Part shown: positions 1 through 64,000 of the stretch, in pieces
Layout: every line of letters begins with the position of its first letter
Numbering within the stretch: position 1 is the stretch's first letter
Source of the DNA: Catajapyx aquilonaris
Taxonomy: Eukaryota
Direction of reading: 5' to 3'
DNA: 64,000 nucleotides
Assembly (NCBI GenBank): GCA_000934665.2
Contig: JYFJ02001380.1
Coordinates: 1-64,000 of the forward strand
Notes under the pieces: generated by a model
Told to the model about the DNA's origin: nothing
The model's input: only the letters and a program-made list of their open reading frames with translations
Databases searched by the model: none
Position numbers and translations under genes: made by a program

Positions 1-719
1 ACACCGTTTTCATACTGCACACAAACCACATGAGAAAAATTTTTACCAACAAACTGTCCAGCTGACTTATATTTTTTTTCCGGTCACCAAACTGTCACCA
101 AACTGTTTTTTTGGAGGGATCAAAAAAAAAATGTTCAGAGTGAGCAGGAAGTATGTGGAAACAGAGTCTCAATACCGTAACTGAAGTAGTGATTAGATAC
201 AGTGTGTGTCCTTGATTTGAGTGAAATTTTGTGTAACATATAAGTGTGGCAACGTCCAACTTTATTTTTTACAAAGAAAATATATATTTGATGCGACACA
301 ACCTACGTCGTCATAAGCTCCAGTCAATAACAATGGCCATAATACGTACATCCTGCCCTATTCAAAAGAAATGCACGAAACACCCTCTCTTGTGTTACAT
401 AAGTTCGCTTCCACAGTATAGTGTGGGAAGACCCTTTACCTTGGCCACATTATGTTCGAACCAAACTTCCCAGAGCCCAACCATCGATCTACGTTACTTG
501 ACATTACACGCACGTTAGAAATTTGCGATCGAACGACCCCTATCTGTCCACTGTGAAGGTTTTTTGACCCCATTTAACTCTATTATATTCCTTCGATAGC
601 TTGGTGGCTATTTTCTATTTTGTAGATTATTTCCAGCACTAGCCCAAAGAGGTTAATATTTTGACCGCTCTATTTCCGAGACTGCCAAAACCCACACCCT
701 CCATGATTTTGATCATCCT

Positions 720-980
720 TATTAATTCATTAATTCGTTTATTTAATATTATGTAATTATTTACATTAGTTTAATTGCCATTTATTTATTTACTTTATTT
801 GCTATTTATTTATATTATTTGTTTATTTGTTATTTATTTATATTTATTATTTGTTATATTATATTATATATTTATGTATTATATTTATTTTACCTTTTGT
901 AATTATTTGGTTTTCTCATTTTATGTATTAATTATATTTATTTTACCTTTTGTAATTATTTAGTTTGCTCATTTTATGTT
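720..980. repeat. AT-rich low-complexity tract
   Basis: Almost pure (TTTA/TTA)n-like sequence. Confidence 0.8.
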
Positions 981-1532
981 ATTGATTTCCGAGAGTGAAT
1001 CCTCTTGCCAAATCTTGGCAACACTGCCCCCCCCCCCTTTGGACGTAGTACCATATATCTTTGATATAGATGGCACATCTTTCTGTACACTACTGCCACT
1101 CTCAGGGCCGTACGATACGTAGTGGTACTACAGGGACAAACAGAGAGACATACTCGAGCAAATTTTGCTATTTTTTTGTTTTTTGTTTTTAATTATTTGT
1201 CCGCTTATTGGCTGGTGCGTGTGTCAGTTTATTTATTTATGCGTCAGTGTATTTAAGAGACATAATTTTTTTTAAAAATAAACAAGTAACAACTAATATA
1301 GCAAATAAACAAGCAAACAAACAAATTTTGTTTGTTTGCTTGTTTGTTTATCAGTATTTATCCATCATAGTATTTTCTTGTTGACGTATTTTTGGATGTT
1401 ATGACAATATTTTTTTTCTGTGTTTCCAGACCCTATCACCGCCGCCATGACAGCCCGGTCGACAGTGGAGCCACCTGTAGGGAGACCAGGCTAAAAATTT
1501 TTAAAAAGCGATATGGAAATAAGTAACTAGTC

Positions 1533-12059
<10,527 letters not shown>

Positions 12060-12897
12060 TGTTGTGAACGTTTTGCGGTAAATGGGTGCGTACGTGCTGT
12101 GGTCACAATGACTTTTATTGTATTATTTCGTTTCGAACTTATGTACATTTTAAACTCAAGTCTCTCTCTGCAGTCATCTGAACACATTTTTTCAGACATT
12201 TATGTGTTGTGTTAATTACAAGATAAGTTGGAAGGTTGATGGACGAAGAATGAGCTAAGTCACACTGGAGTGGATACTTAAATATTATTGTAAATTTTAC
12301 TTGTGAATAAGTGGAAAAAATAAATAAAGGCAACCAAACATTATTTTGGTGTACAACTAAAATACTAATGAAAATAATGATAAATCCTTTTTCAGATGTT
12401 CAAGGATATTATTTTCTTCCTTATTCCAATGCTGATTATGGAGGCTAATTAATTTACGGCAAAGGCAAGGCGTGTGATGTGGTCCCGACCTGTCTGCATA
12501 TAATTTAGGATGTGCATCGGTCTTCCTCAAGGCGTAGGCCTACTGGAAAACACAGGGCAAATGACAATGCAAGGATTATACTTTGGAAAGGGAAAGGCTG
12601 CTGTCATTTGTGTTTTTGACCTACTTATGATATGATATGATTGTTTTTATTAGCTTCCTTTACCAATACAACACCTTGCACGCCATTAGGTCACTGAACA
12701 GGGAAGAGGACCCAAGGTAATATTAGATTTGTCGCTGTGTTTATTGGCAAGTACTGATAGCTAGGCTACTCCTAACAGGAAATGTGTCAATTATATCCAA
12801 GGATCATGATGCATCATGTATGTGACAGACGTCACCTGGAGCATACTGCATGCCATGAACATTTCCCAATTGTTTGTGATAGCCTGTGAAGCTCAAC

Positions 12898-14787
12898 ATG
12901 TTGGAGAAAGTAGTGCTTGTGTTTTGCTTATTTTTGTGGACAGATTGTGCAAAGATGATAGTGACTGACAAATATGAGGATGAAAGTGAAGAGGCACTCT
13001 TGGCACAAGTAGTGTCCAGGATGAGCCAGGAGAACACTCGACTGGTCAACTGCACCGTGGCCATCCTGCACGATGGACGAGTACTGGACAATGGTCTGGA
13101 GAAACTAATCACTAGTGTGGACGTCCCAGTGGTGGTTGCTTCACTGGAGGAGAATCCGAAGCGTGTGAACGAGAGGGAATTGGTGATCCAGCAATCTGGG
13201 CAGTGCTTCTTCATTCTGGTTCACTGCAGTCTTAATTTGACGGAACAATTACTCAATCAATTTGCTAGTGGCCTGAGGCATTGGAAAACCACTCGTGACT
13301 TTATTGTGTTCCACATACATGACGGGCGTCTTTATGAAGCATTAGGATGGGAATCCCCACAATACAAGTACAGAGTGGGTGTGGACAATCTGAAGATTGA
13401 AAATGGAAACCTGACATTTCAGTTACTGTCAGCATGCTACTTCTGCCAGGAAGGAAACTATTCCGTCGGTGAATCACATGATGTCACATCTTTTGAGAAC
13501 TTCTTTATTGACAAGACAGTGGACTTTCGTGGGAGAGTCATTCGCGTCGTTAGTCCCCATTCTGATTTAAATCCATACTTGAAACAATACTTGCATTATG
13601 TAACCAAAGAAAACCATACGAAGGAAATTGACCAATTCGCTCACTACCAAAATAAGATCATACAGCCATTACATCTGGAATACTTTAGTTTTACCCACCC
13701 TTACGCAATGGATAGCATGATGATGGTAACAAAAAGACACCAACCAACCATGGCTTGGTCTGTGCTACTCGTTCCCTTTTCCTGGCAGGGGATTTTGCCT
13801 TTCATCACTGTGATATTGGTCATCACCGTAATGTTTTGCGGTCTTTTGAAATCTGGTCAAGGTAATTTTGTCACCATCCTTGTCCTTAAGGTGTCACCAC
13901 CTCTTTGTAACCAGTCCATCAAAATCAGAGACTTGAGACCTGCTGCGACCTGGATCTTCTGCATGTATCTCTTCTTCTGCGTCCTGATGTCCAACTTCTT
14001 CACTGCAGACATGGTCGGACTCTTTATGGATAAGCCCGTTAGAAATGTCGACTCTTTGACGGACCTTGTGGACATGGGTTACAAGTGGGGTGGCTGCCTA
14101 CATGACAAGCTTTACTTCGACTCCTTCGTCAATGTCACTGAGATAGAAGTGGAAAAAGTGATCGTGAATGGGATGGAATATTCCTATATGAAGGACTATT
14201 ACGACATCATGGCAGAATGTTTTGGTAAAGTAATGATGGAAAGGTTTGCTTGCTTCATGCAAGTAAGTCCTCTGAACAGTTATTTTGTGGCACAATACAG
14301 TTTTCATTGGAAAATATTTCATCAGGATGAGATTCATGTGGTGCGAAGTACTCTACCACTCATGATGGGTAGAATAATCACTACGAAGAAGTACTCCGTG
14401 GCATACGAATCCCTCCAACGAGGTGTGCTGAGATACATTGATTGCGGATTCCTTCATTACAACACGTACATTAAAATGAAGCAGATCACGGACCACCAGG
14501 AGATGTTTTTGTTCCAGGTAAGTGATAATGCTTCAAAAGGCAAGTCTCCAACGGCCCTCGAACTGAGTCACTTAAAGTCTCCATTTCATGCCCTGTGTTT
14601 TGGTATGTGTCTGTCATTGGCTTGTTTTCTGTGCGAAACTACAGATCTATTGGGTTTCCTAAAGCGACATGGTCGTCATAGTGGACCAAGACCCAAAAAA
14701 CTATCTGGCTGTGCTGTAAATCTGAACCAATTAAATATGCAGCACCCAACACTTAATCCGGAAACAAATCTATTATTCACACTATGA
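12898..14787 (+). CDS. Divergent ionotropic receptor (array copy 1), intact, intronless, 629 aa
   Basis: Signal peptide, short N-terminal domain with CYFC, DFRGR..FTHPY (S1), LxPF pre-M1, M1, re-entrant loop with Q, M3 (SNFFTADMVG, aligning with iGluR SYTANL), vDSLxDL, S2, RYIDCG and M4 (HLKSPF). The first in-frame ATG is at 12898. Confidence 0.85.
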   Translation: MLEKVVLVFCLFLWTDCAKMIVTDKYEDESEEALLAQVVSRMSQENTRLVNCTVAILHDGRVLDNGLEKLITSVDVPVVVASLEENPKRVNERELVIQQSGQCFFILVHCSLNLTEQLLNQFASGLRHWKTTRDFIVFHIHDGRLYEALGWESPQYKYRVGVDNLKIENGNLTFQLLSACYFCQEGNYSVGESHDVTSFENFFIDKTVDFRGRVIRVVSPHSDLNPYLKQYLHYVTKENHTKEIDQFAHYQNKIIQPLHLEYFSFTHPYAMDSMMMVTKRHQPTMAWSVLLVPFSWQGILPFITVILVITVMFCGLLKSGQGNFVTILVLKVSPPLCNQSIKIRDLRPAATWIFCMYLFFCVLMSNFFTADMVGLFMDKPVRNVDSLTDLVDMGYKWGGCLHDKLYFDSFVNVTEIEVEKVIVNGMEYSYMKDYYDIMAECFGKVMMERFACFMQVSPLNSYFVAQYSFHWKIFHQDEIHVVRSTLPLMMGRIITTKKYSVAYESLQRGVLRYIDCGFLHYNTYIKMKQITDHQEMFLFQVSDNASKGKSPTALELSHLKSPFHALCFGMCLSLACFLCETTDLLGFLKRHGRHSGPRPKKLSGCAVNLNQLNMQHPTLNPETNLLFTL

Positions 14788-15220
14788 GAGTTCAGTGACA
14801 ACATGCTTATTGAAGACTTTTAAATAACAATCAAAGCTGTGTTGTATATATTGTTCAAATGTTTCATTGTAATTATTTGCACATGTGTTTAGTTCCAGTG
14901 TGATGTGTCACACCTCATTTTCACGTTTTCGATCACTAATACAATAAATCAATACACTGCTTAGCATTATGCACACAAGTTAAGTGTTTCATTTAGTGGT
15001 AGTTGAAATAACGACTCTGCATAGAAGGTGATGCCTGACAATTCTGTTATTGACATACACTAACACCTAAGAAATTCACGAGGCTATATCGCATTCACAT
15101 CCAAGGGTCTTGACGAGTTGAGCAATAAGAGTGACATCACGTGCTCAGTGCTGTCACGTGCCAACTTGGTTGTCCACACCTTGAGCTGTCTCATTGGGAA
15201 ATACTTTCTGGGACACTCAG

Positions 15221-15725
15221 TCCTTCTTCACTTCCAACATGGTCAGACTTCTCATGAAAAAGTCTTTTAAAAATGTGGATTCTCTGAAGGATGTTGTGGA
15301 CATGAGCTACAAGTGGGGTGCCAGCAGACACGACATGTTTTATTTCGATTCCTTTCTGACGTGACCGAGATTGAACTGGAAAAGGTGATTGCCACCCGTC
15401 CGGGATTGAATACTACTATATGAAGGACTATTTTAATTTTATGAAAAAAATGGATTAAGAGAACAATGGTAGAGAAGTTTGCTTGCTTTGTGCAAGGTGC
15501 CTGGAACATGGGGTTTCCTTCACAGTACCAAACAGATAAACTTCATCTGGATCAGATTCACGTGGTACGAAGTGAACTAACATTCATTATGGGAGGAAGA
15601 GTGGTCACCCAGATAATTTACAAGGCCTAGAACTGCTCCAATTGAAGTCACCATTTTGCGCACTGTTTGTTGGATTATGCATTTCATTGGCTTCCTTCCT
15701 CTGCGAAACTAATATAACCTGATGA
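15221..15725 (+). pseudogene. IR remnant (end of M3 to M4) fused directly to a degenerate array promoter
   Basis: Recognisable ttcttcacttccaacatggtc..aatgtggattctctgaaggat..gagaagtttgcttgctt..gaagtcaccattt, with indels. Confidence 0.75.
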
Positions 15726-16220
15726 GTTTTTGTGCAATTAATATTGCTCAGCGATTATCGACAAAATATAAGGAAATGTAGGGTTACCCCACTCGTATTG
15801 ATTCAAGGTACAGGTAACATTAATTTCATTCTCTATAGGTATCCAGCTTCTAGGACGGAAATAAATTATTCTGATTTCTTCATATATCTCTTTGTAATTA
15901 TGCATACGTTGAGTGTAAGCTCGATTTTAATTGACCTTACGTAACTATCCATCACACGTTTTTCTCGCGTGTCTTCATTCAATTAATCAGGAAAATGTTT
16001 CGCATCAAGCCCTCAGCTATTCCTTTCATTATTCAACCATTGGAACGGCTGAGAAATTCAGGTGATGTGGAGTAATCCTATTTAATATTATTGACGAGTA
16101 GTGATGTTGGGATGACAGCATGTGCGCAATACTGTCACGAACCAATTGGGCAGTCCACACCTTGAGCTGTCTCATATTGGGATAGGCTTTGTGGCACTCT
16201 CAGTGCATGAAGCTATAAAC

Positions 16221-18002
16221 ATGTTCTGGAAACCTTTATTCATTTCGCACTTACTTTTGTGGACAGTTTTTGCAGAAGTGACAGTGACTACACAATCTGA
16301 GGATGAAAGTGAATTAACACTTTTGGCAGAAGTGGTGTCCAGGATGAGCCAGGAAAGCACTCGACTGGTCAACTGCACCTTGTCCATCCTGCACGATGGA
16401 CGAGTACTGGACAATGGTCTGGAGAAACTAATCACTAGTGTGGACGTCCCAGTGGTGGTTGCTTCACTGGAGGAGAATCCGAAGAGGGTGGACGAAAGTG
16501 AATTGGTGATCCAGCAATCGGGGCAGTGCTTCTTGATTCTTATTCATTCTGAATATGAGTATTTCTATTCGTTACTTCATCAATTATTTACTTCACTGAG
16601 AAAATGGAAAACAACTCGCGACTATATAGTTTTCCACATCACAGACGGATATCTTCATCATGCATTAGCATGGGAATCCCCACAATACAAGTACAGAGTG
16701 GGCGTGGACATATCAAAGCTGGAAAATGGCAACCTATCATTTCGGTGGCTGTCAGGGTGCTACTTCTGCCAGGATGGGAAATATTCGGTTGAAGAAGTGT
16801 CGACAGAGAAACCATTTGAAGACATATACAGGGAAAGCAAAGTGGATTTTCATAAGAGAGCCATTCACGTGTTGCAGCCACATCCTTTTTTAAATCCCTA
16901 CTTGGAACAATACCTTAATTACGCAACCGTGAATGAGAGCCGTGAGACGGATTTGTACAATCACGAACAGGAAAGCGATTTTTCAAAATTAGATAGTTAT
17001 GAAACTTTCACCCATCCGTATCGCATGGACAGGATGCTAATTCTCGCAAAAAATCATCCTCCAACTATGACTTGGGCAGTGCTTCTCTTTCCCTTCTCTT
17101 GGCAGGTGACTGACTGTCCCTTTCATCGCTGTAATATTGGTGATCACCTCTGCGTTTTGCCATCTCCTGAAACCAGACCAAAGTACTTCTAAGCTTCACT
17201 TCAGTTTTGTCACCATCCTTACCCTTAAGGTGTACCCACCTCTTTTGTGCCAGTCCATCAAAATGAGAGACTTGAGACCTGCTGCGACCTGGATATTCTG
17301 CATGTATTCCTTCTTCTGTGTCCTGATGTCCAACTTCTTCACTGCAGACATGGTCGGACTGCTCATGAAACAACCTGTTAAAAATGTGGATTCTCTGAAG
17401 GATCTTGTGGATATGGGCTACAAGTGGGGGACCACCAGACTGCACATGGAGTATTTCTATTCCTTTGCGAACGTGACCGGGATTGGAGTGGAAACAGTGA
17501 TCGCCAATGGGATGGAATACTCCGATATGGAGAACTATTACGAATTCATGTTAGAATGCACTCAGAGAGTAGTGATGGAGAAGTTTGCTTGCTTCCTAAT
17601 AGAAACTTGGTGGGTATGTTAGAGTACGATCCTAAAGCAGAAGAATTGCATCTGGATGAGATTCACGCGGTGCCAACTGAACTACCACTCGTAATGGTGG
17701 GAGTAGTCACTGAGGAAAGGTACTCGGTAATTTACGAATCTCTGCAACGAGGGTTGATGCGATACATTGACTGCGGATTCCTTCAGTACGAAACGTGCCT
17801 CATAATGCAGCTGTCGATACCTCAGCGGATGATTTCATTCGAGGAAGGAGAAGTAGTATCCGATGAAAATAATTTGAAAGGCCTCGAACTGATTCATTTG
17901 AAGTCGCCCTTTCTCGCCCTGTGTGCTGGATTATGCATGTCTTTGGCTTGCTTCCTATGCGAAATTAGTAAAATAATGGCTTTCTCATGCAAATCTGACT
18001 GA
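16221..18002 (+). pseudogene. IR array copy 2, two frameshifts (~17110, ~17612)
   Basis: Three overlapping ORFs (16122..17192, 17137..17622, 17424..18002) together make one full-length paralogue. Confidence 0.85.
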
Positions 18003-19019
18003 GCTATGAAGCCAACTAATTATCTGGAAAAGTACGTCTATACGCTACCCGTATACCGAGCATTTCAATTCCTGATACTGTTCTACTTTCAGTAAGGAAA
18101 TTACTCCGTGTCCTCATATTATTCCTCTTTGTAATTATGCATACGTTTAGTGGAAGGTCAATGTTGTAATGCATCTTACGTAATTATCCATCACACCTTT
18201 ATCTCACGTGTCTTCATGCAATGAACCAACAAATTGTTTCGCAATAAGCACCCAGGCTATAGGCTTACATTATTCTGCAATAACTTATATTGACAGAAAC
18301 TGTCCCATGAGAAATTCAGGAGAAATGGCGAAAGACTTTGTGGCACCCTCAGTCCATGATGAAGCAATGTGACTTCTTTTGATGAAAACAACTGTGAAAT
18401 GTTATTTTAAATGTGATTTTGCAAAACAAATCAGTTTTCAAAATGAAACATTTATAAAAGTCAGTCATTATTTTTAATGTTTTAGTAACCGCGATTGTAA
18501 TGACTTAAATAATAATTATATATGTCACAGCTATGTCTCATATCTCACAATTTATTCAGAGTCAATAAAATATTTTGCAACATGAGGGGCGTTTCACTAT
18601 TTTGTTGTTGACACACACTTTACGCCTGAAAAATACGATAAAAATATATTGTAAACGTTGAGATTGCTTTAGATTTTTTGATTAGTATAACCTCGAATGT
18701 GATGCCTTACGTAATTATACACGTTCCGTACGTGACTCCTTTTTCTGGGGTACCAGTATCTCAATTCAATAAATCCATGAAATGGTAATAGCCAATAGCA
18801 CATAGGATATGCGTTTTAATTATACAGCCATTGACACACACTTACGCATGAGAAATTCAGGAGATATGGCTCAATCCTATCAAATATTCTGGACGAGTCG
18901 TGATGTAGCAATGACAGCAAGTGCGCAAAAATGTCACGGTTCAACTTGGCAGTCCACACCTTGAGCTGTCTCATGTTGGGTTACACTCTGTGGCACACTC
19001 AGTACATGAAGCTATAAAC

Positions 19020-20030
19020 ATGTTCTGGCAGGCTTTATTCATTTCGCACTTACATTTGTGGACAGTTTTTGGCGAAGTGAAAAAAACTATCAAATCAGAC
19101 TATGAAAGTGAAGAGACATTTTTGGCACAAGTAGTGTCCAGCATGAGCCAGGAGAACACTCGACTGGTCAACTGCACCTTGGCCATCCTGATCGATGGAC
19201 GAGTACTGGACAATGGTCTGGAGAAACTAATCACTAGTGTGGACGTCCCAAGTGGTGGTTGCTTCACTGGAGGAGAATCCGAAGAGTGTGGACGAGAGGG
19301 AATTGGTGATCCAGCAATCGGGGCAGTGCTTCTTCATTCTTGTTCACTCCAAATTTAATTTGATTGATAAATTACTCATGAAACAGCCCGTTAAAAATGT
19401 GGATTCTCTGAAGGATCTCTTGGACATGGGCTACAAGGGGAAGACCAGCAGAGAGCACAATCATGCTTTATTTTGATTCCTTTGCGGCCGTTACCGAGGT
19501 TGAAGTGGAAAAATTGATTGCCGGTGGTGTCGAATACTCCGAAATGGATGACTACCACCACTTCGTGGAGGAATGCATTGGGAGAGCAATGGCGGATAAG
19601 TTTGCTTGATTCGTACCAGAAAACATCTGGAACATGATAAGCTTAGTACAATATTATCAATCAGCGGATAAATGTCATCTGGATCAGATTCACGCGGTGC
19701 GAAGTGAACTATACCAGTCATGATGGGGGGAATAGTCATTGAGGAAAAGTACTCAGTTATTTACGGATCTCTCCAACGAGGTGTGATGAGATACATTGAC
19801 TGCGGGATTCTTCATTACGACACATACGTCATATAATGCAGCAGGTCAAACATTATTTCCTGACGACTTCCACCAAAGAACACAAAGTTGCATCTGATGA
19901 AGATAATCTAAAAGGACTCCAACTGCTCCAATTATTGAAGTCGCCATTTCTCGCACTCTGTGTTGGATTATGATTGTGTGGCATTGGCTTGCTTATTTTG
20001 CGAAATTACAAAGTCATGGGTCGTGCAATG
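19020..20030 (+). pseudogene. IR array copy 3, decayed, with an internal deletion of S1-M3
   Basis: +1 insertion at ~19250. The N-terminal part is joined at ~19375 to the post-M3 MKQPVKNVDSL, with further stops and indels downstream. Confidence 0.85.
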
Positions 20031-20534
20031 TTCTTTCTAAGCCTTCAAAACGCCATATTATACACATGGACTGGAAAAATGTCACCATTGATATTGTTGA
20101 ATTTCATTGTTGTCTTGGTATTATGTGTGTTGACCATACTTTGAAAACAACGAATCAGCAACAATCATCGTTGATATTATAATAACTGGTTTCCATGTCA
20201 TCTCTGGAACGCTCTGAAGCAGTTGCATTCTCTTCCTATACATATCCATTGTGGTCGGCCATCAATCCACCATTGGCCAGGCCTACTTACATCTGCACGG
20301 GACTTGGTGTGTCTCTCTGTATCAGTATAGGCTACCTACAGAGGTGAAGGTACCTAGTATAAATTTCATGACCAGCTTATAAAATCAGTCTCAATATGTT
20401 TGCACTAGCACTCGTATATTTGAAGTAATTGTTTAAATAATTGTTTTAAATATTAATAAAACAATGAATCCTGCTCATTTTTTATTGGCTGTACCTTATT
20501 TTAATCCAGCAGGCGGCGATCAACAGAGAAAATA

Positions 20535-21554
20535 ATGTCTGATTTGTACCAGTCTGTCATGGCTCAACCAACTCGACCATTCTGGTTCAAGTGGAGTATT
20601 AAGCAATATCACATGATAGGAGAGAACAAAATTAGATCCGATACATTTACAACTGGCGGACCTGAACCCAAAAAGTGGATGTTGGAGCTCTATCCCAAAG
20701 GCATAACTGAGGCATCTAGTGGTCATCTCTCACTTTACCTCTACTACCTTCCTGCTGGTAGAGTTGATAGAGCAGATGCAATCACAGTATCAAGCAAATT
20801 CAGCATAAAGAGTGCCACCAACAATGACTATGATGTAGGTCCATCTAGCGTGCGCGCGTTCAGGGCCTGGGGTTATTCTAAATTCATTTCCATCCAAATG
20901 CTCCAAGAGCGGGCATCTGACCTCCTCCCTAACGACACTCTTACCTTGATTTGCGAGGGAGAGGTCCATTTGAAGAGAACAATGGAGACTGTGAAAGTGA
21001 GTACCTGTACTGAGGTTTGTGGCCCTGGATTAGCTGAAGATGTGCAGAATGCATGGAATTCGACTTCGAGTAAGGATGTGACATTGGTGGTTAACGAGTC
21101 ACAGTTTCCAGTGCACAAGTTTGTTCTTTGTGCTCGAAGCCCAGTGTTTGCAGCCATGTTCCAGCATGAAACCGAGGAAAAAAGGACAGGAAAGGTTTTC
21201 ATCAAGGACTTGAAGCCTGAAGTGGTGCAAGGCCTAATAGACTTCATGTACTCTGACCAAATTCCAGCAAGCATGACTGCAGGATTAGCTGTGGAACTGT
21301 TTGCAGCCGCTGACAAGTATCAGGTTCTGAAGCTGAAGTCCTTGTGCGAACTTCATCTCGTCAAATCTGTGACTGTTGATAATGTACTGCACCTTTTGAA
21401 GTGTGCCATATATCATAACAACACACCAACACTGAAGGACATGTGTTTGAAGTTTGTAAGGTCCAACGTGAAGGAGGTTAAGAAGTCCCAGTATTGGAAA
21501 GAATGTGTCGATTCGGATATCTTGAGGGTTCTTTTGGATATGTTTGCAGATTAA
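20535..21554 (+). CDS. Speckle-type POZ-like (MATH-BTB-BACK) protein, 339 aa, intronless CDS
   Basis: MATH motifs (FKWSIK, SDTF, KWMLELYPKG, HLSLYL, AWGYSKFI, LLPNDTLTLICE) and BTB motifs (DVTLVV, FPVHKFVLCARSPVFAAMFQHE, LFAAADKYQVLKLKSLCE). Probable 5'-UTR acceptor near 20510 and AATAAA at ~21636. Confidence 0.92.
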   Translation: MSDLYQSVMAQPTRPFWFKWSIKQYHMIGENKIRSDTFTTGGPEPKKWMLELYPKGITEASSGHLSLYLYYLPAGRVDRADAITVSSKFSIKSATNNDYDVGPSSVRAFRAWGYSKFISIQMLQERASDLLPNDTLTLICEGEVHLKRTMETVKVSTCTEVCGPGLAEDVQNAWNSTSSKDVTLVVNESQFPVHKFVLCARSPVFAAMFQHETEEKRTGKVFIKDLKPEVVQGLIDFMYSDQIPASMTAGLAVELFAAADKYQVLKLKSLCELHLVKSVTVDNVLHLLKCAIYHNNTPTLKDMCLKFVRSNVKEVKKSQYWKECVDSDILRVLLDMFAD

Positions 21555-21790
21555 GAGCCTTCCAAATTCCCATATAATTTACAGTATATGAGGAATCAAA
21601 GTATGGATGTCAAAATTTCAAACGTGAAAAAGTGAAATAAATATGTTTAAAACGTCATTTCCAGTACTGTCTATGGATCCCACATATTGCCTTACAGTGT
21701 CCTGCTATAAGGCCACTCTACAAAAGTTAATACCTCTTAGGTATACAATTTATTGTAATAGATATTAGTGCTACAGAGATACACTACATA

Positions 21791-23684
21791 TCAAATATAA
21801 TGTCCCAGTAGAACCTCAGTTGCAAAAATAATTGCACCCAAACACCAGCTGAAAATGAATAGGAAGTACATGACACCTCTCATTTGCTCAAATTTCAAAG
21901 CCATTGATTGCAAGAACAATACATCCTTTTTTCTAGCGTCTCTGATTCCAATGAGTAAACTTGTTTCGAATAAGTACTTGTCGTATTTTGCCATAAGACC
22001 AGAGTCAATGTAATACAGAACAAACCGGTTGAAAATCGGCCCTAGTAAACTGTGCTTGTCAGTAATTAAACCAGCGAAAGTTAGAATTCCGGCTTCCTTT
22101 GATAAAACAATTGGAAGTTTTCCAGTCTTGTCAACAAATAGGGCACCTATGGCCAACAATATGTCAGCAGTAGTAATGCAGGCGTAGTTGTTGTCTATTG
22201 ATTTACGAATGCAAGTGTTGAAGTCTTTTTCGTCTATCATGCGATCGGCAATGGGTTTTAAATATTCCAAATCATTATTCATAAAAATGCTGGCATAGTA
22301 TGGTTTTGCTGCTTCCAACGTCCCCCATTCCCAGTGATCACTTCTTTTGCTGAGATCTTGATATGTCTTGGGTAAATCTTCCTGTAGTGGAGAGGCTAAA
22401 AATCCAAAATAACGTGCTTCGTAACCGCAAATTAAAACCAATGAACCAATCCACCAGAAGGATATGAACACTCGAGGGGCATTGCCTTCTGGTACAGTAT
22501 TTGGATTTTCCTCAATTAATGTAGAAAATGTATATCTTAAAGAATAAAGGAAAATTGATGGTGGATATCTACCTGTTGGAAAAGGGCTGATGAATTGTTT
22601 TTGTACTTTAAGCACAAAGCAAAGGACGAAACTACCGGTGAGGCAGGCCAAAAACATTAAAATCCACATGTCAGAATGATGTGTATGGCAAAAGCACAGA
22701 ATTCCACGAATAGCTCGGTCTGGATGTTCTCGTCGCAAATGTCACATGAGTAATATAAGTTGGAAACATGACTTGAACACCTCCGTACATTTCATATGTA
22801 AGTACTGAAAAACCAAACTCTGCAGTTCTTCCTAAAATTACACCTGTTTGTCCTGTGTAATTTCCATCTACCAAACGTGAATCTGGAAGTTCTCCGTCGG
22901 CTAATTCAGCAAGTTCTAATGTCCAATCAAAATTCAAAATTTCACTTGCTATGAGCGTGTATATAAACGTGCCAAACATCGGCAATGTATTGTCCAAAAT
23001 GTACCTCAACTCTTCCTTGGTCAGATCAAGCGGCCCCGTCGCATTAATTACATTACCTTGTAGATTGGTGGAATAATCCCGAAACAACTTCGGTGTTTGG
23101 CCACCCTTGTATTGACCGACATGTACCACCATTGGGTTGCCATTATCGCAATAATGACAGTTTGACATCACCTGCAGCGAGTGAGTGTCCTCGTCGTGCT
23201 TGATCCCGATCTGAAAGAGCATCATTTGGACGATGGGATGCATCAACACTGTGTCCACTAATCCGTCCCTGGGCCAGAAGAGAAACCTGTCCCTTCCGGT
23301 GTCCATGAGGTGAAGAGTGGCAGCGTGGACCACCAGAGGAGACAAGGTGTCCAGTGTCCCGAAGGCGAAGAGGAAGGTGGCGCAGGGGTCCAGTCTCCTG
23401 GCCTCCGGTCTGTGCAGCCAGGAGAACCAGTACTGTCCACTGGCGTCCACTGGTGTCCCGTCCCACCTCACCACCGCCACTTCCTCCGATCCATTGTTGA
23501 TCAGCCGGTTAAACGAAGAGGGGAACACCAACCAGTCGCCGCACAGCACCAGGAGACACCCCTCTCGATGGACATCACTCACCAAGGATGACACCAGTTC
23601 CTCTTCCTCCGACCAGGATGATGTTCCCTGTACCTGACCATACACTGCACAAAGAGCAACAAATGCTAACCGAATCGCTTCCAT
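21791..23684 (-). pseudogene. Divergent ionotropic receptor of a different subfamily, with one frameshift at ~22675-22682
   Basis: ORF 22671..23684 gives signal peptide, CHYC, NLQG, DGNYTGQTGVI and SVLLPY. ORF 21791..22738 continues SDMW-M1, pore, PRVFISFWW-M3, PKTYQDL, YIDSGL and M4. Removing 4 nt restores LLPYTSDMW. Could be an allele or an assembly error. Confidence 0.8.
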
Positions 23685-24860
23685 GATCGAACTGAACTAT
23701 TCCGATCGATTCCTACGTTTTATATGAGTATCACAGCCACATTTGGCGATTGTACTATTTGGCAGTGTCACAGCTAATATGGTACGTTTCTCATTAAAGA
23801 AATCCGAAATATTAATATGTTAATAAATTCACATTAAATTGCATTACAACTGTTGTTCGGAATTAATTATTTGCACGCTTTTGCCTAATTTTTCGTTCGG
23901 AAAATATTATATGAAGGATGCCAGGACTGGTTGTTATTTGAGCATCAAATTATGTCCGATGATTGTGACATATGACGGCCATATTATACCACTCTTGCTT
24001 TTTTCGGATTGCATTAAACTGCCTTCTTTGATCTATACGTCATATGATTACCTGCAAGTCCCTGTCTTCTGATATTTTTGTTACGCTTCTTGTCACACAG
24101 ACTATTATTTAAATGTGTATGGCATACATGGCCGTATCACTTCCTAATCACAAAAATAGATTCAGTGGAACTCATTCCATACCCATCTGAAATCACACAT
24201 TTGCATTGGATGGGAAATATTTTGCCCACCTCAACATACTTCATATAATTATTATAGTTGAGTCGGAGGTGAGGTGAAAATGAGTTTTTAAATATCAGGA
24301 ATAAACCAGTCTGTTATAACCGAAAGCTAGTCTACGTGTTTAACTAGGCCGTAAGTTATTGACAGACTCTATGGCCTATAATAAACAAGAGAAATAGAGA
24401 AATGACGAGTCGCGATTAGGTTATGACATAATGTGCTCAATAATGTCACAGGCCGATCGTTCTACTAGTTGAGATATCCTTCATGAATTTTAGGATTCAA
24501 TCACCAATTTCTAAAATGTTATTGTAATCGGTATTCTGTTTGGCAACAAGCGTGAGGGCTATGAGATTATATTTGGCAGGGGTCTCAATATTATTGATGA
24601 AATGAATTAAATGTTTAGCGACATGCCACCTTGCCAGGTGTTTCATTATTCTGATGTTGACAGACACTAACGTCTATGAAATTCACGAGATATGACGTCA
24701 TTCTTGACGAGTCATGATATAATAATGACAGTATGTGCGCAAAACTATCACGGGCCAAGGGTGTACAGTCCACACATTGAACAGAGGAAAACCAGACTCA
24801 TTTAATAACATTTCCAAATCATACACATTGTCTGGCTTTCAGTCAGTGAAGCTAAAAATA

Positions 24861-26741
24861 ATGCTCTGTCAAGCTGTGTTCATTTCTCAGATACTTTTGA
24901 GGGCAGTTTTTGCAGAAGTGACAGTGACTAGGAAATCCCAAGTTGAGATTGAACAAACTCTTTTGGCACAAGTAGTGTCTAGGATGAGCCAGGAGAACAC
25001 TCGACTGGTCAACTGCACTTTGGCCATCCTGCACGATGACCATGTCCTGGTCAATGGTCTGAAGAAACTAATCACTAGTGTGGACGTCCCAGTGGTCATT
25101 GGTTCACTGGAGGAGAATCCGAAGAATGTGAACGAGAGGGAATTGGTGATCCAGCAATCGGGGCAGTGCTTCTTGATTCTTGTTCACTCCAAACGTAACT
25201 TGCTTGACCAGCTGCTAGTCCGCCAATTTGCTAATGGCCTGAGACATGGGAAAATCACCCGCGACTTGATTGTCTACCACGTACGTGACAGATATACTAT
25301 TGAAGCTTTGAACAGGGAATCTGAACAATACAAATACAGAGTGGGTCTGGATAATTTGAGGGTAGAAAATGGGAAACTAACATTTCGGTTGATGTCCGCA
25401 TGCTACTTCTGCCAAAAAGGAAAGTACTCGGTCCAAGAACTGTCTACAGAGGCGCCATTTGAAGACTTATACAAAGACAACACAATGGATTTTGGCGGGA
25501 GGACAATTCACGTGCTGGGGACTCCAGATTTTTTTTTAAACCCCTACTTGCAACAATACCTGCATTACGTAACGATGATGTCACTGATGTACGAAACCCG
25601 TAAGACGTCCCTCTACACTCACGAACATGAAATCGATATATTAACATTAGATAACTCACAGACTTTCACCCACCCTTATCGAATGGAAAAGATGTTAATT
25701 CTCACTAAAAAACATCTTCCAACCATGACTTGGGCGGTGCTTCTCTGTCCCTTCACCTGGCAGGTGACACTTCCTTTCGTGACTGTGATATTGGTACTCA
25801 CCACACTGTTTTGCCATCTCTTAAAACCTGGTCAAAGCACTTCCAAGTATCACTTCAGTTTTCTCGCCATCCTTGCCCTGAAGGTGTACCCACCCCTTTT
25901 GTGCCAATCCATCAAAATCAGAGACTTGAGACCTGCTGCGACCTGGATCTTCTGCATGTACTTCTTCTTCTGTGTCCTGATGTGCAACTTCTTCACTTCC
26001 GATATGATCGGACTATTCATGGACAAAGCAGTTAAAAACGTGGATTCTCTGGATGATCTTGTGGACATGGGCTACAAGTGGGGAACAATTAAACAGCACA
26101 GGTCTTATTTCGATTCCTTTGCGAACGTGACCGAGATTGAATTGGAAAAAGTGATCGTCAATGGGATGGAATTCTTCGATATGGAGGACTACTATTACTA
26201 CAACTCCATGTTAGGATGCGTTAGGAGAGTAATCGTGGAGAAGTTTGCTTGCTTCGTACCAGAACGCATCTGGAGCGTGGTGAGCTTGGCACGGTATCAT
26301 TCTTCGGATGAATACCATATGAATCAGATTCATGCGGTACAAAGCGAACTACCACTCATGATGATGGGAATAGTCACTCAGGTACAGTACTCTGTTATTT
26401 ACGAATCTCTGCAGCGAGGTGTAATGAGATACATTGACTGCGGATTCCTTCATTTCGGCACGTACGTCATAATGCAACATTTCAAATATTTATTTCTGAT
26501 GATTTCATTCAAGGAACGAAAAATTTCATCCGATGGAAATAATTTAAAGGGACTCGAACTGCTCCATTTGAAGTCTCCATTTCTCGCCCTGTGTGTTGGA
26601 TTATCAGTGTCTTTGGCATGCTTTCTTTGCGAAGCTACAAACGCGATTGATCTTCATGCAATTCGTGCTAAACAATGCACGGCTGTTAATCGACACAAAT
26701 CATCAGAAAAGATATGCACGTCACACTCGTATACCGATTAG
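24861..26741 (+). CDS. Divergent IR (copy 4), full-length to M4; tail frameshifted before the terminal motif
   Basis: Same architecture as copy 1. The ATG at 24861 precedes a signal peptide (MLCQAVFISQILLRAVFA). Confidence 0.85.
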   Translation: MLCQAVFISQILLRAVFAEVTVTRKSQVEIEQTLLAQVVSRMSQENTRLVNCTLAILHDDHVLVNGLKKLITSVDVPVVIGSLEENPKNVNERELVIQQSGQCFLILVHSKRNLLDQLLVRQFANGLRHGKITRDLIVYHVRDRYTIEALNRESEQYKYRVGLDNLRVENGKLTFRLMSACYFCQKGKYSVQELSTEAPFEDLYKDNTMDFGGRTIHVLGTPDFFLNPYLQQYLHYVTMMSLMYETRKTSLYTHEHEIDILTLDNSQTFTHPYRMEKMLILTKKHLPTMTWAVLLCPFTWQVTLPFVTVILVLTTLFCHLLKPGQSTSKYHFSFLAILALKVYPPLLCQSIKIRDLRPAATWIFCMYFFFCVLMCNFFTSDMIGLFMDKAVKNVDSLDDLVDMGYKWGTIKQHRSYFDSFANVTEIELEKVIVNGMEFFDMEDYYYYNSMLGCVRRVIVEKFACFVPERIWSVVSLARYHSSDEYHMNQIHAVQSELPLMMMGIVTQVQYSVIYESLQRGVMRYIDCGFLHFGTYVIMQHFKYLFLMISFKERKISSDGNNLKGLELLHLKSPFLALCVGLSVSLACFLCEATNAIDLHAIRAKQCTAVNRHKSSEKICTSHSYTD

Positions 26742-27677
26742 ATGTACAGCGAACAGGAAAGAATCCCGAAACAAACCTGGTATTTACATTGTGATGGCTT
26801 ATAATAATTAAAAATGGAAAATCAATCGCAGAGTTTTTGGTACTCTCCATGGCCGAAGTAGTATAGGGACCATGTGAAATTGTAGCTAAATTATTGAGAC
26901 GTATAGTGATATGATACCCAGAATTTTGTGTAATAAATTTACGAGCTTATGCGTCCATCATGATGGAAGGATATCGACGAAACTAGCTGCTCTGACTACT
27001 ACAGTTCGGCCTTTGATTTAACATCAATAATTGTGAAAGGAATGGAAGCCATCTTGGACAGAAAAAGAGAATGCAAAGTAACTGTAAATTCCTGTAAATT
27101 ATGCAGGACCACAAAATAAAATCCTAATTTTCTTCTGTCTTTCCGTTGTTGCCTGAAACACCCAAAAAAGTATTAGTTTGATTCGCTTAGATGAGTGACA
27201 GATGCGAAAATCACAATTTATTTTTAATAAAAGAAAGATACGGGATTTCGGATCCGCGGGGGTTTCTTCTAGTTGCGAGTTCCTACATGAATTTTAGGAT
27301 TCAATTAATCACCAATAATTTCTAAAATGTTATTGTAATCGATATTCTGTTTGGCAACAAGCGTGAGGGGCTCTATGAGATTTCATTTGGCAGGGGACTC
27401 AATTATTGAAGAAGTGAATAAAATGTTTAGCGACATGCCACCATTGCTAGGTATTTTATTATTCTGATGTTGACAGACACTAACGCCTATGAAATTCACT
27501 CGATATGACGTCATTCTTGACGAGTCATGATAGAATAATGACAGTATGTGCGCAAAACTATCATTGGCCAACAACTGGGTAGTCCACACATTGAACAGGG
27601 CAAAACCAGACTCATTTAATAACATTTCCTGATCATAAACATTGTCTGGCTTTCAGTCAGTGAAGCTAATAATAATT

Positions 27678-30600
27678 ATGATCTGTCAAGCTGTGCTCAT
27701 TTATCACTTACTTTTCTGGACTGTTTTTGCCGAAGTGACAGTGACTACGAAATCCCAAGTTGAGATTGAACAAACGCTTTTGGCACAAGTTGTGTCCAGG
27801 ATGAGCCAGGAGAACACTCGACTGGTCAACTGCACCTTGGCCATCCTGCACGATGGACGAGTACTGGACAATGGTCTGGAGAAACTAATCACTAGTGTGG
27901 ACGTCCCGGTGGTGGTTGCTTCACTGGAGGAGAATCCGAAGAGTGTGAACCAAAGTGAATTGGTGATCCAGCAATCGGGGCAATGCTTCTTGAATCTTGT
28001 TCACTCCAGACGTAACTTGCTTGATCGGTTACTCGGAAAATTTGCTAATGCCCTGAGACATGGGAAAATCACCCGTGACTTGATTGTCTACCACTTACAT
28101 GACAGATATACTGTTGAAGCTTTGAACTGGGAATCTGAAAACTACAAGTACAGAGTGGGTCTGGATAATTTGAGGGTAGAAAATGGGAACCTAAAATTTC
28201 GGTTACTGTCAGCGTGCTACTTCTGCCAAAAAGGAAAATACTCGGTCGAAGAATTGTCTACAGAGGCGCCATTTGAAGACTTATACAAAGACAACATAGT
28301 GGATTTTGGCGGGAGGGCAATTCACGTGGGGACTCCAGATTATCTTTTAAACCACCTCTACATGGCGACGTACCTGCATTACGTAACGTTGACGTTACTA
28401 ACATACGAGACCCGTGAGACGTTCCTCTACACTCACGAATATGAAATCGATATATTAACATTAGATAACTCACAGACTTTCACCCATCCTTATCGAATAG
28501 ACAGGATGTTAATTGTCACTAAAAAACATTCTCCAACCATGACTTGGGCGGTTCTTCTCTGTCCCTTCACCTGGCGGGTAACACTTCCTTTCGTGACTCT
28601 GATATTGGTAATCACCGCAGTGTTTTGCCTTCTCTTAAAACCAGACCAAAGCACTTCCAAGTATCACTTCAGTTTCGTCACCATCCTTGCCCTGAAGGTG
28701 TACCCACCCCTTTTGTGCCAGTCCATCGATATGAAAGACTTGAGACCTGCCGCGACCTGGATATTCTGCATGTATTTCTTCTTCTGTGTCCTGATGTGCA
28801 ACTTCTTCACTGCAGACATGATCGGACTATTTATGGACAAAACAGTTAAAAACGTGGATTCTCTGGAGGATCTTGTGGACATGGGCTACAAATGGGGAGC
28901 AATTAAACAACACATGTCTTATTTTGATTCCTTGGCGAACGTGACCGAGATTGAAATGGAAAAAGTGATCGTCAATGGCATGGAATACATCGATATGGAG
29001 GACTATTATTACCACGTCTCCATGTTAAAAGAATGCGTCAGGAGATTAATGGTGGAGAAGTTTGCTTGCTTCGTACCAGAACGCATGTGGAGCGTGGTGA
29101 GCCTGACACAGTATCATTCTTCGGATGAATATCGTATTGATCAGATTCACGCGGTACAAAGCGAACTACCACTCGTGATGATTGGAATGGTCACTAAGGT
29201 ACAGTACTCGGTAATTTACGAATCTCTGCAACTAGTCCGGGCCCTAAGCGCAAAAATCAGGCCTAACCTTGCATTTTGTGATAAGAAGGTGCCACTTGGC
29301 ACATATGTTCCTTAGGCCTATAGGAGCAATTCCAGAGTTGCAGGCAACTGATCGGCCCCTTAGGTCACGAGTTATGCGGTGTTGCCAACATGGCCTGGGA
29401 TGACCTGAGCGTTTTTAACGTTGCATTTTGTGATAAGAAGGTGCCGCTTGGCACATATGTTCCCTAGGTCTGTAGGAGTCGTTTGAGAGATGGCGGCACT
29501 TGATCGGCTCCTTAGGTCAGGAGTTATGCGGTGTTGCCAACCTGGTCCTGGACCTAAGCGTTTTGTACCATTTTTAACTTTGCATTTTGGGATAAGAAGG
29601 TGCCACTTGGCACATATGTTCCTTAGGCCCATAGGAGCAATTTCAGAGTTGCAGGCAACTGATCGGGCCCTTAGGTCACGAGTTATGCGGTGTTGCCAAC
29701 CTGATCAGGGAACTAAGCGTTTTAACTCGGCACTTTGTGATGAGAAGGTGCCACTTGGCAGACATGTTCCCTAGGTGTATAGGATCCATTTGAGAGATGG
29801 CGGCACTTGATCCGCTCCTTAGGTCACGAGTTTTGCGGTGTTGCCAACCTGGTCCGGAACCTAAGCATAACCGCATAACTCGTGATCTAAGGGGCAGATC
29901 AGGTGCCACCAACTCTCAAATGGAACCTCTAGGCCTGGGGAACATTCTTGTAAAAATCCCAATATTCAAAGTTAAAAATGGTTCAAAACGCTTAGGTCCA
30001 GGACCAGGTTGGCAACACCGCATAACTTCTGACCTAAGGAGCCGATCAAGTGCCGCCATGTCTCAAACGACTCCTACAGGCCTAGGGAACATATGTGCCA
30101 AGCGGCACCTTCTTATCACAAAATGCAACGTTAAAAACGCTCAGGTCATCCCCGGCCATGTTGGCAACACCGCATAACTCGTGACCTAAGGGGCCGATCA
30201 GTTGCCTGCAACTCTGGAATTGCTCCTATAGGCCTAAGGAACATATGTGCCAAGTGGCACCTTCTTATCACAAAATGCAAGGTTAAGACGCTTAGGGCCC
30301 GGACTAAACGAGGTGTGATGAGATACATTGACTGCGGAATACTTCATTACTACACATACGTCATAATCCAACTTTTCAAATATATATATATTTGCTGAAA
30401 GAACGAAAAATTTCCTCCGATGGAAATAATTTAAAAGGACTCGAACTGCTCCATTTGAAGTCACCATTTCTCGCCCTGTGTGTTGGATTATCAGTGTCTT
30501 TGGCATGCTTCCTATACGAAGCTACAAGAGTGATTGATCTTCGTGCAATTAGTGCTAAACAATGCACGCCTGTTAATCGACATTCTATCGACAAATCACT

Positions 30601-30688
30601 AGAAATGATAGGCGTGTCACACTCGCACCGATTAGATCCACAGCGAACAGCAAAGAATCCCGAAACAAACCTAGTATTTACATTGTGA
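27678..30688 (+). pseudogene. IR copy 5, interrupted by a 1.07-kb foldback element and a +2 (TA) frameshift at ~30385
   Basis: The conserved ESLQRGVMRYID is split at 29232/30307 and the C-terminus resumes in ORF 30392..30688. Confidence 0.9.
29233..30306. mobile_element. Non-autonomous foldback-type DNA transposon with ~340-bp inverted arms made of ~150-bp subunits; 3-bp TSD AAC
   Basis: AAC|TAGTCCGGGCCCTAAGCG ... CGCTTAGGGCCCGGACTA|AAC. Paralogues show the empty site gaatctctgcaacgaggtgtg. No transposase ORF. Confidence 0.92.
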
Positions 30689-31074
30689 TGGCTTATGATA
30701 ATTAAAATGGAAAATGGATATTTGCATCGGGAATGTACAGACATACGTTCGTTTTGATGTTTACATAAATGTACTATCGAATGCCATGATTTATGTAATT
30801 ATATCATACATCACTCCTGTGGGAATGGGTCAATAAAATGTTTCTCAACATGCACCCATGCTATGCATTTCATTATTCATCCACTGACAGACACTAAGTC
30901 TTGAGAAATCAAGGATATGTGGGGAAATCATCTATCTAATATTCTTCACGAGTCGTGATGTAATGATGACTGCATGTGCGCAAGACTGTCACGAACCAAG
31001 TGGGCAGTCCACACCTTGAGCTAACTCATATTGGGATGTACTTTGTGGAACTCGCAGTCTATCCAGCCATAAAT

Positions 31075-33000
31075 ATGTGCTGGAAAGGTGTATTCGTTAC
31101 ATCTTTCCTTTTGTGGACAATTTCCGCCGAATGGACAATGACTACAAAATCTGAGGATGAAAGTGAAGAGACACTCTTGGCACAAGTAGTGTCCAGGATG
31201 AGCCAGGAGAACACTCGACTGGTCAACTGCACCTTGGCCATCCTGCACGATGGACGAGTACTGGACAATGGTCTGGAGAAACTAATCACTAGTGTGGACG
31301 TCCCAGTGGTGGTTGCTTCACTGGAGGAGAATCCGAAGAGTGTGAACCAAAGTGAATTGGTGATCCAGCAATCTGGGCAGTGCTTCTTGATTCTTGTTCA
31401 CTCCAAATACGAATATTTTCGTGCGTTACTTGAACAATTTGATGACTCACTGAGAAAATGGAAAGTAACTCGTGACTATATCGTTTTCCACATTAGTGAC
31501 GGCTATCTTCGTAAAGCTATAGGATGGGAATCCGGGGAATCCAAGTACAGAGTGGGTGTCGACAATTTGAAGATGGACAATGGCAATCTGACATTTCGGT
31601 TGCTGTCAGCGTGCTACTTCTGCCAGGAAGGAAAATACTCCGTCAAAGAATCGCATAATGTCACTTCCTTTCAGAACTTGTTTGTTGACTACACGGTGGA
31701 CTTTCAGGGGAGAGTCATTCACGTGGATAATACAGAAGATGATTTGAACTCCTACATGGAGAAATACCTGAATTATGTATCGGAAGAAAACGATGATGCA
31801 TATGAAGAGGACCTATACGCTCACTGCCAAAGTGAAGCAATACTGGTTAATTACGCTATAACTTACACACACCCTTATCGAATGGAAGGCATGATGATTG
31901 TTACCAAGCAAATCACACCAACCATGACTTGGGCTGTGCTTCTCTTTCCTTTTTCTTGGCAGGTGACAATTCCTTTCGTGACCCTGATATTGATAATCAC
32001 CGTAGTGTTTTGCCACCTCTCCAAACCAGGCCAAAGGTCCTCTACGTATCACTCCAGTTTTGTCACCGTCCTTGCTCTTAAGATGTACCCACCCCTTTTG
32101 TGCCAGTCCATCGAAATGAAAGACTTGAAACCTGCTGCGACCTGGATCTTCTGCATGTATTTCTTCTTCTGTCTCCTGATGTCAAACTTCTTCACTGCAG
32201 ACATGATCGGAATGTTCATGGACAAATCAATTAAAAATGTTGACACTCTGAGGGATCTTGTGGACATGGGATACAAGTGGGGAGCAGCCGAGAGCGACTC
32301 ATTTTACTTCGATGAATTCGTCAATGTCACTGAAATTGAAGTGGAAAAAATCATTGCCAATGGGATCGAGTACTATGACATCGAGGATTATGATGACTTC
32401 ATTGAAGAATGCCTTGGGAGAGCAATGGTGGAGAAGTTTGCTTGCTTCGTATATGAAGGACTTTTAGACGCTTACATTGCATTAGAAAACATTGATGGAT
32501 CTCAAATAAGATTTCCCCCTGATCAGCTTCATATGGTCCGAAGTTCACTTCCGATTTGGATGTGCGGAATATCTCCCCGAATAGATTACTCGGTCACATT
32601 CGAATCTCTGCAACGAGGTGTGATGAGATACATTGACTTCGGAATATTTCAATACGACTACGATCTCAAGTACAAGCGGTACCTGGAAGTCCAGCAGATG
32701 GCTTGGTTCAAAGAGGAAAATAATACTTCTGAAGAAAGTTCTGCAATTTTCCTGCAACTGCCTCACTTGCAATCGCCATTTCACGCCCTTTGTTTCGGAT
32801 TGTGTCTGTCATTTGCTTGTTTTCTCTGCGAAACTACATATCTGCTGGGTTTCCGTTCGATTTTCGATAAGCGTCACGGGCCTGCTAATTTGAAGGTACA
32901 CACCAAAAAATTAACAGCCATCGTGCCAGAAGACCTGAATAGATACAACACGCAGTGTGGTCCAATAAATCCGGACACAAACTTGATATTCGCACTGTGA
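31075..33000 (+). CDS. Divergent IR (copy 6), intact, 641 aa
   Basis: Full architecture, ending NPDTNLIFAL. The ATG at 31075 is positionally equivalent to those of its paralogues. Confidence 0.85.
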   Translation: MCWKGVFVTSFLLWTISAEWTMTTKSEDESEETLLAQVVSRMSQENTRLVNCTLAILHDGRVLDNGLEKLITSVDVPVVVASLEENPKSVNQSELVIQQSGQCFLILVHSKYEYFRALLEQFDDSLRKWKVTRDYIVFHISDGYLRKAIGWESGESKYRVGVDNLKMDNGNLTFRLLSACYFCQEGKYSVKESHNVTSFQNLFVDYTVDFQGRVIHVDNTEDDLNSYMEKYLNYVSEENDDAYEEDLYAHCQSEAILVNYAITYTHPYRMEGMMIVTKQITPTMTWAVLLFPFSWQVTIPFVTLILIITVVFCHLSKPGQRSSTYHSSFVTVLALKMYPPLLCQSIEMKDLKPAATWIFCMYFFFCLLMSNFFTADMIGMFMDKSIKNVDTLRDLVDMGYKWGAAESDSFYFDEFVNVTEIEVEKIIANGIEYYDIEDYDDFIEECLGRAMVEKFACFVYEGLLDAYIALENIDGSQIRFPPDQLHMVRSSLPIWMCGISPRIDYSVTFESLQRGVMRYIDFGIFQYDYDLKYKRYLEVQQMAWFKEENNTSEESSAIFLQLPHLQSPFHALCFGLCLSFACFLCETTYLLGFRSIFDKRHGPANLKVHTKKLTAIVPEDLNRYNTQCGPINPDTNLIFAL

Positions 33001-33703
33001 TGTTATGTTCACATATTTTTTAGCGCTTGAGTTTTCCGAAACAGTCACACCTATTTTCTCAGGTGTCACACTATTTATTCAGCCAGTCAATAAGATGTTT
33101 ACCTACATGCACCCGGGCTAGGTGTTTCACTATTCTGATTGTCAACAGACTCTATCGCCTAGTAAACAAGGGAAATGGCGAAATGACGAGTCGCAATGTC
33201 GTAATGACAATGCGCTTAATAATGTCACAATACCGGATGCTCGGTCCGCAGCTTCACCAGAACTTAACCTGACTCACTTAGAACCACTTGCGGTTCGTAA
33301 ATATTATTATTGAAAATTTTAAGATTAAATCATCAATTATTTCTAAAATGTTATTGTGATCAGCAATCTGTTTGGCAACAAGCGTGAGGGCTATGAGATT
33401 TCATCTGGCAAGGGAGTCAATTATTATTGAAGAAATGAATTAAATGTTTAGCGACATGCCACCTTGCTAGGTGTTTTATTATTCGGATGTTGACAGACAC
33501 TAACGCCTAAGAAATTCACGGGATATGGCGTAATCCAAAGATTCTTGACGAGTCGTGATATAATAATGACAGTACGTGGCGCAAAACTATCACGGGCCAA
33601 CGGTGTACAGTCCACACCTTGGGCAGAGTAAAACCATACTCATTTAATAACATTTCCTGATCATAAACATTGTCTGGCTTTCAGTCAGTGAAGCTAAAAA
33701 ATA

Positions 33704-35620
33704 ATGCTATGTCAAGATGGGCTCATTTCTGATTTACTTTTGTGGACAGTCATTGCCGAAGTGACAGTGACTACGAAATCCCAAGTGGAGATTGAACAAA
33801 CTCTTTTGGCACAAGTAGTGTACAGGATGAGCCAGGAGAACACTCGACTGGTCAACTGCACCTTGTCCATCCTGCACGATGGACGAGTACTGGACAATGG
33901 TCTGGAGAAACCAATCACTAGTGTGGACGTCCCAGTGGTGGTTGCTTCACTGGAGGAGAATCCGAAGAGTGTGGACGAAAGTGAATTGGTGATCCAGCAA
34001 TCGGGGCAGTGCTTCTTGATTCTTGTTCACTCCAAATACGAATATTTTCGTGCTTTACTTGAACTATTATTTTATTCACTGAGAAAGCGAAAAATAACTC
34101 GCGATTATATCGTTTCCCACATTAGTGACGGGTATCTTCATGAAGCATTAGAATGGGAATCTCCTCAATACAAGCACAGAGTGGGTGTGGACAATTTGAA
34201 GATGGAAAATGGCAATCTGACATTTCGGTTGCTGTCAGCGTGCTACTTCTGCCAGGAAGGAAACTATTCCGTCAAAGAATCGCATGATGTCACTTCATTT
34301 GAAAACTTGTTTATTGATGCAACAATGGACTTTCGTGGAAGAGCCATTCACTTGTTTGGGGAAGACTATTGGTTGAACCGCTATTTGGAGAAATACTTGC
34401 ATTATGTAAAGGGAGACAACCGTGCGGCATATCAGGACGACCCGTACGCCCACAGCCAAGGTGCAGTAATACTGGTTGGCCTTCACACTTACACACATCC
34501 TTACAAAAGGCAATGCATGATGATGGTTACGAAGAAAATCACAGCAACCATGACTTGGGCTGTGCTTCTCTTTCCCTTCAGTTGGCAGGTGACACTGCCT
34601 TTCATAACATTGATACTGGTAATCACCACAATGCTTTGCCATCTCTTGAAGCCAGGTCAAAGCACTTTTGCATATCACTTCAATTATGTCATCATCCTTG
34701 CCCTGAAGGTGTACCCACCCCTTTTATGTCAATCCATCGAAATGAAAGACTTGAGACCTGCTGCGACCTGGATATTCTGCATGTACTCCTTCTTCTGCGT
34801 CCTGATGTCCAACTTCTTCACTGCAGACATGGTCGGACTGTTAATGAAACGGCCTGCAAAAAATGTTGACACTCTGACTGATCTTGTGGACATGGGCTAC
34901 AAGTGGGGTGCAGAGAAGAGCGATGCTTTTTACTTCGATCAATTTGTCAATGTCACTGAAATTGAAGTGGAAAAAGTAATCGCCAATGGGATCGACTACT
35001 ACGAAAAGGAAGATTATGACGACTTCTTTGAAGAATGCCTTGGGACAGCAATGGTGGAGAAGTTTGCTTGCTTTGTGTATGGAGGATATCTGGACTATTA
35101 TCTGCTATATAGAAATATTCATCGATCTAAAATCAGATCCCCTGATCAACTTCATATGGTCCGAAGTTCACTGCCGCTTTGGATGGGCGGAATATCTCCC
35201 CGAATAGATTACTCGGTCACATTCGAATCTCTTCAACGAGGTGTGATGAGATACATTGACTTCGGATTCCGTCATTGCGACTACGATCTCACGTACAAGC
35301 GGTTCATAGAAGTCCAGAAGATGTCTTTATTCAAGGAGGATAATACTGCGTATGTTGAGAATTCTCCCATAGCCCTCCGTCTGCCTCACTTGAAGTCACC
35401 ATTTCACGCCCTCTGTTTCGGATTGTGTCTGTCATTGTCTTGTTTTCTCTGCGAAACTACAAATCTGCTTTCTTTCCTTCCAATTGTCGCTAAACGACAC
35501 GGCCATGCTAAACGGCAGGTGCGCAACAAAGTAACAGTCATCGTACCGAAAGATCCGAATAGAGCCAATTTTCACACTGTGCGAGTCAATCCGGACACAA
35601 ACCTGGTTTTCACACTGTGA
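33704..35620 (+). CDS. Divergent IR (copy 7), intact, 638 aa, mosaic
   Basis: Full architecture, ending NPDTNLVFTL. Confidence 0.87.
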   Translation: MLCQDGLISDLLLWTVIAEVTVTTKSQVEIEQTLLAQVVYRMSQENTRLVNCTLSILHDGRVLDNGLEKPITSVDVPVVVASLEENPKSVDESELVIQQSGQCFLILVHSKYEYFRALLELLFYSLRKRKITRDYIVSHISDGYLHEALEWESPQYKHRVGVDNLKMENGNLTFRLLSACYFCQEGNYSVKESHDVTSFENLFIDATMDFRGRAIHLFGEDYWLNRYLEKYLHYVKGDNRAAYQDDPYAHSQGAVILVGLHTYTHPYKRQCMMMVTKKITATMTWAVLLFPFSWQVTLPFITLILVITTMLCHLLKPGQSTFAYHFNYVIILALKVYPPLLCQSIEMKDLRPAATWIFCMYSFFCVLMSNFFTADMVGLLMKRPAKNVDTLTDLVDMGYKWGAEKSDAFYFDQFVNVTEIEVEKVIANGIDYYEKEDYDDFFEECLGTAMVEKFACFVYGGYLDYYLLYRNIHRSKIRSPDQLHMVRSSLPLWMGGISPRIDYSVTFESLQRGVMRYIDFGFRHCDYDLTYKRFIEVQKMSLFKEDNTAYVENSPIALRLPHLKSPFHALCFGLCLSLSCFLCETTNLLSFLPIVAKRHGHAKRQVRNKVTVIVPKDPNRANFHTVRVNPDTNLVFTL

Positions 35621-36419
35621 GGTTTAACTAATTGCAGCTTCGTCTATATTGATTCATAATAATTATACCGTATTGTTAGTTTCATCTGACAATAACATAA
35701 AGGCATAGCGATAAAATACCGTAGTCAGTTTTGCGATCAGATATTTTGCCTAATTATTACCCAATTGTTTAAGAATGAGCTCAATTCACTCATGTGAATT
35801 TGATGGAACCCTTGGTATTCATCAAGTGCTGCTCTGACAGGTACAATGAGGTAAGGCTCAATATCGTTATGTAACTCTCTGGCACCATGCATATGAGTCT
35901 GAGCTTTTAATATAACCAGCATTATTTTAAGCCAATGTCAGTTATTAATAAGGACTATTAAAGTAGGATTTTTCATTTCTTATCCCAAACGCATGTGAGC
36001 TTTCATATCAGTATCGTGTCTTATTCAAAGACGTTATCGGCAAGGTTATCGGCCTCATTTACCGTTGCTCAATGAGATAAAGTCTACTGGAATCGCGCTC
36101 ACGTGATTTACAAATTTGTTTAAAACAAGTTTTGAAATCAATTGTACTTTTTTTCTTTGAACATGGCACGTTATTTTGGGGAATCACGCATTATAAGAAT
36201 CTCCCCAAATATAATGTGATGATATACATTGACTCCAGATTCCTTCAATAAGACACGTAAGACTGTGTACGTATATACGTCATAATCCTACTTCCAGGTA
36301 GGAAATTATTCTGCTGTCGTGATATTATATGTCTAGTTGTAATTACAGTATAATTATGTGTAGTATTAGATTTGTTTAAATGTTCAGGTTAATGAAGGTT
36401 TGAATGGGATGAGTTGATA

Positions 36420-37001
36420 GCTGCATTGAGAGAATAATGGTGGATAAGTGTGCTTGTTTCGTACCAGAATACGCTTGGAGCCTGGTGGGCATGATGCTAG
36501 ATAATAAGTTACGCTTTGATGTTAATCTGGATGAGATTCACGCGGGACAAAGCGAACTACAACTCACCATGATGGGAATAGTCACTAATGTAAGGTATAC
36601 TCGGTTATTTACGAATCTCTGCGACGAGGTGTGATGAGATTCATTGAATTCGGATTCCTCCATTTCTACATCCAAGTACTCGAATACGAGTATAATAATG
36701 CTGGTGATGATTCCCTACATAGAAGAAAAAACAATATCCGATAGAAATGATTTAAAAGGACTCGAACTGCTCCACTTGAAGTCACCATTTCTCGCCCTGT
36801 GCGTCATTTGCATGCTTCCTATATGTGAAACCACAAATGCAGCGGGTCTTCGTGCAATTCTTTCTAAACAGTGCACACCTGTTAATCGTCATGTTATCGA
36901 CAAATCACCACGAAAGCCAGGCGTATCACTGTCGTACCTACTTGATGTAATACATCGAGCAGCAAAAAATCCCCAAACAAACCTATAGTATTTACATTGT
37001 G
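36420..37001 (+). pseudogene. IR 3' fragment (S2 to tail), duplicate of the 3' end of copy 57066
   Basis: AWSLVGMMLDN.LRFDVNLDEIHA is shared with 58410-58520. The downstream flank 37000-37440 matches 58990-59430. Confidence 0.85.
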
Positions 37002-38426
37002 ATGTTTAATTGAAGAAATGGAAAATAACTGTCGAATATAATCGTTCCCCGCGCAACTGTATTCAACGGGAATACGACCAATACAAGGCTATGTTGTTGA
37101 CAATCGTATCATATCCCATTATGTTACTCGTTAATGTAATCAATGCTGCTTTAATAAACACTCGATACATAATAATTATGGCAGGGTTTTATTCGATTGT
37201 AGATCTCATTGCAGATCAGTCAATCACCATGATGTTGGGGCATAGAATTTTAATATTGCATACCCAACCTAGACGTGTTCATGCGCTGTTGACAGGTCCG
37301 TTACTCTGCAAACCCACATTCACACTACAGCCATCCTTATCGCGTGATCTGACGACTATAGTGCAGAAAAGTTCAATACAATTATGTCACTGACTTACTA
37401 GTACTTCCGGTGGTATAAGTTACCTTTTTAAAAAATAATGCAACAAAGTACGACGCGTCTCTCGCAGCTTGACGCGTGCTGGGTGTACAGAGTGATTGTA
37501 TGATAGCCCAATGATTTCAGCAATAATATTTTAAAGATCAGTCCTCTTTAGCTTCTGGTACGAGTGACAATGATAAATGATCGATCCAAGGTGGACAGAG
37601 AGAGATTATTATAAATTATGTTCACATGATCATATTTTAGAATATATTGCGACTTTAACTCCACTTTCTGATGGTCGTAGCATTTTCCTTGAGAAAATGT
37701 AGCCTGGGCTCTCAATTTGACACGCTTTAATTAAGGTAGTGGGAGTATCTATCAATCATGCGTAGATATTGAAGTGGACTTTTTATTAATTATCCCAAAA
37801 GCCCTTGACATAATTATAAACTACAGGAAATCATTACAGAGGCCTGCACATTTATTCCATGTTCATGAGTTTTTAAATATCATGAATAACCAGTCTGTTA
37901 TAACCGAAAACAAGTCTACGTGTTTAACTAGGCCGTTATTTACAGATTCTATCGCCAATAATAAACAAGAGAAAAGAGAAATGACGAGTCGCGATTAGGT
38001 TATGACATAATGTGCTCAATAATGTCACAGGCCGATCGTTCTACTAGTTGAGATATCCTTCATAAATTTTAGGATTCAATCACCAATTTCTAAAATGTTA
38101 TTGTAATCGATATTCTGTTTGGCAACAAGCGTGAGGGCTATGAGATTATATTTGGCAGGGGTCTCAATATTATTGATGAAGTGAATTAAATGTTTAGCGA
38201 CATGTCACCTTGCCAGGTGTTTTATTCTTCTATTGTTGATAGACACTAACGCCTAAGATATTCACTCGATATGACGTCATTCTTGACGAGTCGTGATATA
38301 ATAATGACAGTATGGGAGCAAAACTATCACGTGCCAACGGTGGCTGAGTAAAACCAGACTCATTTAATAACATTTCCTGTTCATAAACATTGTCTGGCTG
38401 GCTTTCAGTCAGTGAAGCTAATAATA

Positions 38427-40358
38427 ATGCTATGTCAAGCTGTGCTCATTTCTCACATACTTTTGAGGACATCAGTTTTTGCAGAAGTGACAGTGACTTC
38501 GAAATCCCAAGTTGACATTGAACAAACTCTTTTGGCAAAAGTAGTGTCCAGGATGAGCCAGGAGAACACTCGACAGGCCAACTGCACCTTGGCCATCCTG
38601 CACGATGGACGAGTACTGGACAATGGTCTGGATCAACTGCCCACTCTGGTGAACACTTCTGTTGTGGTTGCTTCACTGGAGAAGAATCCGAAGAATGTGA
38701 ACGAAAGTGAATTGGTGATCCAGCAATCGGGGCAGTGCTTCTTGATTCTTGTTCACTCCAAACGTAACTTGCTTGCTGGTCAGCTAGTCCGCCAATTTGC
38801 TAATGGCCTGGGAAAATCACCCGTGACTTGATAGTCTACCACGTACGTGACATATATACTTTTGAAGCTTTGAACTGGGAATCTGAAAAATACAAATACA
38901 GAGTGGGTCTGGATAATTTGAGGGTAGAAAATGGGAACCTGAAATTTAGGTTACTGTCAGCGTGCTACTTCTGCCAAAAAGGAAAATACTCGGTCGAAGA
39001 ATTGTCTACAGAGGCGCCATTTGAAGACTTATACAAAGACAACACAGTGGATTTTGGCGGGATGGCAATTCACGTGGGGACTCCAGATTATCTTTTAAAC
39101 CTCTACATGGCGACGTACCTGCATTACGTACCGTTCACGTTACTAATATACGAGACCCGTGAGACGTTCCTCTACACTCATAACATGAAACCGATATATT
39201 AACATTAGATAACTCACAGACTTTCACCCACCCTTATCGAATAGACAGGATGTTAATTGTCACTAAAAACATTCTCCAACCATCATGACTTGGGCGGTTC
39301 TTCTATGTCCCTTCACCTGGCAGGTGACACTTCCTTTCGTGACTGTGATATTGGTACTCACCATACTGTTTTGCCATCTCTTAAAACCAGATCAAAGCAC
39401 TTCCAAGTATCACTTCCGTTTTGTCACCATCCTTGCCCTGAAGGTGTTCGCACCCCTTTTGTGCCAGTCCATCGAAATGAAAGACTTGAAACCTGCTGCG
39501 ACCTGGATCTTCTGCATGTGTTTCTTCTTCTGTGTCCTGATGTGCAACTTCTTCACTGCAGACATGATCGGACTATTTATGGACAAAACAGTTAAAAACG
39601 TGGATTCTCTGGAGGATCTTGTGGACATGGGCTACAAGTGGGGAGCAATTAAACAACACATGTCCTATTTTGATTCCTTGGCGAACGTGACCGAGATTGA
39701 ATTGGAAAAAGTGATCGTCAATGGGATGGAATACATCGATATGGAGGACTATTATTATCACGTCTCCATGTTAAAAGAATGCGTAAGGAGATTAATGGTG
39801 GAGAAATTTGCTTGCTTCGTACCAGAACACATGTGGAGCGTGGTGAGCCTGGTACAGTATCATTCTTCGAATGAATATCGTATTGATCAGATTCACGCGG
39901 TACAAAGCGAACTACCACTCGTGATGATTGGAATAGTCACTAAGGTACAGTACTCGGTAATTTACGAATCTCTGCAACGAGGTGTGATGAGATACATTGA
40001 CTGCGGAATATTTCATTACTACACATACGTCATAATCCAACTTTTCAAATATTTATATTTGCTGAAAGAACGAAAAACGATTTCATCCGATGGAAATAAT
40101 TTAAAAGGACTCGAAATGCTCCATTTGAAGTCGCCATTTCTCGCCCTGTGTGTTGGATTATCAGTGTCTTTGGCATGCTTCCTTTGCGAAGCTACAAGAG
40201 TGATTGATCTTCGTGCAAATCGTGCTAAACAATGCAAGCCCGTTAATCGACATTTTATCGACAAATCACCAGAAAAGATATGCATGTCACACTCGCACCG
40301 ATTAGATCCACAGCGAACAGCAAAGAATCCCGAAACAAACCTAGCATTTACATTTTGA
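38427..40358 (+). pseudogene. IR copy, frameshifted (~38810, ~39185)
   Basis: ORFs 38412..38831, 38828..39202 and 39285..40358 tile one paralogue closely related to copy 5. Confidence 0.87.
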
Positions 40359-40389
40359 TGGCTTATAATAATTAAAATGGAAAATGGAT

Positions 40390-40442
40390 GATGATGGAAT
40401 GATCCCCCTGGGGCATATGTCGAGGCCTCCGCCAGGTATTGA
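40390..40442 (-). mobile_element. ~50-bp insertion/indel, possibly the extreme 3' end of a non-LTR retroelement with an (ATC)n tail
   Basis: Absent from the paralogous site at ~30718 (atggaaaatggatatttgcatcggg). GC-rich, with a (gat)n end. Confidence 0.4.
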
Positions 40443-40796
40443 TTTGCATCGGGAAAGTACAGACACACGTTCGTTTTGATGTTTACATTAATGTACTAGC
40501 AAATGCCATGAGTTATGTAATCATATCATACATCACTCCTGTGGCAATGGGTCAATAAAATGTTTCTCAACCTGCACCCATGCTATGCATTTCATTATTC
40601 ATCCACTGACAGACACTAAGTCCTGAGAAATCAAGGATATGCGGGGAAATCATATATCTAATATTCTTGACGAGTCGTGATGTAATGATGATTGCATGTG
40701 CGCAAGACTGTCACGAACCAAGTGGGCAGTCCACACCTTGAGTTGACTCATATTGGCATACACTTTGTGGCACTCGCAGTCTATCCAGCCATTAAT

Positions 40797-42662
40797 ATGT
40801 GCTGGAAAGTTGTATTCATTACATATTTTCTTTTGTGGACAATTTCTGCCGAATGGACAATGACTGCAAAATCAGAGGATGAAAGTGAAGAGACACTCTT
40901 GGCACAAGTAGTGTCCCGGATGAGCCAGGAGAACACTCGACTGGTCAACTGCACCTTGGCCATCCTGCACGATGGACGAGTGCTGGACAATGGTCTGGAG
41001 AAACTAATCACTGGTGTGGACGTCCCAGTGGTGGTTGCTTCACTGGAGGAGAATCTGAAGAGTGTGGACGAAAGTGAATTGGTGATCCAGCAATCGGGGC
41101 AGTGCTTCTTGATTCTTGTTCATTCCAAATACGAATATTTTCGTGCGTTACTTGAACAATTATTTGATTCGCTGAGAAAGTGGAAAATAACTCGCGACTA
41201 CATCATTTTCCACATTAGTGACGGGTATCTTCATGAAGCATTAGGATGGGAATCTGCAGAATACAAGTACAGAGTGGGTGTGGATGATCTGAAGATGGAA
41301 AGTGGCAACCTCACATTTCGGTTGTTGTCAGCGTGCTACTTCTGCCAGGCAGGACAATACTCCGTTGAAGAATCGCATAATGTCACTTCATTTGAAGACT
41401 TGTTCACTGACACAACAATGGACTTTCGTGGGAGAGTCATTCAGGTGGATAATGTAGAAGATGATTTGAACTTCTACATGGAGGAATACCTGCATTATGT
41501 AGCAGAAGAAAACGATGATGCATATGAAGAGGACCTATACGCTCACTGCCAAAGTGAAGCAATACTGGTTAATTACACTATAACTTACACACACCCTTAT
41601 CGAATGGAAGGCATGATGATTGTTACCAAGAAAATCACACCAACCATGTCTTGGGCTGTGCTTCTCTTTCCTTTTTCTTGGCAGGTGACAATTCCCTTCG
41701 TGACCCTGATATTGATAATCACCGCAGTGTTTTTCCACCTCTCGAAACCAGGCCAAAGGACCTCTACGTATCATTCCAGTTTTTTCACCGTCCTTGCTCT
41801 TAAGATGTACCCACCCCTTTTGTGCCAGTCCATCGAAACGAAAGACTTGAAACCTGCTGCGACCTGGATCTTCTGCATGTATTCCTTCTTCTGCGTCCTG
41901 ATGTGCAACTTCTTCACTGCAGACATGGTCGGAATGTTTATGGACAAATCAATTAAAAATGTTGACACTCTGAGGGATCTTGTGGACATGGGATACAAGT
42001 GGGGTGGAAAGAAGAGCGACACATTTTACTTCGATCAATTTGTCAATGTCACTGGGATTGAAGTTGAAAAAATCATTGCCATTGGGATCGAGTACTATGA
42101 TATCGAGGATTATGATGAATTCATTGAAGAATGCCTTGGGAGAGCAAAGGTGGAGAAGTTTGCTTGCTTTGTATGTGAAGGAATTTTAGACGATTACATT
42201 GCATTAGGAAACATTAATCGATCTCAAATCAGATTTCCCCCTGATCAGCTTCATATGGTCCGAAGTTCACTGCCGCTTATGATGAACGGAATATCTCCCC
42301 GAATAGATTACTCGGTCACATTCGAATCTCTGCAACGAGGTGTGATGAGATACATTGACTTCGGAATATTTCAATACGACTACGATCTCAAGTACAAGCG
42401 GTACCAGGAAGTCCAGCAGATGGCTTGGTTCAAAGAGGAAAATAATACTTCTGAGGAAAATTCTGCGATTTTCCTGCAACTGCCTCACTTGCAATCGCCA
42501 TTTCACGCACTGTGTTTTGGATTGTGTCTCTCATTTGTAAGTTTTCTTTGCGAAACTACATATCTGCTGGGATTCCGTTCGATTTTCGATAAGCGTCACG
42601 GGCCTGCTAATTTGAAGGTACGCACCAAATTAACAGCCATCGGTGCCAGAAGAACTGAATAG
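40797..42662 (+). CDS. Divergent IR, full-length to M4, close duplicate of copy 6; tail frameshifted
   Basis: Shares ENDDAYEEDLYAHCQSEAILVNY with 31075..33000. NPDTNLIFAL remains out of frame at ~42688-42720. Confidence 0.85.
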   Translation: MCWKVVFITYFLLWTISAEWTMTAKSEDESEETLLAQVVSRMSQENTRLVNCTLAILHDGRVLDNGLEKLITGVDVPVVVASLEENLKSVDESELVIQQSGQCFLILVHSKYEYFRALLEQLFDSLRKWKITRDYIIFHISDGYLHEALGWESAEYKYRVGVDDLKMESGNLTFRLLSACYFCQAGQYSVEESHNVTSFEDLFTDTTMDFRGRVIQVDNVEDDLNFYMEEYLHYVAEENDDAYEEDLYAHCQSEAILVNYTITYTHPYRMEGMMIVTKKITPTMSWAVLLFPFSWQVTIPFVTLILIITAVFFHLSKPGQRTSTYHSSFFTVLALKMYPPLLCQSIETKDLKPAATWIFCMYSFFCVLMCNFFTADMVGMFMDKSIKNVDTLRDLVDMGYKWGGKKSDTFYFDQFVNVTGIEVEKIIAIGIEYYDIEDYDEFIEECLGRAKVEKFACFVCEGILDDYIALGNINRSQIRFPPDQLHMVRSSLPLMMNGISPRIDYSVTFESLQRGVMRYIDFGIFQYDYDLKYKRYQEVQQMAWFKEENNTSEENSAIFLQLPHLQSPFHALCFGLCLSFVSFLCETTYLLGFRSIFDKRHGPANLKVRTKLTAIGARRTE

Positions 42663-43418
42663 ATACAACATGCAGTGTGGTCCAATAAATCCTGACACAA
42701 ACTTGATATTCGCACTGTGATGTTCACATATTTTTAGCGCTTGTGTTTTCAGAAACAGTCAGACCTATTTTCTCAGGTGTCACAATATTTATTCAGCCAG
42801 TCAATAAGATGTTTACCAACATGCACCCTGGCTAGGTGTTTCACTATTCTGATTGTCAACAAATTCTATCGCCTAGTAAACAAGGGAAATGGCGAATGAC
42901 GAGTCGCAATGTCGTAATGACAATGTGCTCAATAATGTCACAATACCGGATGATCGGTCCGCAGCTTCACCAGAACTAAACCTAACTCACTTAGAACCAC
43001 TTGCTGTTCGTAAATATTATTATTAAAAATCTTAAGATTAAATCATCAATTATTTCTAAAATGTTATTGTAATCAGCAATCTGTTTGGCAAAAAGCGTGA
43101 GAGCTATGAGATTTCATTTGGCAAGGGACTAAATTATTATTGAAGAAATGAATTAAATGTTTAGCGACATGCCACGTTGCTAGGTGTTTTATTATTCTGT
43201 TGTTGATAGACACTAACGCATAAGAAATTCACGAGATATGGCGTAATCCTAAGATTCTTGACGAGTCGTGATATAATAATGACAGTACGTGGCGCAAAAC
43301 TATCACGGGCCAACGGTGTAGTACAGTCCACACCTTGAGCAGAGTAAAACCAGACTCATTTAATAACATTTCCAGTTCATAAACATTGTCTGGCTTTCAG
43401 TCAGTTAAGCTAAAAATA

Positions 43419-45347
43419 ATGCTATGTCAAGCTGTGTTAATTTCTCACATACTTTTGAGGACAGTTTTTTCTGAAGTGACAGTGACTACGAAATCCCAAG
43501 TTGAGATTGAACAAACGCTTTTGGCACAAGTAGTGTCCAGGATGAGCCAGGAGAACACTCGACTGGTCAACTGCACCTTGGCCATCCTGCACGATGGACG
43601 AGTACTGGACAATGGTCTGGAGAAACTCATCACTGGTGTGGACGTCCCAGTGGTGGTTGCTTCACTGGAGGAGAATCCGAAGAGTGTGAACGAGAGGAAA
43701 TTGGTGATCCAGCAATCGGGGCAGTGCTTCTTGATTCTAGTCCACTCCAAACATAACTTGCTTGATCAGCTAGTCCGCCAATTTGCTAATGGTCTGAGAC
43801 ATGGGAAAATCACCCGTGATTTGATTGTCTACCGCGTACGTGACAGATATACTTTTGAAGCTTTGAACTGGGAATCTGAAAAATACAAATACAGAGTGGG
43901 TCTGGATAATTTGAGGGTAGAAAATGGGAACCTGAAATTTCGGTTACTGTCAGCGTGCTACTTCTGCCAAAAAGGAAAATACTCGGTCGAAGAATTGTCT
44001 GCAGAGGCGCCATATGAAGACTTATACAAAGACAACATAGTGGATTTTGGCGGGAGGGCAATTCACGTGGAGACTCCAGATTTCTTTTTAAACCCCTACT
44101 TGCAACAATACCTGCATTATGTAATTATATATAATTATGTGATGTACGAAACCCGTGAGCTGTACCTCTACACTCACGAACATGAAATCGATATATTAAC
44201 ATTAGACAACTCACAGACATTCACCCACCCTTATCGAATGGACAAGATGTTAATTCTCACTAAAAAACATTTTCCAACCATGACTTGGGCAGTGCTTCTC
44301 TGTCCATTCACCTGGCAGGTGACACTTCCTTTCGTGACTATGATATTGGTAATCACAGCAGTGTTTTGCCATCTCTTAAAACCTCGCCAAAACACTTCCA
44401 AGTATCACTTCAGTTTTGTCACCACCCTTGCCCTGAAGGTGTACCCACCCCTTTTCTGCCAATCCATCAAAATCAGAGACATGAGACCTGCTGCGACCTG
44501 GCTATTCTGCATGTATTTCTTCTTCTGTGTCCTGATGTGCAACTTCTTCACTTCCGATATGATCGGACTATTCATGGAAAAAGAAGTGAAAAACGCGGAT
44601 TCTCTGGAGGATCTTGTGGACATGGGCTTCAAGTGGGGAACAATTAAACAGTACAGGTCTTATTTTGATTCCTTTGCGAACGTTACAGAGATTGAATTGG
44701 AAAAAGTGATCGTCAATGGGATGGAATACTCATACGATATGGCGGACTATGGAGACTTCTTGTTAGAATGCTTTAGGAGAGTAATGGTGGAGAAGTTTGC
44801 TTGCTTCGTACCAGAAAGAGTCTGGAACTTGATGTGCTTGATACAGTGTCATCATTCTGCGGATGAATATAATATTGACCAGATTCACGCAGTACAAAGC
44901 GAACTACCACTCATGATGATGGGAATAGTCACTAAGGCAAAGTACTCGGTTATATACGAATCTCTGCAGCGAGGTGTGATGCAATACATTGACTGCGGAT
45001 TCCTTCATTACTACACGTACGTCATCATCCAACAATTGAAAAATTTATATCAGATGATGTCATTCAAGGAGCGAAAAATGTCATCCGATGGAAATAATTT
45101 AAAAGGACTCGAACTTCTCCAATTGAAATCACCATTTCTCGCCCTGTGTGTTGGATTATCTGTGTCTCTGGCATGCTTCCTTTGCGAAGCGAAAAACGTG
45201 ATGGATCTTCGTGCAATTCGTGCTAAACAATGCACGCCTGTTAATCGACATTTTATCGATAAATTACCAGAAAAGATAGGCGTGTCACACTCGTACCGAT
45301 CCGATGTACAGCGAACAGCAAAGAATCCCGAAACAAACCTACAGTAG
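43419..45347 (+). CDS. Divergent IR, 642 aa; last residues lost to a 5-bp insertion
   Basis: Full architecture, related to copy 4, ending NPETNLQ*. Confidence 0.85.
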   Translation: MLCQAVLISHILLRTVFSEVTVTTKSQVEIEQTLLAQVVSRMSQENTRLVNCTLAILHDGRVLDNGLEKLITGVDVPVVVASLEENPKSVNERKLVIQQSGQCFLILVHSKHNLLDQLVRQFANGLRHGKITRDLIVYRVRDRYTFEALNWESEKYKYRVGLDNLRVENGNLKFRLLSACYFCQKGKYSVEELSAEAPYEDLYKDNIVDFGGRAIHVETPDFFLNPYLQQYLHYVIIYNYVMYETRELYLYTHEHEIDILTLDNSQTFTHPYRMDKMLILTKKHFPTMTWAVLLCPFTWQVTLPFVTMILVITAVFCHLLKPRQNTSKYHFSFVTTLALKVYPPLFCQSIKIRDMRPAATWLFCMYFFFCVLMCNFFTSDMIGLFMEKEVKNADSLEDLVDMGFKWGTIKQYRSYFDSFANVTEIELEKVIVNGMEYSYDMADYGDFLLECFRRVMVEKFACFVPERVWNLMCLIQCHHSADEYNIDQIHAVQSELPLMMMGIVTKAKYSVIYESLQRGVMQYIDCGFLHYYTYVIIQQLKNLYQMMSFKERKMSSDGNNLKGLELLQLKSPFLALCVGLSVSLACFLCEAKNVMDLRAIRAKQCTPVNRHFIDKLPEKIGVSHSYRSDVQRTAKNPETNLQ

Positions 45348-46820
45348 TATTTGCATTGTGATGGTTTCTATTTAAAAATGGAAAATCAATCGCCACGATT
45401 TCGTTTCCCACTCAACTCTTCATACAATGGGAATTCCGCCCATTACGGTAGTACTAAGTCTTAGAGACTCCTACTAAATAGTAGTCTAGGAGTATTTTTA
45501 TTTTGGTTTCACCTCAAAAACTCCCTAAGTTTCATCAAGCCTTACCAAAAACATAGTGTAATACAGAGTTTTTGGTACTCGCTATAGACAAAGAAGTAGG
45601 GACGAGGTGAAATATATTGCAGCTGCATTATTGAGACTATTATTATCATATGATACCAAGAATTTTGTGTAATTACGAGTTGATGCCTCCATCATGATGG
45701 AAGGATATCGCGGAAACGAGCTGCTCTGACAAGTGCGGAATACTGTCATGTCACTCACTCATTCACGAGTCCCTGTGTGGGATTAATAAACACTCAAGAC
45801 ATACTGCAGGTGTTTAATGGATTGTAGATCTCTGTGCAGATACCTCAATCACCATGATGTTGGGGCATCGAATTTTAACATTTCAAACCCAACCTACATG
45901 TGTCCATGAGCTGTTGACAGGTCCATTACTCTGCAAACCCACATTCACATTTACACCCATATCTTCTCGCTTGATCTGACGACTATAGTCCGGAAAAGTT
46001 CAGTAGGGTTATGTCACTCACTTATTAGTCCTTCCGGTTTGTATAAATTACCTCCTTAAAATAGTGTAACAAAGGAGGGCTGCTGGGTATACAGTGTTAT
46101 TGGTATCATAATGATATCGACAATATTTTAAGGCTCAATCCTCTTCATCAGAAGTCACCAGTGATGATGATGTAAGTGATCGATCCAAGGTGGACAGAAA
46201 GAGCTGAATATTAATAATGTCAACGTTCACATTCAGTGTGATCTCATGGTCATATTTGGGAATGTATTGCGACTTTTACTCCACTTTCTGATTTTCGTAA
46301 TATTTTCATGAATAAAATGTCTGGGCTCTCAATTTGACACGCTTTTAAGGCAGTGGGCATCAATCATGCGTCGATATTAGAGAGGAATATTTTATTACTT
46401 ATCCTAAAAGCATTTTGACAGGTAACCTATATCGAAATCATTACATAGGCCTGCACATTTTACTCCGTGTGCAGAGTACGGCACATATAAAATAGGTGCG
46501 TTCTTCGAGACAGTAGGGATATACTCTTTACCGTGGCAATATTGTGTAAGGATGTCCCATGAAATTATTAATTACCTCTTGAGTTGCACTTTCATAAGTT
46601 ATATATTATTATTGAGAGGTATATACAGCGGCGTAGTTTGCATTGTGTATTCAAGAGTTCATAGTCTAGTCCTATCTCTTAAGGAATCATTCAGCGTCCA
46701 TAATTTCAAATAAATAATATTGAGTGACGAATCAACTGGGCTGTTTACACTTTGAGCAGATCAACTCGCTGGGAATAAACACTCTCCGGATAGAAGGCAC
46801 CTAGCCAATTGTGGGAGGAC

Positions 46821-48734
46821 ATGTTTCGTCGATATGCGTTCATCATATGCCTAATTTTGGGGACTGTTTTGGCCAAAGTAAGAATGACTTCAAAATGTCA
46901 GGATGAAACTGAAGAGACACTCTTGGCACGAGTAGTGTCCAGGATGAGCCAGGAGAGCACTCGACTGGTCAACTGCACCTTGGCCATCCTGCACGATGGA
47001 CGAGTGCTGGACAATGGTCTGGAGAAACTAATCACTAGTGTGGACGTCCCAGTGGTGATTGCTTCACTGGATGAGAATCCGAAGGGTGTGGAAGAAAGTG
47101 AATTGGTGATCCAGCAATCAGGGCAGTGCTTCTTGATTCTTGTTCATTCCAAATACGAATATTTTCATCCGGTACTTCTACAATTGTATAATTCTATGAG
47201 AAAATGGAAAATAACGCGCGACTATATCGTTTTCCACATTAGTGACGGCTATCTTCGTGAAGTTTTAGGGTGGGAATCCGGAGAATTCAAGTTCAGAGTG
47301 GGTGTGGACAATTTGAAGATGGAAAATGGCAATCTGACATTTCGGTTACTGTCAGCATGCTACTTCTGCCAGGAAGGAAAATACTCCGTCAAAGAATCGC
47401 ATAATGTCACTTCATTTGAAGACTTGTTTACTGACGCAACAATGAACTTTCGAGGGAGAGCCATTCACTTGATTGGTGAAGACTATTGGTTGAACCGCTA
47501 TTTGGAGAAATACCTGCATTATGTAAAGGAAGACAACCGTGCGGCATTACATGAGGACCTGTATGCCCACTACCAAATTGCAGCAATTCAGGTTTACTTT
47601 GACACTTGCACGCACCCTTACCGATATGACAGCATGATGATGATTTCCAAGAAATTCACACCAACCATGACTTGGGAAGTGCTTCTCTTTCCCTTTTCAT
47701 GGAAAGTGACACTGCCTTTCATCGCTGTGATATTGGTCATCACCGCAGTGTTTTCCCGTCTCTTGAAACCAAGACAAGGCACTTCTACGTACAACTTCAA
47801 TTTTGTCGCCATCCTTGCTCTTAAGGTGTCTCCACCTCTTTTTAACCAGTCCATCGAAATCAGAGACTTAAAACCTACTGCGACCTGGATCTTCTGCATG
47901 TATTCCTTCTTCTGTGTCCTCATGTCCATTCTATTCACTTCAAACATGGTCGGACTATTCATGGACAAGCCTGCTAGAAACGTGGATTCATTGGACGATC
48001 TTGTGGACATGGGCTACAAATGGGGTGGAAAGAAGAGCGACTCGTTTTACTTCGATCATTTCGTCAATGTCACTGAGATTGAAGTGGAAAAAGTGATTGT
48101 CAATGAAATCGAGTACTATGACATCGACGACTATTACGACTTCATGGAAGAATGCATCGCAAGAACAATGTTGGATAAGTTTGCTTGCTTCGTATATGAA
48201 GGACTTATGGACTCTTACCTAGCATTTGGAAACATTGATCGATCTCAAAGCAGATTTCACACTGATCAACTTCATGTGGTCCGAAGTTCACTACCGATTT
48301 TAATGAGCGGAATTTCTCCCCTCGTAAAGTACTCAATCACAATCGAATCTCTGCAACGAGGTGTGATGAGATACATTGACTTCGGAATCCTTCAATACGA
48401 CAAGGATCTCAGGTACAAGAGGAATGCAGAAGTCCAGCAGATGTCTTTTTTCAAGGCGGAAAATTCTGCGTTTCTTGTAAATTCTCCAAAACCCCTCGGA
48501 CTGCCTCATTTGCAATCACCATTTCACGCCCTGTGTTTTGGACTGTGTGTATCATTGGCCTGTGCTTTGTGTGAAATTACAAATCTGTTGGGTTTCCGTT
48601 CAATTTTTGTTAAACGACACGAGCATGCTAATGTACGCAGCAAAGAAATAGACATCGTACAACATGGCCAGAATAAAATAGATGTGAACTGTGCGCCAAA
48701 CAATCCTGACACAAATCTGGCCTTCACAATCTGA
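46821..48734 (+). CDS. Divergent IR, intact, 637 aa
   Basis: Full architecture, ending NPDTNLAFTI. Its upstream region is much more degenerate than in most copies. Confidence 0.85.
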   Translation: MFRRYAFIICLILGTVLAKVRMTSKCQDETEETLLARVVSRMSQESTRLVNCTLAILHDGRVLDNGLEKLITSVDVPVVIASLDENPKGVEESELVIQQSGQCFLILVHSKYEYFHPVLLQLYNSMRKWKITRDYIVFHISDGYLREVLGWESGEFKFRVGVDNLKMENGNLTFRLLSACYFCQEGKYSVKESHNVTSFEDLFTDATMNFRGRAIHLIGEDYWLNRYLEKYLHYVKEDNRAALHEDLYAHYQIAAIQVYFDTCTHPYRYDSMMMISKKFTPTMTWEVLLFPFSWKVTLPFIAVILVITAVFSRLLKPRQGTSTYNFNFVAILALKVSPPLFNQSIEIRDLKPTATWIFCMYSFFCVLMSILFTSNMVGLFMDKPARNVDSLDDLVDMGYKWGGKKSDSFYFDHFVNVTEIEVEKVIVNEIEYYDIDDYYDFMEECIARTMLDKFACFVYEGLMDSYLAFGNIDRSQSRFHTDQLHVVRSSLPILMSGISPLVKYSITIESLQRGVMRYIDFGILQYDKDLRYKRNAEVQQMSFFKAENSAFLVNSPKPLGLPHLQSPFHALCFGLCVSLACALCEITNLLGFRSIFVKRHEHANVRSKEIDIVQHGQNKIDVNCAPNNPDTNLAFTI

Positions 48735-49329
48735 GGTTTCATCGCGGCTTCGCCAAAATTATTCATGCAGGCAGATTCATCTGCCTGATCTGGCAATAAC
48801 TAAATCCATCATAACCCTCTAGAGACCCAATGTATAGTATGCTATAGAGAAAGGTTTAGGTTTTGTGCGCAGACACTTTACCTATTCTTTCCCTAATATA
48901 TTGTTTCAGAGTTGCGCTCGCACGTATCTGGTATTTTATCTAGATACTTTTTGAAAGTATATTCCCCATCACTGTACGTATTACGCGATTCCACGCCATG
49001 TGTTTTAGACTTTGTTTGTCATTGGCCTGTTCTCTGTTTGGCTTATATGATGTCAATACTATCATCTATCCAACTTGATCGACACAATTTGTGCGCACAG
49101 TTTGAGTCGGCATGAAATGTGAATCTTTCTCACGCAGCACCCTGAATAATTCAAGAGCCGATACGTCAATCATATTTCGGTCATTAATAACGACAGTGCC
49201 AAACTGCATGTCACAACTCACCAGTTCAGACCACGCATTTCAAAGAGTCAGACCTGCTTCATAGGGACACAACTTCTGTTATTGAAGAAAGTTTTTGAGA
49301 ACAGTGTTTCTGGATAATCGGCATAATAA

Positions 49330-49635
49330 CGTACTTGATAAAGATGTGCTCTGCACACTCTTATTTTCGTGTGTGAACCTTGTGCAAAAGTGACAGTGAC
49401 TACAGAATCCGACGATGAAAGTGAAGAGACACTCTTGGCAAAGGTGGTGTGATTTTACCAATCTGGCGGAATTTCCTGGAATATTTCCTAAGAGCGATTG
49501 AGCCTCTTTATCACCATGTTCTTCACAAAACGTCAGGAAGGGAATGTGTGCCACAGTCGTACCGTTTACAGTCACAGACAATGTGACATTTCAATTTCTG
49601 TCACCATCCTACTTCCAGGAAGGAAATTATTCTGT
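49330..49635 (+). pseudogene. IR 5' remnant (signal peptide to LLAKVV plus a CYFC-region scrap); duplicated at ~53690-54000
   Basis: gtgcaaaagtgacagtgactacagaatccgacgatgaaagtgaagagacactcttggcaaaggtggtg matches the start of copy 50587. Region 49040-49925 is duplicated at 53400-54645. Confidence 0.75.
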
Positions 49636-49925
49636 TTTCTTCATACGTATGTCTCCTTGCACATGTAATAATTACGTACTCGGTACAGTACATTTGGATT
49701 GGTTTAGTTGTTTTTGTGTAAGCTCCATAGTGATTTCCCTTAATTAATATTATTCATCACACCTTTTCTCACATGTCTCAATTTCATAAATCAATAGGCT
49801 ACAGTGTTAAGCAACCATTATTTCATTATTCTGGCATTGACATACACACTGACGTCTGATAAATTCAGGATATGTAGCGAAATATTTTCTCCTGTAATCA
49901 TCTTGACGAGTCGTGATGTTGGGAT

Positions 49926-50053
49926 GCGCCCGTGGGCCCGGGCGTTGTAAAAATAGGATTTTCCAACTTGTAATAACACTTCAATAAATGTCTGGCAGAA
50001 AACCCCTAGGGGTACGCCTATCACCCAATTATTTATTATTATTATTATTATTA
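49926..50053 (+). mobile_element. Possible 3' end of a non-LTR retroelement with a (TTA)n tail, at a rearrangement junction
   Basis: It truncates an array promoter right after ...gagtcgtgatgttgggatg (compare 54630-54650). It contains AATAAA and the palindrome acccctaggggt and ends in (tta)n. No TSD found. Confidence 0.4.
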
Positions 50054-50586
50054 ATATGCAGAGTTATCATTCAAATGTCATGAAACGACACGACGAACAA
50101 AACAACGGCAATCGTTCATGTAATAAATAAATTGTGTTAAAGATACTGAGACATACAGTCTGGCAGGATTTTAGTGGATTATAGATATAAATGCATGTAT
50201 CGGGCAATCAGAATGATGTTGGCATTTTCAGAACTATCCTCTTAGGTCCATAAGCAGTTTTTTAAATAATTGAGAGACTGCACTTATTGTTTCGAGTTGT
50301 TATCTAACAACAAGTACTCATATATTCATCTTGGACGGGCAGACATATGCGCAACATGACCTTATCAGGATGAAATGTACTGTACACAATTACACCTTCA
50401 CACGCACCGTGCATATTTCAAAAGCCGATACGTCAGTCATTAACAAGGACAGTGCGAAAAGACTTATCAATACTGTATGCCACAATTCGCCAGTTCAGAT
50501 CCGGCTTTTTTCAAAAGACAGACCTGCTATTTAGGAACATAATTTATGATTTTTTTGAAAGTGTATATTGACATTCATCACTAAAA

Positions 50587-51977
50587 ATGATTCATAAAGT
50601 TTTGCTTTCCACACTCCTATTTTGTTGGACAGCTTGTGCAAAAGTGACAGTGACTACAGAATCCGACGATGAAAGTGAAGAGACACTTTTGGCAAAGGTA
50701 GTGTCCAGTATGAGCCAGGAGAACACTCGACTGGTCAACTGCACCTTGGCCATCCTGCACGATGGACGAGTACTGGACAATGGTCTGGAGAAACTAATCA
50801 CTAGTGTGGACGTCCCAGTGGTGGTTGCTTCACTGGAGGAGAATCCGAAGAGTGTGGACGAGAGGGAATTGGTGATCCAGCAATCGGGGCAGTGCTTCTT
50901 CATTCTTGTTCAATCCAAATACGAACATTTTCGTGCGTTACTTGAACAATTTGATGACTCAATGAGAAAACGGAAAATAACCGGCGACTATATTATTTTC
51001 CACATTAGTGACGGGTATCTTCATGAAGCATTAGAATGGGAGTCTCCCCAATACAAGTACAGAGTGGGTGTGGACAATCTGAAGATGGAACATGGCAATA
51101 TAATATTTCAGTTACTCTCACTGTGCTACTTCTGCCAAAAAGGAAAATACTCGGTCGAAGAATCGCATAATGTCACTTCACTTGAATACTTGTTCACTGA
51201 CACGACAGTGGACTTTCGAGGGAGAGCCATTCACGTAAATCATGAAGATGATATTTTGAACCTCTATATGGAGAAATACCTGCATTATGTAAGTAAAGAA
51301 AACGTTTCTGCAATTATCATGAAGACCTGTACGCTCACCGGACAAGTGTAGCAATACAGGTTGGCCGTAACACTTACACCCACCCTTACATAATGGAAAG
51401 CATGATGATGGTGACCAAGAAAATCACACCAACTATGACTTGGGCTGTGCTTCTCTTTCCCTTCTCCTGGCAGGTGACGCTGCCTTTCGTGATTGTGATA
51501 TTGGTAATCACGACAGTGTTTTGCCATCTCTTGAAACGAGGCCAATGCACTTCCAAGTATCACTTCAATTTTGTCACCCTCCTTGTCCTCAAAGTGTACC
51601 CACCCCTTTTATGCCAGTCCATCAATATCAGAGACTTGAAACCTGCTGCGACCAGGATCTTCTGCATGTATTCCTTCTTCTGTGTCCTGATGTCCAACTT
51701 CTTCACTGCAGACATGATCGGACTGTTAATGAAACGCCCTGCAAAAAATGTTGACACTCTGACTGATCTTGTGGACATGGGCTACAAGTGGGGTGGAGAG
51801 AAGAGCGACACATTTTACTTCGATCAATTTGTCAATGTCACTGAAATTGAAGTGGAAAAAGTGATCGCCAATGGGATCGAGTACTACGAAAAGGAAGATT
51901 ATGACGACTTCATGGAAGAATGCCTTGGGCGAGCACTGGTGGAGAAGTTTGCTTGCTTTGTGTATGGAGATTATCTG

Positions 51978-52054
<77 letters not shown>

Positions 52055-52851
52055 CATTACCCCATTGGGAGTTACATTTCCTTTAGGGGGGTGGAAATAC
52101 CACCATTTGGGTGGAACCGGTATACTAAGATAGTATTTAGTGTGTTCCAAGGGTAGGTAGGAGGGGATGTGCAAAGTGCGTGTGCAATGTCGTTGATGTG
52201 CCGTTTTTGTGAACTCCCCCGGGTGGCATATGTGAAAGGATCGCCACCCGAAACGAAGCCAGAGACGGTCTCACTCTGCACGAAAGAAGGTGGGAACCCC
52301 GGGTGGGGATTGAACCCGGGACCATTGATTATCTGGAATATTATATGCTATATATAAATATTCATCAATCTAAAATCAGATCCCCTGATCAACTTCATAT
52401 GGTACGAAGTTCACTTCCGCTTTGGATGGGCGGAATGTCTCCCCGAGTGAAGTATTCGGTCACATTCGAATCTCTGCAACGAGGTGTGATGAGATACATT
52501 GACTGCGGAATCCGCCATTACGACAAGGATCTCACGTACAAGCGGAAAAAAGAAGTCATGCAGATGTCTTTATTCAAGGAGGATAATGCTGCGTCTGTTG
52601 AGAATGATCCAATAGCCCTCGAACTGAGTCACTTGAAGTCTCCATTTCACGCCCTGTGTTTTGGGTTCTGCTTGTCATTCGCTTGTTTTCTGTGCGAAAC
52701 TACAAATCTGCTGGATTTCCTTCCAATGATCGCTAAACGACACGGCCATGCTAAACGGCAGGTGCGCAACAAAATAACAGTCACCTTATACCGAAAGACC
52801 CGAATAGAATCAATTTTCACTCTGAACGAATCAATCCGAACACAAACCTAA
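50587..52851 (+). pseudogene. IR copy with a frameshift (~51318) and a SINE insertion in S2
   Basis: ORFs 50587..51351, 51393..52133 and 52303..52851 tile one paralogue around the insertion. Confidence 0.88.
51984..52326 (-). mobile_element. tRNA-derived SINE-like retroposon with a (TA)n tail and 15-bp TSD
   Basis: TSD gattatctggaatat at 51969-51983 and 52327-52341. The minus strand begins ..cccgGGTTCAATCCCcac (Pol III B-box-like) and ends ggggtaatgcaaa(ta)n. Confidence 0.85.
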
Positions 52852-54069
52852 CATAAACCAACCTTGTTTTCACACTGTGAAGTTTAATAACATCTTCGTC
52901 TAAATTACTGTATTCATATACCGCATCGTTAGTATCATCTGGCAATAACACTAAAGGCATTGACAAAATTGACAAAATTGACCTTATACTTGGTACTCAA
53001 CCTGTAACGAATCATTACTAGGCACTTCACAATTCCGACGTACTTTTTTTGAGACAGTGAGAACACACGCTTTATTTCGCCAATGTATTAAATACGGTGG
53101 TCTTACTTTACTTTATAATGTGATGCTGATTTGATTTCTATTGCGTTAACAGTACTCGTTTATCAATTAATCAATATTAATTTCTTTAAATAACACTCAA
53201 GCCACATGGGAGGCTTTTAGGATATTTTACAGTAGATCTCACAGATTTTGGATCAGTCAATCAGTCGCTGGCCACTAGATTTGAAGGATCTTTCTGGACA
53301 TTTACCTAGTACAGTACTTATATTTGAAAACATTAATCGATCTCAAAGCAGATTTCACACTGATCAGCTTCATATGGTGCGCCAGCTGTATGTATTTGGC
53401 TTATGATGTAAATACTAATCATCTATCCAACTTGATCGACACAATTTGTGCCCACAGTTTCAGTCGGCATGAAATGTGAATCGTTCTCACGCAGCACCCT
53501 GAATAATTCAAGAGCCGATACTTCAATCATATTTCGGTCATTAATGACGGCAGTGCCAAACTGCATGTCACAACTCATCAGTTCAGACCACGCATTTCAA
53601 AGGGTCAGACCTGCTTCATAGGGACACAACTTCTGTTATTGAAGAAAGTTTTTGAGAAAAGTGTTTCTGGATAGTCGGCATTATAACGTACTTGATAAAT
53701 ATGTGCTCTGCACACTCTTATTTTCGTGTGTGAACCTTGTGCAAAAGTGACAGTGACTATAGAATCCGACGAGGAAAGTGAACAGACACTCTTGGCAAAG
53801 GTGGTGTGATTTTACCAATCTGGCGGAATTTCCTGGAATATTTCCTAATAAGTGCGATTGAGTCTCTTTATCACCATGTTATTCACAAAACGCCAGGAAA
53901 GGAAGGTGTGCCACAGTCGCACCGTTTACAGGCACAGACAATGTGACATTTCAATTTCTGTCACCATCCTACTTCCAGGAAGGAAATTATTGTGTTTTCT
54001 TTATACTTATGTCTCCTTGCACTTGTAATAATTCTGTATACGGTACAGTACGTTTGGATTGGTTTAGTA

Positions 54070-54409
54070 CTGTACCGTATGTGCCGCTGTGTGAAAGGCC
54101 CCAGGTTCGATCCCCGCCTGGGGAACTTTCCTTTCACCTGCGTCAGGAGGGTCTCTGACCTGCACCAAGGAGGTGTCTGGCAACCTAACCTCCTGGGGAA
54201 CAGCACATGACCCCTTTACCGACATTGCACTTGCACCAATGTTCCTTCCCCAAAAATCCCTATCCCTACCCCTACATCCTTGACTCCTTGCACCGGTGAA
54301 TGAAGTAAATATAGGAAAATGGAGTGAAATGGTGGTATTCCACCCCCCTAAAAAGGCCCAGCCTTATCACGGGGTAACGTAAAATAAAAAAAATAAAAAA
54401 TAAAAAAAA
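54070..54409 (+). mobile_element. tRNA-derived SINE-like retroposon with an A-rich tail and 13-bp TSD
   Basis: TSD gattggtttagta at 54057-54069 and 54410-54422. B-box-like GGTTCGATCCC near 54104 and tail (aaaaaat)n. Empty paralogous site at ~49697. Confidence 0.9.
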
Positions 54410-54544
54410 GATTGGTTTAGTAGTTTTTGTGTAAGCTCCATCGTGATTTCCCTTAATTAATATTATTCATCACACCTTTTCTCACGTGTCTCAAATCAAT
54501 AAATTAATTATGCAGGTGTTAAGCAACAAGCACCCAGGCTACGC

Positions 54545-54765
54545 ATTTCATTATTCTGGCATTGACAGACTAACGTTTGATGAATTCAGGATATGTAGCG
54601 AAATATGAACTACTGTAATATTCTTGACGAGTCGTGATGTTGGGATGACAGCATGTGCGCAAAAACTACTGTCACGAACCAAGTGGGCAGTCCATACTTT
54701 GAGCTGTCTCGCATTGGGACACACTTTGTGGCACTCTCAGCACGTGAAGCTACATACGTATGAAC
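54545..54765 (+). promoter_or_regulatory. Shared array promoter module (representative copy)
   Basis: cattattc..TTGACAGAC..GAATTCAGGA..TTCTTGACGAGTCGTGAT..ATGACAG..gtcca(c/t)ac(c/t)ttgag..CAG..tgaagcta..ATG. The core recurs at ~16091, 18888, 24701, 27514, 30942, 33542, 38281, 40664, 43255, 49901, 54621, 59783 and 63387, 130-160 bp upstream of the ATG. Confidence 0.65.
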
Positions 54766-56604
54766 ATGTTTTGGAAATGGGGATTCATTGTGCACTTACT
54801 TTTGTGGACTGTTTTTGCCGAAGTGACAGTGACTACAAAATCTGAGGATGAAAGTGAAGAGACACTCTTGGTAAAAGTAGTGTCCAGGATGAGCCAGGAG
54901 AACACTCGACTGGTCAACTGCACCTTGGCCATCCTGCACGATGGACGAGTACTGGACAATGGTCTGGAGAAACTAATCACTAGTGTGGACGTCCCAGTGG
55001 TGGTTGCTTCACTGGAGGAGAATCCGAAGAGTGTGGACGAGAGGGAATTGGTGATCCAGCAATCGGGGCAGTGCTTCTTGATTCTTGTTCACTCCAAATA
55101 CGAATATTTTCGTGCTTTACTTGAACAATTATTTTATTCACTGAGAAAACGGAAAATAACTCGCGACTATATCGTTTCCTACATATGTGACGGGTATCTT
55201 CATGATGCATTAGAATGGGAATCACCTCAATACAAGTACAGAGTGGGTGTGGACAATTTGAAGATGGAAAATGGCAATCTGACATTTCGGTTGCTGTCAG
55301 CGTGCTACTTCTGCCAGGAAGGAAACTATTCCGTGAAAGAATCACAAAATACTTCATTTGAATACTTGTTCACTGACACAACAATGGACTTTCGTGGAAG
55401 AGCCATTCACTTGTTTGGTGAAGACTATTGGTTGAACCGCTATTTGGAGAAATACCTGCATTATGTAAAGGGAGACAACCGTGCGGCATATCAGGACGAC
55501 CCGTACGCCCACAGCCAAGGTGCAGTAATACTGGTTGGCCTTCACACTTACACACATCCTTACAAAAGGCAATGCATGATGATGGTTACGAAGAAAATCA
55601 CAGCAACCATGACTTGGGCTGTGCTTCTCTTTCCCTTCTCCTGGCAGGTGACGCTGCCTTTCGTGATTGTGATATTGGTAATCACCACAATGCTTTGCCA
55701 TCTCTTGAAGCCAGGTCAAAGTACTTTTGCGTATCACTTCAATTATGTCACCGTCCTTGCCCTGAAGGTGTACCCACCCCTTTTGTGTCAGTCCATCAAA
55801 ATGAGAGACTTGAGACCTGCTGCGACCTGGATCTTCTGCATGTATTCCTTCTTCTGCGTCCTGATGTCCAACTTCTTCACTGCAGACATGGTCGGACTGT
55901 TAATGAAACGCCCAGTTAAAAATGTGGATTCTCTTCAGGATCTTGTGGACATGGGCTACAAGTGGGGTGCAGCGCAGAGTGGCTCATTTTACTTCAATGC
56001 TTTCGTCAATGTCACTGAGATTGAAGTGGAAAAAGTGATCGCCAATGGGATCGAGTACTACGGCAGCGAATATTATATGGACTTTATTGAAGAATGCATT
56101 GGAAGAGCAATGGTGGAGAAGTTTGCTTGCTTTGTATTTGAAGGATATATGGACTTTTATATTGCGTTTGGAAACATTCATCGATCTAATAGGAGATTAT
56201 TTCACTCTGATCAGCTTCATCCGGTACAAAGTTCACTACCGCTTAAGATGGGCGGATTATCTCCCCGAATAAAGTATTCGGTCACATTAGAATCTCTTCA
56301 ACGAGGTGTAATGAGATACATTGACTTCGGAATCCTTCAATACGACATGGATCTCAGGTTCAAGTGGAGCATAGAAGTCATGCAGATGGCTTCGTTCAAG
56401 GAGAAAAATGCTACAGCCGATGCGAATTCTCCAACAGCCCTCGGCCTGCCTCACTTGCAGTCTCCATTTCACGCCCTGTGTTTTGGATTGTGTGTATCAT
56501 TGGCTTGTTTTCTGTGTGAAAAAACAAATCTGCTGGGTTTTTATTCAATTGTGGTGAAACGACACGACCAACAAAACAACTATAATCGTACATGTAATAA
56601 ATAA
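54760..56604 (+). CDS. Divergent IR, full-length to M4, short tail, 614 aa
   Basis: Full architecture. Start is 54760 or 54766. Confidence 0.85.
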   Translation: MNMFWKWGFIVHLLLWTVFAEVTVTTKSEDESEETLLVKVVSRMSQENTRLVNCTLAILHDGRVLDNGLEKLITSVDVPVVVASLEENPKSVDERELVIQQSGQCFLILVHSKYEYFRALLEQLFYSLRKRKITRDYIVSYICDGYLHDALEWESPQYKYRVGVDNLKMENGNLTFRLLSACYFCQEGNYSVKESQNTSFEYLFTDTTMDFRGRAIHLFGEDYWLNRYLEKYLHYVKGDNRAAYQDDPYAHSQGAVILVGLHTYTHPYKRQCMMMVTKKITATMTWAVLLFPFSWQVTLPFVIVILVITTMLCHLLKPGQSTFAYHFNYVTVLALKVYPPLLCQSIKMRDLRPAATWIFCMYSFFCVLMSNFFTADMVGLLMKRPVKNVDSLQDLVDMGYKWGAAQSGSFYFNAFVNVTEIEVEKVIANGIEYYGSEYYMDFIEECIGRAMVEKFACFVFEGYMDFYIAFGNIHRSNRRLFHSDQLHPVQSSLPLKMGGLSPRIKYSVTLESLQRGVMRYIDFGILQYDMDLRFKWSIEVMQMASFKEKNATADANSPTALGLPHLQSPFHALCFGLCVSLACFLCEKTNLLGFYSIVVKRHDQQNNYNRTCNK

Positions 56605-57065
56605 GTTGGTTTAAAGATACTGAGACATACCGTATGGCAGGATTTTAATGGACTGTAGATATAATTGCATTGTTATCTAGCAACAAGTACATATGCCAAC
56701 AACAAATCAATCACTGGTACATTCACTGGTAATGAGTCGTGTTTCTCCAAACCTTTTGCGCATGTGAAGTCAATATTATTCTCTGGTTGAATAAGTAGTA
56801 GGCCTACTCATATATTCAACTTGTGCGGGCCGACATATGCATGAACTGATCCGAAAGAAATGTACACGAGTACACCTTCACACGAACCGTGTATATTTCA
56901 AGAGCCGATACGTCAGTCATTAACACGGACATTGCGCAAAGACTCATCAGTACTGTATGCCACAATTCGCCAGTTCAGATCCGGCTTTTGCGAGAGTCAG
57001 ACCTGCTATTTAGGAACACCTTTTATGATTTTCCTTAAAGTGTTTCTTGACATTCATTACAAAAA

Positions 57066-58877
57066 ATGATTCATAGAGTTTTACTTTGCACACTCCTATT
57101 TTGTTGGGGAGCTTGTGCTCTGGTGACAGTGACTACAAAATCTGAGGATGAAAGCGAAGAGACACTCTTGGCACAAGTAGTGTCCAGGATGAGGCAGGAG
57201 AACACTCGACTGGTCAGCTGCACCTTGGCCATCCTGCACGATGGACGAGTACTGGACAATGGTCTGGAGAAACTAATCACTAGTGTGGACGTCCCAGTGG
57301 TGGTTGCTTCACTGGAGGAGAATCCGAAGAGTGTGGACGAGAGGGAATTGGTGATCCAGCAATCGGGGCAGTGCTTCTTCATTCTTGTTCACTCCAAATA
57401 CGAATATTTTTGTGCATTACTTGAACAATTTAATGACTCACTGAGAAAACGGAAAATAACTCGCGACTATATTATTTTCCACACTAGTGACGGGTATCTT
57501 CATGAAGCATTAGAATGGGAGTCTCCAAAATACAAGTACAGAGTAGGTGTGGACAATATGAGGATGGATAATGGTAACCTAACATTTCGGATGCTGTCAG
57601 CGTGCTACTTTTGTGAGGATGGAAAATACTCTGTTGAAGAACTGTCAACAGAGAAGCCATTTGAATATTTGTATATTGACAACACAGTGAACTTTGGCGG
57701 GAGGGCTGTTCACGTGGAGTCTCCAGATTATTTTTTAAACCCCCACTTGGAAGAATACCTGCATTACGTAACTGCCATGAATGAGACCGGTGAGACTGAC
57801 CTCTACACTCACTATCATGAAATAGAAGCATCAGTATTAAAATCACAGACTTTCACCCAGCCTTATCGAATAGAGAGGATGTTAATTATCACTAAAAAAC
57901 CATTTCCAACCATGACTTGGGCTGTGCTTCTCTTTCCCTTCTCCTGGCAGGTGACACTGCCTTTCATCACCGTGATATTGGTAATCACCGCAGTGTTTTG
58001 CCATCTCTCGATACCAAGTCAACGCAATTCTACGAATAACTTCAATTTTGTCGCCATCCTTGCCCTGAAGGTGTACCCACCCCTTTTGTGCCAGTCCATC
58101 GAAATGAAAGATATGAAACCTGCTGCGACCTGGATATTCTGCATGTATTCCTTCTTCTGTGTCCTGATGTCCAACTTCTTCACTGCAGACATGGTCGGAC
58201 TGCTCATGAAAAAGTCTGTTAAAAATGTGGATTCTCTGCAGGATCTTGTTGACATGGGCTACAAGTGGGGGACCAGCAGAGAGCACATGCTTTATTTTGA
58301 TTCCTTTGTGGAAGTGACGGAGATTGAATTGGAAAAGGTGATCGTCAATGGGATCGTATACTCCTATGAGGACTATGCATCGTTTCTAGAAGAATGCATT
58401 GATAGAGTAATGGTGGATAAGTTTGCTTGCTTCGTACCAGAACTTGCATGGAGCCTGGTGGGCATGATGCTCGATAATAATTTACGCTTTGATGTTAATC
58501 TGGATGAGATTCATGCGGTACAAAGCGAATTACCACTCATGATGGTAGGAATAGTCACTAAGGTCAGGTCCTCGGTAATTTACGAATCTCTGCAACGAGG
58601 TGTGATGCGATACATTGAATGCGGATTCTTCAATTTCTACATTCAACGACTCAAATACGAGTATATGCTGGCAAGTATGCTGGTGATGATTCAGTACAAA
58701 GAAGAAAACACAATTATATCCGATGGAAATAATTTAGAAGGACTCAAACTACTCCACTTGAAGTCACCATTTCTTGCCCTGTGTGTTGGATTATCTGTGT
58801 CATTTGCATGCTTCCTATATGAAACCACAAATTCAGTAGGCCTTCGTGCAATTCTTTGCAAACCTGTAATTAATTAA
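57066..58877 (+). CDS. Divergent IR, full-length to M4, tail truncated, 603 aa
   Basis: Full architecture. NPQTNLVFTL is still encoded downstream of the stop (~58958-58989). The upstream region matches that of copy 50587. Confidence 0.85.
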   Translation: MIHRVLLCTLLFCWGACALVTVTTKSEDESEETLLAQVVSRMRQENTRLVSCTLAILHDGRVLDNGLEKLITSVDVPVVVASLEENPKSVDERELVIQQSGQCFFILVHSKYEYFCALLEQFNDSLRKRKITRDYIIFHTSDGYLHEALEWESPKYKYRVGVDNMRMDNGNLTFRMLSACYFCEDGKYSVEELSTEKPFEYLYIDNTVNFGGRAVHVESPDYFLNPHLEEYLHYVTAMNETGETDLYTHYHEIEASVLKSQTFTQPYRIERMLIITKKPFPTMTWAVLLFPFSWQVTLPFITVILVITAVFCHLSIPSQRNSTNNFNFVAILALKVYPPLLCQSIEMKDMKPAATWIFCMYSFFCVLMSNFFTADMVGLLMKKSVKNVDSLQDLVDMGYKWGTSREHMLYFDSFVEVTEIELEKVIVNGIVYSYEDYASFLEECIDRVMVDKFACFVPELAWSLVGMMLDNNLRFDVNLDEIHAVQSELPLMMVGIVTKVRSSVIYESLQRGVMRYIECGFFNFYIQRLKYEYMLASMLVMIQYKEENTIISDGNNLEGLKLLHLKSPFLALCVGLSVSFACFLYETTNSVGLRAILCKPVIN

Positions 58878-59922
58878 TCGTTATGTTATCGACCAATCAC
58901 CACGAAAGCCAGGCGTATCACAGTCGTATCGACTTGATGTACATCGAACAACAAAAAATCCCCAAACAAACTTAGTATTTACATTGTGATGTTTAATTGA
59001 AGAAATGGAAAATAACTGTCGAATATAATCGTTCTCCACGCAACTTTATTCAACGGGAATACGACCAATACAAGGATATGTTGTTGACAATCGTATCATA
59101 TCCCATTATGTTACTCGTTCATGTAATCAATGTTGCTTTAATAAACACTCGTTACATACTTATGGCAGAGTTTTAATGGATTGTAGATCTCAGTGCAGAT
59201 CAGTCAATCACCATGATGTTGGGACATAGAATTTTAATATTGCAAATCCTACCTACATGTGTCCATGAGCTGTTGACAGGTCCATTACTCTGCAAACCCA
59301 CATTCACACTTACAGCCATCCCTATCGCGTGATCTGACGACTATAGTGCGGAAATGTTCAATACTATTATGTCACTCACTTACTAGTCCTTCCAGTCTGT
59401 ATAATTTACATTTTTAAAATAATGCAAAAAAAAATTGGACTCGTCTCTCGTAGTGACGGTTGCAGGGTGTGTACACATGCTTGTATCATAATGATTTCAA
59501 CAATATGGGGAAGTAGGTGTCCCACAGTCATATTGTCTGTCATAATGTCATAATATGAATTATTGCTGTGCCTTGAAACGGTAAGACAATTATTCTGTTT
59601 TCCTCATTGTGATTTTACTTAATTAATATTATTCATAACACCTTTCCTCACGTGTCTTTATTCAATAAGTCAATAACATGTTACGCAACAAGCACTCAGG
59701 CTACGCATTGCTCTATTCCGGCATTGACAGACACTTACGCCTGGTAAATTTAGGAGATGTGGTGCGAAATCTAATGCAATATTTTTGACAAGTCGTGATG
59801 TAACGATGACAGCATGTGCGCAAAACTATCAAGAACCAAGTCGGCAGTCCGCACCTTGAGCTGTCTCACACTCGAATATACTTTGTGGTACTCTCACAGT
59901 CAGTACCTAGGAAGCTGTAAAC

Positions 59923-61846
59923 ATGTTCTGGAAATGTGCATTCCTTGCGCACTTACTTTTGTGGACTGTTTTTGCCGAAGTGACAGTGACTACAAAATGT
60001 AAGGATGAAAGTGAAGAGACACTCCTGGCACAAGTTGTGTCCAGGATGAGCCATGAGAACACTCGACTGGTCAACTGCACCTTGGCCATCCTGCACGATG
60101 GACGAGTACTGGACAATGGTCTGGAGAAACTAATCACTAGTGTGGACGTCCCAGTGGTGGTTGCTTCACTGGAGGAGAATCCGAAGAGTGTGGACGAGAG
60201 GGAATTGGTGATCCAGCAATCGGGGCAGTGCTTCTTGATTCTTGTTCATTGTAAAATAATACGAATATTTTCGTGATTTACTTGAACAATTATATTATTA
60301 AGTGAGAAAGTGGAAAATAACTCGTGATTATATCATTTTCCACATTAGTGACGGGTATCTTTATGAAACTTTAGGATGGGAATCTCCACAATACAAGTAC
60401 CGGGTGGGTGTGGACAATTTGAAGATGGTGAATGGCGATGTAACATTTCGATTGCTGTCAGCATGCTACTTCTGCCAGGAAGGAAAATACTCCGTCAAAG
60501 AATCACATAATGTCACTACATTTGAAGACTTGTTCACTGACACAACAATGGATTTTCGAGGGAGAGCCATGCACTTGTTTGATGTAGACTATTGGTTGAA
60601 CCGCTATTTAGAGAAATACCTGCATTACGTATGGGAATACGACGATGCTGCATATGAGGAGGACCTGTACGCTCACCGCGTAAGTGCAGCAATACTGGTT
60701 GGCCGTGACACTTACACCCACCCTCATGTAATGGAAACCATGATGATGGTGACCAAAAAAATCACACCAACCATGACTTGGACTGTGCTTCTCTTTCCCT
60801 TCAGTTGGCAGGTGACACTCTCTTTCATCGCAGTGATATTGGTAACCACCGCAGTGTTTTGCCATCTCTTGAAACCGGGCCAAAGCACTTCCACATACCA
60901 CTTCAATTTTGTCACCATACTTGCCTTTAAGGTATGCCCACCCCTTTTGTGCCAGTCCATCGAAATGAAAGACTTGAAACCTGCTGCGACCTGGATATTC
61001 TGCATGTATTCCTTCTTCTGTGTCCTGATGTCCAACTTCTTCACTTCAGACATGATAGGACTGTTAATGAAACGCCCTGCAAAAAATGTTGACACTCTGA
61101 CTGATCTTGTGGACATGGGCTACAAGTGGGGTGGAGAGAAGAGCGACGCATTTTACTTCGATCAATTTGTCAATGTCACTGAGATTGAAGTGGAAAAAGT
61201 AATCGCCAATGGGATCGAGTACATCAAAAGGGAAGCGGATTCCTACTCCATTGAAGAATGCCTTAGGAGAGCAATGGAGGAGAAGTTTGCTTGCTTTGTA
61301 AATGGAGGAGAGCTGGACTTTCATCTTCTATATGGAATCATTCTACGATCTCAAGGAAGATTGCTCCCTGATCAGCTTCATATGGTCCGAACTTCACTTC
61401 CCCTTAGGATGAGCGGAATATCTCCCCGAGTAAAGTACTCTGTCACATTAGAATCTCTGCAACGAGGTGTGATGAGATACATTGACTACGGAATTAGTCA
61501 TTACGACTACGATCTCAGGGACAAGCGGAACAAAGAACTCATGCATATGTATTATTTCAAAGAGTATAATGCTGCGTCTGTTGAGAATGATCCAATAGCC
61601 CTCGCCCTGAGTCACTTGCAGTCTCCATTTCACGCCCTGTGTTTTGGATTGTGCTTGTCATTGGCTTGTTTTCTCTGCGAAACTACAAATCTGCTGGGTT
61701 TCCTTTCAATTATCGCTAAACGACACGGCCATGCAACACGGCAGGTACGCAACAAAATAATAGTCCCCGTACCGAAAGACCCGAATAGAGTCAACTTGCA
61801 CTCTGAGCTAATCAATCCGGACACAAACCTGGTTTTCACACTGTGA
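59923..61846 (+). pseudogene. IR copy with a +4 frameshift (~60255) and an adjacent premature TAA (60299-60301)
   Basis: ORFs 59923..60276 and 60302..61846. The remainder is intact and ends NPDTNLVFTL. Confidence 0.87.
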
Positions 61847-63169
61847 GGTTTAATTATTGCTGCTTCGTCTATAATTATTCATAATTATACCGTATTGCTA
61901 GTTTCATCGGACAATAACATAAAGGCATAACGATTAAATACCATAGTTGGTTTAGCGATCATACATTTTGCCTAATTATTCCCCAATTGTTTAAAAATGC
62001 ACTCAATTCACACATGTGAATCTGCTGTCATATTTATTAGTGAAACATTTGGTATTCACTTAGTTGCGTACTAAATTCGTGGGTTTATGCGTGTATCATG
62101 TCGCATGGATATCGAGAAAACGTGCTGCTCTGACAGGTACAATGAGGTAATGCTCAATATGCGGGTTATGTACTTTAATAGGCAAGACGCCATATATGAC
62201 TGCATGTGCGCAATACTGTCACGAATAGATTCGGCAGTCCACACCTTGAACTTGCCTTGAACTATCTCATCAGATTGGGATACACTTTGTGGCACTCTCA
62301 GACTATCCCGTAAGGAAATCTGGGAGACGTCCTTCTATGACAATAAGTACAGTGATGTATGGCTCAATAATGTTATGTCACTCACGAGTCCCTATGGACT
62401 TAATAATAATTATATTCACCTTCTAGTTAAGTAATGTGACAAGTAGGACACCTCTCTTGAGGCCAAAGTTGTTTGATAATAATGATTTCGACTATATTTT
62501 AAGGTTCACTGTCAGCTTTTTCCTTTAACGAAAAGCACGAGTGATAGTAGTGAATGTCGTCAATCCAAGGTTGACAGGAAGAGCAGAATGAATAATGCCA
62601 GCCTTTGTCGTTTTTAGTGTTACACGCATTTGTTACAGTCTCCGGGTCATAATTTCAAAAATCTCCCACTTTTACACCATTTTATGAAGTCTCGTTAGTT
62701 CATAGCTTATAGTAGACCTTCTGACACCAAATAAATAAATAGTAATCGTCTATCCACCTTGGGTCATGTATGTACAATTTTAGTCGGCATGAAATAATGT
62801 CACTCACCTTTCACACGCAGATCTTCAATAATTCAGTACAATTTCAATCATTAAAAACGACTGTGCGCAAAAGCTCAGTAATATATGGTTCATTGAGGAA
62901 ATGGAAAATAACTGGTGACTATAGGAGTATATGGCTGTATCGTTTCCCACACAACTTTATACAAATGGGAATCCGCCCTATACATGAAATGATTTGGTGT
63001 TGACATTTTTTGGTTCCTGTCAGTGTCCTACATTCTTCCGGAAAAGAAATTGGATCTATTGTTTCGAAAACCACATAAGTCCAGAGGAGCGTACCATATT
63101 GATTTTACTCTTTTTTGCCACAAATACAGGGCCATTACAGGTCGGCAGATTGGCACACATTATCGATAC

Positions 63170-63346
63170 AATCCTCCTGGAGTTGAATGCACAAGGGTCA
63201 TGGGTGTGGCAACCTCTCTAGGCTCTCCAGAGCCACGCACCCACTCCCGGTCAACTGCTCGCAGTTGTCCTCCAAAAGGTGGTTCCTGGAGGGCCTAGAG
63301 AGGTTGCCACACCCATGAACCCGGTGTATTCAACACCAGGTGCATT
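63170..63346. mobile_element. Hairpin MITE in the promoter of the last IR copy
   Basis: cctggagttgaatgcacaagggtcatgggtgtggcaacctctctaggctctccag is inverted at ctggagggcctagagaggttgccacacccatgaacccggtgtattcaacaccagg. TSD not resolved. Confidence 0.75.
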
Positions 63347-63519
63347 ATGTCAATAATGTGTCCACATGGCGAAATCCTATCAAATATTCTTGACGAGTCG
63401 TGATGTAGCAATGACAGCTTCATGGAAATACTCTCACGAACCAAGTGGGCAGTCCACACCTTCAGTTGTCTTATATTGGGACACATTTTGTGGCACTCCC
63501 AGTCCATGAAGCTACAAAC

Positions 63520-64000
63520 ATGTGCTGGCAAGATGTATTCATTTTCCCCTTACTTTTGTGGACAGTTTTTGCCGAAATGACAGTGACTACAAAATGTCAG
63601 GATGAAACTGAAGAGGCCCTTTTGGCAAAAGTGGTGTCCAGGATGAGGAAGGAGAACACTCGACTGGTCAACTGCACCTTGGCCATCCTGCACGATGGAC
63701 GAGTACTGGACAATGGTCTGGAGAAACTAATCACTAGTGTGGACGTCCCAGTGGTGGTTGCTTCACTGGAGGAGAATCCGAAGAGTGTGAACGAGAGTGA
63801 ATTGGTGATCCAGCAATCGGGGCAGTGCTTCTTGATTCTAGTCCACTCCAAATTTAATTTGCTTGATCTGTTACTCGGTAAATTTTCTAATGGCCTGAGA
63901 TATTGGAAAATCACTCGTGACTTGATTGTGTTCCACGTACGTGATGGGAATCTTCATGAAACATTAGGATGGGAATCTGCAATATACAAGTACAGAGTGG
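63520..64000 (+). CDS. Divergent IR, 5' part, runs off the window
   Basis: Read by hand: MCWQDVFIFPLLLWTVFAEMTVTTKCQDETEEALLAKVVSRMRKENTRLVNC..., open to the window edge and preceded by the promoter module. Confidence 0.8.
   Translation, partial: MCWQDVFIFPLLLWTVFAEMTVTTKCQDETEEALLAKVVSRMRKENTRLVNCTLAILHDGRVLDNGLEKLITSVDVPVVVASLEENPKSVNESELVIQQSGQCFLILVHSKFNLLDLLLGKFSNGLRYWKITRDLIVFHVRDGNLHETLGWESAIYKYRV

Follow-up and report, generated by a model that had tools for sequence, protein, structure and literature searches.

A 5' block shared by sixteen tandem receptor genes is probably homogenised by region-restricted interlocus gene conversion

Introduction

How can some 200 nucleotides stay nearly identical in every gene of an array, broken genes included, when the sequence immediately before and after them is strongly diverged? 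The question is raised by the window studied here, the whole 64,000-nt stretch of DNA that was analysed, in which at least 16 intronless genes of ~600-670 codons each are arranged in tandem on one strand. An original prediction had listed 16 starts of a GC-rich exonic block in this window and offered two explanations for it, a GC-biased gene-conversion hotspot or a DNA- or RNA-level element. We examined the edges of the block, its codon-level variation, its composition and its genealogy, and weighed these explanations together with protein constraint and assembly artefact.

Results

The array and its receptor family

The array genes look like divergent arthropod-type ionotropic receptors. Against Pfam PF00060, P0001 scored 16.5 bits (E 0.007) and P0002 17.8 bits (E 0.003), with a curated cut-off of 30.8 bits; the family profile reaches proteins carrying PF00060 and PF10613 (best E 1.9e-10), and in the Atlas the family lies nearest to arthropod clusters of Lig_chan and IR75A_N (0.96-0.97). 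An AlphaFold2 model built on a 9-sequence alignment had a mean pLDDT of 29.5, too low to use. A word-indexed protein search with P0001 returned nothing at E ≤ 0.001, and a profile search of 1.84 billion representatives gave 26 matches, among which P0003 alone was close and the others were weak channel-domain matches. P0003 is a 161-residue fragment (E 1.4e-22) whose source may be the same species or a different one. A metagenome locus scan with the N-terminal alignment gave 86 pattern matches, of which 0 were confirmed, and beyond this fragment no close relatives of the array genes were found in the protein and metagenome searches. The paralogues of the array are old, with a corrected synonymous distance of ~0.62 outside the block. 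A distant receptor gene lies inside the array on the minus strand and has no block. The sixteen copies of the block are as follows.

13012..13211, + strand: block copy 1 (g1); CDS 12898-14787 intact; 4 differences from consensus
16335..16534, + strand: block copy 2 (g2); frame broken downstream, three frames by tblastn; 6 differences
19134..19334, + strand: block copy 3 (g3); decayed, block with a 1-nt insertion; 4 differences
24975..25174, + strand: block copy 4 (g4); CDS 24861-26741 intact; 14 differences, 7 clustered at positions 65-88
27792..27991, + strand: block copy 5 (g5); CDS interrupted by a transposon at 29233-30306
31189..31388, + strand: block copy 6 (g6); ORF 30970-33000 intact
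33818..34017, + strand: block copy 7 (g7); CDS 33704-35620 intact; recombinant
38544..38743, + strand: block copy 8 (g8); broken; 22 differences, 16 clustered at positions 90-121
40911..41110, + strand: block copy 9 (g9); CDS 40797-42662 intact
43533..43732, + strand: block copy 10 (g10); CDS 43419-45347 intact
46935..47134, + strand: block copy 11 (g11); CDS 46821-48734 intact
50701..50900, + strand: block copy 12 (g12); two frame breaks downstream; 1 difference from consensus
54880..55079, + strand: block copy 13 (g13); CDS 54760-56604 intact; identical to consensus
57180..57379, + strand: block copy 14 (g14); CDS 57066-58877 intact; 5' flank sister to that of g12, body not
60037..60236, + strand: block copy 15 (g15); disrupted directly 3' of block by a 4-nt insertion; 1 difference
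63634..63833, + strand: block copy 16 (g16); gene extends past the window end

The block has the same edges in all copies

A 26-nt pattern taken from the head of the block matched, with no more than 2 mismatches, all 16 predicted starts, each on the + strand, and matched no other site; 100 shuffles, run as a chance control, put the expectation at 0 matches. The block begins ~115 nt after the ATG in the array genes and is ~210-220 nt long. At 10-nt resolution its edges in copy 1 lie near 13002-13012 and 13211-13228, and the same two edges occur at the same place in all 16 copies. Mean pairwise identity is 0.93-0.96 and G+C 0.51-0.55 across ~13005-13225 (copy 1), compared with 0.6-0.8 and 0.35-0.42 beside the block. 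Over all 16 copies, four 50-column windows from 13007 to 13205 gave identities of 0.93-0.96, the adjoining windows 0.79 and 0.77, and windows further out 0.58-0.73. The strong divergence that had been noted right after the block was borne out by ungapped comparison with copy 1: 13 of the 15 other copies matched at 17-20 of 20 positions per 20-nt step through the first 200 nt, and identity dropped to 4-15 of 20 directly past them. Exceptions to the ungapped identity were the copy at 19134, which is put off register by its 1-nt insertion, and those at 24975 and 38544, which carry local patches of differences. The 10-nt identity profile stayed at 0.86-1.00 across ~210 nt, with a dip to 0.86-0.88 at 13161-13180 and no single motif-sized peak. 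For g1, g2, g11 and g14, the best identity of the flanks to any other copy was 0.70-0.87, and the mean for the block was 0.94-0.96.

Broken genes have kept the block. Over the 201 columns of the block consensus, the broken copies differ at 1, 1, 4, 6 and 22 positions (n = 5) and the intact ones at 0-14 (n = 9). The decayed copy at 19134, described earlier as almost pristine here, is indeed only 4 columns off the consensus, one of them being the 1-nt insertion, and a large internal deletion begins ~25-30 nt 3' of its block. The copy at 54880 departs from copy 1 in 4 of the 201 columns, close to the ~5 of ~200 estimated before. The dense difference patches in g4 (positions 65-88) and g8 (positions 90-121) may have come from paralogues outside the window.

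Synonymous diversity in the block is depressed about tenfold

We computed pS, pN and GC3 on the nine intact genes, in which the block comprises 66 codons. In the block pS was 0.063 and pN 0.043, compared with 0.409 and 0.248 on its 5' side and 0.424 and 0.226 on its 3' side. The dS of the block, which the original prediction had required to be below that of the rest of the CDS, was clearly lower, at a corrected 0.066 versus 0.621 outside. The lowest pS among 491 other 66-codon windows was 0.238, none of 10000 random 66-codon sets had synonymous diversity as low as the block, and even the closest gene pair still had a pS of 0.154 outside it. The pN/pS ratio of the block was ~0.68.

Variation within the block was spread evenly over codon positions. 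The 52 singleton substitutions were distributed 20:16:16 over positions 1, 2 and 3, and mean identities at these positions were 0.951, 0.967 and 0.931. At third positions, conservation was the same whether the consensus base was A/T (n = 20) or G/C (n = 46), at 0.934 versus 0.929. By contrast, the stretch at alignment codons 165-198 combined a pN of 0.07-0.11 with an ordinary pS of 0.36-0.38, which is the pattern of protein constraint. Since identity in the block is even across codon positions and base types, and broken copies are equally conserved, selection at the protein level and on codon usage is excluded as its cause. One further, weaker dip in pS was seen.

13893..14042, + strand: second, weaker pS dip, alignment codons ~341-385; pS 0.18-0.23, GC3 0.54-0.77

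Over these coordinates, which are those of copy 1, the DNA windows had identities of 0.87, 0.93 and 0.79, and the stretch encoded there is hydrophobic (...RDLRPAATWIFCMY...).

Base composition

The block had been called GC-rich between AT-rich flanks, and the counts agree: G+C was 0.540 for 13012-13211 and 0.415 for the 200 nt on each side, and the first 150 nt of copy 1 held 82 G+C where 81 had been given. In the nine intact genes, GC3 was 0.68 in the block, 0.37 before it and 0.48 after it. Over 30 windows of the CDS, pS was negatively correlated with GC3 (rho -0.56, p 0.0012), and the correlation held when the block windows were removed (rho -0.46, p 0.019). Block singletons comprised 25 strong-to-weak and 19 weak-to-strong changes; because these have no clear direction, the GC bias is argued from composition alone. 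The observed/expected ratio of CpG was lower in the block (0.54) than in the rest of the CDS (0.75), a difference that our reading does not account for.

The genealogy switches across the block

Trees of the 5' and 3' flanks are in strong conflict. The tree of the 5' flank placed g4, g5, g7, g8 and g10 together (support 100/99) and paired g12 with g14 (100/100), whereas that of the 3' adjacent 685 nt paired g7 with g13 (100/100) and set g12 apart from g14. In AU tests each side rejected the grouping of the other, with p values of 2e-11, 2e-6 and 1e-43 for groups that were chosen after the trees had been seen. Accordingly, g7 has 0.927 identity to g10 and 0.735 to g13 upstream of the block, and 0.69-0.73 to g10 and 0.94-0.96 to g13 downstream of it. 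The g13-like stretch in g7 stops near codon 450-500, and therefore g7 contains a bounded tract and is not the product of a single misjoin. Among parsimony-informative sites of the block, at least two changes were needed at 12 of 12 on the 5' flank tree and at 11 of 12 on the 3' tree; all four gametes occurred in 12 of 36 site pairs, and no informative site united the sister pairs g6/g9, g7/g13 or g4/g10. Since the genealogy switches across the block, recombination at the block is established under any of the readings. It has led to an exchange of partners: the promoter and signal-peptide modules of g7, and those of g12 or g14, now precede different receptor bodies.

Discussion

We propose that the block is a product of region-restricted, probably GC-biased, interlocus gene conversion of the kind seen in teleost protocadherin clusters, a reading that we regard as likely and that is judged within one array. 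Of the two explanations in the original prediction, the GC-biased conversion hotspot was supported by all tests run and the DNA- or RNA-level element gained no support. Conversion is favoured by the roughly tenfold lower synonymous diversity, the raised GC3, the inclusion of broken copies, the conflicting genealogies and the homoplastic sites of the block. Under this proposal, repeated interlocus (ectopic) gene conversion, or else unequal recombination, between array members would have overwritten a segment of ~210-220 nt, so that all 16 copies, dead ones included, would share far more recent sequence in the block (synonymous distance ~0.07) than elsewhere. The tract may be confined to this segment because the protein module encoded there would be the one that evolves most slowly in the extracellular N-terminus: its copies would have stayed alike enough for homology-dependent recombination to act on them, and the resulting identity would sustain further conversion. 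The flanks may be too diverged for conversion, or conversions spreading into them may be selected against, since receptor specificity would be lost. The raised G+C would then follow from GC-biased repair of the heteroduplexes formed during conversion. Several points count against this reading: block divergence was no greater for copies lying further apart (rho -0.11, p 0.52), the singletons show no clear direction, the CpG ratio is lower in the block, g4 and g8 carry their dense patches of differences, and the groups in the AU tests were picked from the trees themselves.

Could protein constraint, strongest in the block, or selection on codon usage suffice, with no process at the DNA level? 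P0003, the one outside relative found, is best conserved at the block, where ~30 of 67 residues match compared with ~16 of 57 in the next stretch (counted by eye), and this also disagrees with the earlier assumption of least conservation at the N-terminus. Even so, synonymous diversity is as depressed as non-synonymous diversity (0.063 versus 0.42 and 0.043 versus 0.23), codons ending in A/T are as invariant as those ending in G/C, the block is kept in broken genes, and the protein-constrained stretch nearby has a normal pS, all of which make this explanation extremely improbable. We also think it very unlikely that reads from paralogous blocks were mixed during assembly or polishing and a common consensus was written into all copies. 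A ~200-nt repeat at ~95% identity is of the type prone to copy mixing in short-read polishing, and the runs that contain the stretch are four DNA runs from one sample and one study that may be the source of the assembly, so that they are not independent of it; no RNA run containing the stretch was among the matches listed. Against mixing, private variants are retained (53 singletons and the patches in g4 and g8). Independent contigs from the X1-X4 raw reads over 24700-44600 had one other letter in seven blocks (27994, at the end of the g5 block) and did list differences outside the blocks, although these contigs are short and their cover of each block is unconfirmed. Summed word depth was mostly raised in the block bins (for example, 207 versus 44-53 beside them in X1), as fits a multi-copy sequence at this coarse depth. 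Moreover, polishing would create neither the raised GC3 nor the gradual 3' end that the block has, where old variants are shared at positions 158-166.

A DNA- or RNA-level element present in every gene, with its nucleotides under purifying selection either alone or on top of conversion, would predict conservation independent of codon position and presence in broken genes, both of which were observed. The edges of the block and its place ~115 nt past the ATG are constant across copies, and the exonic CTCF site of alternate Pcdh-alpha exons offers a precedent in the portion of PMC7811963 that we cite. Constraint alone, however, predicts substitutions that track the gene tree, and each of the 12 informative sites is at odds with the tree of the 5' flank; no such site joins g6/g9, g7/g13 or g4/g10, and the genealogy changes across the block. 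Identity is flat over ~210 nt without a motif-sized core, RNA folding energy was no better than that of shuffles (z +0.56 for the + strand, -0.57 for the - strand), the window contains neither a reverse-complement nor an additional copy of the block longer than 13 nt, and the distant minus-strand receptor gene within the array lacks it. Nor does a functional element predict a raised GC3 or a correlation between pS and GC3 outside the block. On balance such an element seems unlikely, whether as an exonic insulator or enhancer, as an antisense promoter, or as a target of small RNAs in the coordinated or exclusive expression of receptors. As to antisense coding, one frame is open through the 66 block codons, yet no minus-strand ORF of at least 150 aa overlaps the g13 block, and the open frame was treated as chance.

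Random conversion tracts are insufficient to give identical edges in 16 copies, and something more is required, be it a hotspot, selection acting on the edges or a functional element. It is conceivable, though we give it little credence, that the block is a maintained homology cassette joining the promoter and signal-peptide module to the receptor body, with recombination re-pairing the two and selection keeping the cassette identical, and that it might double as an exonic choice element like the eCBS of Pcdh-alpha. If so, recombination at the cassette could alter which sensory neuron expresses which receptor. With region-restricted conversion as the preferred reading, conversion and divergence would partition one exon, a 210-nt island being homogenised over 16 genes and 50 kb and the remainder diverging freely. 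Including the block in trees, duplication dates or dN/dS scans of such receptor families would give wrong results, and annotation of 'recent' duplicates from their 5' ends would mislead. The exchanges of 5' modules seen at the block point to one evolutionary route by which expression and specificity of chemoreceptors may be recombined.

Comparison with known systems

We found no description of an array-wide homogenised 5' block in IR genes in the literature on gene conversion in ionotropic and chemosensory receptor arrays, which does not prove its absence there. Among Drosophila chemosensory paralogues, divergent IRs included, conversion between neighbours was detected with GENECONV in some ortholog groups, IR among them (PMC4122928). 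These genes belong to the same broad receptor class as the array; unlike in the array, the events in the part of that study used here are scattered and pairwise with little overall effect, and that part reports no array-wide island with fixed edges. In the cited portion of PMC7811963, the alternate exons of Pcdh-alpha each hold an exonic CTCF site (eCBS) tied to an antisense promoter and promoter choice. Like the block, the eCBS/CSE is a conserved sequence at a fixed coding position in every member of a tandem neuronal receptor array; unlike the flat ~210 nt of the block, the eCBS is a motif-sized protein-binding site with a shown role in promoter choice.

The closest likeness that we cite is with the protocadherin subclusters of fugu, where, according to the sections of PMC1852091 available to us, a homogenised region with a discrete boundary and a GC3 raised from 38-45% to 54-69% was read as regional gene conversion; the same source cites Noonan et al. 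2004 for zebrafish. Both systems are tandem arrays of single-exon units encoding neuronal surface receptors, in which one part of the coding sequence is near-identical, synonymous sites included, the remainder is 60-80% identical, the boundary is discrete and GC3 is clearly higher in the homogenised part. They differ in that the island here is ~210 nt long and near the 5' end, compared with hundreds of codons at the 3' end in teleosts, and in that all 16 copies share it at ~95% identity, compared with sharing within subclusters at >99%. The family here is ionotropic-receptor-like and the genome apparently that of an arthropod. Lineage specificity has been demonstrated for the teleost genes, whereas the present array is known from the window of one genome. 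The kind of process is itself well known, and the array described here is an unusually clean natural example of it.

Results

A GC-rich coding block of about 200 nt had been predicted in each of 16 tandem receptor-like genes (g1 to g16, numbered along the window); it begins about 115 nt after the start codon. A 26-nt pattern of the block head matched on the plus strand at 16 of the 16 predicted starts with at most 2 mismatches; no further match was present in the window, where the chance expectation is 0. Neighbouring copies lie 2300–5841 nt apart. In an alignment of the 16 units, mean pairwise identity was 0.93–0.96 and G+C 0.51–0.55 in the four 50-column windows spanning 13007–13205, whereas identity was 0.79 and 0.77 in the adjoining windows and 0.58–0.73 farther away, where G+C was 0.35–0.42. 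The edges were located at 10-nt resolution, with identity rising from 0.78 to 0.94 over 12992–13012 and falling from 0.99 to 0.66 over 13201–13228. The details of the original prediction were borne out almost exactly: copies 1 and 13 are identical at all but 4 of 201 columns (about 5 differences predicted), 82 G+C were counted in the initial 150 nt of copy 1 (81 predicted), and G+C is 0.540 in the block versus 0.415 in the AT-rich 200 nt on each side. The near-identity of the block across the array is genuine and exceeds chance by far.

The array genes are intronless plus-strand ORFs of about 600–676 codons.

State of the array genes
g1, g4, g6, g7, g9, g10, g11, g13 and g14: plus strand, intact (n = 9)
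g5: plus strand, interrupted by an apparent transposon
g2, g3, g8, g12 and g15: plus strand, frames broken or deletions present
g16: plus strand, extends past the window end

The Pfam ligand-gated ion channel domain scored 16.5–17.8 bits, below its cut-off of 30.8. A nine-protein profile found proteins with PF00060 and PF10613, and the closest ESM Atlas clusters were arthropod Lig_chan and IR75A_N, at 0.96–0.97. On these sequence comparisons, we call the array members divergent ionotropic-receptor-like genes; they likely belong to the family, although their domain scores stay below its formal threshold. A structure model was unusable (pLDDT 29.5). Other features lie in and beside the array.

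Features neighbouring or interrupting the array genes
10789–11993, plus strand: protein-tyrosine phosphatase domain in two ORFs (E 2e-7 and 9e-40), probably exons of a single gene, directly upstream of the first array gene
20505–21554, plus strand: MATH and BTB/POZ ORF (SPOP-like) between g3 and g4, breaking up the array
21791–23696, minus strand: distant ionotropic-receptor-like gene within the array, in two ORFs; the C-terminal ORF matches Pfam Lig_chan above cut-off (E 5e-9), the N-terminal half aligns collinearly with the array proteins (20% identity), and the block is absent
29233–30306: 1074-nt insertion splitting g5, whose coding match ends at 29231 and restarts at 30306
15221–15716, 30306–30586, 36413–36892 and 50053–50127: short intergenic remnants of the 3' half of family genes; the array therefore also has decayed partial copies without the block

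The insertion in g5 ends in terminal inverted repeats of 18 nt without a mismatch and shows an apparent TA target duplication; inside it, units of about 152 nt form long inverted arms of 330 nt that are 98% complementary. With a summed read-contig depth in the thousands versus tens alongside, it resembles a high-copy DNA transposon of the foldback or MITE-like type.

Synonymous and non-synonymous diversity among paralogues (pS and pN) and third-position G+C (GC3) were compared in a codon alignment of the nine intact genes, where the block comprises 66 codons (VSRMSQ...QSGQCF).

Codon-level diversity in the nine intact genes
Block, 66 codons: pS 0.063, pN 0.043, GC3 0.68
CDS 5' of the block: pS 0.409, pN 0.248, GC3 0.37
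CDS 3' of the block: pS 0.424, pN 0.226, GC3 0.48

The predicted drop in synonymous divergence was thus found, and corrected dS was 0.066 in the block versus 0.621 elsewhere. Of the other 66-codon windows, 491 in all, none had a pS under 0.238, and none of 10000 random 66-codon sets was as low as the block. Since even the closest gene pair has a pS of 0.154 outside the block, above the all-pairs mean within it, coalescence of the block postdates the youngest duplications.

Protein-level selection was excluded as the cause. The pN/pS ratio of the block is about 0.68; its 52 singleton substitutions are spread 20:16:16 over the three codon positions and its identity at positions 1 to 3 is 0.951, 0.967 and 0.931. 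All three results count against such selection. A protein-constrained control region (alignment codons 165–198) combines a pN of 0.07–0.11 with a normal pS of 0.36–0.38. Codon-usage selection was likewise excluded, as A/T-consensus third positions vary as little as G/C-consensus ones (identity 0.934 versus 0.929). As had been claimed, dead copies keep the block too, and no less cleanly than intact genes do: departures from the consensus number 1, 1, 4, 6 and 22 in broken genes versus 0–14 in intact ones. In g1, g2, g11 and g14 the flanks are at most 0.70–0.87 identical to any other copy, and the block averages 0.94–0.96 identity to the others.

Over the full length of the CDS, GC3 tends to be higher where pS is lower (rho -0.56, p 0.0012, 30 windows), also when the block windows are left out (rho -0.46, p 0.019). 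The CpG observed/expected ratio is lower in the block, 0.54 versus 0.75 in the remainder of the CDS. A second, weaker dip in pS (0.18–0.23, with GC3 of 0.54–0.77) occurs at alignment codons ~341–385, in the hydrophobic ...RDLRPAATWIFCMY... region. It corresponds to 13893–14042 in g1 and the same region in other genes, with DNA identity peaking at 0.93 in the 50-column window from 13943, and is possibly a second conversion-prone segment.

Trees were compared for a 318-nt upstream flank and for 685 nt beginning 215 nt past the block start, and they contradict each other at full support. In the upstream tree g7 falls in a clade with g4, g5, g8 and g10 (100/99) and g12 is sister to g14 (100/100). 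In the downstream tree the partner of g7 is g13 (100/100), and a 100/99 split separates g12 from g14. AU tests of each side's grouping on the opposite side's data gave rejection at p values of 2e-11, 2e-6 and 1e-43, for groups picked after the trees were inspected but with very large margins.

Identity of g7 to two paralogues on either side of the block
g10: upstream 0.927, downstream 0.69–0.73
g13: upstream 0.735, downstream 0.94–0.96

The g13-like stretch of g7 stops near codon 450–500, beyond which its nearest relative is g9. Because this tract is bounded, conversion is favoured over a single assembly misjoin. All 12 informative sites within the block require at least 2 changes when mapped on the 5' flank tree, as do 11 of the 12 when mapped on the 3' tree; four gametes occur in 12 of 36 site pairs, and no shared block variants unite the sister pairs seen elsewhere in the genes. 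Such conflicts would not be expected under pure constraint on unrecombined sequence. The block is demonstrably a junction where 5' modules and receptor bodies were exchanged.

Irregularities were also seen in and around individual copies.

Patches, remnants and breaks
25039–25062, g4: 7 private differences in 24 nt within the homogenised block
38633–38664, g8: 16 private differences in 32 nt within the homogenised block
49360–49635 and 53717–53991: gene remnants about 1.1–1.25 kb upstream of the full genes g12 and g13, closely alike over an aligned 400 nt
g3: large deletion beginning about 25–30 nt past the 3' edge of the block
g15: 4-nt insertion at the 3' edge of the block

The patches in g4 and g8 may have been copied as short tracts from paralogues beyond the window, or may reflect complex mutations. 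Both remnants match the signal peptide and pre-block sequence, their homology stops at most a few bases from the 5' border of the block (...GGTGGTGT), and about 134 nt on there is a short match to codons around 185–200. From these ends, the g3 deletion and the g15 insertion, structural breaks seem to gather at the block borders.

Discussion

We consider the likely explanation, and the best one, to be interlocus gene conversion that is restricted to one region of the genes, is probably GC-biased and operates across the tandem receptor array. The original prediction had offered two readings. Its GC-biased conversion gains support from the drop in pS, the raised GC3 and the conflict between flank trees, whereas nothing supports its less likely alternative of an element acting at the DNA or RNA level. 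The best precedent for such an element is the CTCF site within Pcdh-alpha exons, as described in excerpts of PMC7811963. The block folds no better than shuffled sequences (z +0.56 and -0.57), lacks a motif-sized core and has no inverted or extra copies in the window, and the minus-strand receptor gene within the array does without it. Identity produced by assembly or polishing is also unlikely. The copies retain 53 private variants, block bins mostly have raised word depth, and contigs assembled anew from four runs of raw reads differ by one letter over seven blocks, with cover per block unconfirmed; the four runs, on the other hand, derive from a single sample and may themselves have gone into the assembly.

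Gene conversion would still need an extra factor to give all copies common edges, and the protein may provide one. No close relatives were found in the protein collections or metagenome contigs searched. The sole outside relative from the profile search is the 161-residue fragment P0003, with 37% identity over 134 residues. Its agreement is closer with the block (about 30 of 67 residues) than with the stretch that follows (about 16 of 57), as counted by eye from the alignment, which suggests that the block may encode the slowest-evolving module of the N-terminus. Slow evolution would keep the block similar enough to serve as a substrate for homology-dependent recombination, and identity and conversion could then strengthen each other, while the flanks may have escaped conversion or conversions spreading there may have been selected against.

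A regional conversion process is already known from protocadherin clusters. Excerpts of PMC1852091 describe a discrete boundary between 5' parts that are 60–80% identical and 3' parts that are nearly identical, with GC3 rising from 38–45% to 54–69% across it. Pairwise conversion among Drosophila chemosensory paralogues, IRs included, is reported in excerpts of PMC4122928. Compared with these systems, the island in the Catajapyx aquilonaris array is particular in its small size, its fixed edges and its array-wide reach.

Follow-up and report, generated by a model that had tools for sequence, protein, structure and literature searches.

A Probable Mosaic Gene in a Tandem Array of IR-like iGluR Genes of Catajapyx aquilonaris

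The window analyzed here, a 64,000-nucleotide stretch of Catajapyx aquilonaris DNA (contig JYFJ02001380.1, positions 1 to 64,000), carries a tandem array of ~16 copies of intronless genes on its + strand. Copy 7 of the array (c07; 33704..35620, + strand) is an open reading frame of 638 codons and a stop that appears to encode a divergent iGluR/IR-like subunit, and its upstream spacer and leader, its middle and its 3' part have their nearest relatives in different neighboring genes. Copy 7 is probably a true evolutionary mosaic, produced by ordinary recombination (unequal crossing-over, gene conversion or both) within an array of intronless, IR-like iGluR genes that is specific to its lineage. 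Homologous exchange between misaligned tandem paralogues would have generated the mosaic by joining to the 5' module a body from the other deep class of the family (the middle shared with c13, S2 and the tail shared with c12 and c15), and a later, short conversion would have left its S1 nearly identical to that of c13.

Segments, partners and junctions of copy 7

Coordinates were checked by global pairwise alignment, and the nearest copy was followed along copy 7 by sliding 100-bp identity. From 32948 to 33800 the nearest copy is c10 (the 43419 copy), at 75% in the first window (32948) and at 84-98% thereafter; from 33800 to 33950 all the copies are alike, most of them at 93-99%; from 33950 to 34800 the nearest is c13 (the 54760 copy), mostly at 88-100%; and from 34800 on the nearest are c12 (the 50602 copy) and c15 (the 59938 copy), at 92-97% as far as 35150 and at 74-90% from there to ~35800.

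A sequence-only reading of this DNA had already proposed these three affiliations, and pairwise alignment upholds them. The intergenic spacer upstream of copy 7, a putative promoter module (33001..33703, + strand), is colinear with the spacer upstream of c10, and spacer and leader together (33001-33820) are 94.1% identical to those of c10 (42721..43535, + strand; 48 mismatches and 11 gap columns). The middle segment (33913..34832, + strand), which comprises the rest of the N-domain, S1, M1, the pore and M3, switches after block 1 to c13, with 95.3% identity to 54975..55891 (+ strand), a partner identified by sliding identity, pairwise alignment and a tract test. Nested in this segment, over S1, is a younger, near-identical tract shared with c13 (34320..34579, + strand) in which 2 differences, at 34360 and 34397, stand against an expected 12.8 (binomial p 5e-5); the count of two differences first reported for 34322-34577 vs 55381-55636 is exact (254 of 256 positions identical). 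The third segment, S2, M4 and the tail (34855..35620, + strand), follows a second switch after the pore/M3 block and is 92.4% identical to c12 over 34855-35150 and 86.2% identical to c15 over 34855-35620. Sliding identity and pairwise alignment place its partners at 51740..52003 (+ strand) in c12, a disrupted copy, for S2a and at 61075..62027 (+ strand) in c15, a frameshifted copy, for S2, tail and 3' flank. The resemblance of the 3' flanks of copy 7 and c15 extends to ~35805/62027 (35621..35805, + strand, 185 bp, 88.4% identical to 61847-62027) and not, as had been thought, to 62170: over the longer span identity is 62%, with gaps. Copy 7 segments differ from their nearest copies by ~5-8%, and similarly so for the c13-like middle and the c12/c15-like S2 and tail.

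Informative sites confine both switches narrowly. Junction 1, c10-like to c13-like, lies at 33812..33913 (+ strand; sites divide 286:17 on its left and 15:215 on its right, Fisher 3e-107). Junction 2 lies at 34832..34855 (+ strand), where the pore/M3 block reaches its 3' limit and M3 gives way to the M3-S2 linker; c13:c12 sites number 108:10 to its left and 32:128 to its right (Fisher 2e-35). Separate segment trees (14 rows, c16 left out) conflict accordingly: c07 groups with c10 upstream (support 91/85), with c13 in N/S1 (100/100) and with c12 in S2 (97/96). AU tests, for which the clades were chosen after inspection of the sliding-window identities, reject c07+c13 upstream (4e-4), c07+c10 (2e-51) and c07+c12 (4e-19) in N/S1, and c07+c13 (1.7e-4) and c07+c10 (2.6e-4) in S2; in the tail the c07+c13 alternative is not rejected (p 0.07). 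As far as sequence relationship goes, S1 and S2 of copy 7 have different nearest relatives, and the earlier proposal that modules (spacer and leader, N-domain/S1, S2/tail) had been re-paired among paralogues is sustained by the incongruent trees together with the AU tests. Which partner was donor and which recipient is beyond what a three-segment pattern can show.

Convergent evolution was considered as a cause of the pattern and rejected: the mosaic extends into non-coding DNA, over ~700 bp of spacer before the gene and 185 bp of flank behind it, which excludes convergence, and synonymous sites carry the same pattern.

On alignment, a segmental duplication of three genes (c05-c06-c07 5' vs c08-c09-c10 5') has the 5' spacer and leader of copy 7 at its right-hand end: 30720-34280 and 40442-43995 are colinear at 91.7%, a further stretch (30307-30719 vs 39976-40389) matches at 94.5%, and the colinearity stops within block 1. 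Downstream of copy 7 lies a truncated 3' gene fragment with its flank (36422..37525, + strand; the tblastn fragment is 36416-36985), which is related to the 57066 copy, namely to its 3' half and the spacer that follows it (85.6% identity to 58395-59505 over 1135 bp).

Copy 7 is not the only mosaic. Copy 8 (c08, 38424; 37865..40352, + strand), a pseudogene, does combine the upstream region of copy 4 with the body of copy 5, as had been read from its sequence: 37865-38430 is 93.9% identical to 24280-24860, with windows in 37874-38170 at 93-99% to c04, and the body is 96.0% identical over ~1 kb to the 27675 copy, with windows mostly at 87-100% to c05 and a short c04-like patch near 39274-39374. 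Copy 14 (c14; 57066..58874, + strand) is also a mosaic, but the description of its S1 as like that of copy 2 was too specific. Its upstream region and N-domain are c12-like to ~57564, and its S1, S2 and tail fall into the c04/c05/c10/c02 class, S1 with an identity of only ~75-86%; the close match to c02, itself a mosaic as well, is a short patch (c07-equivalent 34740-34926, 93-96%). AU tests reject a grouping of c14 with the A class in the N segment (p 7e-4), as well as one of c14 with c12 in 34300-35250 (p 4e-36), a segment that takes in the pore block.

Homogenized blocks, proposed joints and assembly integrity

Block 1 (33810..34020, + strand; 211 bp of the N-terminal domain, codons ~36-105) is homogenized at the DNA level, with a mean pairwise identity of 0.90-0.97, third-position identity of 0.93-0.98 over codons 46-90 (0.81-0.98 across codons 31-105), and edges that are sharp in nearly all copies. 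Its median dS is 0.051, its dN 0.045 and its GC3 0.66. The pore/M3 block (34740..34832, + strand) is partly homogenized (identity 0.90-0.92, dS 0.28, GC3 0.71). Outside both blocks dS is 0.59-1.05, and GC3 in other parts of the gene is 0.36-0.49 (0.55 in M1-preP); M4 provides an internal control, since its protein sequence is conserved (dN/dS 0.18), yet its dS is 0.97. The blocks had been called "invariant", which overstates the case: 149 of 211 columns in block 1 and 62 of 93 in the pore/M3 block are invariant, and departures from the block 1 consensus number 3-9 sites in 13 of the 15 copies, 15 in c04 and 22 in c08. Summed contig depth relative to the flanks is ~10-20x over block 1 and ~10-fold over the pore/M3 block (4 runs, one sample). 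The pattern matches the signature of repeated, regionally restricted, GC-biased gene conversion, which would keep the two blocks alike in nearly all copies.

Might the identity of block 1 instead come mainly from a function of the DNA or RNA, such as a cis-element for receptor gene choice or regulation, with neutral conversion secondary? The idea is modeled on clustered protocadherins, which have conserved elements in their exons and promoters. It is encouraged by the sharp edges of the block, by synonymous sites that are conserved like replacement sites, and by P0001, the only outside relative over block 1, which has 33% protein identity across 139 aligned residues, so that protein constraint alone is inadequate to account for near-identity inside the array. 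However, raised GC3 and a dN close to dS are predicted by conversion alone, Rfam has no match in 32900-36000, and c04, an intact copy, has 15 changes in block 1. A primarily functional origin of the block is, on balance, quite improbable.

Are the blocks preferred places of exchange? The sequence-only reading took them to be germline joints; in the model built on it they are preferred, perhaps selected, sites at which cassettes of promoter, S1 and S2 are re-paired into new receptor specificities. Homologous recombination requires stretches of identity, and copy 7 fits the idea well, with junction 1 inside block 1 and junction 2 where the pore/M3 block ends on its distal side; the patch shared by c02 and c14 begins in the pore block (34720-34774), c13 has a switch at 33982-34018, and the gene-conversion signature in the blocks implies that exchange occurs there. 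The array at large does not single the blocks out. A copying-model HMM (run on c07-equivalent 33760-35600, in place of a noisier low-penalty run with flanks) has 7 of 35 switches (20%) touching widened blocks (the block limits plus ~20 bp), when 19.7% are expected by length; with strict limits and four penalties the counts are 6/60, 4/35, 2/17 and 0/10, when 17-18% are expected (binomial p 0.83-1.0), in tests whose power is limited, with 10-60 non-independent switches. (A technical note: the c05 to c04 switch in c08 near 35236 is an artefact of an insertion that breaks c05; it was left in the counts.) Array-wide mean identity near breakpoints is no higher than at random positions. In an independent pair-switch test on 91 pairs, 2 and 4 of them change between close and far relationship over the blocks; the null means are 2.3 and 2.05, and the observed count is equaled or exceeded in a fraction of 0.73 and 0.17 of the null intervals. 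Many junctions, well-supported ones among them, fall in other parts of the gene: the youngest c07/c13 tract has both of its ends outside the blocks, and several switches cluster at 34204-34297 and not at the blocks.

Blanket positive selection on S1 and S2 was a separate candidate and is not seen; their median dN/dS of 0.33-0.52 gives no general sign of diversifying selection, which also weighs against blocks selected as joints.

"Cassette-like" is likewise a label that the array does not warrant. Its copies are full-length units, each with its own spacer and upstream region; they comprise 9 open frames, 5 disrupted copies and 1 cut by the window end, besides fragments, and silent partial donor cassettes feeding an expression site were not encountered in the array, nor does anything in it point to a programmed process. 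That the blocks are preferred joints is unlikely, and equally doubtful is the broader suggestion that they might be actively maintained, either as landing pads for module exchange or, in the case of block 1, as a cis-element common to the receptor genes and used in their regulation. (If it were true, point mutation would not be the only way in which the array evolves, since the two lobes of the ligand pocket would also be re-paired as modules, and copy 7, with both junctions exactly at blocks, would be the first example to be caught.) If, as the preferred reading of ordinary crossing-over and conversion has it, exchange can start wherever identity suffices, then the blocks may serve as joints without being favored over other sequence, and the re-pairing of spacer, S1 and S2 may be a by-product, with or without a change in ligand tuning or expression.

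A more prosaic explanation would be that the assembly has been threaded through near-identical blocks, that pieces of different copies have been joined, and that copy 7 is not one gene. Block 1 does contain ~100 bp free of sites that tell the partner copies apart; contigs from individual runs break at block edges (one ends at 33782, another starts at 34035); and among the 32 pieces listed (575 more exist) none bridges 33812-33913 or 34832-34855. These contigs come from 4 DNA runs on one sample in one study, in which 55-59% of sampled words are present, and over copy 7 they are short (100-200 bp); the runs listed as containing this stretch include no RNA run. Against an artefact stands the divergence of each copy 7 segment from its nearest copy by 5-8%, which means that an artefact would need another three partial copies without a place in the assembly; in each of the three segments there are contigs identical to sequence specific to copy 7. 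Junction 2 is only 23 bp wide, which is below read length, and the neighboring mosaics c08 and c14 have their junctions in unique sequence. The frame of copy 7 is open, with 4 private residues at otherwise invariant positions (the range among the 9 intact copies is 4-21), and there is no N in 64 kb across ~16 paralogues, which a short-read-only assembly would presumably rarely manage. A misjoined copy 7 is highly improbable.

Assignment to the iGluR/IR family

The array genes are hard to recognize one at a time. No single copy reaches the Pfam cut-off (30.8 bits): copy 7 on its own and c10 have no Pfam match, c01 has E 0.007 and c13 has E 0.0035. With copy 7 as query, a word-index protein search returned nothing at E<=1e-5, and phmmer against the PDB returned nothing. 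A profile built from 9 copies fares better: it retrieves 26 proteins at E<=1e-3, with Pfam Lig_chan (PF00060) in 14 of the 15 scanned proteins among these matches, and it aligns with NR2B (5un1_B) at M1-pore-M3 (E 0.015). The channel core of M1-pore-M3 and M4 (PF00060) is accordingly recognizable in the family at the profile level only. A second profile, A2, which adds 22 distant matches to the 9 copies, aligns over positions ~190-610 with GluD1, kainate and AMPA receptor chains (E 1e-66 to 1e-50). An AF2 model made from A2 has a pLDDT of 65.9, with block means mostly ~60-90 over residues 210-590, and all its listed Foldseek matches are iGluRs (best E 6e-15, TM ~0.3), although much of the signal in the A2 profile and in this model comes from the added distant iGluR-like sequences; a model from 9 paralogues alone has a pLDDT of 28 and is unusable. 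Profile and predicted fold together back the S1-channel-S2 layout of the first reading, and point to a ligand-binding domain in two parts, S1 ahead of M1 and S2 in the stretch from M3 to M4.

Atlas neighbors are arthropod IR-named clusters (scores 0.95-0.98), which provide a lead only; hhalign of the array profile with a neighboring minus-strand Lig_chan gene gives a probability of only 49% (E 1.7e-4, in S2). The best reading of these genes is as a lineage-specific, very divergent iGluR/IR-like channel subunit, whose sequences have diverged too far for assignment to a named IR group. A tRNA scan of the window found none.

Relation to other recombining gene families

Hybrid genes that arise by unequal crossing-over or gene conversion are familiar from L/M opsins, KIR, MHC and plant NLR clusters, and gene conversion has been reported in the TAS2R, OlfC, OR, TLR1 and CEACAM families. 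The array is like these families in having mosaic paralogues whose nearest relatives change from segment to segment at junctions in shared sequence, and in making new combinations of binding and signaling parts; it differs in its gene family. Programmed cassette systems (lamprey VLR assembly, trypanosome VSG, Neisseria pilin, V(D)J) work with donors that are silent and partial and with an expression site, and their switching is somatic or programmed. The array resembles them solely in the notion that short stretches of common sequence join modules: each of its copies is full-length with its own spacer, and the 5-8% differences between partners make the exchanges old germline events, unlike programmed switching.

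The closest likeness is to the protocadherin clusters, in which, as far as is set out in PMC1852091 and in Ohta's review (PMC3966226), both of which also refer to Noonan et al. (2004), the variable exons of fugu, zebrafish and human undergo regional gene conversion; raised GC3 in fugu paralogues is argued in PMC1852091 to be a sign of it. There too, in these accounts, single-exon paralogues stand in tandem, one coding part, surrounded by diverse sequence, is homogenized down to its synonymous sites and has a raised GC3, and the divergent regions tell the paralogues apart. The differences are these: 1) protocadherin homogenization affects 3' ectodomains of a cadherin exon, and that of the array affects two short blocks, of 211 and 93 bp, in the interior of an ion-channel subunit gene; 2) the array genes are independent, without shared constant exons; 3) in the array the flanking modules have visibly been re-paired as well. 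Within the IR family, PMC2924276 (2010) describes species-specific, mostly single-exon genes in tandem arrays, names NAHR as a mechanism of duplication, and depicts birth-and-death evolution with pseudogenes. The array shares with the IR genes of that account the tandem single-exon genes, the NAHR-type duplication and the pseudogenes, and adds mosaics: the paper reports duplication, and neither "chimeric" nor "gene conversion" appears in its text. A literature search, with most subscription journals outside it, found no report of recombinant IR paralogues of this kind.

The mosaicism of the array is an additional example of a known mechanism. Since that mechanism is textbook material, the gain is the new example and a caution for tree-building in the array's family, and not a new principle. 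The example is a clean and statistically solid one, in which S1 and S2 of an iGluR-type clamshell and the upstream spacer come from different paralogues, in an IR-like array that displays the regionally restricted, GC-biased homogenization known from protocadherin clusters. Such natural swaps of S1, S2 and spacer are material for asking which lobe sets the tuning of these receptors, and whether the spacer sets their expression.

The array and the family it represents

The tandem array is made up of + strand, intronless paralogues of ~600-640 codons each (located as stop-to-stop ORFs and by tblastn with copy 7, and numbered by order along the window, in which there are no Ns). Nine have an open frame: c01 (12898-14784), c04 (24861-26738), c06 (31075-32997), c07 (33704-35617; "copy 7"), c09 (40797-42659), c10 (43419-45344), c11 (46821-48731), c13 (54760-56601) and c14 (57066-58874). 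Five are disrupted: c02 (16221-17984), c05 (27675-29282 plus 30306-30685), the pseudogene c08 (38424-40352), c12 (50602-52838) and c15 (59938-61843); c16, which starts at 63520, is truncated by the window end. Gene fragments lie at 15221-15710, 19020-19821 and 36416-36985. Two other genes lie within the array: a + strand MATH-BTB (SPOP-like) ORF (20505-21554), and a divergent minus-strand iGluR-like gene (21791-23696; Pfam Lig_chan, E 5e-9) that only faintly resembles the array family (hhalign 49%) and consists of two overlapping ORFs, implying a frameshift or short intron. Just upstream is a protein-tyrosine phosphatase in two exon-like ORFs (10789-11993; PF00102, E 9e-40 and 2e-7).

The ~1 kb insertion that breaks c05 (29264-30285) carries 330 bp of inverted repeat at each edge (29264-29593 vs 30285-29956, 97.9%) and is probably a transposon of foldback or TIR type; the c05 3' end resumes beyond it. 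c12 has a frameshift near 51300-51350 and a ~330 bp insertion (51980-52330) with a long dinucleotide run that translates as (YI)n in the ORF; the short coding motif DYLEY on both sides of this insertion looks like a target-site duplication. A 676-bp spacer element occurs twice, before c12 (49037-49708) and before c13 (53395-54068), at 94.2% identity, each holding a short gene 5'-end remnant (near 49388-49450 and 53745-53807; tblastn/blastn). A C-terminal motif, NP(D/E)TNLxF(T/A)(L/I/F), is common to c01, c06, c07, c08, c11 and c15 (e.g., 35590-35617) and might be a candidate trafficking or PDZ-type signal; c09, c13 and c14 lack it because their stops come earlier, and the c04 end also differs.

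To what family do these genes belong? Taken alone, c07 had no match in a Pfam scan or with phmmer against PDB, and no relatives at E<=1e-5 in a word-indexed protein search; the Lig_chan matches of c01 and c13 are sub-threshold. A profile of the nine open copies (A1; 58-82% identical to c07) aligns weakly with NR2B at M1-pore-M3 (E 0.015) and retrieved 26 proteins at E<=1e-3 from a library of 1.84 billion. Lig_chan is present in 14 of the 15 scanned matches, nine of which also have Lig_chan-Glu_bd; the fifteenth (P0001) is an N-terminal fragment of 161 residues, whose 139-residue alignment with c07, block 1 included, has 33% identity. Once 22 distant matches are added (A2), the profile aligns over the LBD-TMD with chains of GluD1, kainate and AMPA receptors (E 1e-66 to 1e-50). 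Modelling with AF2 was unsuccessful from the array paralogues alone; A2 yielded a usable model (mean pLDDT 65.9; block means mostly ~60-90 over residues 210-590), for which the Foldseek matches listed are iGluRs throughout (best E 6e-15). Atlas neighbours, a lead only, are arthropod IR-named clusters. By profile and fold evidence, the array genes form an iGluR/IR-like family that is lineage-specific and very divergent, and because that evidence places it with the iGluRs, the proposed layout of two ligand-binding lobes, S1 and S2, flanking a channel is reasonable. A chemosensory role may be presumed.

Copy 7 as a mosaic

The sequence-only reading had described c07 as a three-way chimera, and the mosaic observation is confirmed. 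In 100-bp windows of a MAFFT alignment of 15 loci, the best partner of c07 is c10 up to ~33800, c13 up to ~34800, and c12/c15 up to ~35800 (interrupted near 35150-35250 by a short c06/c09-like patch); 33800-33950 resembles every copy. By informative sites, the first junction falls within 33812-33913 (Fisher 3e-107) and the second within 34832-34855 (Fisher 2e-35). As had been noticed, spacer and leader match c10 (94.1% identity), and all but 2 of the 256 sites in 34322-34577 are shared with c13; the c15-like 3' flank also holds, at 88%, but stops at ~35805, sooner than claimed. Separate segment trees (14 rows, c16 omitted) are incongruent with strong support. AU tests, for which clades were picked after the identity table had been viewed and from which c05 was also omitted in the tail, reject the competing clades (p between 4e-4 and 2e-51), save for c07+c13 in the tail only (p 0.07).

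Since c07 diverges similarly from its three partners (~6%, 5% and 7.6%), the rearrangements that formed it may be of similar age; a recent conversion in S1 would have followed, the c07/c13 tract at 34320-34579 having 2 differences vs 12.8 expected (p 5e-5). The three-segment pattern alone fits c07 as recipient or as donor to c13 and c12. Judged by sequence, c07 looks functional: its frame is open, and at sites where the other eight copies all agree it carries four private changes (4-21 across copies). At 34360 and 35018 the window has G and all contigs covering the site have T (in four runs at 34360 and in three of them at 35018, all from one sample); possible causes are heterozygosity, a consensus error or a paralogue that is nearly identical there, as c13 is at 34360.

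c05-c06-c07(5') is colinear with c08-c09-c10(5') (30307-30719 vs 39976-40389, 94.5%; 30720-34280 vs 40442-43995, 91.7%), and real similarity stops in block 1. On the 3' side, 185 bp of c15-like flank precede ~600 bp that are mostly unmatched (one short match, 76%, 36279-36362); then a truncated gene half, c14-like and from the 3' end, follows together with its flank (36422-37525 vs 58395-59505, 85.6%), and ahead of c08 lies a c04-like upstream region. The truncated half shows this interval to be a product of deletions too, not of exchanges alone. c08 is itself the mosaic it was said to be (upstream 93.9% to c04, body 96.0% to c05); c14 is likewise a mosaic, c12-like to ~57564, but its supposedly c02-like S1 onward can be assigned only at class level (c04/c05/c10/c02, ~75-86%), and c02 behaves similarly.

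Homogenised blocks and the placing of breakpoints

Block 1 (33810-34020, in the N-domain) and the pore/M3 block (34740-34832) are conspicuous in their identity across the array. Third codon positions of block 1 are 0.93-0.98 identical over codons 46-90 (most of the gene, 0.5-0.7), and its median dS is 0.051, with dN 0.045; dS is 0.28 in the pore/M3 block and 0.59-1.05 in the flanks. In M4, where the protein is conserved (dN/dS 0.18), dS is nevertheless 0.97; in these genes, therefore, dS is not brought down by protein constraint. GC3 is 0.66 in block 1 and 0.71 in the pore/M3 block (0.36-0.49 in other parts, 0.55 in M1-preP). Low dS, dN close to dS and raised GC3 are what repeated regional gene conversion leaves behind; for fugu protocadherin paralogues conversion was inferred by the same reasoning (PMC1852091; see also PMC3966226). 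Summed contig depth relative to the flanks is ~10-20x for block 1 and ~10x for the pore block (four runs, one sample). The blocks, claimed to be invariant, are near-invariant instead: 12 copies (pseudogene c08 aside) have 3-9 differences from the block 1 consensus, and the intact c04 (24980-25190), which seems to have escaped homogenisation, has 15, with 5 private residues.

Are the blocks also the recombination joints? For c07 the proposal stands: block 1 contains its first junction, and its second coincides with the distal edge of the pore block. Across the array as a whole, though, there is no enrichment. A copying-model HMM over c07-equivalent 33760-35600 places 35 switches, of which 7 (20%) touch blocks widened to 33810-34035 and 34720-34855, vs 19.7% of the length; under strict limits, runs at four penalties yield 6/60, 4/35, 2/17 and 0/10, vs 17-18% expected (p 0.83-1.0), and identity around HMM switches is the same as at random positions. 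An HMM-free count of copy pairs passing from >=92% to <=85% identity, in either direction, gave 2/91 across block 1 and 4/91 across the pore block; equal-length intervals elsewhere average 2.3 and 2.05, and the fractions equalling or exceeding the observed count are 0.73 and 0.17. The youngest event, the c07/c13 tract, ends outside both blocks. Five of 17 high-penalty switches fall within ~95 bp at the N-domain/S1 border (c07-equivalent 34204-34297, a post hoc observation; e.g., 57565 in c14 and 28150-28210 in c05), in a moderately conserved 'LTFRLLSACYFCQ' region, which may mean that recombinants survived when their joint lay between domains. Given the modest power and the non-independence of HMM switches, there may still be a mild breakpoint preference for the blocks.

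Exchange among paralogues and its alternatives

The interpretation first placed on these mosaics, cassette-like re-pairing of ligand-binding lobes, is partly supported. A programmed cassette system finds no support: the array copies are complete genes throughout, and the exchanged parts are several percent apart. That the assembler joined pieces of different copies into c07 is unlikely, and is kept as a rival because no junction-bridging read or contig is seen among the contigs listed (four runs, one sample). Block 1 might have a function at the DNA level; its conservation is the sole point in favor, and Rfam has no match. The probable mechanism is exchange of the ordinary kind among tandem paralogues, together with GC-biased homogenisation of particular regions.

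It is accepted that IRs expand by NAHR and retroposition (PMC2924276, in whose available text 'gene conversion' and 'chimeric' have 0 occurrences). In a 2024 review on how sensory receptors evolve, gene conversion appears, in the text available, in the reference list only (PMC11526382). S1/S2 re-pairing among IR paralogues was not found in a literature search with most subscription journals outside its scope. Gene conversion is on record, in titles and abstracts, for other receptor families.
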